64,000 nt of DNA from Haplodiscus bocki (lineage: Eukaryota). Shown piece after piece: positions 1 through 64,000 of the stretch. The position numbers and the translations under genes were made by a program. The stretch covers positions 22,506,001-22,570,000 of the forward strand of contig OZ296659.1 in assembly GCA_965655095.1 (NCBI GenBank), written 5' to 3'. A model generated the notes under the pieces. It made no database searches, was not told the origin of the DNA, and saw nothing but the letters and a program-made list of their open reading frames with translations. Numbering within the stretch: the first letter of the stretch is position 1; each line of letters begins with the position of its first letter.

Positions 1-166
1 TAAATAGGTCGAGTTTGTGGCGGTTGAATTTGCAAGCGGTCGAAAAGGCGAGCGGTTGAAAGTGTGAACGGTTGAAAGTGTGAACGGTTGAAAGTGTGAA
101 CGGTTGAAATTGCAGCGGTTGAAATTGCAGCGGTTGAAATGGCGTAGGACGAAAAGACATGTAACC
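1..166. repeat. 15/16-bp tandem repeat (aacggttgaaagtgtg / gcggttgaaattgca), probably one arm end of a non-autonomous foldback/MITE element running off the window
   Basis: About 7 degenerate copies sharing CGGTTGAA, then gacgaaaagacatgtaacc; no spacers. Confidence 0.6.
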
Positions 167-3100
167 GAAGAGTTTTTACATGCAATGAAATGTACAGTTT
201 GTACATAATTTGTTCATGTTGACTCTGCGAGCTTCTTCAAAAACTTCAACCACTGCGTCAATGTGTCAAGTTCTACCTTGAAGCCATAATGGTTACCGGA
301 GAAAATGATCCTCTGATTAAGGAACCCAGAACTTTCCCTTACAGCACCTTTTCATAAAATTATCCCGATGTCGGCAATGGAGACGAGTCGATAATTGGTG
401 CAAAATACATCGTTGCACGATTTGAAAAACGCGAGAACATTGGCAATTTAAGTTTTTCTGGAAACAGTCGTAGTCCTATAGCCCTCATTGTTAATGAAAT
501 CAAAACTGCGGTTATTACCTTGTCATCCGACTTCTGGATCTGGGCAATAATATGAACTCATTTTTGTGTCTTCGTTTTCGGCTTGAATTGGATGTCAAGT
601 TTTTAGGGCTCCAATTGAAACGAGAATGCCCTCTTACTTGCGTCTTGTTTTTTTTATTCTTCGCAAAATTTCGTGACATCCGTTTTCCTGAAGCTCATAA
701 TTCCTTGCTTATTAAGGTTACCGCCATAATTTTTTTCAATAAAAGTTCGGGAGTGAAGCCTGAAGCCTGCCAAACTTTACGTCCCCAGTACTTTCGGTCT
801 TAAAAGTATCTCTTTCCTATAAGTGTGGACCCCGCTTAGTACTCCATAAGCGAGTAAGTGACGCGATAAAAGTGGCGAGAAGAATATCCGTGGTTATCCC
901 ATCCCAAATTATAACTTTTTTGACGCCGATATTTTTTCCTGAATGTACATGAATCTAGAAAAAACTGGCACTTTTTAGAAAGTTTCTCTCAGTGTTTTTT
1001 GAAGTTTTCGTTGAAAATGTTTATCTCTAAATGCTGATAAGTCGTGTGCAACCCTGAATTCCTTGATTGGTATTACCTTGTGGTGCTTTTCGAGCAAAAA
1101 TTTTTGGTGCCGATAAGTACTCGAAAAAGTGTTTTTTTTCGCTCAAAGCAATAGCAATATTCTGCATTATCCAAGGCTTCCTTCTCTGATTTCATTCTTC
1201 ATAATTGAGATACCTCGATAATATATCAACAATAGTTTCGTTTTGACGAGTGCTTCTGATTGACCTAATACCCGAACCCCATGAGCAACGTTAATAGCGC
1301 CTATGTTTATAAAACATGGTGTAATCTGAATAAGGAGACAAAATGACTTCCACAGTTTCCAAAGCTTCATGATCGGAGAATTTTGGCGACAGTTTTTTAC
1401 CGATGGTACAAAAGTTAAAATTTACATTTTCCTTATTGGGCATTCGACTACTATCATCTGTCTTGGAAACTGCTTCGAGACACCTCTTGAGGCCATGAAA
1501 ACTTTTCTGTTCTTGTTTTTTGCTCTTCAGTAATTCTTTTTGTGTTCGGATCTTCAGTTATAGTTTTCTTGCGAATAATTTTTTCTTGAATCACTTCATT
1601 AGTTGCTGAGAAAGTTTTTCCACATTTTTAGTTTTTTAGCGCACTTTGTTTTGATTTTCTGATCTATCCAATTTCCTGTTACCTTTTAGATTGAAATATC
1701 CTTTTGACATATAATGTCTCTCTATTGTGTTCTTACGTCGTTTGTTCAGTTTTTGAAACGCGGCGTCAGTAGATTGCTTAAGAAAAATTTTTTCTGTCTC
1801 ATCTGTAATTTTAATTTGTTTTAGTTTCAAAAAAATAATTTTGATTACAATAGACTTTCCACTTCTGCCATGACCCTGAGATTCTTAAGCAGGAAAAAGA
1901 TCTTTATATGTTTACCAACGGAGACTAAAAAATCTTTCAAACGAGTATCAATCAGTGAAACTAGTTTCAATGTTTGCAAAAAGCATGTGCAATATTTGAT
2001 TGGGTCCTTGTAGTGTTTCAAATTCCAATTTCTGTCGAATGCGTACATACCCTTTTTGGTTCATGGCAGAAAACAGCATCTACACCATTTCTCGTATGAA
2101 CAATCAGGTACCTTTTGTTCTCTCAACTCAAAAGTTTTCTTGTATTCTTACAATTTACGTCAATTTTTCCACGTTTCATCTTCATCCTTGAAGTAATTGA
2201 ACTTGACAATGACAATAGGTTTAACTGCGGCAATAGTTTAACTGACAATAGGTTTAAAAGGAGTTTTTGCTGACAAAAAATGGAGCGCGTTCATAGATTT
2301 CTTCTTGAAACATTTAACTTTCAGATTGTTTGCACTAAAATCTAGATTAATTTAGCTGAGCTGCAACCGGACTGATTTCGTCAGAACTGAATCGTGGAAT
2401 AGTACGCAGTCATGTTGGTTTATCACTCTCTGCTGTGCGGTGGTTGACAAAATAACCAAAAGCATTTTTTTGCGGCTTTCAGGCGACACAGCAAAACAAC
2501 AAAATCCCCTCTTGTTACATGGAAGTAAAGCTGCGCTTTGCAGCACTTCTGCCAACAGATTAGAAATCAGATCCAACGAACATAACTAAATTTCGAAGAG
2601 TCCCTTCTACAACGAAAACTTCTGATTAAACAGTCGAACTGAAATTTAAAAATCGAATTTTTTAAAAATGTATCTTCATGTGCAACAAATTTTAAGGGTT
2701 ATAGCAGGTACGTCACTATATAGTCAAGACAAGCACCCGCGCTGGGAAAAGCCACCTTAACAAACGCTGAAAACTGCTCCAGAGCGCATGTGTAAAGGGT
2801 AAGAGCATTAGAATTTACGGAGAACGCGAGTCCGGAACAGATCGAAAGTAAAACGTCTGCAGAAACTTGTAATAAAACACTTGCTTGCGAAATTATTACA
2901 CATGTGAAACAGAGCTTGGCAGGCAAAGCTGGCAAGATAAATTCTGCCAATTCTCCATAGATTTGAAAGTCAACTAACCGTAAATAGCGTGCAAAAGTTT
3001 TCAGGAACAATAACAATCCCGCGATTATCGCAGCAAAACTCAACTTTAATAAAAATCTAGAATTCCGTCAGACTGTCTGATTACTATTTCTAAAGCTTTT

Positions 3101-5734
3101 GCTACGGACTGCAAAATTTTCTGACTTCGAGAAGGCTGAATAAGTTTCATAAAAAGCAGAGTCTTTTGGAGATGATGTTTTGGTTCAGGAACAATATCAA
3201 AGATAATCGCTCTAGGGAGCACGGAGTCTCTATCATAGCCTAAACAGTAGATTCATTTAGAGTATCTAATAAATTTGAAGAACTTGTAGCAGTAGTTTTT
3301 GCGTTTGAGCCCTATCTGTGCTTTTGCGGCCATAGGTCTGAATTAGGGGTACAGGGAACATAACTGTATGAAACATTTCAAAATATTGCAGTTTCAAGTG
3401 GACTCTATAGCACAAAGTATCTTTCTGCAAAGAACTTTAGCGAATTATATAGTTTCACGAAATGAAAAGGACCGAATTAACCATTTTTTCAAGACAAAAA
3501 TTAGGTACCTTTGTGGATTTGAAAAAACTAACAACGACCATTTTCGAGCGCAAGATTTATCTTTTAGAGCATAATTCAAAAATATCAAATCTCGTGTGGG
3601 TTTTCAACGTCTTGAAAAAAGAATTTATGTGGGAAAATCGTAAAACTAGTTTTGTTTAGTTTAAAACAAAGAAAAACTGTCCTAAGGACAACTATGAGAT
3701 TTCTTGACGTACTCGGCAAAATTTATGCTATTGTGTCAAATTGGTGTTTATTGGCAAAACCGTTTTATATGGAGAACAAAGTGAGATTTAGAAGCAAACA
3801 GGATTTTAGATAATCTGGTCTACTTTTTGTTGGCACAAACGCCATTTAAGCTAATACCATCTAAACAAAACGCCTTAAAAAACCTGAAGCTCCAATGGAT
3901 AACCTGGTTTTGATTGCGTTTGCATTTCCTTTTTCGTTTGCTGGGACATGTTGCTGAAAGTTAAAATTGAAGTCACAAAGAAAGATTTCCGATTAAATTG
4001 GAAAACAGCCTAATTTCAGCCTATTTGAGAAAAACGAACACCTTTCCTGATATAGTTCTTCAATAATTGCAGCAACTCAACGTTTTGCCATAATTATAAC
4101 TCTTCATGGTAAGTCTGTATGTTAGTTGAAAACGTAATTGAAAAAGAGAAAGCGGAAGTTGCCGAAAAACGGCAAAAATAGGAAACTTTTGAAATTTTGT
4201 CATGAATTTGCAACCCTATCATGTATTTGTAATATTCACAAAGTTTTTCCATATCATTTTGCTGGTTTCAGCGCTTACAATTCCTGCTTTAAAAAGTTGA
4301 CGTGGTAGAAAGATCGGGCGAAATTAGAAAAAGGATTTTATAGCTGTCACAAAACAGCCCTTTTTCAAAAATGGAAAAGCTCAAAGTTCTTGTACTATGT
4401 TAAAAGCTCGACAATAACGGTCGAGCACTTCAGAAAACTGGGAATTGCAGTGAACTTTTAAAACATTTCAACGCAGAAAACAGCTCTTCAAATTGAAAAA
4501 CTAGTTCAGTTTTTACAGAAAAAAGGAGTCGTTGATGAAGAAAGGAATGTCGATGGCAAAAAGCCATGACCGAGCTGTGAAAACCCGAACAGTCCTAGTA
4601 CTCTGACGTATCTGAATATCATCAATAACTATTAACCGTAAGAAACATCGACTTTGACTAGGTTCATCCTACTATCATTTTGTACGAGTTGTGGACGAGG
4701 TAACCGTAATTACTCAGATCAATCTCATTAAGCTGGCGTTTGCCTGTTCAGTGACTTTTCGGTTCAGCTGTTTTCTTGTCAGAATTTTGAGTTGTCATGC
4801 GCAGCGCGATCTCTCAGCTTTCATCACTAGTCTGAACTTTTAACAACGTGTACAAAACCGCTTGTTTTGCAAATTTTTCCATTTGGCGTCTAAATTTTGC
4901 TCAACTTTCTGCCTTTTTGCGCTCCCGTTTTTTTGCCCAGAAGTAAACTACATCAATAAAAACGGACAGTACCCGGAAACTTTTGATTTTTTTTGTTAAT
5001 ATGAATTTCCGTGTTTTTCGTATACCAAAATAGCCTTCTTATTCAGAAATTGCACAGTTGAAAGTCTAGCTAAAATCAACTTTTTAGCTAGATTTTCATC
5101 AAGTACGATTAAAATGTGTACACTACTGCTCTGGAGTGGTTTTCCAAGCTTCTTTCTCAACAAAGAATTTATTTTTTTAAGCAAAGAAAAAGCTTCATCT
5201 CTCCCTAGGATGCCAATGTTCTTCAAAACCCTCATGTAGCTCCAGATCTAGTTTCACCGTTGCTGCTCGGGCTGCTTCATCGTCTGCCTTCTCCAGAAGT
5301 TGCTGAAAAGTTTGCATTCCGGAGGGCGAGGTAAAATTTTTCAATAACACTAATTTTTCGAACTTATAAAGCAATTCACTAGTTTGTTTTGTCCAAGTTT
5401 TGAGACGGCGTGCAAATTGAACACAAATCAATTCATTTTTACAACTCAGAGAACCGTTTGTCAGCAAGTTTTTTTTTCAAGTCAATTTTTTCCTACCCTT
5501 TTATTGATAACCTAATCGCACTCTTCCCTGAACAATTACGGTTAAAATTATCTAAATCTAAATTATGTACATTTTTCAAATTTCACATATTTACCTTTTT
5601 ACAATGACACAATTACCAATTAATTTCTATTGTTCTATTGATAGCTCTTCCAGTAAATCTTGTAATCACTCGTTCCAACAGCGCTTCTTTCGATGCTCGC
5701 CACGAGGTCTTCGCTACTTTTTTTTCCAAAAAAA

Positions 5735-6259
5735 TCAACTTTTTCCCAGCGCTTTTTGTCTGGCTTTGAAAAAAGCCATGATATCTGCATCCGTTTTGGC
5801 ATCTCCGGTCAGAGGAATCCCGGGAGGAAGACTGACCTTGTTGTTATTAACACCAGACACTGGCCTATTAACACTGTGACTGATCATTTTCTGACTATCA
5901 CTATTTGCCCTTGAATGAGAGGATGAACCATCAGTTCCTCCGCCTGTACTTCCATTAGTGACGTAATAATCCCGCGAAACAGAGGGCGAAGTACTTATCC
6001 CAGGCAGCTGTGGGTGGGGGTTGATGGAAGATATACTACTGCGGGATAAACTACTGGAGGATGTAGGTTGGGTGTTGTTCCTCATATATGAAGTAGATCC
6101 AGAATTATAGTATTCCGAAGCTTGATTTGATTGGTGGAAATCATTTGATTGGTCTGTTCTTGATGGTTCTTTTGGAAGGTGATGACTTTCGTCACTGGCA
6201 TATCCGGAAGAAATCCGATGAACTTCTTCAGTTGTTTTTCTCTTTGCTTCTTCTTTGGC
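5735..6259 (-). CDS. KIF6: KIF6 terminal exon 12
   Basis: Acceptor tttcag at 6260-6265; C-terminal [21 protein letters not shown]; stop at 5735. Confidence 0.9.
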   Translation of the reverse strand, partial: AKEEAKRKTTEEVHRISSGYASDESHHLPKEPSRTDQSNDFHQSNQASEYYNSGSTSYMRNNTQPTSSSSLSRSSISSINPHPQLPGISTSPSVSRDYYVTNGSTGGGTDGSSSHSRANSDSQKMISHSVNRPVSGVNNNKVSLPPGIPLTGDAKTDADIMAFFKARQKALGKS

Positions 6260-9200
6260 CTGAAAATACGGAAAAAAATTCAGCAAAGTTATTCAAAAGC
6301 AACAGAAATGATTTCGAGAAGTTTCAAGTCGTCTTTGATTGAGAAAAACAAGTTTTTTGTAACAGTTTCTACTCTCACTTCGAAAGCACTTTTACAAAAG
6401 ATGTGATTATTTGCTCGAATACGTTTTAAAAGTTGCAAACACAAATACTCGTTGATCAAACGGATTAATAATGCGAATTCTGAATGAGCTGTCCTGTCAT
6501 TAAGTTTTGAAACAAACCAGCGAAAATCTCAGTCAAACCAAGAAAATTAAGATCAGAATACTCAAGACAGAGCCGTCTCTAAAGGCTCAAAATACATTAG
6601 CGAGTATCATGAGGGAGTTTCGATTCAGTTTAAGCGGTGAGGGAACCAACAAACAGTTACCGACATTTTCACAATAAAAAAGATAATCAGAAAACTTAAA
6701 AATAATTTTTTTCAAGGTGTTCAAAACATTTTCACAATTTTGGATTTATGGCGTCCGAACACGTACCTATATTGTGTTTTCGTGCACATTATTTATCTTT
6801 TTAAACAAAAGTTTCTTGTCAAATTTTACGCAAACTTGACTACAAGGGGTTGACAGTGAAAACTAACTTCAATATCCAGTTCTTGTTTAGCCCACCAGTC
6901 TTCAAATTCTTTCACAATTTTGAGTCTGTCTTGTTCCAATAAATGCTGCAAATGCTCTATTTGCGTTTTCACTTGCTTCAATTCCTCAAACACACTCTTG
7001 TACCTGAAATAAAATTTACTTCACTATATACTCGAATATCACTCATTGAAAATGTCCACAAATTATTTTGACCGTGCTATGTTATGAAGCAATAAAGCAA
7101 GCAACAATACTTGCAAAGTTAGGAACAGCCTTTGCTGTAACGTTCCTCACATTTTTGTAGCTTCAGGTATCTAGGGTTTCGATGTTCTCTATTTTGTGAA
7201 TTAATATTCATGACTTACTTTTCCTTTTCTATCTCCATGTCTTTGCGCAGAGCAGCTTCCTCTTTGCCCACACTCGCCTGGTCATTAGTCCCAACTGCGG
7301 CACTCACTCTAGCTTGCTGTAGAGATGCTTTTATCTCGTCTGAAACAGCATACAATTTTAACACTAACACAATTTAAATTAAATTCCCACTTTTTCAAAG
7401 GTAAACTGAAAAGTTTCAAATCAATCAACATTCGCACTATTCATTTTAACGTGATCGCAAAAACATGGCAAATCCGACTTCTTAACCAAATGTTCTCTCA
7501 GTTGAAAAGGGAAGATGATAAAGTATTTAAAGTGTCTAACTGATTTTGGTTCTGCATTGGTTGACAACTTCTCCCTTCTGTTTGGCAGTAGAGTAGCACT
7601 GCTTCAGTTGTGTCTTCTTCGACTCAATCGCCACTCTGTCCCTGTAGTCTCGCTTGAATATATCAAATGCCTCCTGCCTCCCCACTGACATGTCCCCTAA
7701 AGTATACACAAACACTCATCCTTCATGAAACCCGTGCGCTTTAATGCCGCACAGAATCCAAAAATGGCATCACGCACATGCTATAACGAATAACCAGGAA
7801 TCTTTTCGTCATCAGACAGCCCAGTCTGATGACTGAGGTGAGACCAAAACATCTTGTACTGGGTTTCTGTTTTCCCTCTTAAGATGAGTGAGGTTACAAG
7901 AACTCAAAAATTGACCAACCGATCCTTTCAATTTCAACCGGCAAATAACAATTGCTAGGAACTTGCGGTGAAACAAATTAAAGGATAGTGTAACATAATA
8001 TAAACCCGTCAAAAAGCAAAAAGAAAACGCATGTTGTACAAGAAAGTGCGTGTTCTGCGGGCATTGAAAAATTATTTTCTCACAACTTGTGGTAAATTTC
8101 ATTGTTAGAAAAGAACTTCCTAGTAAATGAATTTCAATTATTGCTCACTTGCAATAATAAGTAGTATTAATGACAATTTTTCACGCGATCTTTCCATTTA
8201 AAAATGAGGTACTTCGAAAGTTTGAAGATTGTAAATACAAATCCTACCTATTTTACGTTGCACTATTGTATTAACTGTTGATTTGTGGGTGGTCTCCTTC
8301 CTTCTCGCGTTATAGGACTGACTGCTCATACTCGCAGGACTGGACCTTCCTGAAGACATGTGATTGGCTGATTCTGAGTGTCGAACTGGAGTTGTATCTT
8401 GAACCGAAGAAGTCTGTCGAGAAGCGACAGATGACGCAACAAAACTATCGGTAGACAAGCGAATATGCGAATTCGAGGAATCAAATTTATTCGAAGAAGC
8501 ATTACTCGGATTCATTTGCGAAGTATTAGCACCATTATTTGTGGAAGCTTTGCCCATCAAGTTATTCATGTTTTTGGCTTTTTCTTTCTTCAGCATTCCA
8601 ACTAAAATGTTAATCTCATTGTCTCTTTGTTTGAGTAACTCTTTTAGGTCCTTGACCTCTTTGGTGTCGTAAGCACTTTGAGGCACAACTGCGATTTGGT
8701 TTAATGTGTTTTGTTGTTGAGGTTGTACTGAAGACTCTTTGATGTTTCTTGATACTTCCAGATAAAACGACTTCAGAAAACTGAAGCAAGCGTTAATTTT
8801 ACGAATATCAGGCCCAGTGTCTAAAGAAGCTTCAGGGTCTCTTTCATTTAGGTATACTTTGCATTTTGACTTCCAAGTTTCGAGTTCTTCTGACGTAAGA
8901 GGTTCTGTGATGTCGATGCCACCTTCCGAGCCCATCACAAGTTGGGTCTTCAGTTCGGCCACTTCTCGTTTCAATTTAGCAACCATTAATCTAGGGTCCA
9001 ATTCTTCGTTCACAGAGACGTCATTTTTAATCAAGGCTACTCTTTGGGCAAACCTGCACGTTGATATAGATTCCTGCAGAAAATAACACGTTATTCTGAA
9101 GTCCTAAATTTCAATTAAATAAACTCCTCAGCCGAAGCTACAAAATCTTTCACATTAGTTACAACCCAAGACTTTTTCCGAAAAAATCACCAAATGATAA

Positions 9201-12200
9201 GTTAGTTGCGATGAAACTTAGTTTCAAGCAACAGATTTTGACGTAATAAATTGTTACCCATTTCCTTCCTCCAACAGTTTTTCACCAGAATTTTGCTACT
9301 GAGGTGTGATGCGACTGAAACTTATGCACGAGTTTCAATGATTTTGATTTGCTGAGTGGGTAAACAACTAACATCGAGGTTGCGCACTTCAACAGACATA
9401 GTGGCCACCATCGTAGTCATACAGTTGCCTCCCAAGGAGTCACGCAACACTGACGTCATCATTGAATTACGATAAGGAATGTGGGAGCGAGACTTCTCTG
9501 ACAATGCCACAATTACCTAAAAGGTTAAAATACACAAGTAAGATATACTTGAAATACCGGAAAATTGAAAATTGCTAGTCATTGGATCCATGAAATTTTT
9601 CAAACAAAAAAATGGAGCGAAAGTTATCTGTTCAGAAACATGCCCACGCAATTTTGGAATGAATGTATTTTTCAGAGCGTTTTAAGGAAAGCAACATATC
9701 TCATAAACACCGAAAGAAGAACGGTGACGCGAAAGTTTTGCTGACGCGAAAGAAAGCCGTCAATTTCATCTGCTCAAAATTTCACCAAACAGACGGACAA
9801 ATCATGGAAAATTCTTTAACGAAACCCGAACCTAATTAAATTAACCCTTCTGCCAGATCGGCAGATTAAATGTCCAATCTGTTCAATACTCTTCAAATTT
9901 CTGTTCAATTTTTTGCTCGACTTCGGTGTAACTATTATCACGCTGAACGAATAAAGCAGGCGAGTGAATGTAGCGGACGATGTGATGCACTCACTCGCTT
10001 TTTTGATTCGGCATGATCATCGTGACGCCATAACCGAAACACAATTACTGAGTTTTATTGACTCGCTATTTTCACTTGCTGGCCTTCAGTCTTTAGGCAA
10101 TGACGTCAAAAAATTGTGAGAGTTTTAGAAAGCCAAGACACGGTTCACTATTTCCATTTTATATAGGATATGATTGGTTGCCGTGCCGAGAGGCGAATAT
10201 GCTACTACATTAATTTTCATAGCTCGCATTTGTGGTCCTCTTTCCGCTCAAATTTGGTACTTCATCGAATCTTTTCAAGAGGGCCAAACCAGCTAAATTC
10301 AGTTTATAGAGCCCAATGATCAGCCCAATAGAGTCCTAACAATTATTCTACCTGTTCCAGATAATGTAAAGATAGATTGATATATTTGGCCTCAGTGAGC
10401 AGGATCCCATTCACCCCTGTTTTGTGGACCCTTTCACTTCCCGCCAAATCGACCAGATGCAGTTTGGCTTTGCGAACAGTGGCTGCCCCTGGCTCCCTGC
10501 TGGATATGTATATGGTGAAAATACAGTGAGATCTGGTCGAAGCTTGGTTCATGGGTGTCTCTGCTATCATTCTGTTGGTGTCGCCTATGAAGAGCAGATT
10601 CAGAGCGTCTTCTTCTGAGGTCGCCTGATGAAGAGACAAGTTCCTCAGGTGAACTGCACCGTCATTGTCTTCCATTAACATCACCTGAAACGATATCCTT
10701 ATTTCAACATGAGGGCGGAAATAAAAGTAATCGGTAAAAGTTTTATCCGCTCAAAATCTAACAAAACATTAGAAGACTTTTCCTTCTGCAGAAAAATAAA
10801 TAAAACCCAACATCCTCTTTCCGCCAAAAGAAAATTCGATAATTCGTTCAATAGCAATTACCAGTTCATTATATCAACGAACTTGGATTCTTTCAATTCA
10901 CTTCTTTCAGACCAACATTTTTTTCCTACTATTCACATTGCTGAGTTTGATTGGACAATAAAATCTGAATTAATGTCCATTTCTCATTATTCAACCAAAT
11001 TACATATCAACTAACTTTATTAAGGTCTTCCATTTTGCGGATTTCTTTGTTTGGATCAAGTAGATCGTATCCATTTTCATTGTAAATCTCCAAGTAAGAT
11101 ATCTGCGTTTCAAATGCCATGTTTGGTTGCATATCGAACTGAGCGAACAAGTATTCAAGTGTTCTGGGAATGATGCCTCTATCAGCATATCTTTCCGCTC
11201 CACCTGTTATCGTAAACGTTTTACCACTTCCTGTCTGAAAGCAAATTTGAAAATTGGAGCCTTTTAATTGCCGAATTTACCAAAAGATAATTGTCACGCA
11301 CAGCAATGTTTTCGCAGCACAAATTCATTCTTTGAGAGGAGGGTTACAGTGGAAACTTTCTAGAGATGGTGCATTAAAAACATGGTTAAAAACGGCAATT
11401 GGCCAATTTCACGTGAATTGACGGATAATTTCGAAAAGGCAAAAATATCATGCAAATAAAAGAAAAGTTTCAAGCCTCAGTTGCCACCGGTCAGAGAGTA
11501 TGCAAAAATACTTGGTAGCTTGTACATATAGAGGCGCCGAGATTTCTAAACAATTTTTTATTCATACGAAGAATTTTTTTCCACGGTAAAACTTGTTTCC
11601 GAAGATTGGCTTAAATTGGTTCTCAATGGCAAGCTTCTAAAAATATTAAGCCCATTTTTGTCCTAATTGGATATTAAGTAAATAATAGAATATGTTTGTT
11701 CTTCACTCTAGTGGTTCTCGCCCTGGATAGAGGGTAGACATGCCTGAGGTCAAGCACGAACCCCCATAGGCTCAGAAAAACCATGGGTTAATAAATTTCT
11801 CAACCAAGCTGCCACTGGAACGCTTTTTAGTTACTTCGCTGAGATGGGATTCAATTTTCCATTTTTTTTTCACCGGTAAGAGTTAAATCTAAATCCACAA
11901 CGCTCATTGTTGATTGTAGAATAATCGATTGTCAAAATCACCCATTCAAAACATATCCAATAAAATATTCATGCGATCATTCTAGAGCACCTTAAGACCA
12001 AAAAAAACTTGCGTGATATTTAATTTTGCTTCTTAGCGAACTTTTTTCAGAACAAATGGACAACTTTGATGTTCTCAATTTTTGCAGGTCAGATCGAAGT
12101 TGCTGATTGAAAAGCGGGAAATGATGTCGGCCAACAACTGAACTATCATATGAATCATGAAAGAGTCAGAGCTGAGTGGACTACACGTCACTCATGCAAT

Positions 12201-15200
12201 CATTCAGTTCTAGGCTCGCGAAATCAATCCCCACTTTTTCATCAGGTAGTTCCATTGCTTTGACTAGAAACTGAAAAAAAATTTTACAAGTGTTCATTCT
12301 GGACCTGGGGTCTTTTCGAGTAATTTTTGGAAACTCGATGTCTCTATATATCATTGATGGTTTCGACCAACTTGGAATGGATGATTTTGATAAATTACAT
12401 GACTGAGCAATGAACGATGTGGATTCTGCTGCAACTTTTACCAGCAAAAAAAAAGATGGACAATGGGTAATCCCCTCTCAGTGAGGCAACAGCAGACAGG
12501 CAATGAGTTGGCACTCTCTGATTGGGCAGACGCCGACCGTTCATTATCCTGTTTTCAGCTTTTATTGTATTTGGAGTCCTCTTGCTTTCGCAAAGAGAAA
12601 ACTTGTTGTCATATATTGACCCGAAACCAGTGAGTGATGAAACCACTAGAGGGAGCAGCCAAGCAGATAGTTTCATGACCCAAAATGGAGAAGAATACAG
12701 TTCAACTTCCAGCATTATTCTCATTGTTTTGACTGTGATAGGTGTGACAATATTGGATTTTGGTTTGGATGCGTGTCAATCTCCCTATAAGTTAGAAAGT
12801 ACTCATATACTAATTTAAATGAATGAAAGAATGTAATGGATTGACTTCGCGAGTCACAATTTTTTTTCAACGTTTTTCCCTATTTTATAAGGTGGAAATA
12901 TCCCGGAGTTTGCCGGGTGTCTTGTTCTTGTATTCATGCTTTGTGTACAGCACACGGACTCCGGGATAATGAAATGTGCTCTCCCTTTTCTCATAAAAAA
13001 TATTGAATGAGTAGACAGAAGTAATAACCAACCTGCCCATACGCAAAAATTGTTCCATTGTACCCGTTCAGACAGCTGAAACATCGTTTCATCACGTCAA
13101 ACTAATAAACACCTGGTGTCATCTTTGCAACGAGAGGACAGCAAAGTTTTGTAGCCTAAGGATGTAAAAGGTGAACAACAATCTTATTGAAAAATTCGAA
13201 GGTTTCAATATATTTTTGGTTCACATTGGAAACACATTGAGCGTTAACGATGCAGCATCTCACGACACTTTGGGATATTTTTCAAGAAAATTCATTTCAC
13301 AGATATCATGGATTGTTAGCCACTCATAAACCAAGAGTGGCACTCATGCGTTTCTGATATCACCACTTTTACCACGGCATGTCACTTCTGTCTGTATAAA
13401 ACTTGTCTCGAAGACTGCTTAAAAGACTCACTTGTCGACTACAGGTTGGGCAACATTCTCAAAAATGTCCTCTTGTTTGGCACAGCGATCAAAGACACGA
13501 TCAAATCTAAACAAATTTCATATTGTTGGTTACAATCAAAGTGATAGCTTTACGACCCAAACTTCAAACAACGGAATACTGTCAATATCAGGCAAGACCC
13601 ACGTGTCTCTTGCCCAATGCCTCAAACCTTTCGAAGATTAATCTTAAATTATCAAAACTTAAGTGAAGAAATCTCTCAACGTAGTCTTTTAAGAAAAGAA
13701 AACAGTGGTCTTACAACTTCAGATCTAACCAAACAGCCTTTTTAAAGTTCGGTTAGACTGAAGCCACAAAAACCATACTTTTGATTTGTAGTTCCTAGTG
13801 TAAGTTATCACTTAAAAAAGTTAAACGACGTCGATGCTGCTCGTAAGGCTTAAAATACTCGTCGGGAGAGCCCTTGACATTTTGAGAAGTCTCGTTTACT
13901 TTTTAGCAAAAATGATTACGCCAGAAGGAAGTAATAGACCTCCGCCGCTTAATTTTTTTGTCAAAAACCAAGTGGAGCGGTTAATGGACAGCTAATTGGT
14001 CGATTTAGCAATAAAGCGCCAAAACAATAATTTTCAAGAATAAAGCACCAAAACTCCAATATTGTTGAACGCGGGTTATCGATATTGCCGGTACTTTGGC
14101 GAAAGTGGCTGATAACCAACTGACGCATATTCACGGGATAACTGGGGCATCAATTTTTATGCTCGAGTTTTCGGGCCAAAATGGAAAATGCAAGGGATCT
14201 CATTTTTACTTTTGCAGCTCACGAAAATCGGTCCACGAAGCTACTGTGCGTCATGATAAAAAGCTCCGGACCCTCTCGTTTTCTCAAGGACAGCCTTCAG
14301 AAAGTAACAAAAATTCACTGATACTGCTTGATGATATCAATCCTCCGGCTTTTGTTAGAGAAATTCTTTCGAAAGGAACGAAGCATCCCACTCCAGCAAA
14401 GTTCAACAAGTTCCACTTCTTTGCAGAGATCAACCGATTACTTGAGAAACTCGATGAAAGAAAAATCGAGCCTGCATTGTTGAACCATATCAATGCAAAA
14501 GCCGTGCTCTATCCTGACAAGAGGAAACAGTATGCCAACAAGGTTGTCAGAAAAGTCGTAGGCTACCTACAGGAGAATGACATCGTGGATGTTCCATTCG
14601 ACAAAGGTCTTGGCTTCTGTTTGATGAAGAGGTCAACCTATAATGAAAAAATGGATGATCTTTGTGAACTTCCTCAATTCCAGAGGCTTGGTAAGGAACG
14701 AATCAACGCCAAGCAGTATGTCATCCGTGAGCAGGAGAGATTCAACAAGGTTTTGTTGGAATTGAAGAAGAAAGAAGAGATCTCTGAACAGCAGTGTCAG
14801 GATAACCGCTCCTGTGGTGCGCAAATCGCCAAGCTGTACGGTTTGGCTAAAGTGCATAAGAACGGAATTCCGATGCGGCCTATTGTTTCCCTGCCCGGCA
14901 CCTGTTATCAACACCTTGCAAAAAAGTTGTCCCACATAATGATTTTACTCTTGATGTTACCAGACTCTTTACTATGGTCCCAGGAGATGAGGCTACTGAG
15001 TTTGGCGCTCTTGAAGCGAATGAGCTTGGTCTACTGGCAGATTGCATGACTGTGGAAACCTTCCAATTTCTGTTACGACTGTGTGTGAAAGATGTTTTAT
15101 TTGCTAATTCTGAAGGTCGCTTGTACAGGCAGGTAGACGGGGTCGCAATGGGAAGCGCCCTTGGGCCTCACTTAGCAAATCTCTTCGCGGCACAGTTTGA

Positions 15201-18200
15201 TGACGCAATAGCAGAAGGTCTACCTTTTTATTTCCGTTACGTGGACGATATAATAATTGCTCTTCCCACCTGTAACGTTGCTGAACTGCTACAAAAAGTG
15301 AACGCATTCCATCCCTCCTTAAAGTTCACTCATGAATTTGAACAAAATAGTAGCTTATCTTTTTTGGACATTCTTGTGACGAGGAAAGATCGCTCTCCTG
15401 AGACGTCATGGTTCCAGAAGAAAACGGACACTGGAATCCTGCAGAATTTTCTGTCTGTCGCTCTCACCAGGTACAAGGTATCAATTCTGGGTGGCTTGGT
15501 TCATCATGTATTTAGAGCGTATTCAACATGGACTCTATTGCATCAGTCGTTAGAGACAGCCCTCACGATACTAGAATAACCAGGACCCACCAGCGTTTTT
15601 AAATCCTCTGGTCAGAAAGACCCTGACCTTTCTGGTTGCTTCACGACTCATGAGTAACCTCGATCAGAGGATTCCCGTTGTGAATAAGACAACTGGTTGA
15701 GAAAATTCATGTTTCATTCGCTCATCATGGTTTGGAAACAGTAAATTTTGTGAAGTCCATCATTGAGATAAGTAAAACGTTGCCTGTCATTTTTTTTTGA
15801 AAACCGAGGAGCTCTGAGATAATGTGTCTCAATTGAAGAACCCAGTACCAGTGTTCATCCGGAACGATGTTGCATACTCAACAACTTGCTCGGGGTGTGA
15901 TGCCCTGTATGTTGGCCAAACAAGCCATCTTACAACGCGTCTAGATGAAAATTGCCCCAGAGGCACGCCAGTCCGCGAGCATTTTGAGCATTGTGGTGTG
16001 TCGAGTAGCGAAATACGCCGGCAGTCCAGAATTGTCGATTCTGCTGAGTCCGTGGATTCGTTGCTGACACTTGAGGCCCTCCACATCGGGGATCTGCAAC
16101 CGCAGATAAATACTAAACACGAGTTTAGATCCAAAACCCTGATGCTGAGAATGGGCTGATTTGAGACGACTCTTGGTTTTGTAGCAAATAAATTTGTCAT
16201 CCTGAATTGTTGACGTTGATGTATCATCATATGATATTTTTTGTGTATTATGTATGTTGCTGAAGATGGAAGATTTTCTGAAATGCATTCAATATAACAT
16301 CTGATCTTCGTTTTTCCTTATCTTATTTTATCAGATGCTGTTACCCTTCCAATCTCATAAAAATTTTCCGTATTTGAATTCAAAATTTTCCGATATATGC
16401 AAATGGGGAAAAAGTTTTCAGTCTTGGACTTCCCGCAAATCTTGTATATGCGAAATGGGGGCATCGGGAGCATTTAGTATGCTCGATATTGTCTGGGAGG
16501 AACCTTGGTAAAAAAACTTATGATGGCTAATTGTTCACTCACTAAACTCTTTACGTCTGTTTTTAGTCGGTGCGTGTTAACAAGCCCGACTATTGGCGTT
16601 TTCTTCGAGCGAGCGAGTGTAATGACAGCTTTGATTGGTCGCATTGTCATTGGCCCACTGCATTTCTTGTTTACCGCATCGACTGCAGCTGTTCTCGGCT
16701 TAATGAGGCTGAAAGGCATTTGACTGTCCTCCAAGCCCTTTGTGATGGCGAATGGGCGAAACTACGGTTGACGAATGGTATTCGAATCTTTTAATGCTAG
16801 AAGAACCACATTTCAGCATCGCTAGAATTTCATGTATATTCGATCATTTTCAGGTAGTTTACCTGCACCCCTTTTCTTGACCGCCGCATGTTGAGCTTGA
16901 CCACCATTCCACAATTTATTCACATTTATTTTCTTGGTCACGACAATGCTTTCTATATCTTAGATGGATTTTCTTAACGCTAGTGTGCAGTTGATGTGTG
17001 ACGAGATTTCGAATGTTCAATTCTTTATAGTCGAGCGCAATTTCAAACCAATTTAAATATGACCTTTACACTACTAAAATCCTACTCCATAAGTTGAATG
17101 TAGTAGGACGCAAAGTTTAGATAAAAAAATATTTTGCGAATTTCAACAAAAATTCACTACAATTTCAATCTGTAAGAGCAACATTAAATTTTACTAAAGA
17201 GGATATTTTGGTAATTTCGAGTCAAGGAATATTACTAACTTCGCCTTTTAGGGATCTTGGGAAAATTGGTTTCTCCAGCAGCTTCCTCGGTCGGTACAAA
17301 TCTGTACGATATCAGTACAAAAAAACCTTCAACCCTTAGTACTTAAATGCATAAAACGCAAGTTCTCATTTTACATTTGAAACCACTTTAATGCAACACA
17401 TGCCAGTATCGTTCAAAAGCCCCCTAATGCCCCCCTCGAGTACAAGCAACTTCTTCTGTGACCATCAAAAAATTACTTGCGCTTGAGTCACGCTGCTTGC
17501 TAATTCGCTCATTTAGTATTCATTGTGTTGGAAATGAGTCATTTAAAGCAACGAATCAAAGCTTTTGGGTCAGAACAGACAGCTGCGACAAAATTGATCA
17601 AATGGAGAAAGAAGCGCTATTCTATATTGATGCGATAAACGCCTTGAAAAGTTTGCACAGAGAGCTAGCGTTCCCGAATAGCGGAAGAATATGTCAAGAG
17701 AAAATCAAGGCCTCGTGGAACTTTTAACGGAACACCAACAAACTTGAACGTTAAAGGTGAAACCATATTATCCCACTAAGGAACAATTTGGAGTAACCCT
17801 GGCAATGTCCATCTATGGGTTAGCACTCTTGCTCGTCAGAGATTTATAAGAAGAACCTGAACTAGCCCAGATATGGCATGTTGGTCGACGGGAGCGCAAT
17901 AGGAAGTCTTAGGTCGCTTGTCAATTCAAATAAAAAGTTACAAATCCAAGGACCTGTGTTCAGATACAACAAGTTCCACTTGATATCATGAGCTTTGCGC
18001 ACTAAAAGCACGATATCTGATGAGAGACGAAGATATTGAAATAGTTGAAGGACACTGTGTCCTCACAATTCTGTTATTGCATCGACGAATTCATCGGACA
18101 CACCCCAGCCAAGGATTGTAAACGCAAATTATTATTTTGCGCCGTAATCTTAAGAATAGGAAAGCAAAATCTTCCTCTCAAACAGGTCCGTTTTTTTACC

Positions 18201-21200
18201 CGATATTTGCCAATTGAGCTCGCGTAAACGAGCCAACATCGGTTGTTCACGTGTCTAAAAAATTTTTTTCATGAAATTGAAGTAAATTTGTCGTAGAATG
18301 CGAATGAAATAGTGAAATTCTTGAAACGCTTAAAATTTTTTTTTTTTTTAAAATATAGATAGGTTTTTCGGAGAAAAATCTTGAATTTTTTCAAAATCGC
18401 TCAAAGTAGCAAATTTGCCGTAGAATGCGACTGATATAGTAAAAATTCTCAAAACGCTCGAAATTTGGGTTTTTTTTCAAAAAAATAGATGGGTTTTTGC
18501 TTCAGAATGCGTATCGAGTGATTTTATTTGAAAATGTCTCTTTCGCCCTGTTGACAAAAAAAAACAGAAAATTTTGAACGTTGGAATAATTAGAAACTAT
18601 GATGAAGTTTTTTCAAGGAAAAAACGTTCTCACCTTCTAAAATTGCATCTTTACCAAATTGGGGGGGTGCAAAATATGCCAGTGTGGTAACCGGCCGTCT
18701 TGTTGACAAATTCACTCAACACCTTAAAAAAATTTCAGCGCTATGGTCATCAACCGCTGATTAAAGTTGTTCGAAATGAGCAGACGTTTCTTTCACGAAA
18801 AACACAGAATCAGAAAGAACTCTTGAAAACTCCGCAATGATGACAAAACAAAAACTGATACCGAGCATCAATTGTCGCGGTCATCACACAGCTGTCGAAC
18901 AATTTCTTTTCTTCCACTGAAAAGGCTTGAACATCCTAACTCCCGCTGATAAGAAATCATTTGGACCGCCGAAACAACGCAACAAAATAATACACCAAGA
19001 TGGCGAACCTCAACACATTGGAAGTTCTTTTAAACACAAATCAACAGTTGCTGAGAACGAAACCCGCTTCGATTTCCAAGCAAGCTTTTTATGGGAGTTC
19101 AATTTTTTCAGAAAATACTTCGACGTTAAAATCTTCGAGCCGCTTGCGAAGTCTTCAAGGAAAGAAAAAAACTCTGCAAATATCATGAACCTTTCGAAAA
19201 AGCTGAAATATGAACACAGAATAGCAGGTGTGCAAAATTGCAATAATTTTCGCATGCACAGGAGCACGACTTCTGCCTCGAAGGAGTTTGCCTCTCGGTT
19301 TCCCCCGAAAATCAACCGGAAGAGCCGGATAACTGTTGATCCGATAGGTTGAATTCGGACAAAAAAATGCTGCCTCACGAAGTTCCATACTTGCATAAAG
19401 GGGAGGGGCTGGTTCCGACGATAAAAAATTGAAGCCATCCACTTCTTCGCTAGTTGATGGGAAAAGCCTGCCGTTCCTTATCCGGACAATCTTGAATAGT
19501 GATCATTTTACCTCTATATATTTTTGATAAAGATTTTCTTGAATACATTAAGACTATTTAGCGAACAATTTTTTCATCCACTCGCTGATGTATAGGTTAA
19601 AAATGAGGACATTGAGAAGTCAAAAGCTATTGAATTGAGTAAAATCAGTACGGAAGATAAAACTTCGTCTAAGATAAATTAAATACTCGGTAACGATACA
19701 TCCATACCACACACATGCGCAGAATGCAGGATCGTCAAAACTATTTGAGCGGGAAATGTCTGTGGCTTCCAAACTTTATGGAAGGACCGTTATGGACACT
19801 ACGGAGGATTTGAAGCTAGTTGCGTACTGACATCTGACTTTTCTTTTAACCGCCCATTCCTGATGTATATGTTAACGTATGGCAGTTTCTTGCCCCAGGG
19901 AGTTTTCGCCCCTGAACGAGGGCACGAAGTGCACTGGGTCATGCGAAAACGCCCGTGGACAGAAAACTGCCATGAGTTAACGGATTTTTCCACAGAACGG
20001 TGGAAAAACTCTCAAAAACATTTTCACTTGAATATCAGTCTACGTTGCTTGATGTGAATAATTCGTCGGATGCAATGTCACTCAATATTTCTTTGAGCAC
20101 TTTAACAAAATCATACATACAAAAAACATCGAAATATTCAAAGATGAGCTGTTTATAAAGACAGATACTAAATTTTGAATCATTGTTTTTTAAAAAATTC
20201 GCTTTTGTCGCGACAAAATGGATGTTTAAATTTTTGCAAATTGATCACTTTACAAATGCCTTTCTCAATCACTAGAAAAAAATTGACAGGTTCTGGGTCA
20301 CAGTTTTTTCACAACTCTCTAAATGTTGTGATAAACTTATTAACATGACGAAAAAGACAGAACAGTAGTAAAACAAACTATCACCAAATGCCAAAAGAAA
20401 ATGGGATCTATCACATGGTGGAATGTACGGGTGATGGAAGTGAGTTCATATTGTGGTTAAACTCTCTGGCTTGCGGAGCGCACACCCAGGAATTTCCTGA
20501 TCCGGGCGTTTCTGTGCGGATTCCACGAGCGAGTTGTTGCAAGCGATAGCAGGCCATCTGAATGGTAGTAGGATTTCGAAGCATATGCGATCGCGAAATA
20601 CGGGAGGCGGGACAACGCAGGCAATGAGGGACACGACGATGGGAACCCGAACGAGGATCCATATGAACAAGTCATTACGGTAGCAAGTTATTGTGGTGCG
20701 AACATAACGAGAAAAGACATTAGAGTACGCCACCGTCTTCCCTCGTGAAATGGTGGTAAGCGCCTATTGAATTCTCGGTTTGTCAGGAAAGGAAGAAAGA
20801 TAGAGCTGATGAACAAGAAAAAGGTTGAAGATCAAGCAGCCGGCGTTTATGTAAATGACGATGTAACTCGACACCGATGGCACACGCAGTCTTCTCTACG
20901 CAGGGAGAATAACCTTTACTCTGCTCAGCCAATGAAAGAAAAAAACGTAATTCATGAAAATAATTTGAAAACTTTAAAACAGTCTGTATAAAGTCAATCA
21001 AGCCTTCCCAAAACTAATGCAGAGATTTATATCGGACAATAATGCTACTCCTTATCGAAACAGGACCCTCCCGTTCATGGAGATAACAATACTACTCCAT
21101 CTGATGTTATTTCTGAACACAATCAGTCACTGAAAAATCTACATCTGATTACATGCTCTTTGCCCGAACACATTGATGAACTCTAGCATCCTAAAACATC

Positions 21201-24200
21201 CTACTGTTACCATAATTTGTGTTAGCGAAACGTGGCTGCAAAATGAGTCTCAATAAAGACTGTTTCGACTGAAAAAAATGTTCTTTACAAAAAAAAACAT
21301 TATTTTGAACACAGAAGCATAGCTATTTATATACATAACTCATTCAAGGTTGAAGTTAGAGAATCCAACTTTCTCACTACACTTAAAGTTACATGCACTT
21401 CACAGTAAAAAAAGTTGGTTGCATGTTCAACTCCTCCGAATTCTAAAGCACAATTCATTTTTGAACTGATCCGTTCGCCAGCTGAAATTTCTGAAATTAT
21501 GGAAAACTTTTATGTGTTTCAGGTGATATGAAGACTGACTTATTGAAACAAAAAAATTCTGCAACATCAAGCTCTGATGGAACATTGTGTGAAACAATTT
21601 ATTACTTACCAATCTCAACGATATTCGCATAATCCCAGACGCTTATTCCACACAGAAAAAATGTTAGATTTCTCAACCATGACAAAAATCGACATCTGCC
21701 AGTGAAACTTATATCTGAGCTACCAAAACTGCAAATGCTAAAAGATCTGAATGGTGTTATGGATCAAAAATTCGTAACTATTATTGTCTGTCATCGAAAA
21801 ACACTACATTCAAGGTGATGAAAAAAAGCAGAGGAAAACTGCCTAGGTCCAACTGCAACCTGAAAAGGCCAATGCAAAAAGGTAGTCTTTGTTAAGGTAA
21901 CCAGGGAAGCACGACAAATTCCGTTTCAAATATGAACTTATGAGAAAAATGTCACTATTCTCAATAAATGAAAAAAAAACAATAGTATTTCAAGAAGAAA
22001 TTCAACACAATTTTTCTAAGAAAAGACAATGTTTTCAATGAAATCATTGATATAACAGGAAAGAAATCACCAAGACGGCAAATATTTTCAAAATTAGTTT
22101 AAAGAAGTCTAGTTGTCGATGACAATGGAAAGGTGGCAAATTCGTTTTCAGGTTTTTCTGTTCATGTTGGTTGAACTTATGGTGATTCCTGCACTATAAT
22201 ACCTAGTTTCAATTTGCACTGATAAGCACCTCGATGTACAAATTCCATACAGATGACATATATTTAAAATAGTGTCTGCTTTGAAAACAGACAAGGCCAC
22301 CGGACAGGATGGCATCTCACAAAAGGTTGTTGAAGCAGTTTACCCTGTTATTTTATACTATTTTCATCGGCATTGATTATTGCTTCATTTGAAGATCGAA
22401 TCATCTCGGATTGCTCGCAGAAAGCGCAACTCCGGTGCTCACAAATGGCTCAAGTCTCAAAGACCAGTCTCAATTTTACCCATTCTGAGTGAAATGTTTG
22501 AAAGCGCCGTACGTTAGTTACGGGCCGCGCAGCTATATAAATCTGAGTAAAAGGCAATTTCCAATTAGAAGAAAAAAACGAAATTGTGAAGATGTCATTC
22601 AATTTCATCAAACAACAGAGCCGCGTCCTTCGTGTTTTTAGCAAAGCATTCGATGCAAATGAAAATATTGATACACAAATTCCAAAGAAATGGTGTCAAA
22701 GGAGTTGTAGTTGTGATTTCCAGCCTATTTCTCAAACCGTAAACAGTATCAGTAAAAGGAGCGTATTCACAATTTCTTAAAATCAACAGCGGTCCGCCTC
22801 AAGAATGGATTCTTGCGCTCTGTTGTTCATAATAAACGCAAACTAATTTCTCAACTCTCGTGTCGTTTTTGATGTCTATATGTTCGCCGAAGATACATCT
22901 GTTTTATATTCCAATTATGTTTTCGATGTCATACATTCCCTACATCTCGACAACATACAGAAGTGGATTGTTGATTATATTCTGCTACTCAATGTGAAGA
23001 AACCAGAACTCATGTGGTTAAGAAAATCGGAAAGAGAAAATGTAAAAGGTAAAGAAGTTTTGACAGACACAGATGTAGTTGAACAGCTGGGCATAAATAG
23101 ATGAAAAAAATTCTATTTTCATGTTCACGTTGAGAAAGTATTGAAAAATCTGTCATAATATGTTTTCGCACTGAATAAAAAAGGACGTTCGTGAGTAGAC
23201 ATATCCTAATTCTATGCTACATTGTTATAGAGGGAACCTATATTTCGTTATGTTTCATGGATACACAAATAAATCTAAGCTCTTGCTTGTGCACAAACCA
23301 CAGAAAAACTTGCTTAGAATAATCCATTTCAAAAAACCAGAGATAGTGTAACTATGCTATTTTTAGGAAACAATTTTTTGAGTGTCTGATCTGTATATTT
23401 GTGAACCAAATAAATTCGTTTTTATTTCATCCGTGAGCAGATTTTCTCCGACAGAGTATTCGAACACTTCTATCAACGTGATGATATACGGCAATGCCAG
23501 ACAACGAGAAACGTTACCTCGGGACTCTTCAAAACGATGACCGAAGTTACAGATAAGAATTCTTTGATAAGGCGAGGATCAGCTCTGGCAAATTACTTGA
23601 TCAGCAATGGCTTAGTCTATGATTTAGAATGTAAAAAACCAAACTGGAGTTAAGAACATAGATAAGCTAAGAGACGCATCGGTTGGCAGAAATCTGACAC
23701 ACTGCTCAACAAAAAGTTCTGATTTCATTACCTCTACACCTATCTTTATGTACGTGCTTTGTTGGGGCTTCCAAACCTATAAGGTCCATTCATAGAGGAA
23801 GTCAGTTTCTGATTCTCGGCATACCTGTTGCTGATATTAATTTGTATAATCTGTCAGAATAAATTCAAATCTTGTAATGTCGTTTTCGATCACGCTCAGC
23901 CGAATTGATGACTTTTTAAACACGTGCTCCTTATGGTTCTCCCCACTAATATTGGCTTCAGTACGCACGAACCTTGGCTATTCATTTTTAAATCAAATTT
24001 AAGTGGGAGGTTTTTCATCAATTTTTTAAAGTGGGAGGTTTTTAAATCAATGGCAAGTTATTAAAAGAAAAGACCCAAGTGCGATATCATAAAAATATTA
24101 GAAGTCTAAGAGGAGTTTCTACTAACTGGAACTGAAATTCTTCCTTTGAGTTGTTGATGTAAATGTTCGAATCTCTGGGCACTCCGAAGAAAATTTTGTC

Positions 24201-24406
24201 GTAATTGTCTTCCTCCTGTTTCACTTCGTACACCTGATGTGACAGACATCAATCAGTTAGGAGGTTCGAAAAAAATACATGAAAGCGAACTGATAGAGAT
24301 AAATGCATCGGACAAAATCAGATACTGAACTTGACAATATACGTACACAAAGAGTTTTCTTCGTAGGTTTTACGCGTCCAAATATCTTGATAGTTTGTTT
24401 CACCAT
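5735..24406 (-). CDS. KIF6: Kinesin-like protein KIF6 (kinesin-9 family), 12 coding exons: complement(join(5735..6259,6868..7003,7219..7339,7541..7696,8248..9073,9373..9516,10352..10684,11016..11234,13033..13075,13432..13506,24127..24233,24347..24406)); 914 aa
   Basis: Spliced translation gives N-terminus [15 protein letters not shown]-loop AYGQ/TGSGKT, switch I NQASTRSH, switch II DLAGSE and HIPYRNS. It also has KIF6-like tail segments ([39 protein letters not shown]). All 11 introns are GT..AG with matching phases; summed length 2745 nt is divisible by 3. Confidence 0.95.
6868..7003 (-). CDS. KIF6: KIF6 exon 11 ([23 protein letters not shown]...KEFEDWW)
   Basis: Conserved KIF6/KIF9 C-terminal coiled coil. 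Confidence 0.9.
7219..7339 (-). CDS. KIF6: KIF6 exon 10
   Basis: tttcag / GTAAGT; coiled-coil [14 protein letters not shown]. Confidence 0.85.
7541..7696 (-). CDS. KIF6: KIF6 exon 9 ([17 protein letters not shown]...)
   Basis: Resembles KIF6 stalk; phase 1 at both ends. Confidence 0.88.
8248..9073 (-). CDS. KIF6: KIF6 exon 8 (end of motor, neck coiled coil, kinesin-9 stalk, S/N-rich linker)
   Basis: [17 protein letters not shown]...[25 protein letters not shown]. Confidence 0.92.
9373..9516 (-). CDS. KIF6: KIF6 exon 7 ([23 protein letters not shown])
   Basis: Microtubule-binding motif; ttag / GTTAGT. Confidence 0.95.
10352..10684 (-). CDS. KIF6: KIF6 exon 6 (switch I/II region)
   Basis: [25 protein letters not shown]. 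Confidence 0.95.
11016..11234 (-). CDS. KIF6: KIF6 exon 5 ([24 protein letters not shown]...SYLEIYNE...DLL)
   Basis: P-loop, GIIPR and SYLEIYNE motifs; tttcag / GTTAGT. Confidence 0.95.
12471..12790 (+). pseudogene. SLC45-family (GPH/MFS sugar transporter) exon relic, antisense inside KIF6 intron 4
   Basis: Frame reads [37 protein letters not shown]...[20 protein letters not shown], matching SLC45 motifs DR-x-GRRRPF and LDF-x-D-x-QSP; two in-frame stops. Confidence 0.75.
13033..13075 (-). CDS. KIF6: KIF6 exon 4 ([14 protein letters not shown])
   Basis: [11 protein letters not shown] motif; ttcag / GTTGGT. Confidence 0.93.
13432..13506 (-). CDS. KIF6: KIF6 exon 3 ([24 protein letters not shown])
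   Basis: Kinesin FDxVF motif; tttag / GTGAGT. Confidence 0.92.
14050..16330 (+). mobile_element. Decayed Penelope-like retroelement (RT + GIY-YIG endonuclease)
   Basis: [47 protein letters not shown]; [24 protein letters not shown]...LEALHI...PQIN; frameshifts and stops; 5' limit approximate. Confidence 0.9.
16251..16299 (+). ncRNA. Minimal type I hammerhead ribozyme (degenerate) at the 3' end of the Penelope-like element
   Basis: tgtatgttg-CTGAAGA-t-ggaa(gatt)ttct-GAA-ATGCAT(palindrome)-T-caatataaca; stem I arms pair with G-U. Confidence 0.6.
17480..18240 (+). mobile_element. Highly decayed non-LTR RT fragment, CRE-like type
   Basis: [17 protein letters not shown] (cf. DASNAFNSLNR), [10 protein letters not shown] (cf. 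GDPLAM.MYAL), AQIWHV..GSAIG (cf. QVWYADD.SA.G), KLQIQGP. Confidence 0.6.
18225..18705. repeat. Non-autonomous interspersed repeat with ~127-bp internal tandem units, possibly Helitron/Helentron-derived
   Basis: aaatttgYcgtagaatgcga at 18284 and 18411; GC-rich end followed by tcttgtt. Confidence 0.4.
19871..19981. mobile_element. ~110-bp hairpin/MITE with TTAA-containing ends
   Basis: gttaacgtatggcagtttct ... agaaaactgccatgagttaac imperfect inverted repeat extending inward. Confidence 0.5.
20340..23875 (+). mobile_element. Heavily decayed CR1/L2-group LINE in KIF6 intron 2
   Basis: ORF1 relic YGRRDN...DIRVRHRLP...RFVRK...VYVNDDVT; [11 protein letters not shown] (~21216); [12 protein letters not shown]; SGPPQ (cf. 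SGVPQG); MFAEDT (cf. FADDT); AATAAA near the end; limits approximate. Confidence 0.75.
24127..24233 (-). CDS. KIF6: KIF6 exon 2 ([35 protein letters not shown])
   Basis: Acceptor catcag, donor GTTAGT; phase 0 to 2. Confidence 0.88.
24347..24406 (-). CDS. KIF6: KIF6 coding exon 1 ([20 protein letters not shown])
   Basis: ATG at 24406; donor GTACGT; phase 0. Confidence 0.9.
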
Positions 24407-25117
24407 GCCCTCACCTGAAACGTGCACTATAAGCTCAAAAAAAGGCTAAGCAGAAGCTTCGCAACACACGCTGATCGAAAAACCAAAGGTCCAAAAAGGG
24501 GTTTTTAAACTTCACTCCGTTTTGGAAATTTTTCACAAAAAAAACAGGAACTTCTGAAAATGGCTCACTGTAACAAACTGGCCGAAAAGAGTCACAGCAA
24601 TTTCGTTGATTTATTGGAAACTGACGTTTTGTTGACAAAATTTAGTTCAAGTTACGACGATATAAAGATACAGCAAGGAAGCGTGAAAAATGTTTTCCAC
24701 AAGGATCAGTCGTTTGAGCACATTTCTGCAAGCAATTGCTCCACCGCTCAGTTCTGCGCGTGCCAGAATGTGTCCTGGCCCGATAACTTTTTTTGTTTTG
24801 CTCTGCATTGTGCGATTTCGGCTAGGAACCTGTTGACAGGTATCGAAAGGTACCAGACATGTCGTCAGCGAGCCCATTTTTTCCAAAGCGAGCCCATGTT
24901 TCCATAAGAGACCCCAACACACAGCCGCTGCAAAAAACAACCTCCAAAACATCAAAAATTTAGCTGACATTGTGATAGCGTTGTCCACAACCTCGGAGTG
25001 AAGTCGTTGTTCACCAGTTTTTCCTGCTTAGAGGTATTGAAATTCATGTTTTTCTCAAACTGCTTCGCATTGCAATTCGTTGAGAGCGTTCGTGACTGCG
25101 ATTTTCACTTTCGAGTG

Positions 25118-25131
25118 GTGCCCACGGTAAC
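25118..25131. promoter_or_regulatory. Candidate RFX X-box upstream of KIF6
   Basis: GTGCCCACGGTAAC fits GTHNYYATRRNAAC at 12/14 positions, ~0.7 kb upstream of the ATG of a cilia-associated gene. Confidence 0.3.
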
Positions 25132-25423
25132 GGCATACGGAATACGGCAAATTTATTGCGTCAAAATTAAAATCAAACTGTTCATAGCGTCGAAATTATA
25201 TTAAATTATTCATCTCGTGGAAATTCCTAGACAATTCAGAGCGTCGAAATTGAAATGATTCATTGCGTTGACAAAAAATGCGACACTTTTCAAAGCGTCG
25301 GAATTTCGAACGAACAATCGAAAACGTCCTGTTTGCAAAATCTTTAATAGTAGTAGTCGGCTTCTTCCCATGGGAAATCTTCCATCCCTGATTTGTTTGC
25401 TCTTTGTTTGGCTCTGGTAGTCA

Positions 25424-28400
25424 TCAAGGTAATTTTAATTTGCCTTGGGGGTTGCAGTAGCCACAGAGGCAAAGTATACGCCATGTGCAGGATACCTTCT
25501 CGTTGTACTGATCTAAAAAGAACTTCCAGTAAGCTTCAAGTAGGTGTTCTTTGTCCATAGGTTCATTGAGTTGCTTCATGTGGCGAGAGAGGATGTTGTA
25601 TAGTTAACTGGCGCGGATTACGAAGTTTTCATCAGCTTTCTTCGTCCTCGTGGATGTTACGACCATTTCATTCCGATCACCCTGCCTGGTGTTCGAGCAG
25701 GGTCTCACAGACAATAATTCACAGTGTTCGATGTCCATCTTCTGTTCCAAAAGGTCGAGTAGGAAGAGAGCGTCGTGAAGCTCTATGTACAGAGATACCG
25801 GTAACAGTTTGCTTTTAATAAGTCTGCATTTGTAGCTGATGTCGTATCCATAGAACCAGGCTGTGGCTTGTTTCTGAACTTTTTCAAGTTTTTCCAATGA
25901 CCCGATGCTGGGGTGATACGCTTGCGATGCATACGTTAGCATTGGCATTACGTACCCTGTGTAGGCATGGATCTTGTTTTGAAAATTGCATTTCTTTGTA
26001 ACATTACGTCGGAATTTGAAAAGGGCCTTGAGGGCGTTTGCCGAGCGTCTTGAACAGTTTTCGTTCCATCCCAGACCGTTCTCCACAAAAAGACCGAGGT
26101 CCCTTTGAACTGATGGTTGATTGATGCTAACGTTATTCAACTGGGCAGACATGTCGCCCTTTATAACTAATAAGCTACACTTTTTCTCGTTGAGTTTCAT
26201 TTCGTTCAGCTCACACCATTCTTCAAGCTGTTTGGTACCGTTCTCCAACTCTTCTTGTTGCATGAAGATGAGTTTATAATCGTCTGCGTAGCCAAAACAT
26301 TCGGCGAATCTTTCTGGGAGGTTGTTAATGAATATTAGAAAAAGGAGGGGGCCGAGAATGGAGCCTTGTGGGACTCCGCTTGTTACCGCTAGGGGCGTTG
26401 ATATTGTATTCCGAATTTTAACAACCTGTTTGCGATCTGATAGGTAGCTGTGGACCAGTTTGAGGAACTTTCCACCAATACAGAATTTCTGGACCTTATC
26501 GAGGAGTCTCGAGTGCGGGACGGTGTCAAATGCTTTGGAGAAGTCTAGGTACAGGACACTAAGATTTTCTACCTCATTGTCGTCATTGTATTTGTATATC
26601 CGGTCCAGGAACAAAAGTAGTTGGAGGGTGGCTGACCTCTTCTTTCGGAAGCCAAACTGCTTCGTGTGCAGTTTTTCTTGAACTGGAGTATAAATTTCAT
26701 CGAATATGATTCTCTCGAGTACTTTTGAGATGCAACTCACTATAGTGTTGCATGTTGTATAGTTAACTGGCGCGGATTACGAAGTTTTCATCAGCTTTCT
26801 TCGTCCTCGTGGATGTTACGACCATTTCATTCCGATCACCCTGCCTGGTGTTCGAGCAGGGTCTCACAGACAATAATTCACAGTGTTCGATGTCCATCTT
26901 CTGTTCCAAAAGGTCGAGTAGGAAGAGAGCGTCGTGAAGCTCTATGTACAGAGATACCGGTAACAGTTTGCTTTTAATAAGTCTGCATTTGTAGCTGATG
27001 TCGTATCCATAGAACCAGGCTGTGGCTTGTTTCTGAACTTTTTCAAGTTTTTCCAATGACCCGATGCTGGGGTGATACGCTTGCGATGCATACGTTAGCA
27101 TTGGCATTACGTACCCTGTGTAGGCATGGATCTTGTTTTGAAAATTGCATTTCTTTGTAACATTACGTCGGAATTTGAAAAGGGCCTTGAGGGCGTTTGC
27201 CGAGCGTCTTGAACAGTTTTCGTTCCATCCCAGACCGTTCTCCACAAAAAGACCGAGGTCCCTTTGAACTGATGGTTGATTGATGCTAACGTTATTCAAC
27301 TGGGCAGACATGTCGCCCTTTATAACTAATAAGCTACACTTTTTCTCGTTGAGTTTCATTTCGTTCAGCTCACACCATTCTTCAAGCTGTTTGGTACCGT
27401 TCTCCAACTCTTCTTGTTGCATGAAGATGAGTTTATAATCGTCTGCGTAGCCAAAACATTCGGCGAATCTTTCTGGGAGGTTGTTAATGAATATTAGAAA
27501 AAGGAGGGGGCCGAGAATGGAGCCTTGTGGGACTCCGCTTGTTACCGCTAGGGGCGTTGATATTGTATTCCGAATTTTAACAACCTGTTTGCGATCTGAT
27601 AGGTAGCTGTGGACCAGTTTGAGGAACTTTCCACCAATACAGAATTTCTGGACCTTATCGAGGAGTCTCGAGTGCGGGACGGTGTCAAATGCTTTGGAGA
27701 AGTCTAGGTACAGGACACTAAGATTTTCTACCTCATTGTCGTCATTGTATTTGTATATCCGGTCCAGGAACAAAAGTAGTTGGAGGGTGGCTGACCTCTT
27801 CTTTCGGAAGCCAAACTGCTTCGTGTGCAGTTTTTCTTGAACTGGAGTATAAATTTCATCGAATATGATTCTCTCGAGTACTTTTGAGATGCAACTCACT
27901 AGGCTTATGGGCCTGTAGCACGTAACGTCTTTCTTGTCGCCATCTTTGAAAACTGGGCAGATCTGTCCGAACTTTCATTGATTTGGGTAGATCCGTTTGT
28001 TGATGATTGTTCGGAAGATTAGGGTCAGGGATTTGCTGAGGCCTTTGGCGGCGTTTCGGAGTAAGATATTCCCAATTTTATCTGGTCCTGACGACTTTCC
28101 AGTTTTCAGGTCTTCGAGCAGAGTTTCCACCCTTCTTTGGTTTATTCTGAACCAGTTTAGATTTTTGCGTGGCTACTTGGGCTGAAATTTGGTGTCTTTT
28201 TGGTTAAAGACACTAACAAAGAAGCTGTTGAACATGTCTGCACATTCCGACTCTGTTTTTCCGATCTTTCCCCTGTAATGAAACTCATTTAGCAGGGGCG
28301 GGCTTTTGCGTATGCACGACAGATATTTTTGGATTCGACTAAAATACCGAGTTCGAAGACAGTTTCTTCGTAGATTCTAAGATCTTCTTGACAGGCGGCC

Positions 28401-29457
28401 TCAATCTCTTTCTCCAGTCTTTTGATCTTGATTGAGTGTGCGACACTGAATTTCTTCTTCCGTCTTTTCTTGGTCTGGAGTATGTTCTTCAGGTGTGATG
28501 TGTGTTTCGATATCCAGGGTGCCTGTGATGCTCTGTGCGCGGTGACTTTTTCGAGTTTTTCATCCATGGTTTCGTTTAGCCAAGAGTACCATGTTTGTAT
28601 GAGGACATTGACGTTGCTGTAGCAGTAGGGCTGGAATGGGCGACACTCAGTGGCGTCCACAAAAGCATCCCAGTCTGCCATTTTCAGGCTATTTTGCTTG
28701 TGTTTCGGATCTAGGTATTTCCTTTCTATTTTTGTGTGCATTGTTGTTGAGTATGCGAGGTGGTCTGACACGTTGTACCTTGTTGAGATCTTTCTGTCTA
28801 TTTTGCAATCGAAAACGTCGTCATCGTTGTTACTAAGCAGAACGTCTAATTGACGTTCCGACGTTTGGTTGAGATGTTGACTGTATCCATGTTCGCACAA
28901 AAGATCCAGGATTGATTGTTCGTAATCATCCCTGGATTCCATTCAGTCCCAAGACGTCTTGCTAAAATTTATGTCACCAGTGATATTTGTTGTCTGGCAG
29001 TTCAGTTGTTCTTGATGACGCTCGAGCGAAGTCAGGAAGTTGTCGAATTTAGTTCGGGGCCATCCAAACGGGCTGTAGTTGGGAGGATTGTACACACAAC
29101 ACACTAGAAGTGGTTGTTCGGTTTGAACCAACACTGCAATGATCTCTTCCGACTGGTGTTTGGAGTGACTTCATGTGGAATACTTCTTCTTACTGCAACT
29201 AGGACTCCTCCGTGAATTGTTATCATAGAGGAGCTGGTTCTATCGGTTCTGTAGATTGCGTATTCCTTGAGAAAGAGCGCGGTGTTTGGGACATCCGATG
29301 TGAGCCAAGTTTCGGTGACACACAGCATGTCGTAGTCAGATGTGCAGATGGCATTTGCAAAGAGAGTGCACCTTTCAAGTTTGAGAATACTTCTCACGTT
29401 GAAAGTTAAAATGTGCAGAGTTTTTGTAGTTTCTGTTCTTGACTCTCCGGAAACTAG
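25424..29457 (-). pseudogene. LINE-A ORF2 (AP endonuclease + reverse transcriptase), disrupted, with internal duplication
   Basis: ORF-track pieces 29104-29580, 28943-29134, 28289-28942, 26763-27899, 25604-26740; C-terminus CTWRILCLCGYC; stop at 25424. Confidence 0.9.
25593..27901. repeat. Direct tandem duplication of 1150 bp (25593-26742 = 26752-27901) separated by a 9-bp filler
   Basis: Identical 378-aa and 73-aa ORFs offset by 1159 bp; junction read directly. Confidence 0.95.
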
Positions 29458-30334
29458 TCGTTTGTTCTCTTCAACTGTCGAGACAGTCGTCCAGACACCT
29501 TCGACTAGTTGTTGGAGCTTCAAATTTCGTATTCTCAAGGTTTGAGAGACTACTCCCTTTTTGATGAGGTCTCTCCTCAATTTAAGAGCCTCGTTTTTTT
29601 GCCATATCTTCCTTTGTCAGTTCGTGACTGATGAAGATCGTGCTGTTCAGTTCAGTGTATGTCTTTAGTTTGTGTGCCGACTTTATCATGACCTCTTTGT
29701 CAAGATCGTTGTCTAGGTCGATAATGACAGTGCGGGGCCCTTTGTCTGGATTTGGTTGTCCAACTCGGGTGAGCTTCGTTAGCGCTGAGCGAATGTCCAG
29801 ATGGTCTAGGATCCTTTTGACCTTTTCTCGGTCCTTCAGTTTGTCTTCCTTGCCATCTTCTGGTTCAGGGAGACCTTTGATGAGTATACCCAGGCTATCT
29901 TTTGCTGGTTTATAGACTCTTTTTCCTGGGGCTTTGTTTCCGACGACACTTGCGTAACTTCCTGTGCAGTTTGTCTCGGTTGCAGGTTTCTTCATGTTAG
30001 CCACTTCTGTCTTGAGGTCTTCAACTGCTGCTGCTGACTTCTCCATAGATAGAAAGAAGTCGCTCATTCGTTTCTCAGGGGATTTTACATTTGCTGCCAA
30101 GTCGTCGTTGTTGTTCTTAATGGCAGCACTGTTACTGGGGGCTTGTGACTTTTTGCTTTTGCAATCGTTGCACACTATTAACAGGTTTTGCTTCAGTTCT
30201 ACCAGAACCTTGATTTGGTCTTCTTCGAATCCTGTGCACGTTTAGTTCATGTGCATACTGTAGCCACAAAAGTAGCATACGAATGCATTCTTTTGTGACC
30301 CAACTTTGAGATTACAGGATTTGCAGTTGGTCAC
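29458..30334 (-). pseudogene. LINE-A ORF1 (PHD finger, coiled coil, RRM-like region)
   Basis: CKSC-CYFC-H..C-CNDC; SYASVV; ILIKGLPE...RVG...PRTVII...IFISHELT; one stop and one frameshift. Confidence 0.85.
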
Positions 30335-30549
30335 GGTTTTCGAAGTATGTGATTTGTCGATTCAGTTGGGGATTGATGTGAGATGCCAAAAAACAGATGA
30401 GTGATCTCTTCTTGAAACCTTAAGGTATCTGCGGAGATCTAGGTGGACCTGTTTCAGGTTGGGATGCGTGAGACGAGGAATAGGCCGTCTACTATTACTA
30501 GTATCTTCAAAACCTTAAGGTAGATTTGATACTTTTAGAGTCGACTTAC

Positions 30550-31176
30550 CTAACTCGGGGGGTTGAAGTGTCCGCAGAGACAATCTGGCTGCTTGGCGTT
30601 TCCGCAAACGGTGACTTTCCGAAGTCGTTTCTTGTCCTGTTCAATATCATACAGCCTGTACAGAATCTTCTGTTTGAGAAGTTTTTTCAGGTTTTTGAGG
30701 CCCTCGTCAGTGAGATGGACAGAGTCTTCAGAGATATGGTGGGACCAGATGCATTTCGACACACTTCTGTACTTCCAGTCTGCCTTGGTACTGAAGCGCT
30801 CGAGTATCTCATTGACCTTGGCTGTCCGTTCTTTTTTGTTGTGGCGCTCGGAGATGCCGATTACGTGGATCAGCCCCGTTCTGGGGACTATCATGTCGGC
30901 CAGTGTCTTCAAGTCTTCAGCTATCTGTTGAGGTGACTGTTCAGACAAGGCTCCGCCCTTTAAGAAACAGTTGTTGCCACCAATGAACAGCGATACTGAC
31001 TTGTAATTCCCTTGAGAGGGAAGAAAGTCGTAGACGTTTCGGATCTTGCCACCTGGTAGAGACAGCTAGTTCACAACTCCACTGTTGAGGCAGGTCTTGT
31101 TCTTCTCGCTGTGTGTCTGCGAGTCAGATATCAACAGATGCTCACTGTCAGCTTCGTAGTTGACGTGAAATCTCAT
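30550..31176 (-). pseudogene. LINE-A ORF0: SGNH/GDSL esterase-like protein, 208 codons with one premature stop (31066-31068)
   Basis: Blocks LLISDSQ (I), SLPGGK (II), LFIGGNN (III), EDSVHL (V); C-terminal CGNAKQPDCLCGH. Confidence 0.8.
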
Positions 31177-31479
31177 TGATGGCCAGATAAGACGAGCAGG
31201 ACTTCCGTTGAAACCTTAAGGTATCTTTTGAAGTATATGTGAGACATTAAAAGGGCCACCACGGCTGCCCTTGCAACTTCAATCTGAAAACACACTATTT
31301 ATTAGTGAAAACACACTATATAATCAAGAAATTAGTCCAGGAATCCAAAACAAGAAACTCAGAACTACTATTCGTTCAGAATTTCAGCATCCAAAAACCA
31401 TTAAATTGACCTGTTAAGACTCAAAAATCGAAAAATTCCATCCAATATTTTTTTGATTTAGTTTCGGCTGTTTCCGTTT

Positions 31480-34400
31480 CATCTTCGTGATTCTGACGTA
31501 TGCCAAGAAACTTGTTGTGGGGAATTCGCAGCTATAGCTGGAGGGCTCAGTGCGTCAGTCATCGTTTTAAAATAATGTCCTTGTTGCAGCACGTGGGGCA
31601 GTCGCTGGAGACCTGCCAAGTGCACACGTTTGATTCTGAACATATTTGATTGACAAATTTCCACAACAATTTTAGAAGCCTGTTCTTCAGTACTTGCGGG
31701 TTCATGAGTCGATATAGTCGTCCGAACGATTGAGGAGTGTGCAATTTCTGAACACGAACTCAATTCCTGCTTTCTCTGTTCGTGTCTTCCAAAGTTTGAA
31801 GATTTCACTTTTTCATCCTCTTATTTCGGGTCTCTCGGGTAGGCCGATGCTGGTTCCCATTTCTTCGTGTCTGATTTTCGATAACAGCAGTATATCGTTC
31901 AGTTGTAGAAACACTGTTAGCGGCAGGATGTTCAGGAATCGCAGTTGGCTGAGATAACTCATTGTCTTATTCTCGGTTACCCACCTCAATACTTTCATCT
32001 GGAAATTTTCTTCTAGGTGACCTGCTCTTGATGCGAAGACACATGAGAAACCGTGCAACAGGACTGGCAAGATGAGAAACTGGCACAGGCCTAGTTTTAC
32101 AAGTGGCTGTACTTTCACTGCAACGTTCCTGCGGAGAAGGTATAGCACTTTATTGGCTTTCCTCAATCGCTCTTCGATGTGAATTTTCGAGGTTAGGTTA
32201 TCAGAAACATGGATGCCGATATCTTTTACAGTCTTTGAGCGATCTAGTTTATGATCCATGATGTTGAGATTTCGGTCACTGCCTCGCACACTTGTCCATT
32301 GCGAGCTCCATTCTGTTCTTTTTGGCCCATTCTTCAATCCTATCCAGATCATCCTGTGTTTCCCAGCATGATTTCTTGATTGAGAGTACTTTGAAGTTGT
32401 CCGCAAAGATTAATGGCTCAGAAAATGTTAGAACTTCCGATAGATCGTTTATAAATATGCAGAACAGCAACGGACCAAAGAACGACCCTTTGGGGTACTC
32501 TATTTGTAACATCTAGAGTTCTAAGACACATTTGTCGATTCTTACTAACTGCTTGCGATTTTGAAGATAATTGATCAGGATTTCAAGTAGACACCCACCA
32601 ACCCAGATTTGGCCTACTTTTTGGAGGAGTTAATAATGCGGCACTCTATCAGAGGCTTTAGAGAAGTCAGTGTAGAAGGCCACAATTTCGGTGTTTGGGT
32701 CGCTATCCAGCGTTTCATGTGTGTTTTTGAGAAAGAACAACATGTTCGAAAGAACGGGTCCGTGCTTCACAAATCCATATTGATATTTGGTAAGATAGGT
32801 GGATTGGTTTTGGAGAGCTATATAGATGCATTCTCCAAAAATTTTGCTTTCAATGTACTCGTGATCTCGAAATGTGGCGCGAGTGAATCGTCAGATAACT
32901 TCGGATTGCGAACAGGTTCTATCGGTCCCGGTGTTGAAAAGGAGTTTTACTGAATGCTTTATTTTACTTCGACCACTTGGTGTTTTGGAGTAGTTAGAAA
33001 ACAAGAAGTGAGTTTAACAAAAAGAACAAAACATCAGAATTTAATGTCAAACATTCAAAGTTCAGTCAGACAGAAATCTCCGATCAATTGGTTTGAAACT
33101 TCTTCAACTCAAAATGATGAAATTGAATATGTCACAAATGTCCAGTAGAGAAACTGGTTGGTAGTTACTGACCTTCCGTATATCTCAACTTTTGTGAATT
33201 GGCGTAACTGCAGCCGTCTTCCAACTATCAAGAAGTTCTCTTGAACTTTTGAAGTTCTTGAAGAACTTGTTCAGAATATTGCTGATTTCTCTGGAGGTCC
33301 TGTGGAAGAACGCTGGAGGAAGGCCATTCGGCCCACGGGACTTTGTTACATCAATCGGGTTGACTATTTTACGGATTGTTCGCTTCGATATATCAATTTG
33401 TCCAAATAAGTTTCTCTCTTTTGTTATCGGTTATGCTGAATTTTTGTTTGGGAGAGAAAACTGATTGGAAGAATTCATTCAACATTTCAACTTCTTCATT
33501 GAGATTTGTGCTGCTGATGTTTCAGCTGATCAAGATTTCCGTTAGGCTGGGCGATTTGTTCAGGCATTTCAAGTGCTTGAAGATTTCATCAGTGTTCCGT
33601 GTGCTTAGCAGCTTTTTTGATACTCTGTCCGGTCTTGCTGTGAAGAATCAGTTACAGGCTTCTAGAGTTTTTGATCTTGTGTCTTCCGGTAACTGGTGGG
33701 CTTTCTTTCGAGCAGAGCTTTCCGCGTTTTCAGCTATTCCAGAAGATTAGATGTGTGGCTGGTAATCCACGGTGCTAGACATTGTCTGTGTGGTTTCCGT
33801 CTTGGGACATAACTCTCTATGATTTGATCAAGATACTGGTTGAGTTCGCCGCATAATTTGTTAATGTTCTTGTGAAATGGGTTGGAATGGATTGACTGCA
33901 AGGTAGTAAATGATGCCTTCATAGTTCGCTTTTCCAAAACGTCTCAAGTTCTGGAGTGCTGGTTTACTTTCAGTGACAGGACAATCTAACGTGGTGTGGG
34001 CTGCTTCGTGGGTCGTGCAATTGTATAAAATGGGAAAATATAGATTTTTCTCCGAAGAAACAAAACATTTTCGGTAGAACGGTACATCTAGTATTCTGAG
34101 AGCAGGTCGGGATTTCTATGGCTTGTCTGAACAGAGCTTCCTCAAATATTCTTAGGATTGAGTTCTTTTTCTCGCTAAAACTGCTGTTTGTCTTCCAGTT
34201 GATTCCAACGAAATTCAGGTTACCACAGCCTATGGCCTACTTGCTTTTTAGAATGCTTTTCAGGAGTTGTTGGAAACCTTCCACGGATCACTACTTCCGA
34301 TGTATTTTGTTTTATTCTGCTAGCTACGCATGAGTTGGGAAAGGGCGTTTTGTTTTGCTAAGAAAAGAGGTGTGTTTTGACGACTATTGGTGAGCCATCC

Positions 34401-35820
34401 TGGGAAGTTTTTAACTCCGTCTAGTTCTCGGTCTTCTCGATAGATCTTGTAGTTGTTCGGGAGGAATTCTGTTGATTTGATATTATATTTAGTCATGTTT
34501 CGTACAGACATATCACGTTTTTCGATATCAAGACTGCATGGGAAAACTTCATTCACCTATCTAGGTTAATGAGACTCCTGGTGTTTAACTGAGGAAGGTT
34601 GAGAAATCCCGTCCGTCGGACAGGGCTCCCTCAGTCTTGATTTCCACTTTCTGTCCTTCATTGAACAAATCCAGGTTGCGGATTGTCAGCTTCTATGTAG
34701 GTACCCCTTGATCCAGGAGTTCTCTCCTCCTCTTCAGAATTAGATTCTCTTTCAGAGCATCTTCTTTCGACGGAGCAGGTAATATAGACACTCCTTTTTG
34801 TTTCAACTTTTCCCGATGTTCACGACTTTTTGCCAACGTCAGGTGTGCTTCATGTTCATTTCGCAATGTTAGCAGCAGCGTTCGTGGTTTCTTCCGTTCG
34901 GCATCAAACTGTCCCCCAGTCTTCTGAGCTCGACGATGCTGGTTTTGACTCCCATTGTGTCCAGGATATCGTTCACTTCGGCATTTGTCGGGAAAAAATT
35001 TTATCTTTTGCTTTTACTGGCGTCCTCTGGTACCCCTGAGTTCGCAAGCTTTGAATGATGTTCTGGTTTGTCTTTCTTTTGTTAACTTTTTGTGAGGCAT
35101 TGGTGTTACCTGTCTCAGTGGTCAGTGGACTTCTGCACGGTGACTACGGCAGCGTACGTTCTTTTCCACTTTTTCACTGGTTGTCTTCATAGCTTCACCG
35201 ACTTTTTGATCCACTAGGTCTGTCAATCTTTTCTCTGTGTTCTTCAACTTGTCAACCATATCGAAGGTAGTTAGTTACTCCGAAACACTCGTTAGCGTTC
35301 TGCGTCGTATGAAATTGTCACGTTCATTAATTTCAACGAATGTGTTGCACAATAGCATTACGTTCACTCACAATGCTTTGATGCCATTGATAGCTGCAGT
35401 TGACAAAGCGGTGCATTCGGGGGTAAGGTGCATGTGGCAGTTACACGGTACGCACATGTATGTCTTTTTACTACTAGAACTGACTTCTTGCAGATTTCGT
35501 AATTTCTTCCCATGATTTCAGTTATCGTTTTTTTCTTCTGGTCTGTGCCAAGGAAGTTGATCACTAGGACTCTGCAAAAAAAAAAATTGTTGACAAATGG
35601 GGCTCAAAAAGCAAGATTTGTTCAAATTCTTTGACTTACTCAGATCGATTTCAGTCTTTGATTCTCTGTTCTTTGCTTTTGATATGGGCTCTGCTTCTTC
35701 TTGATGATCGTTTTAAGGTTGCTACCGTATCTTCGAACAATAGTCAGTGTCTTGTTCTCGAGACAGGGTCGTAAATGAAGTTTGCTGTTTCAAAGGGGCC
35801 ACCACAACTGCCCTGGTTTT
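31480..35820 (-). mobile_element. LINE-B: decayed CR1/L2-group LINE (PHD ORF1 + APE-RT ORF2)
   Basis: ORF1 ATG 35513, CVPCNCHMH..EC; APE LNTRSLINL; PWITSHTS; PKGSFFGPLLFCIFINDL, FADN; C-terminal CTWQ..DCPTC; 3' limit approximate. Confidence 0.88.
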
Positions 35821-35821
35821 T

Positions 35822-36021
35822 NNNNNNNNNNNNNNNNNNNNNNNNNNNNNNNNNNNNNNNNNNNNNNNNNNNNNNNNNNNNNNNNNNNNNNNNNNNNNNN
35901 NNNNNNNNNNNNNNNNNNNNNNNNNNNNNNNNNNNNNNNNNNNNNNNNNNNNNNNNNNNNNNNNNNNNNNNNNNNNNNNNNNNNNNNNNNNNNNNNNNNN
36001 NNNNNNNNNNNNNNNNNNNNN
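35822..36021. other. Assembly gap (200 N)
   Basis: Run of N. Confidence 1.
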
Positions 36022-39000
36022 CAATCTAGGATCTAGGATTGTCACGACAGTTTACACATAAACAAATGAAAATCCAAGTACAGGGATTGTTTTCAGTCCA
36101 ATGTCTATTAAAATACATCCACATATATTCAATCAGTTTCTTCTTCGGATTCTCCGGGTTGAAGAAATCAAGATATCTTTGCACGACGTTTATTCTGAAT
36201 CCAGTCCTGTACCAAAAGTTCTGCCTCTGTATTTCATATATACTGTCTGGGAGCACAACACGTCTTCTTCTACCGTTGTTAGTGAAATTGAATTCTTTCG
36301 AAAAATCTACATCGTATCTTCCTTCCAAGATGTTGCTGAAGAATAAAAGGTCTTTAAGCACTTTAAAGTATAGTGGTGGTAATAAATTCGATTGGTCCAA
36401 AGCATCCTTATAAACCAAATTTCCACAAATCCACTTCAGAACCTCTTTGTTGAATTTTTCAATAGTTTTGAACCTCGTATTTCTTAGTTCCCTGCATTCG
36501 GATACAAAAAGTATTGACGTTGTTATTATTGATCGGTAAAGATGGGCTTTGGTCTGGGTGCAAATGATCGGCATGGTACTTCTTCTTAACAGAAAGAACG
36601 GTTTTGCTGCCTTTCCAACTCTTACTTTCACATGCTCGTTCCAGTTTAGTGATTCATCTATGAACAGGCCGACGTCACCAACAAGGTTTTTGTGGTTTAA
36701 AGTTCGATAGTAAAACTTCCATAATAAAACAAACTCCTTCGAGAGTGTTCCTATTTCTATCGTACTGAAATTCGCTGATTGAACACTTTTTCAAACTGAA
36801 TAGTAGATAATTTTGCATACTCCAGTTGTGAAGGGCTTGTAAGTCGATTTGAATTTTTCCTAAGGATTCTTGTTCAGCTCTCCTATTGAAAATCAGTTTT
36901 GCATCATCGGCAAAAAGTAAATCCATCGATGAGAAAACAACAGTGGGGAGATCGTTTATGTATATCAAGAAGAGTAATGGTCCCAATACCGATCCCTGTG
37001 GTACCTCAGATGTTACAGTCCGCTCACTCGATAACTGGTCACCTATTAGCACTTTCTGTGTTCTTCCTAATAAGTAGTCTTGAATCAGTTCGAATAAAGC
37101 CTTGGAAATGTGAGTTTGTGGTAACTTTTTCATCAGGATACTATGCTTTGTTTTGTCAAACGCTTTAGAGAAATCAAATAAAACAAATAAAATAACAGAG
37201 TCTCTCGAGTTCAAGTGTGAGTAGATATGAGATAAACTGTATAGTAATTGCAGTATAACTGAACGTCTTGGCCTAACGCCAATTTAGAAATTGCCTATAC
37301 AATCAGCAAACGCAGTGTAAATTGGTGCAAAGACGAATTTTTCAGATGATTTCGAGATTATGTTTAAGAGAATAACTGGCCTATAGTTCGAAACTTCTCT
37401 TTTGTCGCCATCTTTGTATATCGGACTGACAATTCGAGTCTTCCATGCAGATGGAACTATGCGCAATCGCTTGATATTACTGAACAAGTTTCGACGGGAC
37501 GTAGCGATTGATCCTCCGCATTTTTTGAAAAATATGGGTAGTATCGAATCGTGACCTCTGCTCTTCGAGATGTTAAGTGACTTTAGCTCTGCCTTTATTT
37601 AATCTTCCGTTATTATGATGTCATTTTCCCCAGAATTATGCTGTTCGCTTCGTTCGAAGTTTTCATAATCGTCATCAGTCACTACCGTAGCAAAGTAATT
37701 ATTAAAAAGGTTTGCTTTCTCGAGATCTGTGCTAGCTTCTCTACTCAAGCTTTCAGATTTTAGGACTGGCGGTAGACTGTCTTTTTTCAGGCTTCTCAAA
37801 TCTTTGAAAATTCGTCCTTTATGTCTGCTGGCAAAAAACTTTTTTTCGTAATCGACTCTATCATTTGTTTGCAATTGATCACATTCTTCGGTTAGCTTTC
37901 TCAGTCTTTCAGACGTACAGAGTCCCTTTTTCTGTACTTTTATTTGCTCAGTTTTAATCTTGTTCATGTGATGTGATGTCTCAGCAGTTATCCATGGAGG
38001 CAGTAGTTGTCTGTTTTTATTTCGGATAGGAACATGTTTTTCGATCAATTTAAGTATCCATTCATATCAGAGATTCGTGTTAACATCCACATTGCTATAG
38101 CAGTACGGTTTGAATGGATTGGCAATGATATCCTCATTCAATGCATCGAAATCACAATTGCAGTAATTAAAGTATCTCGTTGATAATTTCTCTGCAACTT
38201 TACTATTTATGGACAGGTTCATCGTGATGGAAAATGGTCTGAGAACTGAGACAGATTTCCGTACAGCTCTGTATCATTGATGATTGAATCTTCATTGCAA
38301 AACACAAGATCAAGACAGTTTTTCTTTGTTGTATCGAAATCGATATATTGTTTTGAATACAAATCGAACAGAAGCGAAGCGATCTGATTTTCATATTCGT
38401 TCACAGAATCATAGGTACTCAAATTTGTGTGAGGCATGTTGAAGTCACCGGTAAAGAGGAGACGCTTGGGGCACGTTTCCTCAAGGAAGCGGAATAACTT
38501 CTGTAAATCTTCAATAGATATCCGGTATTTGCTGCCCGCCGAAGGATTGTAGAGAACTGCAATGTACAAAGGTTCTAAGCCAATTAGCTTAATAACGCGA
38601 AGTGATGATTGAACTTAGAAGGGTAATTCAGCCACACTAACTTCCTGGGTTTTGATTGTTTTCTTCACAGCTATCAATACACCGCCATGGCGAGGCGCAT
38701 CTAATTCAGTTGGTTTATTGCTTTGTATATGATTCAGTTCGTCTGTTTCCGTTGGCCTGTCGCCTCGTATAATATCATAATCGGGAAGAAACAGTTCTGC
38801 ACTTTTTTTGTCAGTAGTGAACCATGTCTCAGTTAAAAGTAAAACGTCAAAATCAAGTCTGTAGACATAGTCAGCAAATTTAATTTTTTGCTCAAGTCGA
38901 TCAAGCTTCTTACGTTATATAGCAAGATATTGATTGATTTTAGTCAGAATTCATTTGCAGCAGCGTTTGCAGCTTTTGAATCTGTTTTTCTGTGACGCTT

Positions 39001-40125
39001 TTGAAACTGTAGCTGAGTTGCAGTTCCACTAATTGTGTATCTGTAGTTTTTTGAGTCGCCTCCGTCCTTCTTGTTAGCTTCATCAATCATTGAATTTATT
39101 TTTTCACGGGTCTGTCTGGAATAGTCATGAAAAACACTGATTAAGCGGAATTTCAATTCTGCTTCGTTCAAATTTTTCGGTGCTCTGAAGATGTTCACTT
39201 TATCCTTTTTCTCTTTAAGGAAATTTTTTAGCGGTCTCGGTCTTGGTGTGTCTTGATTGCTAATTTTCGCAATTCGTATAAATTTGTCTTTTTGGTTTTC
39301 ATCCAGTTCAATCCTTAAGCCATTTGCGCAGAATTGATTAAAATCTTCTGGGACGTCTCTTTCTCTTCCCTTGGGGGTTTCGAGTTTGCTCTCTGGAACA
39401 TTGAAGAGTACCAGATTGTTCTCCCGTTTCTGATTGTTCTCCTTTTCTTGTTCCTGCAGTTGCAGAGTTTCTTTCAATATTTACTTCATGTTTGGTATAG
39501 GAGGCGGTGCTTTGCTTTTTTGCCATAATGTTTCGATTTGCTCCGGTATTTGCTGCTGTTTTTCAGTGACTGAATTGATTTTGTTCTCAAGCTTTTGTTC
39601 AATATGCAATATTCGTTCTTCAATTAATTTCTGCACTGTGTTTTTAAGCGTATTCTCATTCAGTTGTTGTTCAGTTAACTGCCTTTGTATGCAGTCTAAC
39701 TTGCTGCCCATTTCATTAATATCTTCTGGTCCATTTCTGAGAAGTTTTTTACCATTCTCTTCGCAGTCTTTACACAACCAAATAGGTCCTGAAGTTTTTT
39801 GCAGACATCTAAGGACAGTTGGAGCAATGCCGGAACATTCACCGGCGTGGTACCAGCAACCACATTTAAAACAAGAAACTGTTCCATCTTTGCATTCAAG
39901 ATTACAGGTACCGCATGGGTACTTCGTTGATTGAGTTCTATCTTTATCTCCCATTCTCAAAGAATACAAGGAGTACAAGGAGTACAACACCTTTCCTACC
40001 AGTTAAGGTTGCGAAGGAATTTGTACTTATAACAAGAGATAAACATATCCAATAACTGTATTATTTTGAAAACGTTTGATTTTCTTTGACGTTTGAGCCC
40101 CTTCCTACCAGTTAAGGTTGCGAAA
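36022..40125 (-). mobile_element. LINE-C: near full-length CR1/L2-group LINE (PHD ORF1 39954-38944; APE-RT ORF2 38943-36026), inactivated
   Basis: CGTC-CFKC-H-C-CKDC PHD; RENNLVLFNVPE; YNVRSL, LTETW, GDFN, SDH; FDFSKAFD, VPQGSVLGP, FADD; CTWIFICLCVNC. Confidence 0.92.
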
Positions 40126-41245
40126 GCACTCTAAACAAAATCAAACAACACAATCAAGCTTTACCTTTTTAGCTGATTCTTTCATCCGTTTCGCTTTTTC
40201 TCTTTCTTTCTTTGATGGCTTGTTTTTCTTCTTTGGCTCGCACGGTTTGGATTTCTTATTGTTACTTTTATAAAAATTTTCTAAGTTCTTTCTGTGCCTC
40301 CAAACAGTTGAGAGCAATCGGGTTTCGAGTTCAATGGACGGGTGGGTTTGTTTCAGGTCGCGCAGAACTATGAAATCTTTACACTTGCGATGGAATAGAA
40401 GGTTTGATTTAACGTCTAGTACGGTATTTTTGCTCTCCAAGAATTCGCAAAAAATGTCAAGGGCTCCTTCACATCTACAATATACTACGGCTTCGATTCA
40501 ATGACTGAAGTCACGGAGTATTTGGAGTAACTTTTCAACACTCATGGCCCTCTACTGTACTATAACTCCAGTAGAGTAAGCTCTGATCCAGTATCTTTCG
40601 GCTAAGCACAAAGAAAACAAAGCCCCAAGGACGCATACTCGGGTAATCATTTTGAACTATTTATTAAGTATACCACAACAATTAGGCTATTGCCTAGAAT
40701 ACACACGCAAGAGTTAAACCATTACGCAGGCCATTAATTTGCATGTCCATTAATATGCAGGCGAGGTGGATACAACAGGAAAGATCCAAAAAAAATAAAA
40801 CATTTCAGAAACTGAAATTGTGGCAGCTTCTAGAAATTGCAATGGTAATTTGGGATTTCCGTACAAAAGTTTGAAAATCCTTGTCCTTTAAAGGTTGGTT
40901 TCGAAATTTTTCAGCGTTTTTTTTATGCTCGGATTCCACTGTTCTGCTCCATATTTTGTCTGCTATTTTCCACGTTGTAAAAAGTTCCGAAACTTTCAAA
41001 CCTTCGTTTGTTCCACGCGATGTGAATTCACCGCGGCAGATGTCCACAGCATTATCGCTAATCTATACTATTTTACTGATGGTTTGTTTTGCAGCCTTTT
41101 TAAATCCCAAGAACGTCACTAAATCCTTACCCGTTGCACCCTTGCCTTACGTCAAGCTGGTGCGCAAGCTAAGCTCAGGCAAGTTAGAGAAATATAGCAA
41201 TCCGACAGGCGTTTCCAAAAAGAGTTGCTATCAGTAGTGCTAAAC

Positions 41246-43437
41246 GTATTATTGTAAAAGGGGTTTGATGCTATTTTGGCTCTTTTGCAGTTTTTGCCCA
41301 ATCCAGAAAGTTTTGCAGTATTTCGACGAAGGAAACTTCACTGACACCCTAATGACAAGTGAGACCACAGAAGCGAACCCAAATTAGACTCGACAACTAA
41401 ATGCAATTTTCAACTCTCAATTCTAAAAGTTTCCAATTCGAAAAGTTCAAAGTACAAATTCAACTGAAAATGAAATTTTTTGACTAAGTACACATTGAGT
41501 AAACAAACTGTCATAATTCCTTGACAATGCAAATTTTCTACGTAGATTTGACAGTTGTACAATATTCTCTGGAATGTTTGTTCAATGGTTTTTTCCGATT
41601 GACATCGACAAGCGCGATCAAAGGCAATTAATTTTTTCAACTAAATAAATCATGCATTAGACTTAACGAGCCTAAAACTATAATGACGAACAACTAAGCG
41701 TTAGCATCGCATTACAAAAAACCAAGACACATTCTGAAAAAGCTGCGTCTTTGCAAAATCAATGACAAAGTGTGGATTTGAAATCCCGAGTTGTACCAAA
41801 CTGTTCGATAGCCTTGTGCAAGCCCGGAAACCTTTTGGAGGCATTTAAACATTACTACATTATTAGAAAAAACAAAAAATCTGTCTAAAAAAGCCGTACT
41901 TTTCATCAACCATTTCAAAAAAGTTATTTTACACAATGAGCCTCAAATAGGCAAGTACGTACAAGATGTACAGCTACCGAAAACCCCAAAGCCAATTGGC
42001 AAAAACAATTGACCGTTGGCTTCATGTTTCATAAAACCAGATTACCTTCCGAGAATGGCACGCTTCGACAAAAATATCAACGGTGAAGGTGTTTCTAGAT
42101 ATCCGAAATAGGTTAAATTTCTAACTTACAGCTTTCCAAAGGGCCGATAAGTGTATGTATATCAATGAAAGATTTTCTATTGAAAAAACGGAAACACAAA
42201 TTGGTCTGAAATGCCTTTTTTTGCAATTTTACATGAAAAAGTTGTTCTATAGCTCACACTTCACGTAAAAATTTTTTTAAAAGTTTAAATGAGCACATAA
42301 AACCATATTGGAAGATCATTCTGCACAAGTTCATCAACTCCGAAGCGCAAAAAAGTGAAAAAAAATCATTTTTGCAAGGTCACATCAAAAAACGCAAAGT
42401 GACTTGAATCAAACTTTCGTTGTATAAGTCGGGCGATCTCAGAAAAAGGATATGAAACACTGATTTTAGTCTCAAACTAATTTAATCTCAAACTTCTTCT
42501 CGAGATTGCGCACCTAATGCATTTTGCAGCAGAAATGTTTGTCGTCTTCCGAACGCAACTAATGATTTAAGGTAAAATATTGGGTGAGTCCAACAACCAT
42601 ATTGGGAGAAAAGGACGTATATTAGAACTCAGCCTAAACAAGAAGTCTTTCTGGAAAAAAGTTATGGTTTCGAGAACTTGACATCAAACTTTCCAAATTC
42701 AAACGTCCAAACATAACTGAAGTGAGATATTGCATTCTCGATCGAGCCCGAGCAGCAATGACAAGAATTTCCTTAATGGTTTATTATTTTTCGAAGAAAT
42801 GTTCAGCACTTCAACTACCAGTTGCAAAACAAGGAAGGGTTCAATTCAATCTGCTGAATCGTTCAGGATGTAGTTTTGTTCATGGAGAGGACATCAAAAA
42901 CGGTGGGTGTAGACATCCGTTATCGATTGAAATTTTGATTTCAAACAAGTTCGAGCTCGAAAACAAATTTTCAGACAGCAAAATGAAATTCTGTCTCAAC
43001 CAACTCTTGTTCAAAACTCTGTTCTCCCAAAAATTTACATTCACCGAAGGGTGAAATATAGGAACTAATGTTTGCTTTTAAAAAAGCAGAATTCGATATC
43101 CTATTCATGTCTTTTTTAACTTTTCTTAGGGACTTGATTTTTTCGGCAGTTTCTCATTGTATTCATGTCAAAATATTCACAGCAAAGTACCATAAAAGTG
43201 GCAAGCGGTGTAGAAAAAGTTTGCAATCACCTTTTAAAAAAAGAAACCTTGACAGAAAAGTTCTATGGAAAGCGATAATTTCCAGCGGCAGTTTTGAACA
43301 ATCAAAGTCCAATCAGCGGCTTTTTGCAAACTTCGCGTTTACAAAAATTTAGGGGCGTGAAAGTAGTATTCAAAACCGTTGCCACAAAAACAAGTTCATG
43401 TTTCATTTTCAACAGAGGATTAATTGATGAAACTCAC
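41246..43437 (+). repeat. Left terminal inverted repeat (~2.19 kb)
   Basis: Mirror ORFs 42722-43054 and 43068-43352 translate identically to 59492-59824 and 59194-59478. Confidence 0.95.
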
Positions 43438-44699
43438 ACGTGTGATACCAACAACAAACGTTCTTTTGATCTGAATGAATAGAAGAAACAGCGCTGTCTG
43501 AACTTCGAAAAGTTCGTCCACGGTGCTTCAACTTTTTCATCACACGAATCATTTATTCAAATGCGGTAAGAGATTCACAAGAGTCGGTTGAAAACATGAC
43601 ACTGTTGATGCGTTGAAACAAAACACTTAAACAAAAGTTTCCAGCTGTTGAAGCCAATCAATGTCCAAACAGCGCCTTTCTGGTGATTCAGATTTTGCAT
43701 TCCCAACACTATTGGAATATGGAAAACAAGTGCGTCCGTATAGTTTTGAAACTACTGCTGCAAAACCAAGCTATTGTTTTATTTCGATCAGCGGATCAAT
43801 TAATAAAACTCACATGTGTGATGGTAACAAGAAATATTCACTTATAATGAGTGAAAACAAGAAACCGCTGTTTGATTTTCTGAAAATTTAGCCATATTTT
43901 TTCAAATTTTATAACAAGCGAATCAATTTTTCACTTTAATTTAAGAATCCAAGAGTTCTAACTCAAAAGTTGAAATTTTCGATGCGTTGAAGCAAACTAC
44001 TGAAATTACTTCTGAAGAGTTATCGTCAGCAATTCAGTTTTCAAAATAAAACCGACCTCTTTTCCAGCTTGCCAATAAATTTAACTGTAATCTTACACAC
44101 GAAAGTTTACAAACTGAAACGTACCTGAAGTTTCTGATGCAGGACACCGGTTTAATGAGTGATAATTGAGAAAGACTTGACACCGTTAATTCAAAAACCA
44201 GAAATCATGAAAATGCCGGCTCCATTTAAAACGCTTCAGTTTGACATTATGCATCAAACATTTGTCTGGAAGCTTCAACAAGCAGAATTGCCAGCCTCAC
44301 TTGGAAAATTTAACACCCTGGACCTTTTAGTTTGCTTTCTGCTTTCCAATACGAAAGAAAGATTCGCTCCCTGATTCTGCTAAGCGGCTGAAGTCCGCAA
44401 TGCTATCCAAACTGAGAATCTCATCAACTTTTCAAGCGGTAGTGTACTTCAGAGCGTAACGAAGGTTGATGCCAACTTTGGGCAAGGCAGCGAGTGCATC
44501 TTATAACCTTTAGTTTGCGACGCTCTTTGCCAACCTCTCAACTATTTCACCTTGGAGAAAAGAATGAGCAACCTTGCACAAGTTATTATCGAACTTAGCC
44601 TATTTCTGCTTTGCGAGTTTCTTTGTAGTAACTCAGTACTACAAAGGAGAATTATTCGCTGTAACGAAGCTAGACAAGTTTGTCTATTCCCAAATTCAT

Positions 44700-47600
44700 A
44701 TTCGAGCAAATTCTAATTTAATTCAACATTGTACATCAGATTCAACCCTTTGAAAATAAACCAAAAATTAGCTTGATCTTTGTTGGTAAAATACAGCCTG
44801 AATAGTTGAACTTTTTCACTGCAGACAATGGATGTATCTTCCATTAACTCCCAATTCAGGTCTGAGGGTTTTCCAAACGGGCAGGAAAAAAATGAGCAAA
44901 GACTTCAAAACATCACGGAGCCAAAAATTAACAGTCTGGCCATGAAAATTTCTTCATTGCAGCTATCTGATTGGTTTTACTGAGTTGGAAGAACTGTTCC
45001 TTGATGTTACCCCGAGATGATTTCGTCGCCTTGAAGCTAAGTAGATAGTAAGGCCTAAGTGCTTAAACCTACAAAAAGTGTCCGTTGTTCCAACCAATTG
45101 AGGCTCATTAGAATCAATGGAACTTGAATGCCAATTGAGTGCCATCTTGAGGGCTTCCGTTCTGTGGGATAAATTTGGCAACCAACCAAAGTTGGAACCA
45201 GCGAGTGCTTCTGATATTTTTTTTATCAGGTTATATGCCACACTCTCTTAGAAAACCTTCGCATTATGAGTCGGATTGAGGATTGGGATTGAACCATGTT
45301 TGTTTTCAACATTGCTCAGCTATCATCAAAGCGTATGCAAAACACTCCAGTTGAAAGTTCAAGAAAGGACTTCCACAAAAGCAGCTGGAATTTCGAGCAA
45401 TAAATGTACTGGAAACGTGGAGACAAAAATTTCAATCGCTCGACCGACGTATTATTTCGGTTGGATCAAAGCATTGGAATTAATATTCGCTCAATTGATG
45501 TCTGTTTGGAACATTACAAAGTTTCGGTTTTTGAAAAACTCCAAACTTCACCCAAATGTGGAAACAAAGATCTTCAACTTTTATTCATCATGATTTTTCT
45601 CGTATTGAAATTGATTTTCCTCAGCTATTCATAGCAGGGTCTTGAGCGCTATCTGTCTGACAGCACTTCAAAATAAAGTCTCAATGAACTTAAGACATTG
45701 CGTTCGCTCTAGATATAAATTATTTGATTCATATTGGCACGGGAGAGCGTGAAAATAAGCGTCTAAATTTCCGCGCGAATAAAAACGGCATTTGGTAAAA
45801 TTGAGTTTTCACAGGACTCTGATTCAGCGGAAAAAACATGGAGATTTGTTTTGACCATACGGTAAACTGAAAAAGAGCTGCTTGTTCCACATCTTTTGAT
45901 CAAACAGTCATCCAATACGCAATACAATGCTGAGTCAGTAGCAAAAGATCAAAGTTGACAACTTCCAGCCATCAAAACGGGAAACATGCACAAATTGGGA
46001 GCAAAAAAACGCAATGCTGACTGCGAAAAACATAGGTGAACGACCTCTGCTAAAATCAAAGATTGAAAGATTTGGAATTGTTGAAATATTCATCGAAATT
46101 TTTCAAGAAGTTAATTTTGCAGACATTGAGGGAGATCAACTTTTGGATGACTTCACAGCTTCTGTGGAAAAATTGCTGATCGGAATGGCATAGTATCGAT
46201 GGCAGCACTTTGGAGCAACAAAAGTTTAATGGCCTTTAGAAAATCACTGAACCTCTGTCGCTCACGAACCCTCTGCCGAATAACATTTTCGTGCAAATTC
46301 TAATACTTTTTTTGTACATCAGACTGAACTCTATGAAAAAAAATCAAATTTCAGCTTGATCTTTGTGGGTAAAATGAAGCCTGAATATTTGGAGTTTTTC
46401 ACTGCAGACAGTGAATGTATCTTTCAAGAACTCAAGACTCAGGTCTGCGGGTGTTTTAACTGGGCGAATTTAACATGAGCAGAGATTTCAAAACATCACG
46501 GATCCAAAGTCCAACACTCTGGCCGTGAAAAATCTTTCATGCCAGTTATCTGATAGGTTGTACTGAGTTTGAAGCACTGTTCCTTGCTTTTACTCGGAGA
46601 TCATTTCGTCACCTTGAAACTAAGTAGATACTAAGGCATAAGTGCTTAAACCTACAAAAGGTATCCGATAGTCCAATTGATTGAGCCTCATTAAAATCAC
46701 TGGCATTAAAATCAAGTGGGCGAATATTAATTACAATAGTTTGATCCAACCAAAAAATACGTCAGTGGAACGTTTGAAGATTTCATCCCCGCGTTTCCAG
46801 TACAACTATTGTTCGAGATTCCAATTGATTTTGTGAGAGCCCCATCTTGATTTTTCAACTCGAGTGTTGTGCATACGTTTGATGTTAGCTGAACAATGTT
46901 GAGAACAAGCATGGTTCATTCCCAATCCTCAATCCGACTCATCATGTGAGGGTTTTCTAAGAGAGTGTGGCATATATGCCTGTTAAAAAAATTTCGCAGG
47001 TACGTTCGCCGTTTCAAATTTTGGTCCGTTGCCAAATTGTTCCCACAGAACGGAAACCATCAATATGATATTCAGTTGGCCTTGAATAGCCAGTGACTTT
47101 TACGAGCCTTGATCAATTGGACTAACGTATACATTTTAAAGTCATAAGCACTTATGCATTACTATCCACTTAGCTTCAAGGCAACGAAATCATGTCGGAG
47201 TAAAAACAGGGAACAGTTCTTCAAACTTAGTAAAACTTATCAGCTAACTGGCAAGAAAAGATGTTTCAAGGCCAGAGTGTTGCATTTTGGCTCCGTGATG
47301 TTTTGAACTCTCGGCTCATGTTAGTTTTGCCCACTTAAAACACCCGCAGACCTGAGTCGCGAGTTACTGAAAGATACATTCGTTGTCTGCAGCGAAAAAT
47401 TCCAACTATTCAGGCTTCACTTTATCCACAAAAATCAAGCTGAAGTTTGGTTTTTTTTTCAATGGGTTCAATCTGATGTACAATGAAAAAAAGTATTAGA
47501 ATTTGCACGAACATTTTCTTCGACAGAGGGTCCGTGAGCGACAAAGGTCAGTGATTTTTTGAGAGCCATGGAATTTTTGGTTGCTCAAGAGTGCTGCGAC

Positions 47601-50600
47601 CAATACGATGCCATTATGAGCAGCAATATTTCCACGGAAGCTGCGAAGTCATCCAAAACATGATCTCCGTCAACGTCTGCAAATTTTACTTCTTGAATTG
47701 CTTCGATGAATCTTTCAACAAATCCAAATCTTTTCAACTTGATTTTACCAGAGGTCGTTCACCTATGTTTTTTCGCAGTCAGCAGTGCGTTTTTTCTCTC
47801 CCAATTTGTGCATGTTTTCCGTTTTGATGGCTTGAAGTTGTCAACTATGATTTTTTGCTACTGACTTGCATTGTTTCGCGTATTGGATGAGTGTTCGGTC
47901 AGAATATATGGAACAAGCAGCTCTTTTTCATGTTACTGTATAGTCGGAACTAGTCTCGATGTTTTTTCTGCTGAATTCGAGTCCTGTGAAAACTCAATTC
48001 TACAAATGCCGTTTTTATTTGCGCCGTAAGCCGGGCGCTTTTTTTCACGCCTTCCAGTGCCAAATTGAACCAAATAGTTTTAAAACTAGAGCGAACGCAA
48101 AGTTTTCAGTTCATTGATGCTTTATTTGAAAGTGTTGTGTGACAGATAGAGCTCAAGATCCTACTATGAATAGCTGCGGAAACTCAATTTGAATACCAAG
48201 AAAAATCTTGATGAATAAAAGTTGAAGATGTTTGTTTCCACCTTTGGGCAAATTTTGGAGTTTTTCAAAAAATGAGACTTTGTAATGTTTCGAGACAGAC
48301 ATCAGTTGAGCGAATAATAATTCCAAAGGTTTCATCCAACCAAAAAATACGTCACTCGCGCTTGAAACTTTTATCATCACGTTTCAAGTACAACTATTGT
48401 TCGAGATTCCAATTGATTTTGTGAGAGCCCCATCTTGATTTTTCAACTTGAGTGTTGTGCATACGTTTGATGTTAGCTGAACAATGTTGAGAACAAGCAT
48501 GGTTTAATTCCAATCTTTTATCCGACTTATCATATCAGGGTTTTCTAGGAGAGTGTGGCATAAATGCTTGATAAAAAAAATTATCACAAGTTCTCGCTGG
48601 TTCATATTTTGGTTCGTTGCCAATTTTATCCCACAGAACGGAAACCCTCAAAATGACAATCAATTGGCATTTTAATGCCAGTGATTTTAATGAGCCTCAA
48701 TCAATTGGACTATCGGATACCTTTTGTAGGTTTAAGCACTTATGCCTTAGTATCTACTTAGTTTCAAGGTGACGAAATGATCTCCGAGTAAAAGCAAGGA
48801 ACAGTGCTTCAAACTCAGTACAACCTATCAGATAACTGGCATGAAAGATTTTTCACGGCCAGAGTGTTGGACTTTGGATCCGTGATGTTTTGAAATCTCT
48901 GCTCATGTTAAATTCGCCCAGTTAAAACACCCGCAGACCTGAGTCTTGAGTTCTTGAAAGATACATTCACTGTCTGCAGTGAAAAACTCCAAATATTCAG
49001 GCTTCATTTTACCCACAAAGATCAAGCTGAAATTTGATTTTTTTTCATAGAGTTCAGTCTGATGTACAAAAAAAAGTATTAGAAATTGCACGAAAATGTT
49101 ATTCGGCAGAGGGTTCGTGAGCGACAGAGGTTCAGTGATTTTCTAACGGCCATTAAACTTTTGTTGCTCCAAAGTGCTGCCATCGATACTATGCCATTCC
49201 GATCAGCAATTTTTCCACAGAAGCTGTGAAGTCATCCAAAAGTTGATCTCCCTCAATGTCTGCAAAATTAACTTCTTGAAAAATTTCGATGAATATTTCA
49301 ACAATTCCAAATCTTTCAATCTTTGATTTTAGCAGAGGTCGTTCACCTATGTTTTTCGCAGTCACCATTGCGTTTTTTTGCTCCCAATTTGTGCATGTTT
49401 TCCGTTTTGATGGCTTGAAGTTGTCAACTATGATTTTTTGCTACTGACTTGCATTGTTTTGCGTAATGGATGAGCGTTCGGTCAGAATATATGGAACAAG
49501 CAGCTCTTTTTCATGTTACTGTATAGTCGGAACTAGTCTCGATGTTTTTTCTGCTGAATTCGAGTCCTGTGAAAACTCAATTCTACAAATGCCGTTTTTA
49601 TTTGCGCCGTAAGCCGGGCGCTTTTTTTCACGCCTTCCAGTGCCAAATTGAACCAAATAGTTTTAAAACTAGAGCGAACGCAAAGTTTTCAGTTCATTGA
49701 TGCTTTATTTGAAAGTGTTGTGTGACAGATAGAGCTCAAGATCCTACTATGAATAGCTGCGGAAACTCAATTTGAATACCAAGAAAAATCTTGATGAATA
49801 AAAGTTGAAGATGTTTGTTTCCACCTTTGGGCAAATTTTGGAGTTTTTCAAAAAATGAGACTTTGTAATGTTTCGAGACAGACATCAGTTGAGCGAATAA
49901 TAATTCCAAAGGTTTCATCCAACCAAAAAATACGTCACTCGCGCTTGAAACTTTTATCATCACGTTTCAAGTACAACTATTGTTCGAGATTCCAATTGAT
50001 TTTGTGAGAGCCCCATCTTGATTTTTCAACTTGAGTGTTGTGCATACGTTTGATGTTAGCTGAACAATGTTGAGAACAAGCATGGTTTAATTCCAATCTT
50101 TTATCCGACTTATCATATCAGGGTTTTCTAGGAGAGTGTGGCATAAATGCTTGATAAAAAAAATTATCACAAGTTCTCGCTGGTTCATATTTTGGTTCGT
50201 TGCCAATTTTATCCCACAGAACGGAAACCCTCAAAATGACAATCAATTGGCATTTTAATGCCAGTGATTTTAATGAGCCTCAATCAATTGGACTATCGGA
50301 TACCTTTTGTAGGTTTAAGCACTTATGCCTTAGTATCTACTTAGTTTCAAGGTGACGAAATGATCTCCGAGTAAAAGCAAGGAACAGTGCTTCAAACTCA
50401 GTACAACCTATCAGATAACTGGCATGAAAGATTTTTCACGGCCAGAGTGTTGGACTTTGGATCCGTGATGTTTTGAAATCTCTGCTCATGTTAAATTCGC
50501 CCAGTTAAAACACCCGCAGACCTGAGTCTTGAGTTCTTGAAAGATACATTCACTGTCTGCAGTGAAAAACTCCAAATATTCAGGCTTCATTTTACCCACA

Positions 50601-53600
50601 AAGATCAAGCTGAAATTTGATTTTTTTTCATAGAGTTCAGTCTGATGTACAAAAAAAAGTATTAGAAATTGCACGAAAATGTTATTCGGCAGAGGGTTCG
50701 TGAGCGACAGAGGTTCAGTGATTTTCTAACGGCCATTAAACTTTTGTTGCTCCAAAGTGCTGCCATCGATACTATGCCATTCCGATCAGCAATTTTTCCA
50801 CAGAAGCTGTGAAGTCATCCAAAAGTTGATCTCCCTCAATGTCTGCAAAATTAACTTCTTGAAAAATTTCGATGAATATTTCAACAATTCCAAATCTTTC
50901 AATCTTTGATTTTAGCAGAGGTCGTTCACCTATGTTTTTCGCAGTCACCATTGCGTTTTTTTGCTCCCAATTTGTGCATGTTTTCCGTTTTGATGGCTTG
51001 AAGTTGTCAACTATGATTTTTTGCTACTGACTTGCATTGTTTTGCGTAATGGATGAGCGTTCGGTCAGAATATATGGAACAAGCAGCTCTTTTTCATGTT
51101 ACTGTATGGTCGGAACTAGTCTCGATGCTTTCTCCGCTGAATTCGAGTCTTGTGAAAACCCGATTCTACCAAGTGCCGTTATTGTTTCCGCCGTAAACCA
51201 GAAGCTTTTTTCACGCCTTCCCTTGCCAATGTGAACCAAATAGTTTTAAAACTAAAACGAACGCTGAGTATTCAGTTCACTGAGACTATAGTTAAAAGTG
51301 CTATCAGATAGATAGAGCTCAGGACCCTACTTTGAGTAGCTACGGAAATTCAATTTCAATACCAGAAAAATTAGGATGAATAAAAGTTGAAGATGTTTGT
51401 TTCCACCTTTGGGTGAAGTTTGGAGTTTTTCAATAGCTGAAACGTTGTAGTGTTTGCAGACAGACATCAGTTGAGCGAATAATAATTCCAAAGGTTTCAC
51501 CCAAACAAAAAATACGTCACTGGCTCGAAAATGTTATCCCCACGTTTCAAGTACATTTATTGCTCGAGATTCCACCTGTGTTTTTGTGAAAGTCCTTTCT
51601 TGAATTTTCATTTCGAGTTTTGTGCATACGCTTTGATGCTAGCTGAGCAAGGTTGAGAACAAACATGGTTCTTTCCCAATCCTCAATTCCACTCAAAATG
51701 AGAGTGTTCTCTAAGAGGGTGTCGCATATAAGCCTGATAAAAAAATTTATCACAAGCACTCGCTGGTTCAAACTTTGGTTCGTTGCCAAATTAACCTCAC
51801 ATAACGGAAGCCCTCAAAATGGCAATTAATTCGCATTTAAAATCCAGTGATTTTAATGAGCCTCAATCAGATGGACTAACGGATACATTTTGTAAGTTTA
51901 AGCACTTATGCTTTACTATCCACGTAGCTTCAAGGCTACGAAATCATTTCGGAGTAAAAGCAAGGAAAAGTTCTTCAAACTCAGTATAATCTATCAGATA
52001 TCTGGAATAAGAAAAATTTTCATGGCCAGAATGTTGATTTTTGACTCCGTGATGTCTTGAAGTCTTTTCTCCTATTATTTTTGCCCGGTTGAAAAACCCG
52101 CAGACCTGAATCGGGAGCTACTGAAAGATACATTCATTGTTCGCATTGAAAAACTCCAACTGTTCAGGTTTCATTTTACCCACAAAGACCAAACTGAAAT
52201 TTGGTTTGATTCCAATGGGTTCAATCTGATGTACAATGAAAAAAAGTTTTAGAATTTGCACGAAAATTTTCTTCGACAGAGGATTCGTGAGCGACAAAGG
52301 TTTAGTGAATTTTTGAAAGCCAATGAATTTTGGTTGCTCAAGAGTGCTGCAATCAATACTAAGCCATTCTGATCAGCAATATATCTACAGAAGCTGCGAA
52401 GTCATCCAAAAGTTGATCTCCCTCAAGGTCTGCAAAAGATACTTCTTGAAAAGCTTCGATGAATATTTCAACAACTCCAAATCTTTCAATCTTTGATTTT
52501 AGCTGAGGTCGTTCACCTATGTTTTTCGCAGTCAGCATTGCATTTGTTTGCTCTCAATTTGTGCATGTTTCCCGTTTCGATGGCTTGAAGTTGTCAACTT
52601 TGATCTTTTCCTACTGACTCAGCATTGTTCCGCGTATTGGATGAGTGTTCGGTCAGAAGATATGGAACAAGCAGCTCTTTTTCATGTTACTGTATAGTCG
52701 AAACTAGTATCGATGCTTTCTCCGCTATTTCTCCGTTATTGTTTCCGCCGTAAACCAGACGCTTTTTTCACGCCTTCCATTGCCAATATGAACCAAATAG
52801 TTTGAAAACTAAAACGAACGCTGAGTATTCATTTCATTGAGACTATAGTTGAAAGTGCTGTCAGATAGATAGAGCTCAGGACCCTACTTTGAGTAGCTAC
52901 GGAAATTCAATTTCAATACCAGAAAAAATAGGATGAATAAAAGTTGAAGATGTTTGTTTCCACCTTTGGGCGAAGTTTGGAGTTTTTCAATAGCTGAAAC
53001 GTTGTAATGTTTGCAGACAGACTTCAGTTGAGCGAATAATAATTCCAAAGGTTTCACCCAACCAAAAAATACGTCACTCGCGCTTGAAACTTTTATCCCC
53101 ACGTTTCAAGTACATTTTTTGCTCGAGATTCCACCTGTGTTTTTGTGAAAGTCCTTTCTTGAATTTTCAACTCGAGTTTTGTGCATACGCTTTGATGCTA
53201 GCTGGGCAAGGTTGAGAACAAACATGATTCTTTCCCAATCCCCATTCCGACTCAAATTGAGAGTGTTTTCTAAGAAGGTGTGGCACATATGCCTGTTGAA
53301 AAAATTTATCACAATCACTCGCTGGTTCAAACTTTGGTTCGTTGCCAAATTAACCTCACAAAACGGAAACCCCCAAAATGGCAACTAATTCGCATTTAAA
53401 ATCCAGTGATTTTAATGAGCCTCAATCAGATGGACTAATGGATACATTTTGTAGGTTTAAGCACTTAAGCCTTATTATCTACGTAGCTTCAAGGCTACGA
53501 AATCATTTCGGAGTAAAAGCAAGGAAAAGTTCTTCAAACTCAGTATAATCTATCAGATAGCTGGAATGAGAAAATTTTTCATGGCCAGAATGTTGATTTT

Positions 53601-56600
53601 TGACTCCGTGATGTCTTGAAGTCTTTGCTCATATTATTTTTGCCCGGTTGAAAAACCCGCAGACCTGAATCGGGAGCTACTGAAAGATACATTCATTGTT
53701 TGCATTGAAAAACTCCAACTGTTCAGGTTTCATTTTACCCACAAAGATCAAGCTGAAATTTGGTTTAATTTCAATGGGTTCATTCTGATGTACAATGAAA
53801 AAAAGTATTAGAAATTGCACGAAAAAATTCTTCGACAGAGGGTCCGTGAGCGACAAAGGTTTAGTCATTTTTTGAGAGCCATTGAATTTTTGGTTACTCA
53901 AGAGTGCTGCGATCAATACGATGCCATTATGATCAGCACTATATCCACAGAAGCTGCGGAGTCATCCAAAAGTTGATCTCCCTCAAGGTCTGCAAAAGAT
54001 ACTTCTTGAAAAGCTTCGATGAATATTTCAACAACTCCAAATCTTTCAATCTCTGGTTTTAGCTGAGGTCGTTCACTTTTGTTTTTCGAAGTCAGCATTG
54101 CATTTTTTTGCTCTCAATTTCTGCATGTTTCCCGTTTTGATGGCTTGAAGTTGTCAACTATGATCTTTTGCTACTGACTCAGCATTGTTCCGTGTATTGG
54201 ATGAGTGTTCGGTCAGAAGATATGGAACAAGCAGCTCTTTTTCATGTTACTGTATAGTCGAAACTAGTATTGATGCTTTCTCCGCTATTTCTCCGTTATT
54301 GTTTCCGCCGTAAACCAGACGCTTTTTTCACGCCTTCCATTGCCAATATGAACCAAATAGTTTTAAAACTAAAATGAACGCTGAGTATTAATTTCTTTGA
54401 GACTATAGTTGAAAGTGCTGTCAGATAGATAGAGCTCAGGACCCTACTTTGAGTAGCTACGGAAATTCAATTTCAATACCAGAAAAATTAGGATGATAAA
54501 AAGTTTAAGATGTTTGTTTCCACTTTTGGGCGAAGTTTGGAGTTTTTCAATAGCTGAAACCTTGTAATGTTTGCAGACAGACATCAGTTGAGTGAATAAT
54601 AATTCCAAAGGTTTCACCCAAACAAAAAATACGTCACTCGCGCTTGAAACTTTTATCCCCACGTTTCAAGTACATTTATTGTTCGAGATTCCACCTGTGT
54701 TTTTGTGAAGGTCCTTTCTTAAATTTCAACTCAATTTTTGTGCATACGCTTTGATGCTAGCTGAGCAAGGTTGAGAACAAACATGGTTCTTTCCTAATCC
54801 TCAATCCGACTCAAACTGAGAGTGTTTTCCAAGAGGGTGTCGCATACAAGCCTGATAAAAAACTTTATCACAAGCACTCGCTGGTTCAAACTTTGGTTCG
54901 TTGCCAAAATAATCTCACAAAACGGAAACCCTCAAAATGGCAATTAATTCGCATTTAAAAACCAGTGATTTTAATGAGCCTCAATCAGATGGACTAACGG
55001 ATACTTTTTGTAGGTTTAAGCACTTAAGCCTTACTATCCACGTAGCTTCAAGGCTACGAAATCATTTCGGAGTAAAAGCAAGGAAAAGTTCTTCAAACTC
55101 AGTATAATCTATCAGATAGCTGGAATGAGAAAATTTTTCATGGCCAGAATGTTGATTTTTGACTCCGTGATGTCTTGAAGTCTTTGCTCATATTATTTTT
55201 GCCCGGTTGAAAAACCCGCAGACCTGAATCGGGAGCTACTGAAAGATACATTCATTGTTTGCATTGAAAAACTCCAACTGTTCAGGTTTCATTTTACCCA
55301 CAAAGATCAAGCTGAAATTTGTTTTAATTTCAATGGGTTCAATCTGATGTACAATGAAAAAAAAATTAGAATTTGCACGAAAATTTTCTTCGACATAGGG
55401 TTCGTGAGCGACAAAGGTTTAGTGATTTTTTGAAAGCCTTTGAATTTTTGGTTGCTCAAGAGTGCTGCAATCAATACTAAGCCATTCTGATCAGCAATAT
55501 ATCCACAGAAGCTGCGAAGTCATCCAAAAGTTGATCTCCCTCAAGGTCTGCAAAAGATACTTCTTGAAAAGCTTCGATGAATATTTCAACAACTCCAAAT
55601 CTTTCAATCTTTGATTTTAGCTGAGGTCGTTCACTTATGTTTTTCGCAGTCAGCATTGCAATTTTTTGCTCTCAATTTCTGCATGTTTCCCGTTTTGATG
55701 GCTTGAAGTTGTCAACTATGATTTTTTGCTACTGACTTGCATTGTTCCGCGTATTGGATGAGTGTTCGGTCAGAATATATGGAACAAGCAGCTCTTTTTC
55801 ATGTTACTGTATAGTCGGAACTAGTCTCGATGTTTTTTCTGCTGAATTCGAGTCCTGTGAAAACTCAATTCTACAAATGCCGTTTTTATTTGCGCCGTAA
55901 GCCGGGCGCTTTTTTTCACGCCTTCCAGTGCCAAATTGAACCAAATAGTTTTAAAACTAGAGCGAACGCAAAGTCTTTAGTTCATTGATGCTTTATTTGA
56001 AAGTGTTGTGTGACAGATAGAGCTCAGGATCCTACTATGAATAGCTGCGGAAACTCAATTTGAATACCAAGAAAAATCTTGATGAATAAAAGTTGAAGAT
56101 GTTTGTTTCCACATTTGGGCGAATTTTGGAGTTTTTCAGTAACTGAAACTTTGTAATGTTTCGAGACAGACATCAGTTGAGCGAATAAAAATTCCAAAGG
56201 TTTCATTCAACCAAAAAATACGTCACTCGCGCTTGAAACTTTCATCCCCACGTTTCAAGTACAAATATTGCTCGAGATTCCACCTGTGTTTTTGTGAAAG
56301 TCCTTTCTTGAATTTTCAAATCGAGTTTTGTGCATACGCTTTGATGCTAGCTGAGCAAGGTTGAGAACAAACATGGTTCTTTCCCAATCCTCAATCCGAC
56401 TCAAAATGAGAGTGTTTTCTAAGAGGGTGTGGCATATATGCCTGATAAAAAAATCATCACAAGCACTCTCTGGTTCAAACTTTGGTTCGTTGCCAAATTA
56501 ACCTCACAAAACGGAAGCCCTCAAAATGGCAATTAATTCGCATTTAAAATCCAGTGATTTTAATGAGCCTCAATCAGATGGACTAACGGATACATTTTGT

Positions 56601-58555
56601 AAGTTTAAGCACTTAAGCCTTATTATCTACGTAGCTTCAAGGCTACGAAATCATTTCGGAGTAAAAGCAAGGAAAAGTTCTTCAAACTCAGTATAATCTA
56701 TCAGATAGCTGGAATGAGAAAATTTTTCATGGCCAGAATGTTGATTTTTGACTCCGTGATGTCTTGAAGTCTTTGCTCATATTATTTTTGCCCGGTTGAA
56801 AAACCCGCAGACCTGAATCGGGAGCTACTGAAAGATACATTCCTTGTTTGCATTGAAAAACTCCAACTGTTCAGGTTTCATTTTACCCACAAAGATCAAG
56901 CTGAAATTTGGTTTAATTTCAATGGGTTCAATCTGATGTACAATGAAAAAAAAATTAGAATTTGCACGAAAATTTTCTTCGACAGAGGGTTCGTGAGCGA
57001 CAAAGGTTTAGTGATTTTTTGAAAGCCTTTGAATTTTTGGTTGCTCAAGAGTGCTGCAATCAATACTAAGCCATTCTGATCAGCAATATATCCACAGAAG
57101 CTGCGAAGTCATCCAAAAGTTGATCTCCCTCAAGGTCTGCAAAAGATACTTCTTGAAAAGCTTCGATGAATATTTCAACAACTCCAAATCTTTCAATCTT
57201 TGATTTTAGCTGAGGTCGTTCACTTATGTCTTTCGCAGTCAGCATTGCATTTTTTTGCTCTCAATTTCTGCATGTTTCCCGTTTTGATGGCTTGAAGTTG
57301 TCAACTATGATTTTTTGCTACTGACTTGCACTGTTTCGCGTATTGGATGAGTGTTCGGTCAGAATATATGGAACAAGCAGCTCTTTTTCATGTTACTGTA
57401 TAGTCGGAACTAGTCTCGATGTTTTTTCTGCTGAATTCGAGTCCTGTGAAAACTCAATTCTACAAATGCCGTTTTTATTTGCGCCGTAAGCCGGGCGATT
57501 TTTTTCACGCCTTCCAGTGCCAAATTGAACCAAATAGTTTTAAAACTAGAGCGAACGCAAAGTCTTTAGTTCATTGATGCTTTATTTGAAAGTGTTGTGT
57601 GACAGATAGAGCTCAGGATCCTACTATGAATAGCTGCGGAAACTCAATTTGAATACCAAGAAAAATCTTGATGAATAAAAGTTGAAGATGTTTGTTTCCA
57701 CATTTGGGCGAATTTTGGAGTTTTTTAGTAACTGAAACTTTGTAATGTTTCGAGACAGACATCAGTTGAGCGAATAATAAATCCAAAGGTTTCATTCAAC
57801 CAAAAAATACGTCACTCGCGCTTGAAACTTTCATCCCCACGTTTCAAGTACAATTATTGCTCGAGATTCCACCTGTGTTTTTGTGAAAGTCCTTTCTTGA
57901 ATTTTCAAATCGAGTTTTATGCATACGCTTTGATGCTAGCTGAGCAAGGTTGAGAACAAACATGGTTCTTTCCCAATCCTCAATCCGACTCAAAATGAGA
58001 GTGTTTTCTAAGAGGGTGTGGCATATATGCCTGATAAAAAAATCATCACAAGCACTCTCTGGTTGAAACTTTGGTTCGTTGCCAAATTAACCTCACAAAA
58101 CGGAAACCCTCAAAATGGCATTTAATTGGCATTTAGTATCCAGTGTTTTTATTGAGCCTCAATCAGATGGACTAACGGATACATTTTGTAGGTTTAAGCA
58201 TTTATGCCTTACTATCTACTTAGCTTCGGGGCGACGAAATCATCTAGGAGTAAAAGCAAGGAACAGTTCTTCAAACTCAATCTAACCTATCAGATAGCTG
58301 GAATAAGAAAATTTTTCATGGCCAGAGTGTTGATTTTTGACTCTGTGATGTCTTGAAGTCTTTGCTCATATTAATTTGGCCCGTTCGAAAAACCCGCAGA
58401 CATGAATCGGGAGCTGTTGAAAGATACATTCATTGTCTGCAGTGAAAAACTCCAAGTATTCAGGCTGTATTTTACCCACAAAGATCAAGCTGAATTTTGG
58501 TTTTCTTTTCAAAGGGTTGAATCTGATGTACAATGTAAAAATGTATTAGAATTTG
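44700..58555. repeat. ~1.56-1.59-kb macrosatellite array, ~1.3 units in one orientation then ~7.5 units inverted (switch ~46712)
   Basis: Landmark gatagagctca recurs near 48145, 49728, 51310, 52868, 54428, 56017, 57606; ORF-track offsets 1583, 1560, 1589. Confidence 0.95.
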
Positions 58556-59108
58556 CTCTATTATGAATTTAGGAAGAGAAAAAAAGTTGTCTGGCTGCCT
58601 TACAGCGAATATTTTTTCTTGTAGTACTGAGGTACTACAAAGACGTTGGCAAACCGGAAATAAGCTATGTTTGATGATTTCTTGCGAAGGGTTGCTCATT
58701 CTTTTCTCTAAGGTGAAATTGTTGAGAGGTTGGCGGACAGCGTTGCAAACTTTAGGTTTCGGGTTGTACTCGCTGCCTTGCCCAAAGTTGGCATCGCCCT
58801 TTGTTATGCTCTGAAGTAAACTACCGTTTGAAAATTTGAGGAGCTTCTCAGTTTGGATAGCATTGCGTACTTCAACCCCTTTACAGAGTCAGGGAGCGTC
58901 CCTTTCTTTGGTATTGGAAGGCAGAAAGCAAACGAGAAGGTCCAGGGTGTTAAATGTTCCAAGTGAGGCTGGCACTTTTTCTGGTTGAGGCATCCATACA
59001 ATTATTTGATGCATAATGTCAAACTAAAGCGTTTCAAATGCAGCCGGGTTTTTCAAGGTTTCTGGTTTATGGATTAACTGTGTCAAGTCTTTCTCATCAA
59101 TTAATCAA

Positions 59109-61300
59109 GTGAGTTTCATCAATTAATCCTCTGTTGAAAATGAAACATGAACTTGTTTTTGTGGCAACGGTTTTGAATACTACTTTCACGCCCCTAAATT
59201 TTTGTAAACGCGAAGTTTGCAAAAAGCCGCTGATTGGACTTTGATTGTTCAAAACTGCCGCTGGAAATTATCGCTTTCCATAGAACTTTTCTGTCAAGGT
59301 TTCTTTTTTTAAAAGGTGATTGCAAACTTTTTCTACACCGCTTGCCACTTTTATGGTACTTTGCTGTGAATATTTTGACATGAATACAATGAGAAACTGC
59401 CGAAAAAATCAAGTCCCTAAGAAAAGTTAAAAAAGACATGAATAGGATATCGAATTCTGCTTTTTTAAAAGCAAACATTAGTTCCTATATTTCACCCTTC
59501 GGTGAATGTAAATTTTTGGGAGAACAGAGTTTTGAACAAGAGTTGGTTGAGACAGAATTTCATTTTGCTGTCTGAAAATTTGTTTTCGAGCTCGAACTTG
59601 TTTGAAATCAAAATTTCAATCGATAACGGATGTCTACACCCACCGTTTTTGATGTCCTCTCCATGAACAAAACTACATCCTGAACGATTCAGCAGATTGA
59701 ATTGAACCCTTCCTTGTTTTGCAACTGGTAGTTGAAGTGCTGAACATTTCTTCGAAAAATAATAAACCATTAAGGAAATTCTTGTCATTGCTGCTCGGGC
59801 TCGATCGAGAATGCAATATCTCACTTCAGTTATGTTTGGACGTTTGAATTTGGAAAGTTTGATGTCAAGTTCTCGAAACCATAACTTTTTTCCAGAAAGA
59901 CTTCTTGTTTAGGCTGAGTTCTAATATACGTCCTTTTCTCCCAATATGGTTGTTGGACTCACCCAATATTTTACCTTAAATCATTAGTTGCGTTCGGAAG
60001 ACGACAAACATTTCTGCTGCAAAATGCATTAGGTGCGCAATCTCGAGAAGAAGTTTGAGATTAAATTAGTTTGAGACTAAAATCAGTGTTTCATATCCTT
60101 TTTCTGAGATCGCCCGACTTATACAACGAAAGTTTGATTCAAGTCACTTTGCGTTTTTTGATGTGACCTTGCAAAAATGATTTTTTTTCACTTTTTTGCG
60201 CTTCGGAGTTGATGAACTTGTGCAGAATGATCTTCCAATATGGTTTTATGTGCTCATTTAAACTTTTAAATTAATTTTTCACGTAAAGTGTGAGCTATAG
60301 AACAACCTTTTCATGTGAAATTGCAAAAAATGCCTTTCAGACCAGTTTGTGTTTCCGTTTTTTCAATAGAAAACTTTTCCTTGTTATACATACACTTGTC
60401 GGCCTTTTGGAAAGCTGTACATTAGAAATTTAATCTTTTTCGGACATCTAGAAACACCTTCACCGTTGATATTTTTGTCGAAGCGTGCCATTTTCGGAAG
60501 GTAATCTGTTTTTATGAAACATGAGGCCAACGGTCAATTGTTTTTGCCAATTGGTTTTGGGGTTTTTTGGTAGCTGTACACTTTGTACGTACTTGCTTAA
60601 TTCAGGCTGAAGGTGTAAAATAACTTTTTTGAAATGGTTGATGAAAAGTACGGCTTTTTTAGACAGATTTTTTGTTTTCTCTAATATTGTAGTAACGTTT
60701 AAAGGCCTCCAAAAGGTTTCTGGGCTTGCACAAGGCTATCGAATAGTTTGGTACAACTCAGGGGTTCAAAGCCACACTTTGTCATTGATTTTGCAAAGAC
60801 ACGGCTTTTTCATAACATGTCTTGGTTTTTTGTAATGCGATACTGCAGCTTAGTTGTTCGTAAGTATAGTTTTAGGCTCGTTAAGTCTAATGCATGATAT
60901 ATTTAGTTGAATAAATTAACTGCCTTTGATCGCGCTTGTCGATTTGAATCGGAAAAAACCATTGAACAAATATTCCAGAGAATATTGAACAACTGTCAAA
61001 TCTACGTAGAAAATTTTCATTGTCAAGGAATTTTGACAGTTTGTTTACTCAATGTGTACTTAGTCAAAAAATTTCATTTTCAGTTGAATTTGTGCTTTGA
61101 ACTTTTCGACTTGGAAACTTTTAGATTTGAGAGTTGAAAATTGCATTTAGCTGTCGAATCTAATTTGGGTTCGCTTCTGTGGTCTCACTTGTCATTAGGG
61201 TGTCAGTGAAGTTTCCTTCGTCGAAATACTGCAAAACTTTCTTGATTGTGCAAAAGCAGCAAACGAGCCAAAATATCACTAACCCCCCATACAATACTAC
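59109..61300 (-). repeat. Right terminal inverted repeat (~2.19 kb)
   Basis: Reverse complement of the left TIR; homology ends at ...acaatactac. Confidence 0.95.
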
Positions 61301-62870
61301 TGCTAAAGTTGTAAAAGGGTGTGTCGAGAGGCTCTCTTCTCGCAGCCCGTTTTCCAGTGCTACTGGACTTGTTAGTCCAAATTCGGTTAGTTTGGCCGGC
61401 GCACCGCATGGATTAATTAATTTTTGTTTATCCAAAACGTCAGCGGAGATGAATTCAAGAAATGAACGTTTTGATGCTCTTTGGTGGTTAAATTGGGTCG
61501 TTGCAACGTTACTTGTTGACATCTACTAAGAAGCTAGTGTTCGGTGCAAGCAGATTGCTGCCCTATTTTGTCCGCTCTAGTTAATTCGCACGCTCATTTG
61601 TTCGCTACAGCTTTCGCGCAGCTACTGTTGGGTTCGACAGTGGGTATGTTTTAACTAACCAGCTTTCCGTCGGTTTTCTACGGACCAGCTTTAACCAGCT
61701 TTCTGGTCAAAAAACCAGATAACGGCGAGTTTCGCCCAACAGTCAGTGTTTATTTATAAGGGGTATTTAAGCTAAAAGAGAAGTCGGCCAATTGCTTTGT
61801 GCCTGAATTCTTCAAATTTAATTTTAACACGCTAACGCTCTTCTAAGAATAAAGAAAGCTATTTATTTCTCAACTCTGAATTAAACTCTCAAGAAACTCC
61901 CCACAATAATGCTGTTTTTCCTACGTTCTGAGGAGAACTATAATTCTCATCACAGCCTGAGCACAAGTCGTAATCTTCTTCATGCTCCTCCTCACAAACT
62001 AGATCAGTATTATCATGCTTATCATCATCATCATCATCAATACCAGTGGGAGCATTATTCCGTTTCTCTTCTCCAATTTCTAAAATTTCCATCTTTCTGA
62101 AAAACCTCTCGGTGGCCCCATTGGCGCGAATAAGTAATTGTCGCAGTATATCCGCGAAGCCTACGGGCACACAGAAAAACAAGGACATCCCCAGATTGCC
62201 TGAAAATTAGAAGAAACTGTATCTATACTTTAGACTATTCCATTTCCATTCATATAATAATATTGCAGTAATATATCATTGCTTTTACATGTAGTTGATA
62301 CGTATCAAATACGTATCACTCCCCAGTACATTTTCATGCAAATTCTACGTATTTTATACGTAGCACTCCCGTGTACTGAACCAAACTGGGACGGAACTTT
62401 TACGTAACGAACACGTACCTACCTAGCAGCTACTCTAAGCTAGGAATGAATATTTTGTTACGTACGCGTTACGAGGCTACCGATCTGGTGACGTCACAAA
62501 ACTTTCAACCAATCCGCTGTGCTTTTGCGCTGTTTCACTTTGGACGGACACGGGACGTCTACGTAGCCACCAGAATCATTCTCCTCATTAGTACTGCGGA
62601 AGGCAGTGCTACAGGCGGCTACGTAGTCGCCACGGAACGCTCCGGCCAAATTGAGGCGTGAGCTAGTAAAAACGTGGAACGGGCTAAGAAAAAGAAGAAA
62701 AAGCCTAGTTTCGTTCCAAAAGTGATTATAATCGATGCAATAGTATTACCAAGCATGTAATTATGATTTTCTATGATTATTTTAGTATATTTTACCTAAT
62801 TTTGGTGCATTTTTCAATACTTTCCTCTTATGGAAAGTCTTTCTTATTATTGGTTTATGTTGTTATTTAT

Positions 62871-63690
62871 TGTGTCGGCGCGGGAATAAGCACTTTGATA
62901 TCCATTTCCGACTGATGAGACCGGTATATTTTCCGTCGAAAGATGAAAAAGACGCGGTCTGTAAAGGAAGAAATGGAGGGAAAGTTGTTTATTTCCCGCC
63001 AGAGTCGGCATAGTTCCATTGTAATTATTATGATTAAAGTACTTTTCCCTACTTTGTACGTTTACTTGGCGTGTAAACACTTATGTTTCCCGCCAAGGAA
63101 ACGGTATAAATACGAGAAACGAAAGTACTAAGGAGATATCTTAATATCAGTTGGATTGTCAGTTGACTGTACTGATTGTGACTAGTTGTTTATTCTAAAG
63201 AATAACATTTTTTGTTATAATCTCAAGTTGATTAACAAATACAAACTAATTCAGTCTTCATAACCGCGTAGCATTTTACCTTCAAAAAAGATGGCAACGT
63301 TGAGAAACAAATGAATGTTGGCAGCCGTTACAAGAGAAATAAGGAGGAATATCCTAGGAACGGCCAGTCACGAAGCACGTCCGTTCCTAGAATTAACGAG
63401 GAATATATCGCACAAGTTTCTGAGGAGATTGAAGGCAGAGTCACTAAAAGTCTGTCCCAGGAGTAGAGCAGGACAGAGTCCCGCATTTTGGGTGCTCTGA
63501 CTGAATTAGACGAATTTCTCTCGAACCAACAGATACATACGCACTCCGGAACCTCTCCGGGAACATTTCGGAACACAAACGTAATAAACCAGGGAACGAA
63601 TGAGGACGACTCCCAGAGTGATCCTCATCCTGAAGCAGGCAACCTCCGCAGCCGGATTACACAAAACTCTGGCCCAGAAGTTGCACGTGA
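62871..63690 (+). mobile_element. Putative LTR retrotransposon 5' fragment: LTR (62871-63284), PBS-like TGG, decayed gag-like ORF
   Basis: TG...CA ends, TATAAATA at ~63106, TGGCAACG just downstream; ORF relic INEEYIAQVSEEIEGRVTK..SRILGAL..LDEFL. No second LTR or pol in window. Confidence 0.45.
62878..63000 (+). ncRNA. Hammerhead-like (type I) fold inside the putative LTR
   Basis: CTGATGA (62912-62918), stem II gac(c)gg/ccgtc, GAAA (62938-62941), stem III agat/gtct, long closing stem tccatttc/gaaatgga plus gcgggaataagcacttt/aaagttgtttatttcccgc; position 17 is G (non-canonical). Confidence 0.35.
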
Positions 63691-64000
63691 CAGTAACCCC
63701 GCGGTATTTATTTGTTCTCAAATGTGTGCAAATTTTACCTGGAGTGTTTTCAATTTCACTCTCAACTTTTCGTGACTTCAGACAATTCTGGTTCATATTG
63801 GTATTCAATATTTGAACTAGAAAATGGCACTCTGAGAGCGCAGATCCCGCGAAAGCCCTTGGACCCTCCGATATCCTGGATTGTAACCCAGTCGTTGATA
63901 TTTCAGAAAGCTGTTCCTTTTTTTTGCGTCCACACAGATTTATAAACGACCATTTCTCTGGTCATCTTGTGGCAGTGTACAGCATTGGTGAAGACTGGAG

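What the first reader, a model, noticed from the sequence alone, without database searches (positions are those of the whole stretch)
41238..61308. 20-kb foldback element carrying a 1.58-kb macrosatellite array, inserted as one unit with an 8-bp TSD
Seen: ~2.19-kb TIRs that end at the same base on both sides (GTAKTATTGTA...), flanked by tgctaaac and tgctaaag. Inverted homology continues inward into ~9 tandem 1.58-kb units, and I found no transposase. Known: foldback transposons (Drosophila FB, Galileo, Tetris) have modular TIRs whose inner tandem repeats can seed satellite DNA, typically with repeat units of tens to hundreds of bp. Inference: a giant non-autonomous DNA transposon that both builds and moves kb-scale macrosatellite, mobilised in trans by an 8-bp-TSD transposase (hAT, P, Merlin or Zisupton-like; not assignable here).
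Basis: partly seen in the sequence, partly recalled or inferred. Interest (0 to 1): 0.8.

Follow-up and report, generated by a model that had tools for sequence, protein, structure and literature searches.

The report
Gene-less Maverick palindrome with internal array
The 20-kb structure is real, but it is an old, gene-less, palindromic hanger-on of the virus-like Maverick/Polinton transposons, with a 6-base rather than 8-base target duplication, and one 1.58-kb inner segment has been multiplied about nine times at this locus only.

Summary
There are 2.19-kb inverted ends (96.3% identical), 7.5 direct and 1.6 mirrored units of about 1.58 kb, and no coding capacity.

The target duplication was misread. 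All 24 family ends examined have an A before GTAGTA, so the tip is 5'-AGTAGTATTGTAAG(G)n. The element spans 41245-61301 and its duplication is 6 bp (gctaaa). Seven sister elements and two relatives also show 6-bp duplications.

A 6-bp duplication with an (AGT)2 tip is the Maverick/Polinton signature (PMC8097293). Coding Mavericks in this genome carry a protein-primed polymerase (pPolB) and an rve integrase. They share the tip and about 155 bp of the end, at up to 95% identity to sister elements and 83-87% to this copy.

The element belongs to a family of 8.6-13.5-kb gene-less palindromes. In six of eight elements the two arms are each other's closest relatives. A 10.4-kb copy-back derivative of a coding Maverick, with its own 6-bp duplication, shows how such palindromes can arise.

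The 1.58-kb array is confined to this locus. Another family member carries a different array (3.22-kb unit).

So hAT, P, Merlin and Zisupton are rejected. "Builds arrays" is supported; "moves them" is unproven.

The scan has already noted Polinton-ended palindromes elsewhere in this genome. Read support could not be obtained.

The parts
41239..41244 (.). Left copy of the 6-bp target-site duplication (gctaaa).
   Evidence: Read directly from the sequence. The frame is fixed by the invariant A that precedes GTAGTA in 24 of 24 family ends.
41245..41574 (+). Left tip and conserved terminal region. The tip is mutated: CGTATTATTGTA instead of AGTAGTATTGTA.
   Evidence: 83-85% identical to the first ~320 bp of the sister elements, against 70-75% further in. 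Between elements the terminal 330-400 bp is 89% conserved, against 72-80% inside. About 150 bp is homologous to coding Maverick ends.
41245..43437 (+). Left 2.19-kb inverted end (outer part of the short arm).
   Evidence: Pairs with 61301-59109 at 96.3%. The inner 1,171 bp is 100% identical.
43438..44166 (+). Left-arm-only segment made of ~365-bp subrepeats. The right arm has only 12 bp at this position.
   Evidence: Matches the 365-bp tandem region of E1, E2, E4 and E6. It has no partner in the self-comparison.
44167..46710 (-). About 1.6 units of the 1.58-kb repeat in mirror orientation (inner part of the short arm).
   Evidence: 84.9% identical to the reverse complement of 56548-59096. The stretch 45933-46712 is 98-100% identical to the reverse complement of 48669-49449 and 50252-51032.
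46710..46711 (.). Turn-round point of the palindrome. It is an abrupt, asymmetric join with no spacer.
   Evidence: On the E2 arm scale it joins position ~5104 to position ~5460 of the opposite sense.
46711..59096 (+). Direct tandem array of about 7.5 units of 1559-1590 bp. The outermost ~2.5 kb of it pairs with the left-arm units.
   Evidence: Repeat families D1-D13 and the self-BLAST. Units are 82-98% identical and neighbours are the most alike. All ten copies of the 860-bp A module (eight here, two in the left arm) form one clade apart from the other elements.
59109..61301 (-). Right 2.19-kb inverted end, with an intact tip (reverse complement AGTAGTATTGTATGGGGGG).
61302..61307 (.). Right copy of the 6-bp target-site duplication (gctaaa).

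Best explanation
The element (called W here) spans window 41245-61301. It is an old, now immobile copy of a gene-less palindromic family that parasitises the Maverick/Polinton virus-like transposons of this genome.

**How it works (part shown, part inferred)**
- The family keeps only the Maverick terminal ~155 bp, within its own ~330-bp conserved end.
- It is inferred to be integrated by a Maverick rve integrase supplied in trans, which would account for the 6-bp duplication.
- Each member has two mirror-image arms because it descends from, or is regenerated by, a copy-back event. In such an event replication starting at one end turns round and copies back to the same end, so both termini become identical valid ends.

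**Architecture of this copy**
- A 5.5-kb short arm (41245-46710) is joined to a 14.6-kb long arm (46711-61301).
- The extra ~9.8 kb is a tandem amplification of a 1.58-kb segment lying next to the palindrome centre, and it is private to this lineage.
- Afterwards the arms and units kept exchanging sequence by gene conversion, which would explain the 100% identical tracts.
- The left tip has decayed.
For: **Tip and duplication**
- An A precedes GTAGTA in 24 of 24 ends.
- The 6-bp duplications are: W gctaaa; E1 agtgtg; E2 gaggct; E3 ttcatt; E4 taggtc/tcggtc (5 of 6); E5 cttcct; E6 accatt; E7 aacggg; F1 ttcgtc; P1 gatgtg.
- PMC8097293 reports (AGT)2//(ACT)2 end motifs and perfect 6-bp duplications for vertebrate Mavericks.

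**Helper candidates**
- The exact 17-base tip occurs at 98 genomic sites and at none for the reversed control.
- F1 (L044+L045, 14.4 kb) encodes pPolB (PF03175, 2.7e-20) and rve (7.3e-9). It also gives weak A32-type ATPase, capsid and C48-protease matches.
- pPolB lies inside nine tip pairs of 13.9-14.9 kb; none was listed in the 15.6-kb pair.
- F2 (L050+L051) is colinear with F1. Its terminal 155 bp is 87-95% identical to the ends of the sister elements and 83-87% to those of W.

**Family membership**
- W is homologous over whole arms (70-75%) to seven elements of 8.6-13.5 kb. Six are near-complete palindromes without long open reading frames; E3 is rearranged.

**Arm homogenisation**
- Left and right arms of the same element are sisters, with 100/100 support, in six of eight elements. 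Stems are 0.06-0.18 and tips 0.001-0.03. E6 is unresolved and E3 unreliable.

**Copy-back shown directly**
- P1 (L046+L047) consists of 6.1 kb of the F1-type pPolB end inverted, joined to 4.2 kb of the same end direct. It is 97% identical to F1, its arms are 98.9% identical, and it has its own duplication.

**Array private to this locus**
- Unit 24-mers with at most one mismatch occur only here.
- The ten copies of the A module form one clade.
Against: - No read-level check of the assembly was possible. The 100% identical tracts and the unit count are therefore unverified.
- The flanks are unique in the genome, so no empty site was found.
- The arms beyond ~155 bp show no DNA or translated similarity to the two Mavericks examined. 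The origin of the arm sequence is unknown.
- Mobilisation by the Maverick integrase is inferred from tip and duplication only.
- Arm homogenisation could come from in-place gene conversion rather than copy-back regeneration. Differing turn-round points could equally be central deletions of one ancestral 13.7-kb palindrome.
- F2 shows no matching duplication.
- Only eight elements were sampled out of a family with about 1,100 first-look candidates.
Confidence: 0.78

Rival explanations
1. This is a foldback transposon of the FB/Galileo type, mobilised in trans by a transposase that makes 8-bp duplications (hAT, P, Merlin or Zisupton).
For: - The shape fits: very long inverted ends, internal tandem repeats and no transposase.
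- The flanking 8-mers match at 7 of 8 positions.
Against: - The 8-mer match comes from a 6-bp duplication plus one coincidentally matching flank base.
- The base before GTAGTA is A in 24 of 24 ends, so it belongs to the element.
- Ten elements fit a 6-bp duplication. An 8-bp reading fails in E6, E1, E2 and E3.
- The tip is the Maverick (AGT)2 motif and is shared with pPolB/rve-coding elements.
Confidence: 0.03
2. Assembly artefact. The palindrome, or the number of units, was produced by chimeric foldback reads or by collapse or expansion of repeats.
For: - There are 100% identical tracts: 1,171 bp in the ends, and 406 bp present three times.
- A 200-N gap lies 5 kb upstream, and a perfect 1,150-bp tandem duplication lies at 25.6-27.9 kb.
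- Sister elements E1-E3 have gaps at their centres.
- Reads could not be examined.
Against: - The outer ends are only 92-93% identical and the mirrored units about 85%. A foldback read artefact would give nearly identical arms.
- Both ends carry proper tips and a matching 6-bp duplication.
- The same architecture recurs without gaps in E4-E7 and P1, with arm identities of 75-99%.
Confidence: 0.07
3. In-place origin. An ordinary element or host segment was turned into a palindrome and array at this locus by replication-fork template switching or break repair. It was not inserted as a ready-made palindrome.
For: - In-place gene conversion clearly acts here, as the 100% tracts show.
- Inverted duplications by fork template switching are well documented (PMC10766183, listed).
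- An earlier scan note (s1-382603) judged one other palindrome in this genome to be an ordinary inverted duplication.
Against: - Both outer ends are family tips flanked by one 6-bp duplication. An in-place inverted duplication of a one-ended insert would not recreate this.
- Six of the seven other sampled family members, at unrelated loci, are near-complete palindromes with their own duplications.
- The array itself may well have grown in place, and that part is compatible with the main explanation.
Confidence: 0.07
4. Sub-question. The 1.58-kb array already existed when the element integrated, so the element carried it in, rather than the array growing after insertion.
For: - The deepest splits between units (~0.2 changes per site; 82-85% identity) exceed the left-right divergence of the outer ends (~0.08).
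- Both arms contain units in mirror image.
- The short-arm-plus-long-arm layout matches the copy-back products P1, E4 and E5.
Against: - The ends have demonstrably been converted (100% tract), so their divergence underestimates age.
- Neighbouring units are the most alike, as expected from stepwise growth in place.
- The mirrored outer units are less alike (~85%) than the ends.
- No second array-bearing copy was found.
Confidence: 0.4

Closest known systems
Maverick/Polinton self-synthesising virus-like transposons (Kapitonov & Jurka 2006; Pritham et al. 2007; vertebrate survey PMC8097293)
   Same: - 6-bp target duplication.
- 5'-(AGT)2...(ACT)2-3' tips.
- About 155 bp of terminal sequence shared with pPolB- and rve-coding elements of the same genome.
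   Different: - No genes at all.
- The arms beyond ~155 bp are unrelated to the two Mavericks examined.
- The whole element is a palindrome with 5-6-kb arms, instead of short inverted ends of 130-180 bp.
- In the held literature I found only a passing mention of 'non-autonomous polintons', applied to the Tlr1 elements (PMC5499653), and no description of palindromic ones.
Copy-back and snap-back defective viral genomes: review PMC13506859; AAV snapback genomes PMC8235507; adenovirus incomplete-particle genomes, Daniell 1976. The adenovirus details are from memory and from a reference list only.
   Same: - Both ends derive from one genome end in inverted orientation.
- Coding capacity is partly or wholly lost.
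- Dependence on a helper for replication is presumed.
- P1 in this genome has exactly this topology relative to a coding Maverick.
   Different: - These copies are integrated in a chromosome with target duplications.
- They form a long-lived, diversified genomic family (subfamilies differ by 25-30%), not transient by-products of an infection.
- No extrachromosomal form has been observed.
Foldback transposons (Drosophila FB, Galileo, Tetris)
   Same: - Very long inverted ends with internal tandem repeats.
- Usually non-coding.
- Able to give rise to tandem arrays.
   Different: - Different tips and duplication length. From memory, FB makes 9 bp and Galileo 7 bp.
- Repeat units here are 0.37 to 3.2 kb rather than tens to hundreds of bp.
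- The mobiliser is a retroviral-type integrase of a virus-like element, not a P-type or unknown transposase.
Large chromosomal palindromes kept alike by arm-to-arm gene conversion, and central-deletion 'revision' of long palindromes. This comparison is from established knowledge and was not checked in papers here.
   Same: - 100% identical tracts sit inside otherwise 92% identical arms.
- Asymmetric centres differ between copies.
   Different: - Those palindromes are not mobile.
- They have no defined tips or target duplications.

Membership tests
Maverick/Polinton (as a non-autonomous derivative) | 6-bp target-site duplication | tested here: met
   W has gctaaa on both sides. Nine other elements with these tips show matching 6-bp flanks, eight perfect and one 5 of 6; F2 shows none.
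Maverick/Polinton (as a non-autonomous derivative) | 5'-AG...CT-3' tips, here the (AGT)2//(ACT)2 end motif | tested here: met
   24 of 24 family ends begin AGTAGTA or a one-base variant. The motif is quoted in PMC8097293. W's left tip is mutated and its right tip is intact.
Maverick/Polinton (as a non-autonomous derivative) | Encodes protein-primed PolB and an rve integrase | tested here: not met
   No open reading frame longer than 138 aa, no Pfam match, and no translated similarity to F1 open reading frames. It is therefore not a Maverick proper and can at most be a dependent derivative.
Maverick/Polinton (as a non-autonomous derivative) | Shares its ends with coding elements in the same genome | tested here: met
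   F1 and F2 carry pPolB (and F1 rve). Their tip and ~150-155 bp are homologous to W and to the E elements. pPolB lies inside nine tip pairs of 13.9-14.9 kb.
Maverick/Polinton (as a non-autonomous derivative) | Mobilised in trans by the Maverick integrase and replicated by pPolB | not testable with these tools
   Inferred from the tips and the duplication length only.
hAT / P / Merlin / Zisupton non-autonomous element | 8-bp target-site duplication | tested here: not met
   The duplication is 6 bp in W. An 8-bp reading fails in E1, E2, E3 and E6.
Foldback transposons (FB / Galileo type) | Long modular inverted ends with internal tandem repeats and no coding capacity in most copies | tested here: met
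   The arms contain 365-bp and 1.58-kb repeats.
Foldback transposons (FB / Galileo type) | Family-specific tips and duplication length (FB 9 bp, Galileo 7 bp; values from memory) | tested here: not met
   6-bp duplication and Maverick-type tips.
Copy-back / snap-back defective genome of a protein-primed replicon | Both ends are the same genome end, in inverted orientation, joined at an asymmetric turn-round | tested here: met
   W has a 5.5-kb arm and a 14.6-kb arm joined at 46710|46711. P1 shows this topology directly relative to F1.
Copy-back / snap-back defective genome of a protein-primed replicon | Sequence is derived from the helper genome | tested here: inconclusive
   True for P1 (97% identical to F1). 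For W and the E family only the terminal ~155 bp is Maverick-like.
Copy-back / snap-back defective genome of a protein-primed replicon | Generated by a polymerase template switch during replication | not testable with these tools
   The sister-arm tree and the differing turn-round points are compatible with it. So are gene conversion and central deletion.
Macrosatellite | Tandem array of kilobase-size units | tested here: met
   About 7.5 direct units of 1559-1590 bp.
Macrosatellite | Copy-number polymorphism, or arrays at several loci | tested here: not met
   W-type unit words occur only at this locus. Polymorphism could not be tested.

The most novel reading that the evidence does not exclude
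The gene-less palindromes may be a self-perpetuating lineage of snap-back 'satellite' genomes of endogenous Maverick viruses.

- Each round of propagation would regenerate one arm from the other through a hairpin or copy-back intermediate. This would explain why left and right arms stay near-identical while lineages diverge by 25-30%.
- The turn-round region would be a hot spot where kilobase-unit tandem arrays are born and can then be carried into new loci.
- That would make a virus-like protein-primed replicon a source of both large chromosomal palindromes and macrosatellites in an animal genome.
Probability: 0.3. Interest if true: 0.8.

Novelty: new variant of a known kind. Interest (0 to 1): 0.6.

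Why it matters
**Gap in the literature.** Mavericks/Polintons are usually described as 15-20-kb coding elements. Dependent, gene-less derivatives are barely documented, and I found no description of palindromic ones in the held literature.

**Cis requirements and defective genomes.** A diversified family of 9-20-kb palindromes that uses Maverick tips would show that these virus-like elements need only ~155-330 bp of terminal sequence in cis. It would also show that defective copy-back genomes, known from virus cultures, can enter the germ line and persist as a repeat family.

**Genome structure.** Such elements plant long palindromes in chromosomes. These are fragile, recombinogenic and hard to assemble. 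This copy, and the one at C2:86.66 Mb, show that they also grow kilobase-unit tandem arrays.

**Practical use.** Reading the duplication as 6 bp with an AGTAGT tip gives annotators a simple rule. It lets them classify what would otherwise be called unknown foldback DNA or misassembly.

Tried and rejected
- **Tandem Repeats Finder** found nothing because its longest period is 500 bp. The array was shown by the repeat finder and self-BLAST instead.
- **Empty site.** Both 400-bp flanks are unique in the genome apart from a ~90-bp short repeat 300 bp to the right, so no paralogous empty site exists.
- **Bulk fetch.** Only two coding Mavericks, one copy-back form and one second array were read.
- **Coding remnants in the arms.** tblastn of all F1 open reading frames against W and E1-E7 gave no hit. 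Pfam on the two longest W open reading frames and Rfam on the whole element also gave nothing.
- **Flip-flop loop.** I tested whether the two unit variants differ by an inverted linker, which would be a hairpin flip-flop signature. They are colinear with indels, so the idea was dropped.
- **Microhomology at the turn-round** 46710|46711: none is evident.
- **Longer likeness to coding Mavericks.** An earlier scan note claimed kilobase-long similarity. With F1 and F2, homology stops at ~150-155 bp, so I could not reproduce it with these two copies.
- **Daniell 1976** (adenovirus incomplete particles) is not held. That comparison rests on memory.
- **The large protein searches** were not used.
Full report

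Yes. A self-comparison of the window gives the following.
- An inverted pair: 41246-43437 against 61300-59109 (2,194 bp, 96.3%).
- Further inverted homology: 44167-46707 against 59096-56548 (84.9%).
- A ladder of direct repeats from 46711 to about 59100.

The repeat families have start-to-start spacings of 1559-1590 bp. There are about 7.5 direct units, and about 1.6 further units in mirror orientation at 44167-46710. Orientation changes abruptly at 46710|46711, with no spacer and no evident microhomology.

Within the ends, the outer ~1 kb is 92-93% identical. The inner 1,171 bp is 100% identical.

Units are 82-98% identical to one another and neighbours are the most alike.

The element has no coding or known RNA content.
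- No stop-free frame exceeds 138 aa.
- The two longest frames have no Pfam match.
- There is no Rfam family.
- There is no translated similarity to the open reading frames of Maverick copy F1.

Tandem Repeats Finder is blind to this period.

**2. The target duplication is 6 bp, not 8 bp**

The genome (1.5 Gb; the window is C12:22,506,001-22,570,000) holds many copies of the terminal ~320 bp. There were 1,114 first-look candidates.

In 24 of 24 ends with a readable tip, the base before GTAGTATTGTA is A. The tip is therefore 5'-AGTAGTATTGTAAG(G)n. In this frame:
- the element spans 41245-61301;
- its first base has mutated (C for A, and CGTATT for AGTAGT);
- the duplication is gctaaa (41239-41244 and 61302-61307), a perfect match.

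Seven complete sister elements were fetched (E1-E7). Their 6-bp duplications are agtgtg, gaggct, ttcatt, taggtc/tcggtc, cttcct, accatt and aacggg. An 8-bp reading fails in several of them.

**3. What family is it?**

A 6-bp duplication with (AGT)2//(ACT)2 end motifs is what the vertebrate Maverick survey used to recognise Mavericks (PMC8097293).

*The tip in the genome.* The exact 17-base tip occurs at 98 sites, and at none for the reversed control. Many sites form + / - pairs, which fall into two size classes.

*The larger class.* Ten pairs measure 13.9-15.6 kb. I read two coding elements.
- F1 (C2:68,104,470-68,118,911; L044+L045).
  - It has open reading frames matching protein-primed PolB (PF03175, 2.7e-20) and rve integrase (7.3e-9).
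  - It gives weak matches to an A32-type ATPase, a capsid N-terminal domain and a C48 protease.
  - Several genes are split over more than one frame.
  - Its duplication is ttcgtc and its inverted ends are ~130 bp.
- F2 (C6:60,418,703-60,433,622; L050+L051).
  - It was found through an E-type end motif.
  - It is colinear with F1 at 76-80%.
  - Its terminal 155 bp is 87-95% identical to the E-family ends and 83-87% to those of W.
  - It shows no matching duplication.
- A search with the F1 polymerase places pPolB inside nine of these pairs (13.9-14.9 kb). None was listed in the 15.6-kb pair. It also reports 20,775 first-look candidates genome-wide.

*The smaller class.* These elements measure 8.6-13.5 kb (E1-E7) and have no long open reading frames. 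Six are palindromes almost from end to end, with arms of 3-6 kb at 75-99.6% identity; E3 is rearranged.

W is homologous to them along its whole arms, at 70-75% inside and 83-86% over the first ~320 bp. Between elements the terminal 330-400 bp is 89% conserved, against 72-80% inside. This suggests a cis-acting end.

Homology between the palindromes and F1 or F2 stops at ~150-155 bp, and there is no translated similarity.

W is thus a member of a gene-less palindromic family that shares only the Maverick end. Among the 12 paired E/W-type elements located, W is the longest. The excess is the array.

**4. How do such palindromes arise and persist?**

Three results bear on this.

(a) *A copy-back form derived directly from a coding Maverick.* P1 (C3:56,814,071-56,824,482; L046+L047) is 10.4 kb long.
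- It consists of 6.1 kb of the pPolB end of an F1-type Maverick in inverted orientation, joined to 4.2 kb of the same end in direct orientation.
- It is 97% identical to F1 and its arms are 98.9% identical.
- It has its own 6-bp duplication, gatgtg.
- This is the topology of a copy-back defective genome, and it was integrated as a unit.

(b) *Sister arms.* In a maximum-likelihood tree of the first 3 kb of every arm, the left and right arm of the same element are sisters with full support in W, E1, E2, E4, E5 and E7.
- Stems of 0.06-0.18 lead to each pair, and tips are 0.001-0.03. E6 is unresolved and E3 is rearranged.
- If both arms were simply inherited as double-stranded DNA, they should have diverged from each other as much as the lineages have.
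- Something re-equalises the arms along each propagating lineage. Candidates are regeneration of one arm from the other (copy-back, or a single-strand hairpin with mismatch correction) and arm-to-arm gene conversion.
- Old dead copies such as E6 (arms 75-88%) show that conversion in place does not keep arms alike indefinitely. W's 100% tract shows that it does occur.

(c) *Differing turn-round points.* On a common arm coordinate they are E5 6511|3492, E4 5248|7346, E7 6721|6377, E2 7278|6820 and E6 7319|7342. This fits repeated copy-back events. It fits equally well asymmetric central deletions of an ancestral ~13.7-kb palindrome, and I cannot separate the two.

Integration by a Maverick integrase and replication by pPolB are inferences from the tips and the duplication. 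The trinucleotide reiteration at the tip is what jump-back protein priming requires in adenovirus. That point comes from established knowledge and was not tested.

**5. The array**

*What the unit is.* It corresponds to the part of the family arm just outside the palindrome centre, about positions 4722-6225 of E2.
- Relative to E2 and E6, the ~430-bp inner piece lies in the opposite sense to the ~860-bp outer piece.
- The unit can therefore also be read as a centre with an asymmetric deletion.

*How the units relate.*
- All ten copies of the 860-bp piece in W form one fully supported clade apart from every other element. All duplications therefore happened in the W lineage.
- They fall into three groups. 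Two adjacent copies are identical, and a third copy on the other arm is nearly so.
- This points to stepwise local amplification with ongoing conversion.

*Was the array carried in?*
- The deepest splits (~0.2) exceed the divergence of the outer ends (~0.08). This hints that a short array was already present when the arms were last identical.
- Because the ends have themselves been converted, this is weak evidence.

*Is the array found elsewhere?*
- Two 24-mers present in six or seven W units occur, with at most one mismatch, only at this locus.
- The closest foreign ends among the best-scoring matches are only ~84% identical.
- There is therefore no sign that an array-bearing copy moved again or seeded a dispersed satellite.

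*Do other members grow arrays?*
- At C2:86,664,500-86,681,000 (L048+L049), a 3,220-bp unit built from inner arm sequence is repeated at least 3.1 times at 99.5-99.7% identity. It lies next to an arm that runs out to a family tip, and the array abuts an assembly gap.
- Hit spacings suggest further arrays at C1:187.15 Mb (~2.1 kb) and of tips at C5:101.22 Mb (2.47 kb). These were not examined.

**6. Rivals**

- *The 8-bp-duplication superfamilies* are excluded by section 2.
- *A pure assembly artefact* is unlikely. The arms are 85-93% identical over most of their length, both ends carry tips with a matching duplication, and gap-free relatives share the architecture.
  - A scaffold gap (35822-36021) and a perfect 1,150-bp duplication (25593-27901) lie nearby.
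- *An in-place inverted duplication* does not explain two tips and one duplication, nor the same shape at unrelated loci.

**7. Relation to what is known, and to this scan**

- The held literature describes Mavericks as coding elements with short inverted ends (PMC6431247, PMC8097293).
- "Non-autonomous polintons" appear only in passing, applied to the Tlr1 elements (PMC5499653).
- I found no palindromic derivatives described.
- Copy-back and snap-back defective genomes are well known for viruses (PMC13506859, PMC8235507), but not as integrated, long-lived genomic families.
- This scan has already noted Polinton-ended palindromes elsewhere in this genome: 13 notes, including s1-364322 and s1-381276, which were followed up.
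- I reached the 6-bp and Maverick reading before seeing those notes, and I tested it independently here.
- New here are the array-bearing member, the second array, the sister-arm tree and the P1 copy-back form.

**8. Verdict**

- The structure is real.
- It is a non-autonomous palindromic derivative of Maverick/Polinton elements, carrying a private 1.58-kb tandem array.
- Novelty: a new variant of a known kind.
- Interest: 0.6.

Noticed in passing
L046+L047 (G000:C3:56,814,071-56,824,482): A 10.4-kb copy-back derivative of a coding Maverick. It consists of 6.1 kb of the pPolB end inverted, joined to 4.2 kb of the same end direct. It is 97% identical to F1, its arms are 98.9% identical, and its 6-bp duplication is gatgtg.
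   Followed up: yes
L048+L049 (G000:C2:86,664,500-86,681,000): A second family member with an internal kilobase-unit array. The unit is 3,220 bp, repeated at least 3.1 times at 99.5-99.7% identity, made of inner arm sequence. It abuts a 200-N gap and is followed by an arm that runs out to a family tip.
   Followed up: partly
G000:C5:101,208,581-101,239,790: The exact 17-base tip occurs twice on the + strand and six times on the - strand. Most of the - strand copies are spaced 2.47 kb apart (one interval is double), so this looks like a tandem array of units that contain the tip.
   Followed up: no
G000:C1:187,152,182-187,157,255: Three same-strand matches to the W unit lie ~2.1 kb apart, 10-15 kb inside a family tip at 187,167,757. 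This may be a third array-bearing member.
   Followed up: no
window 25593-27901: A perfect (100%) tandem duplication of 1,150 bp. Each copy holds a 378-aa open reading frame with a reverse-transcriptase domain (RVT_1, 1.1e-30). It is either a very recent duplication or an assembly artefact.
   Followed up: partly
window 35822-36021: A 200-N assembly gap about 5 kb upstream of the element.
   Followed up: no
E1-E7 tips (L031-L043): The tip is followed by a G run of very variable length (4 to 16 G) between copies, and even between the two ends of one element.
   Followed up: no
L050+L051 (G000:C6:60,418,703-60,433,622): A coding Maverick (F2) whose ends are the closest to the palindrome family (87-95% over 155 bp). 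It shows no matching target duplication, which may reflect recombination between two copies.
   Followed up: partly
L035+L036 (E3, G000:C9:47,583,203-47,594,186): This element has a third, internal copy of the end next to an assembly gap, and rearranged arms. It may be nested, recombined or misjoined.
   Followed up: no
whole genome: The pPolB search returned 20,775 first-look candidates, so Mavericks appear unusually abundant in this 1.5-Gb genome.
   Followed up: no
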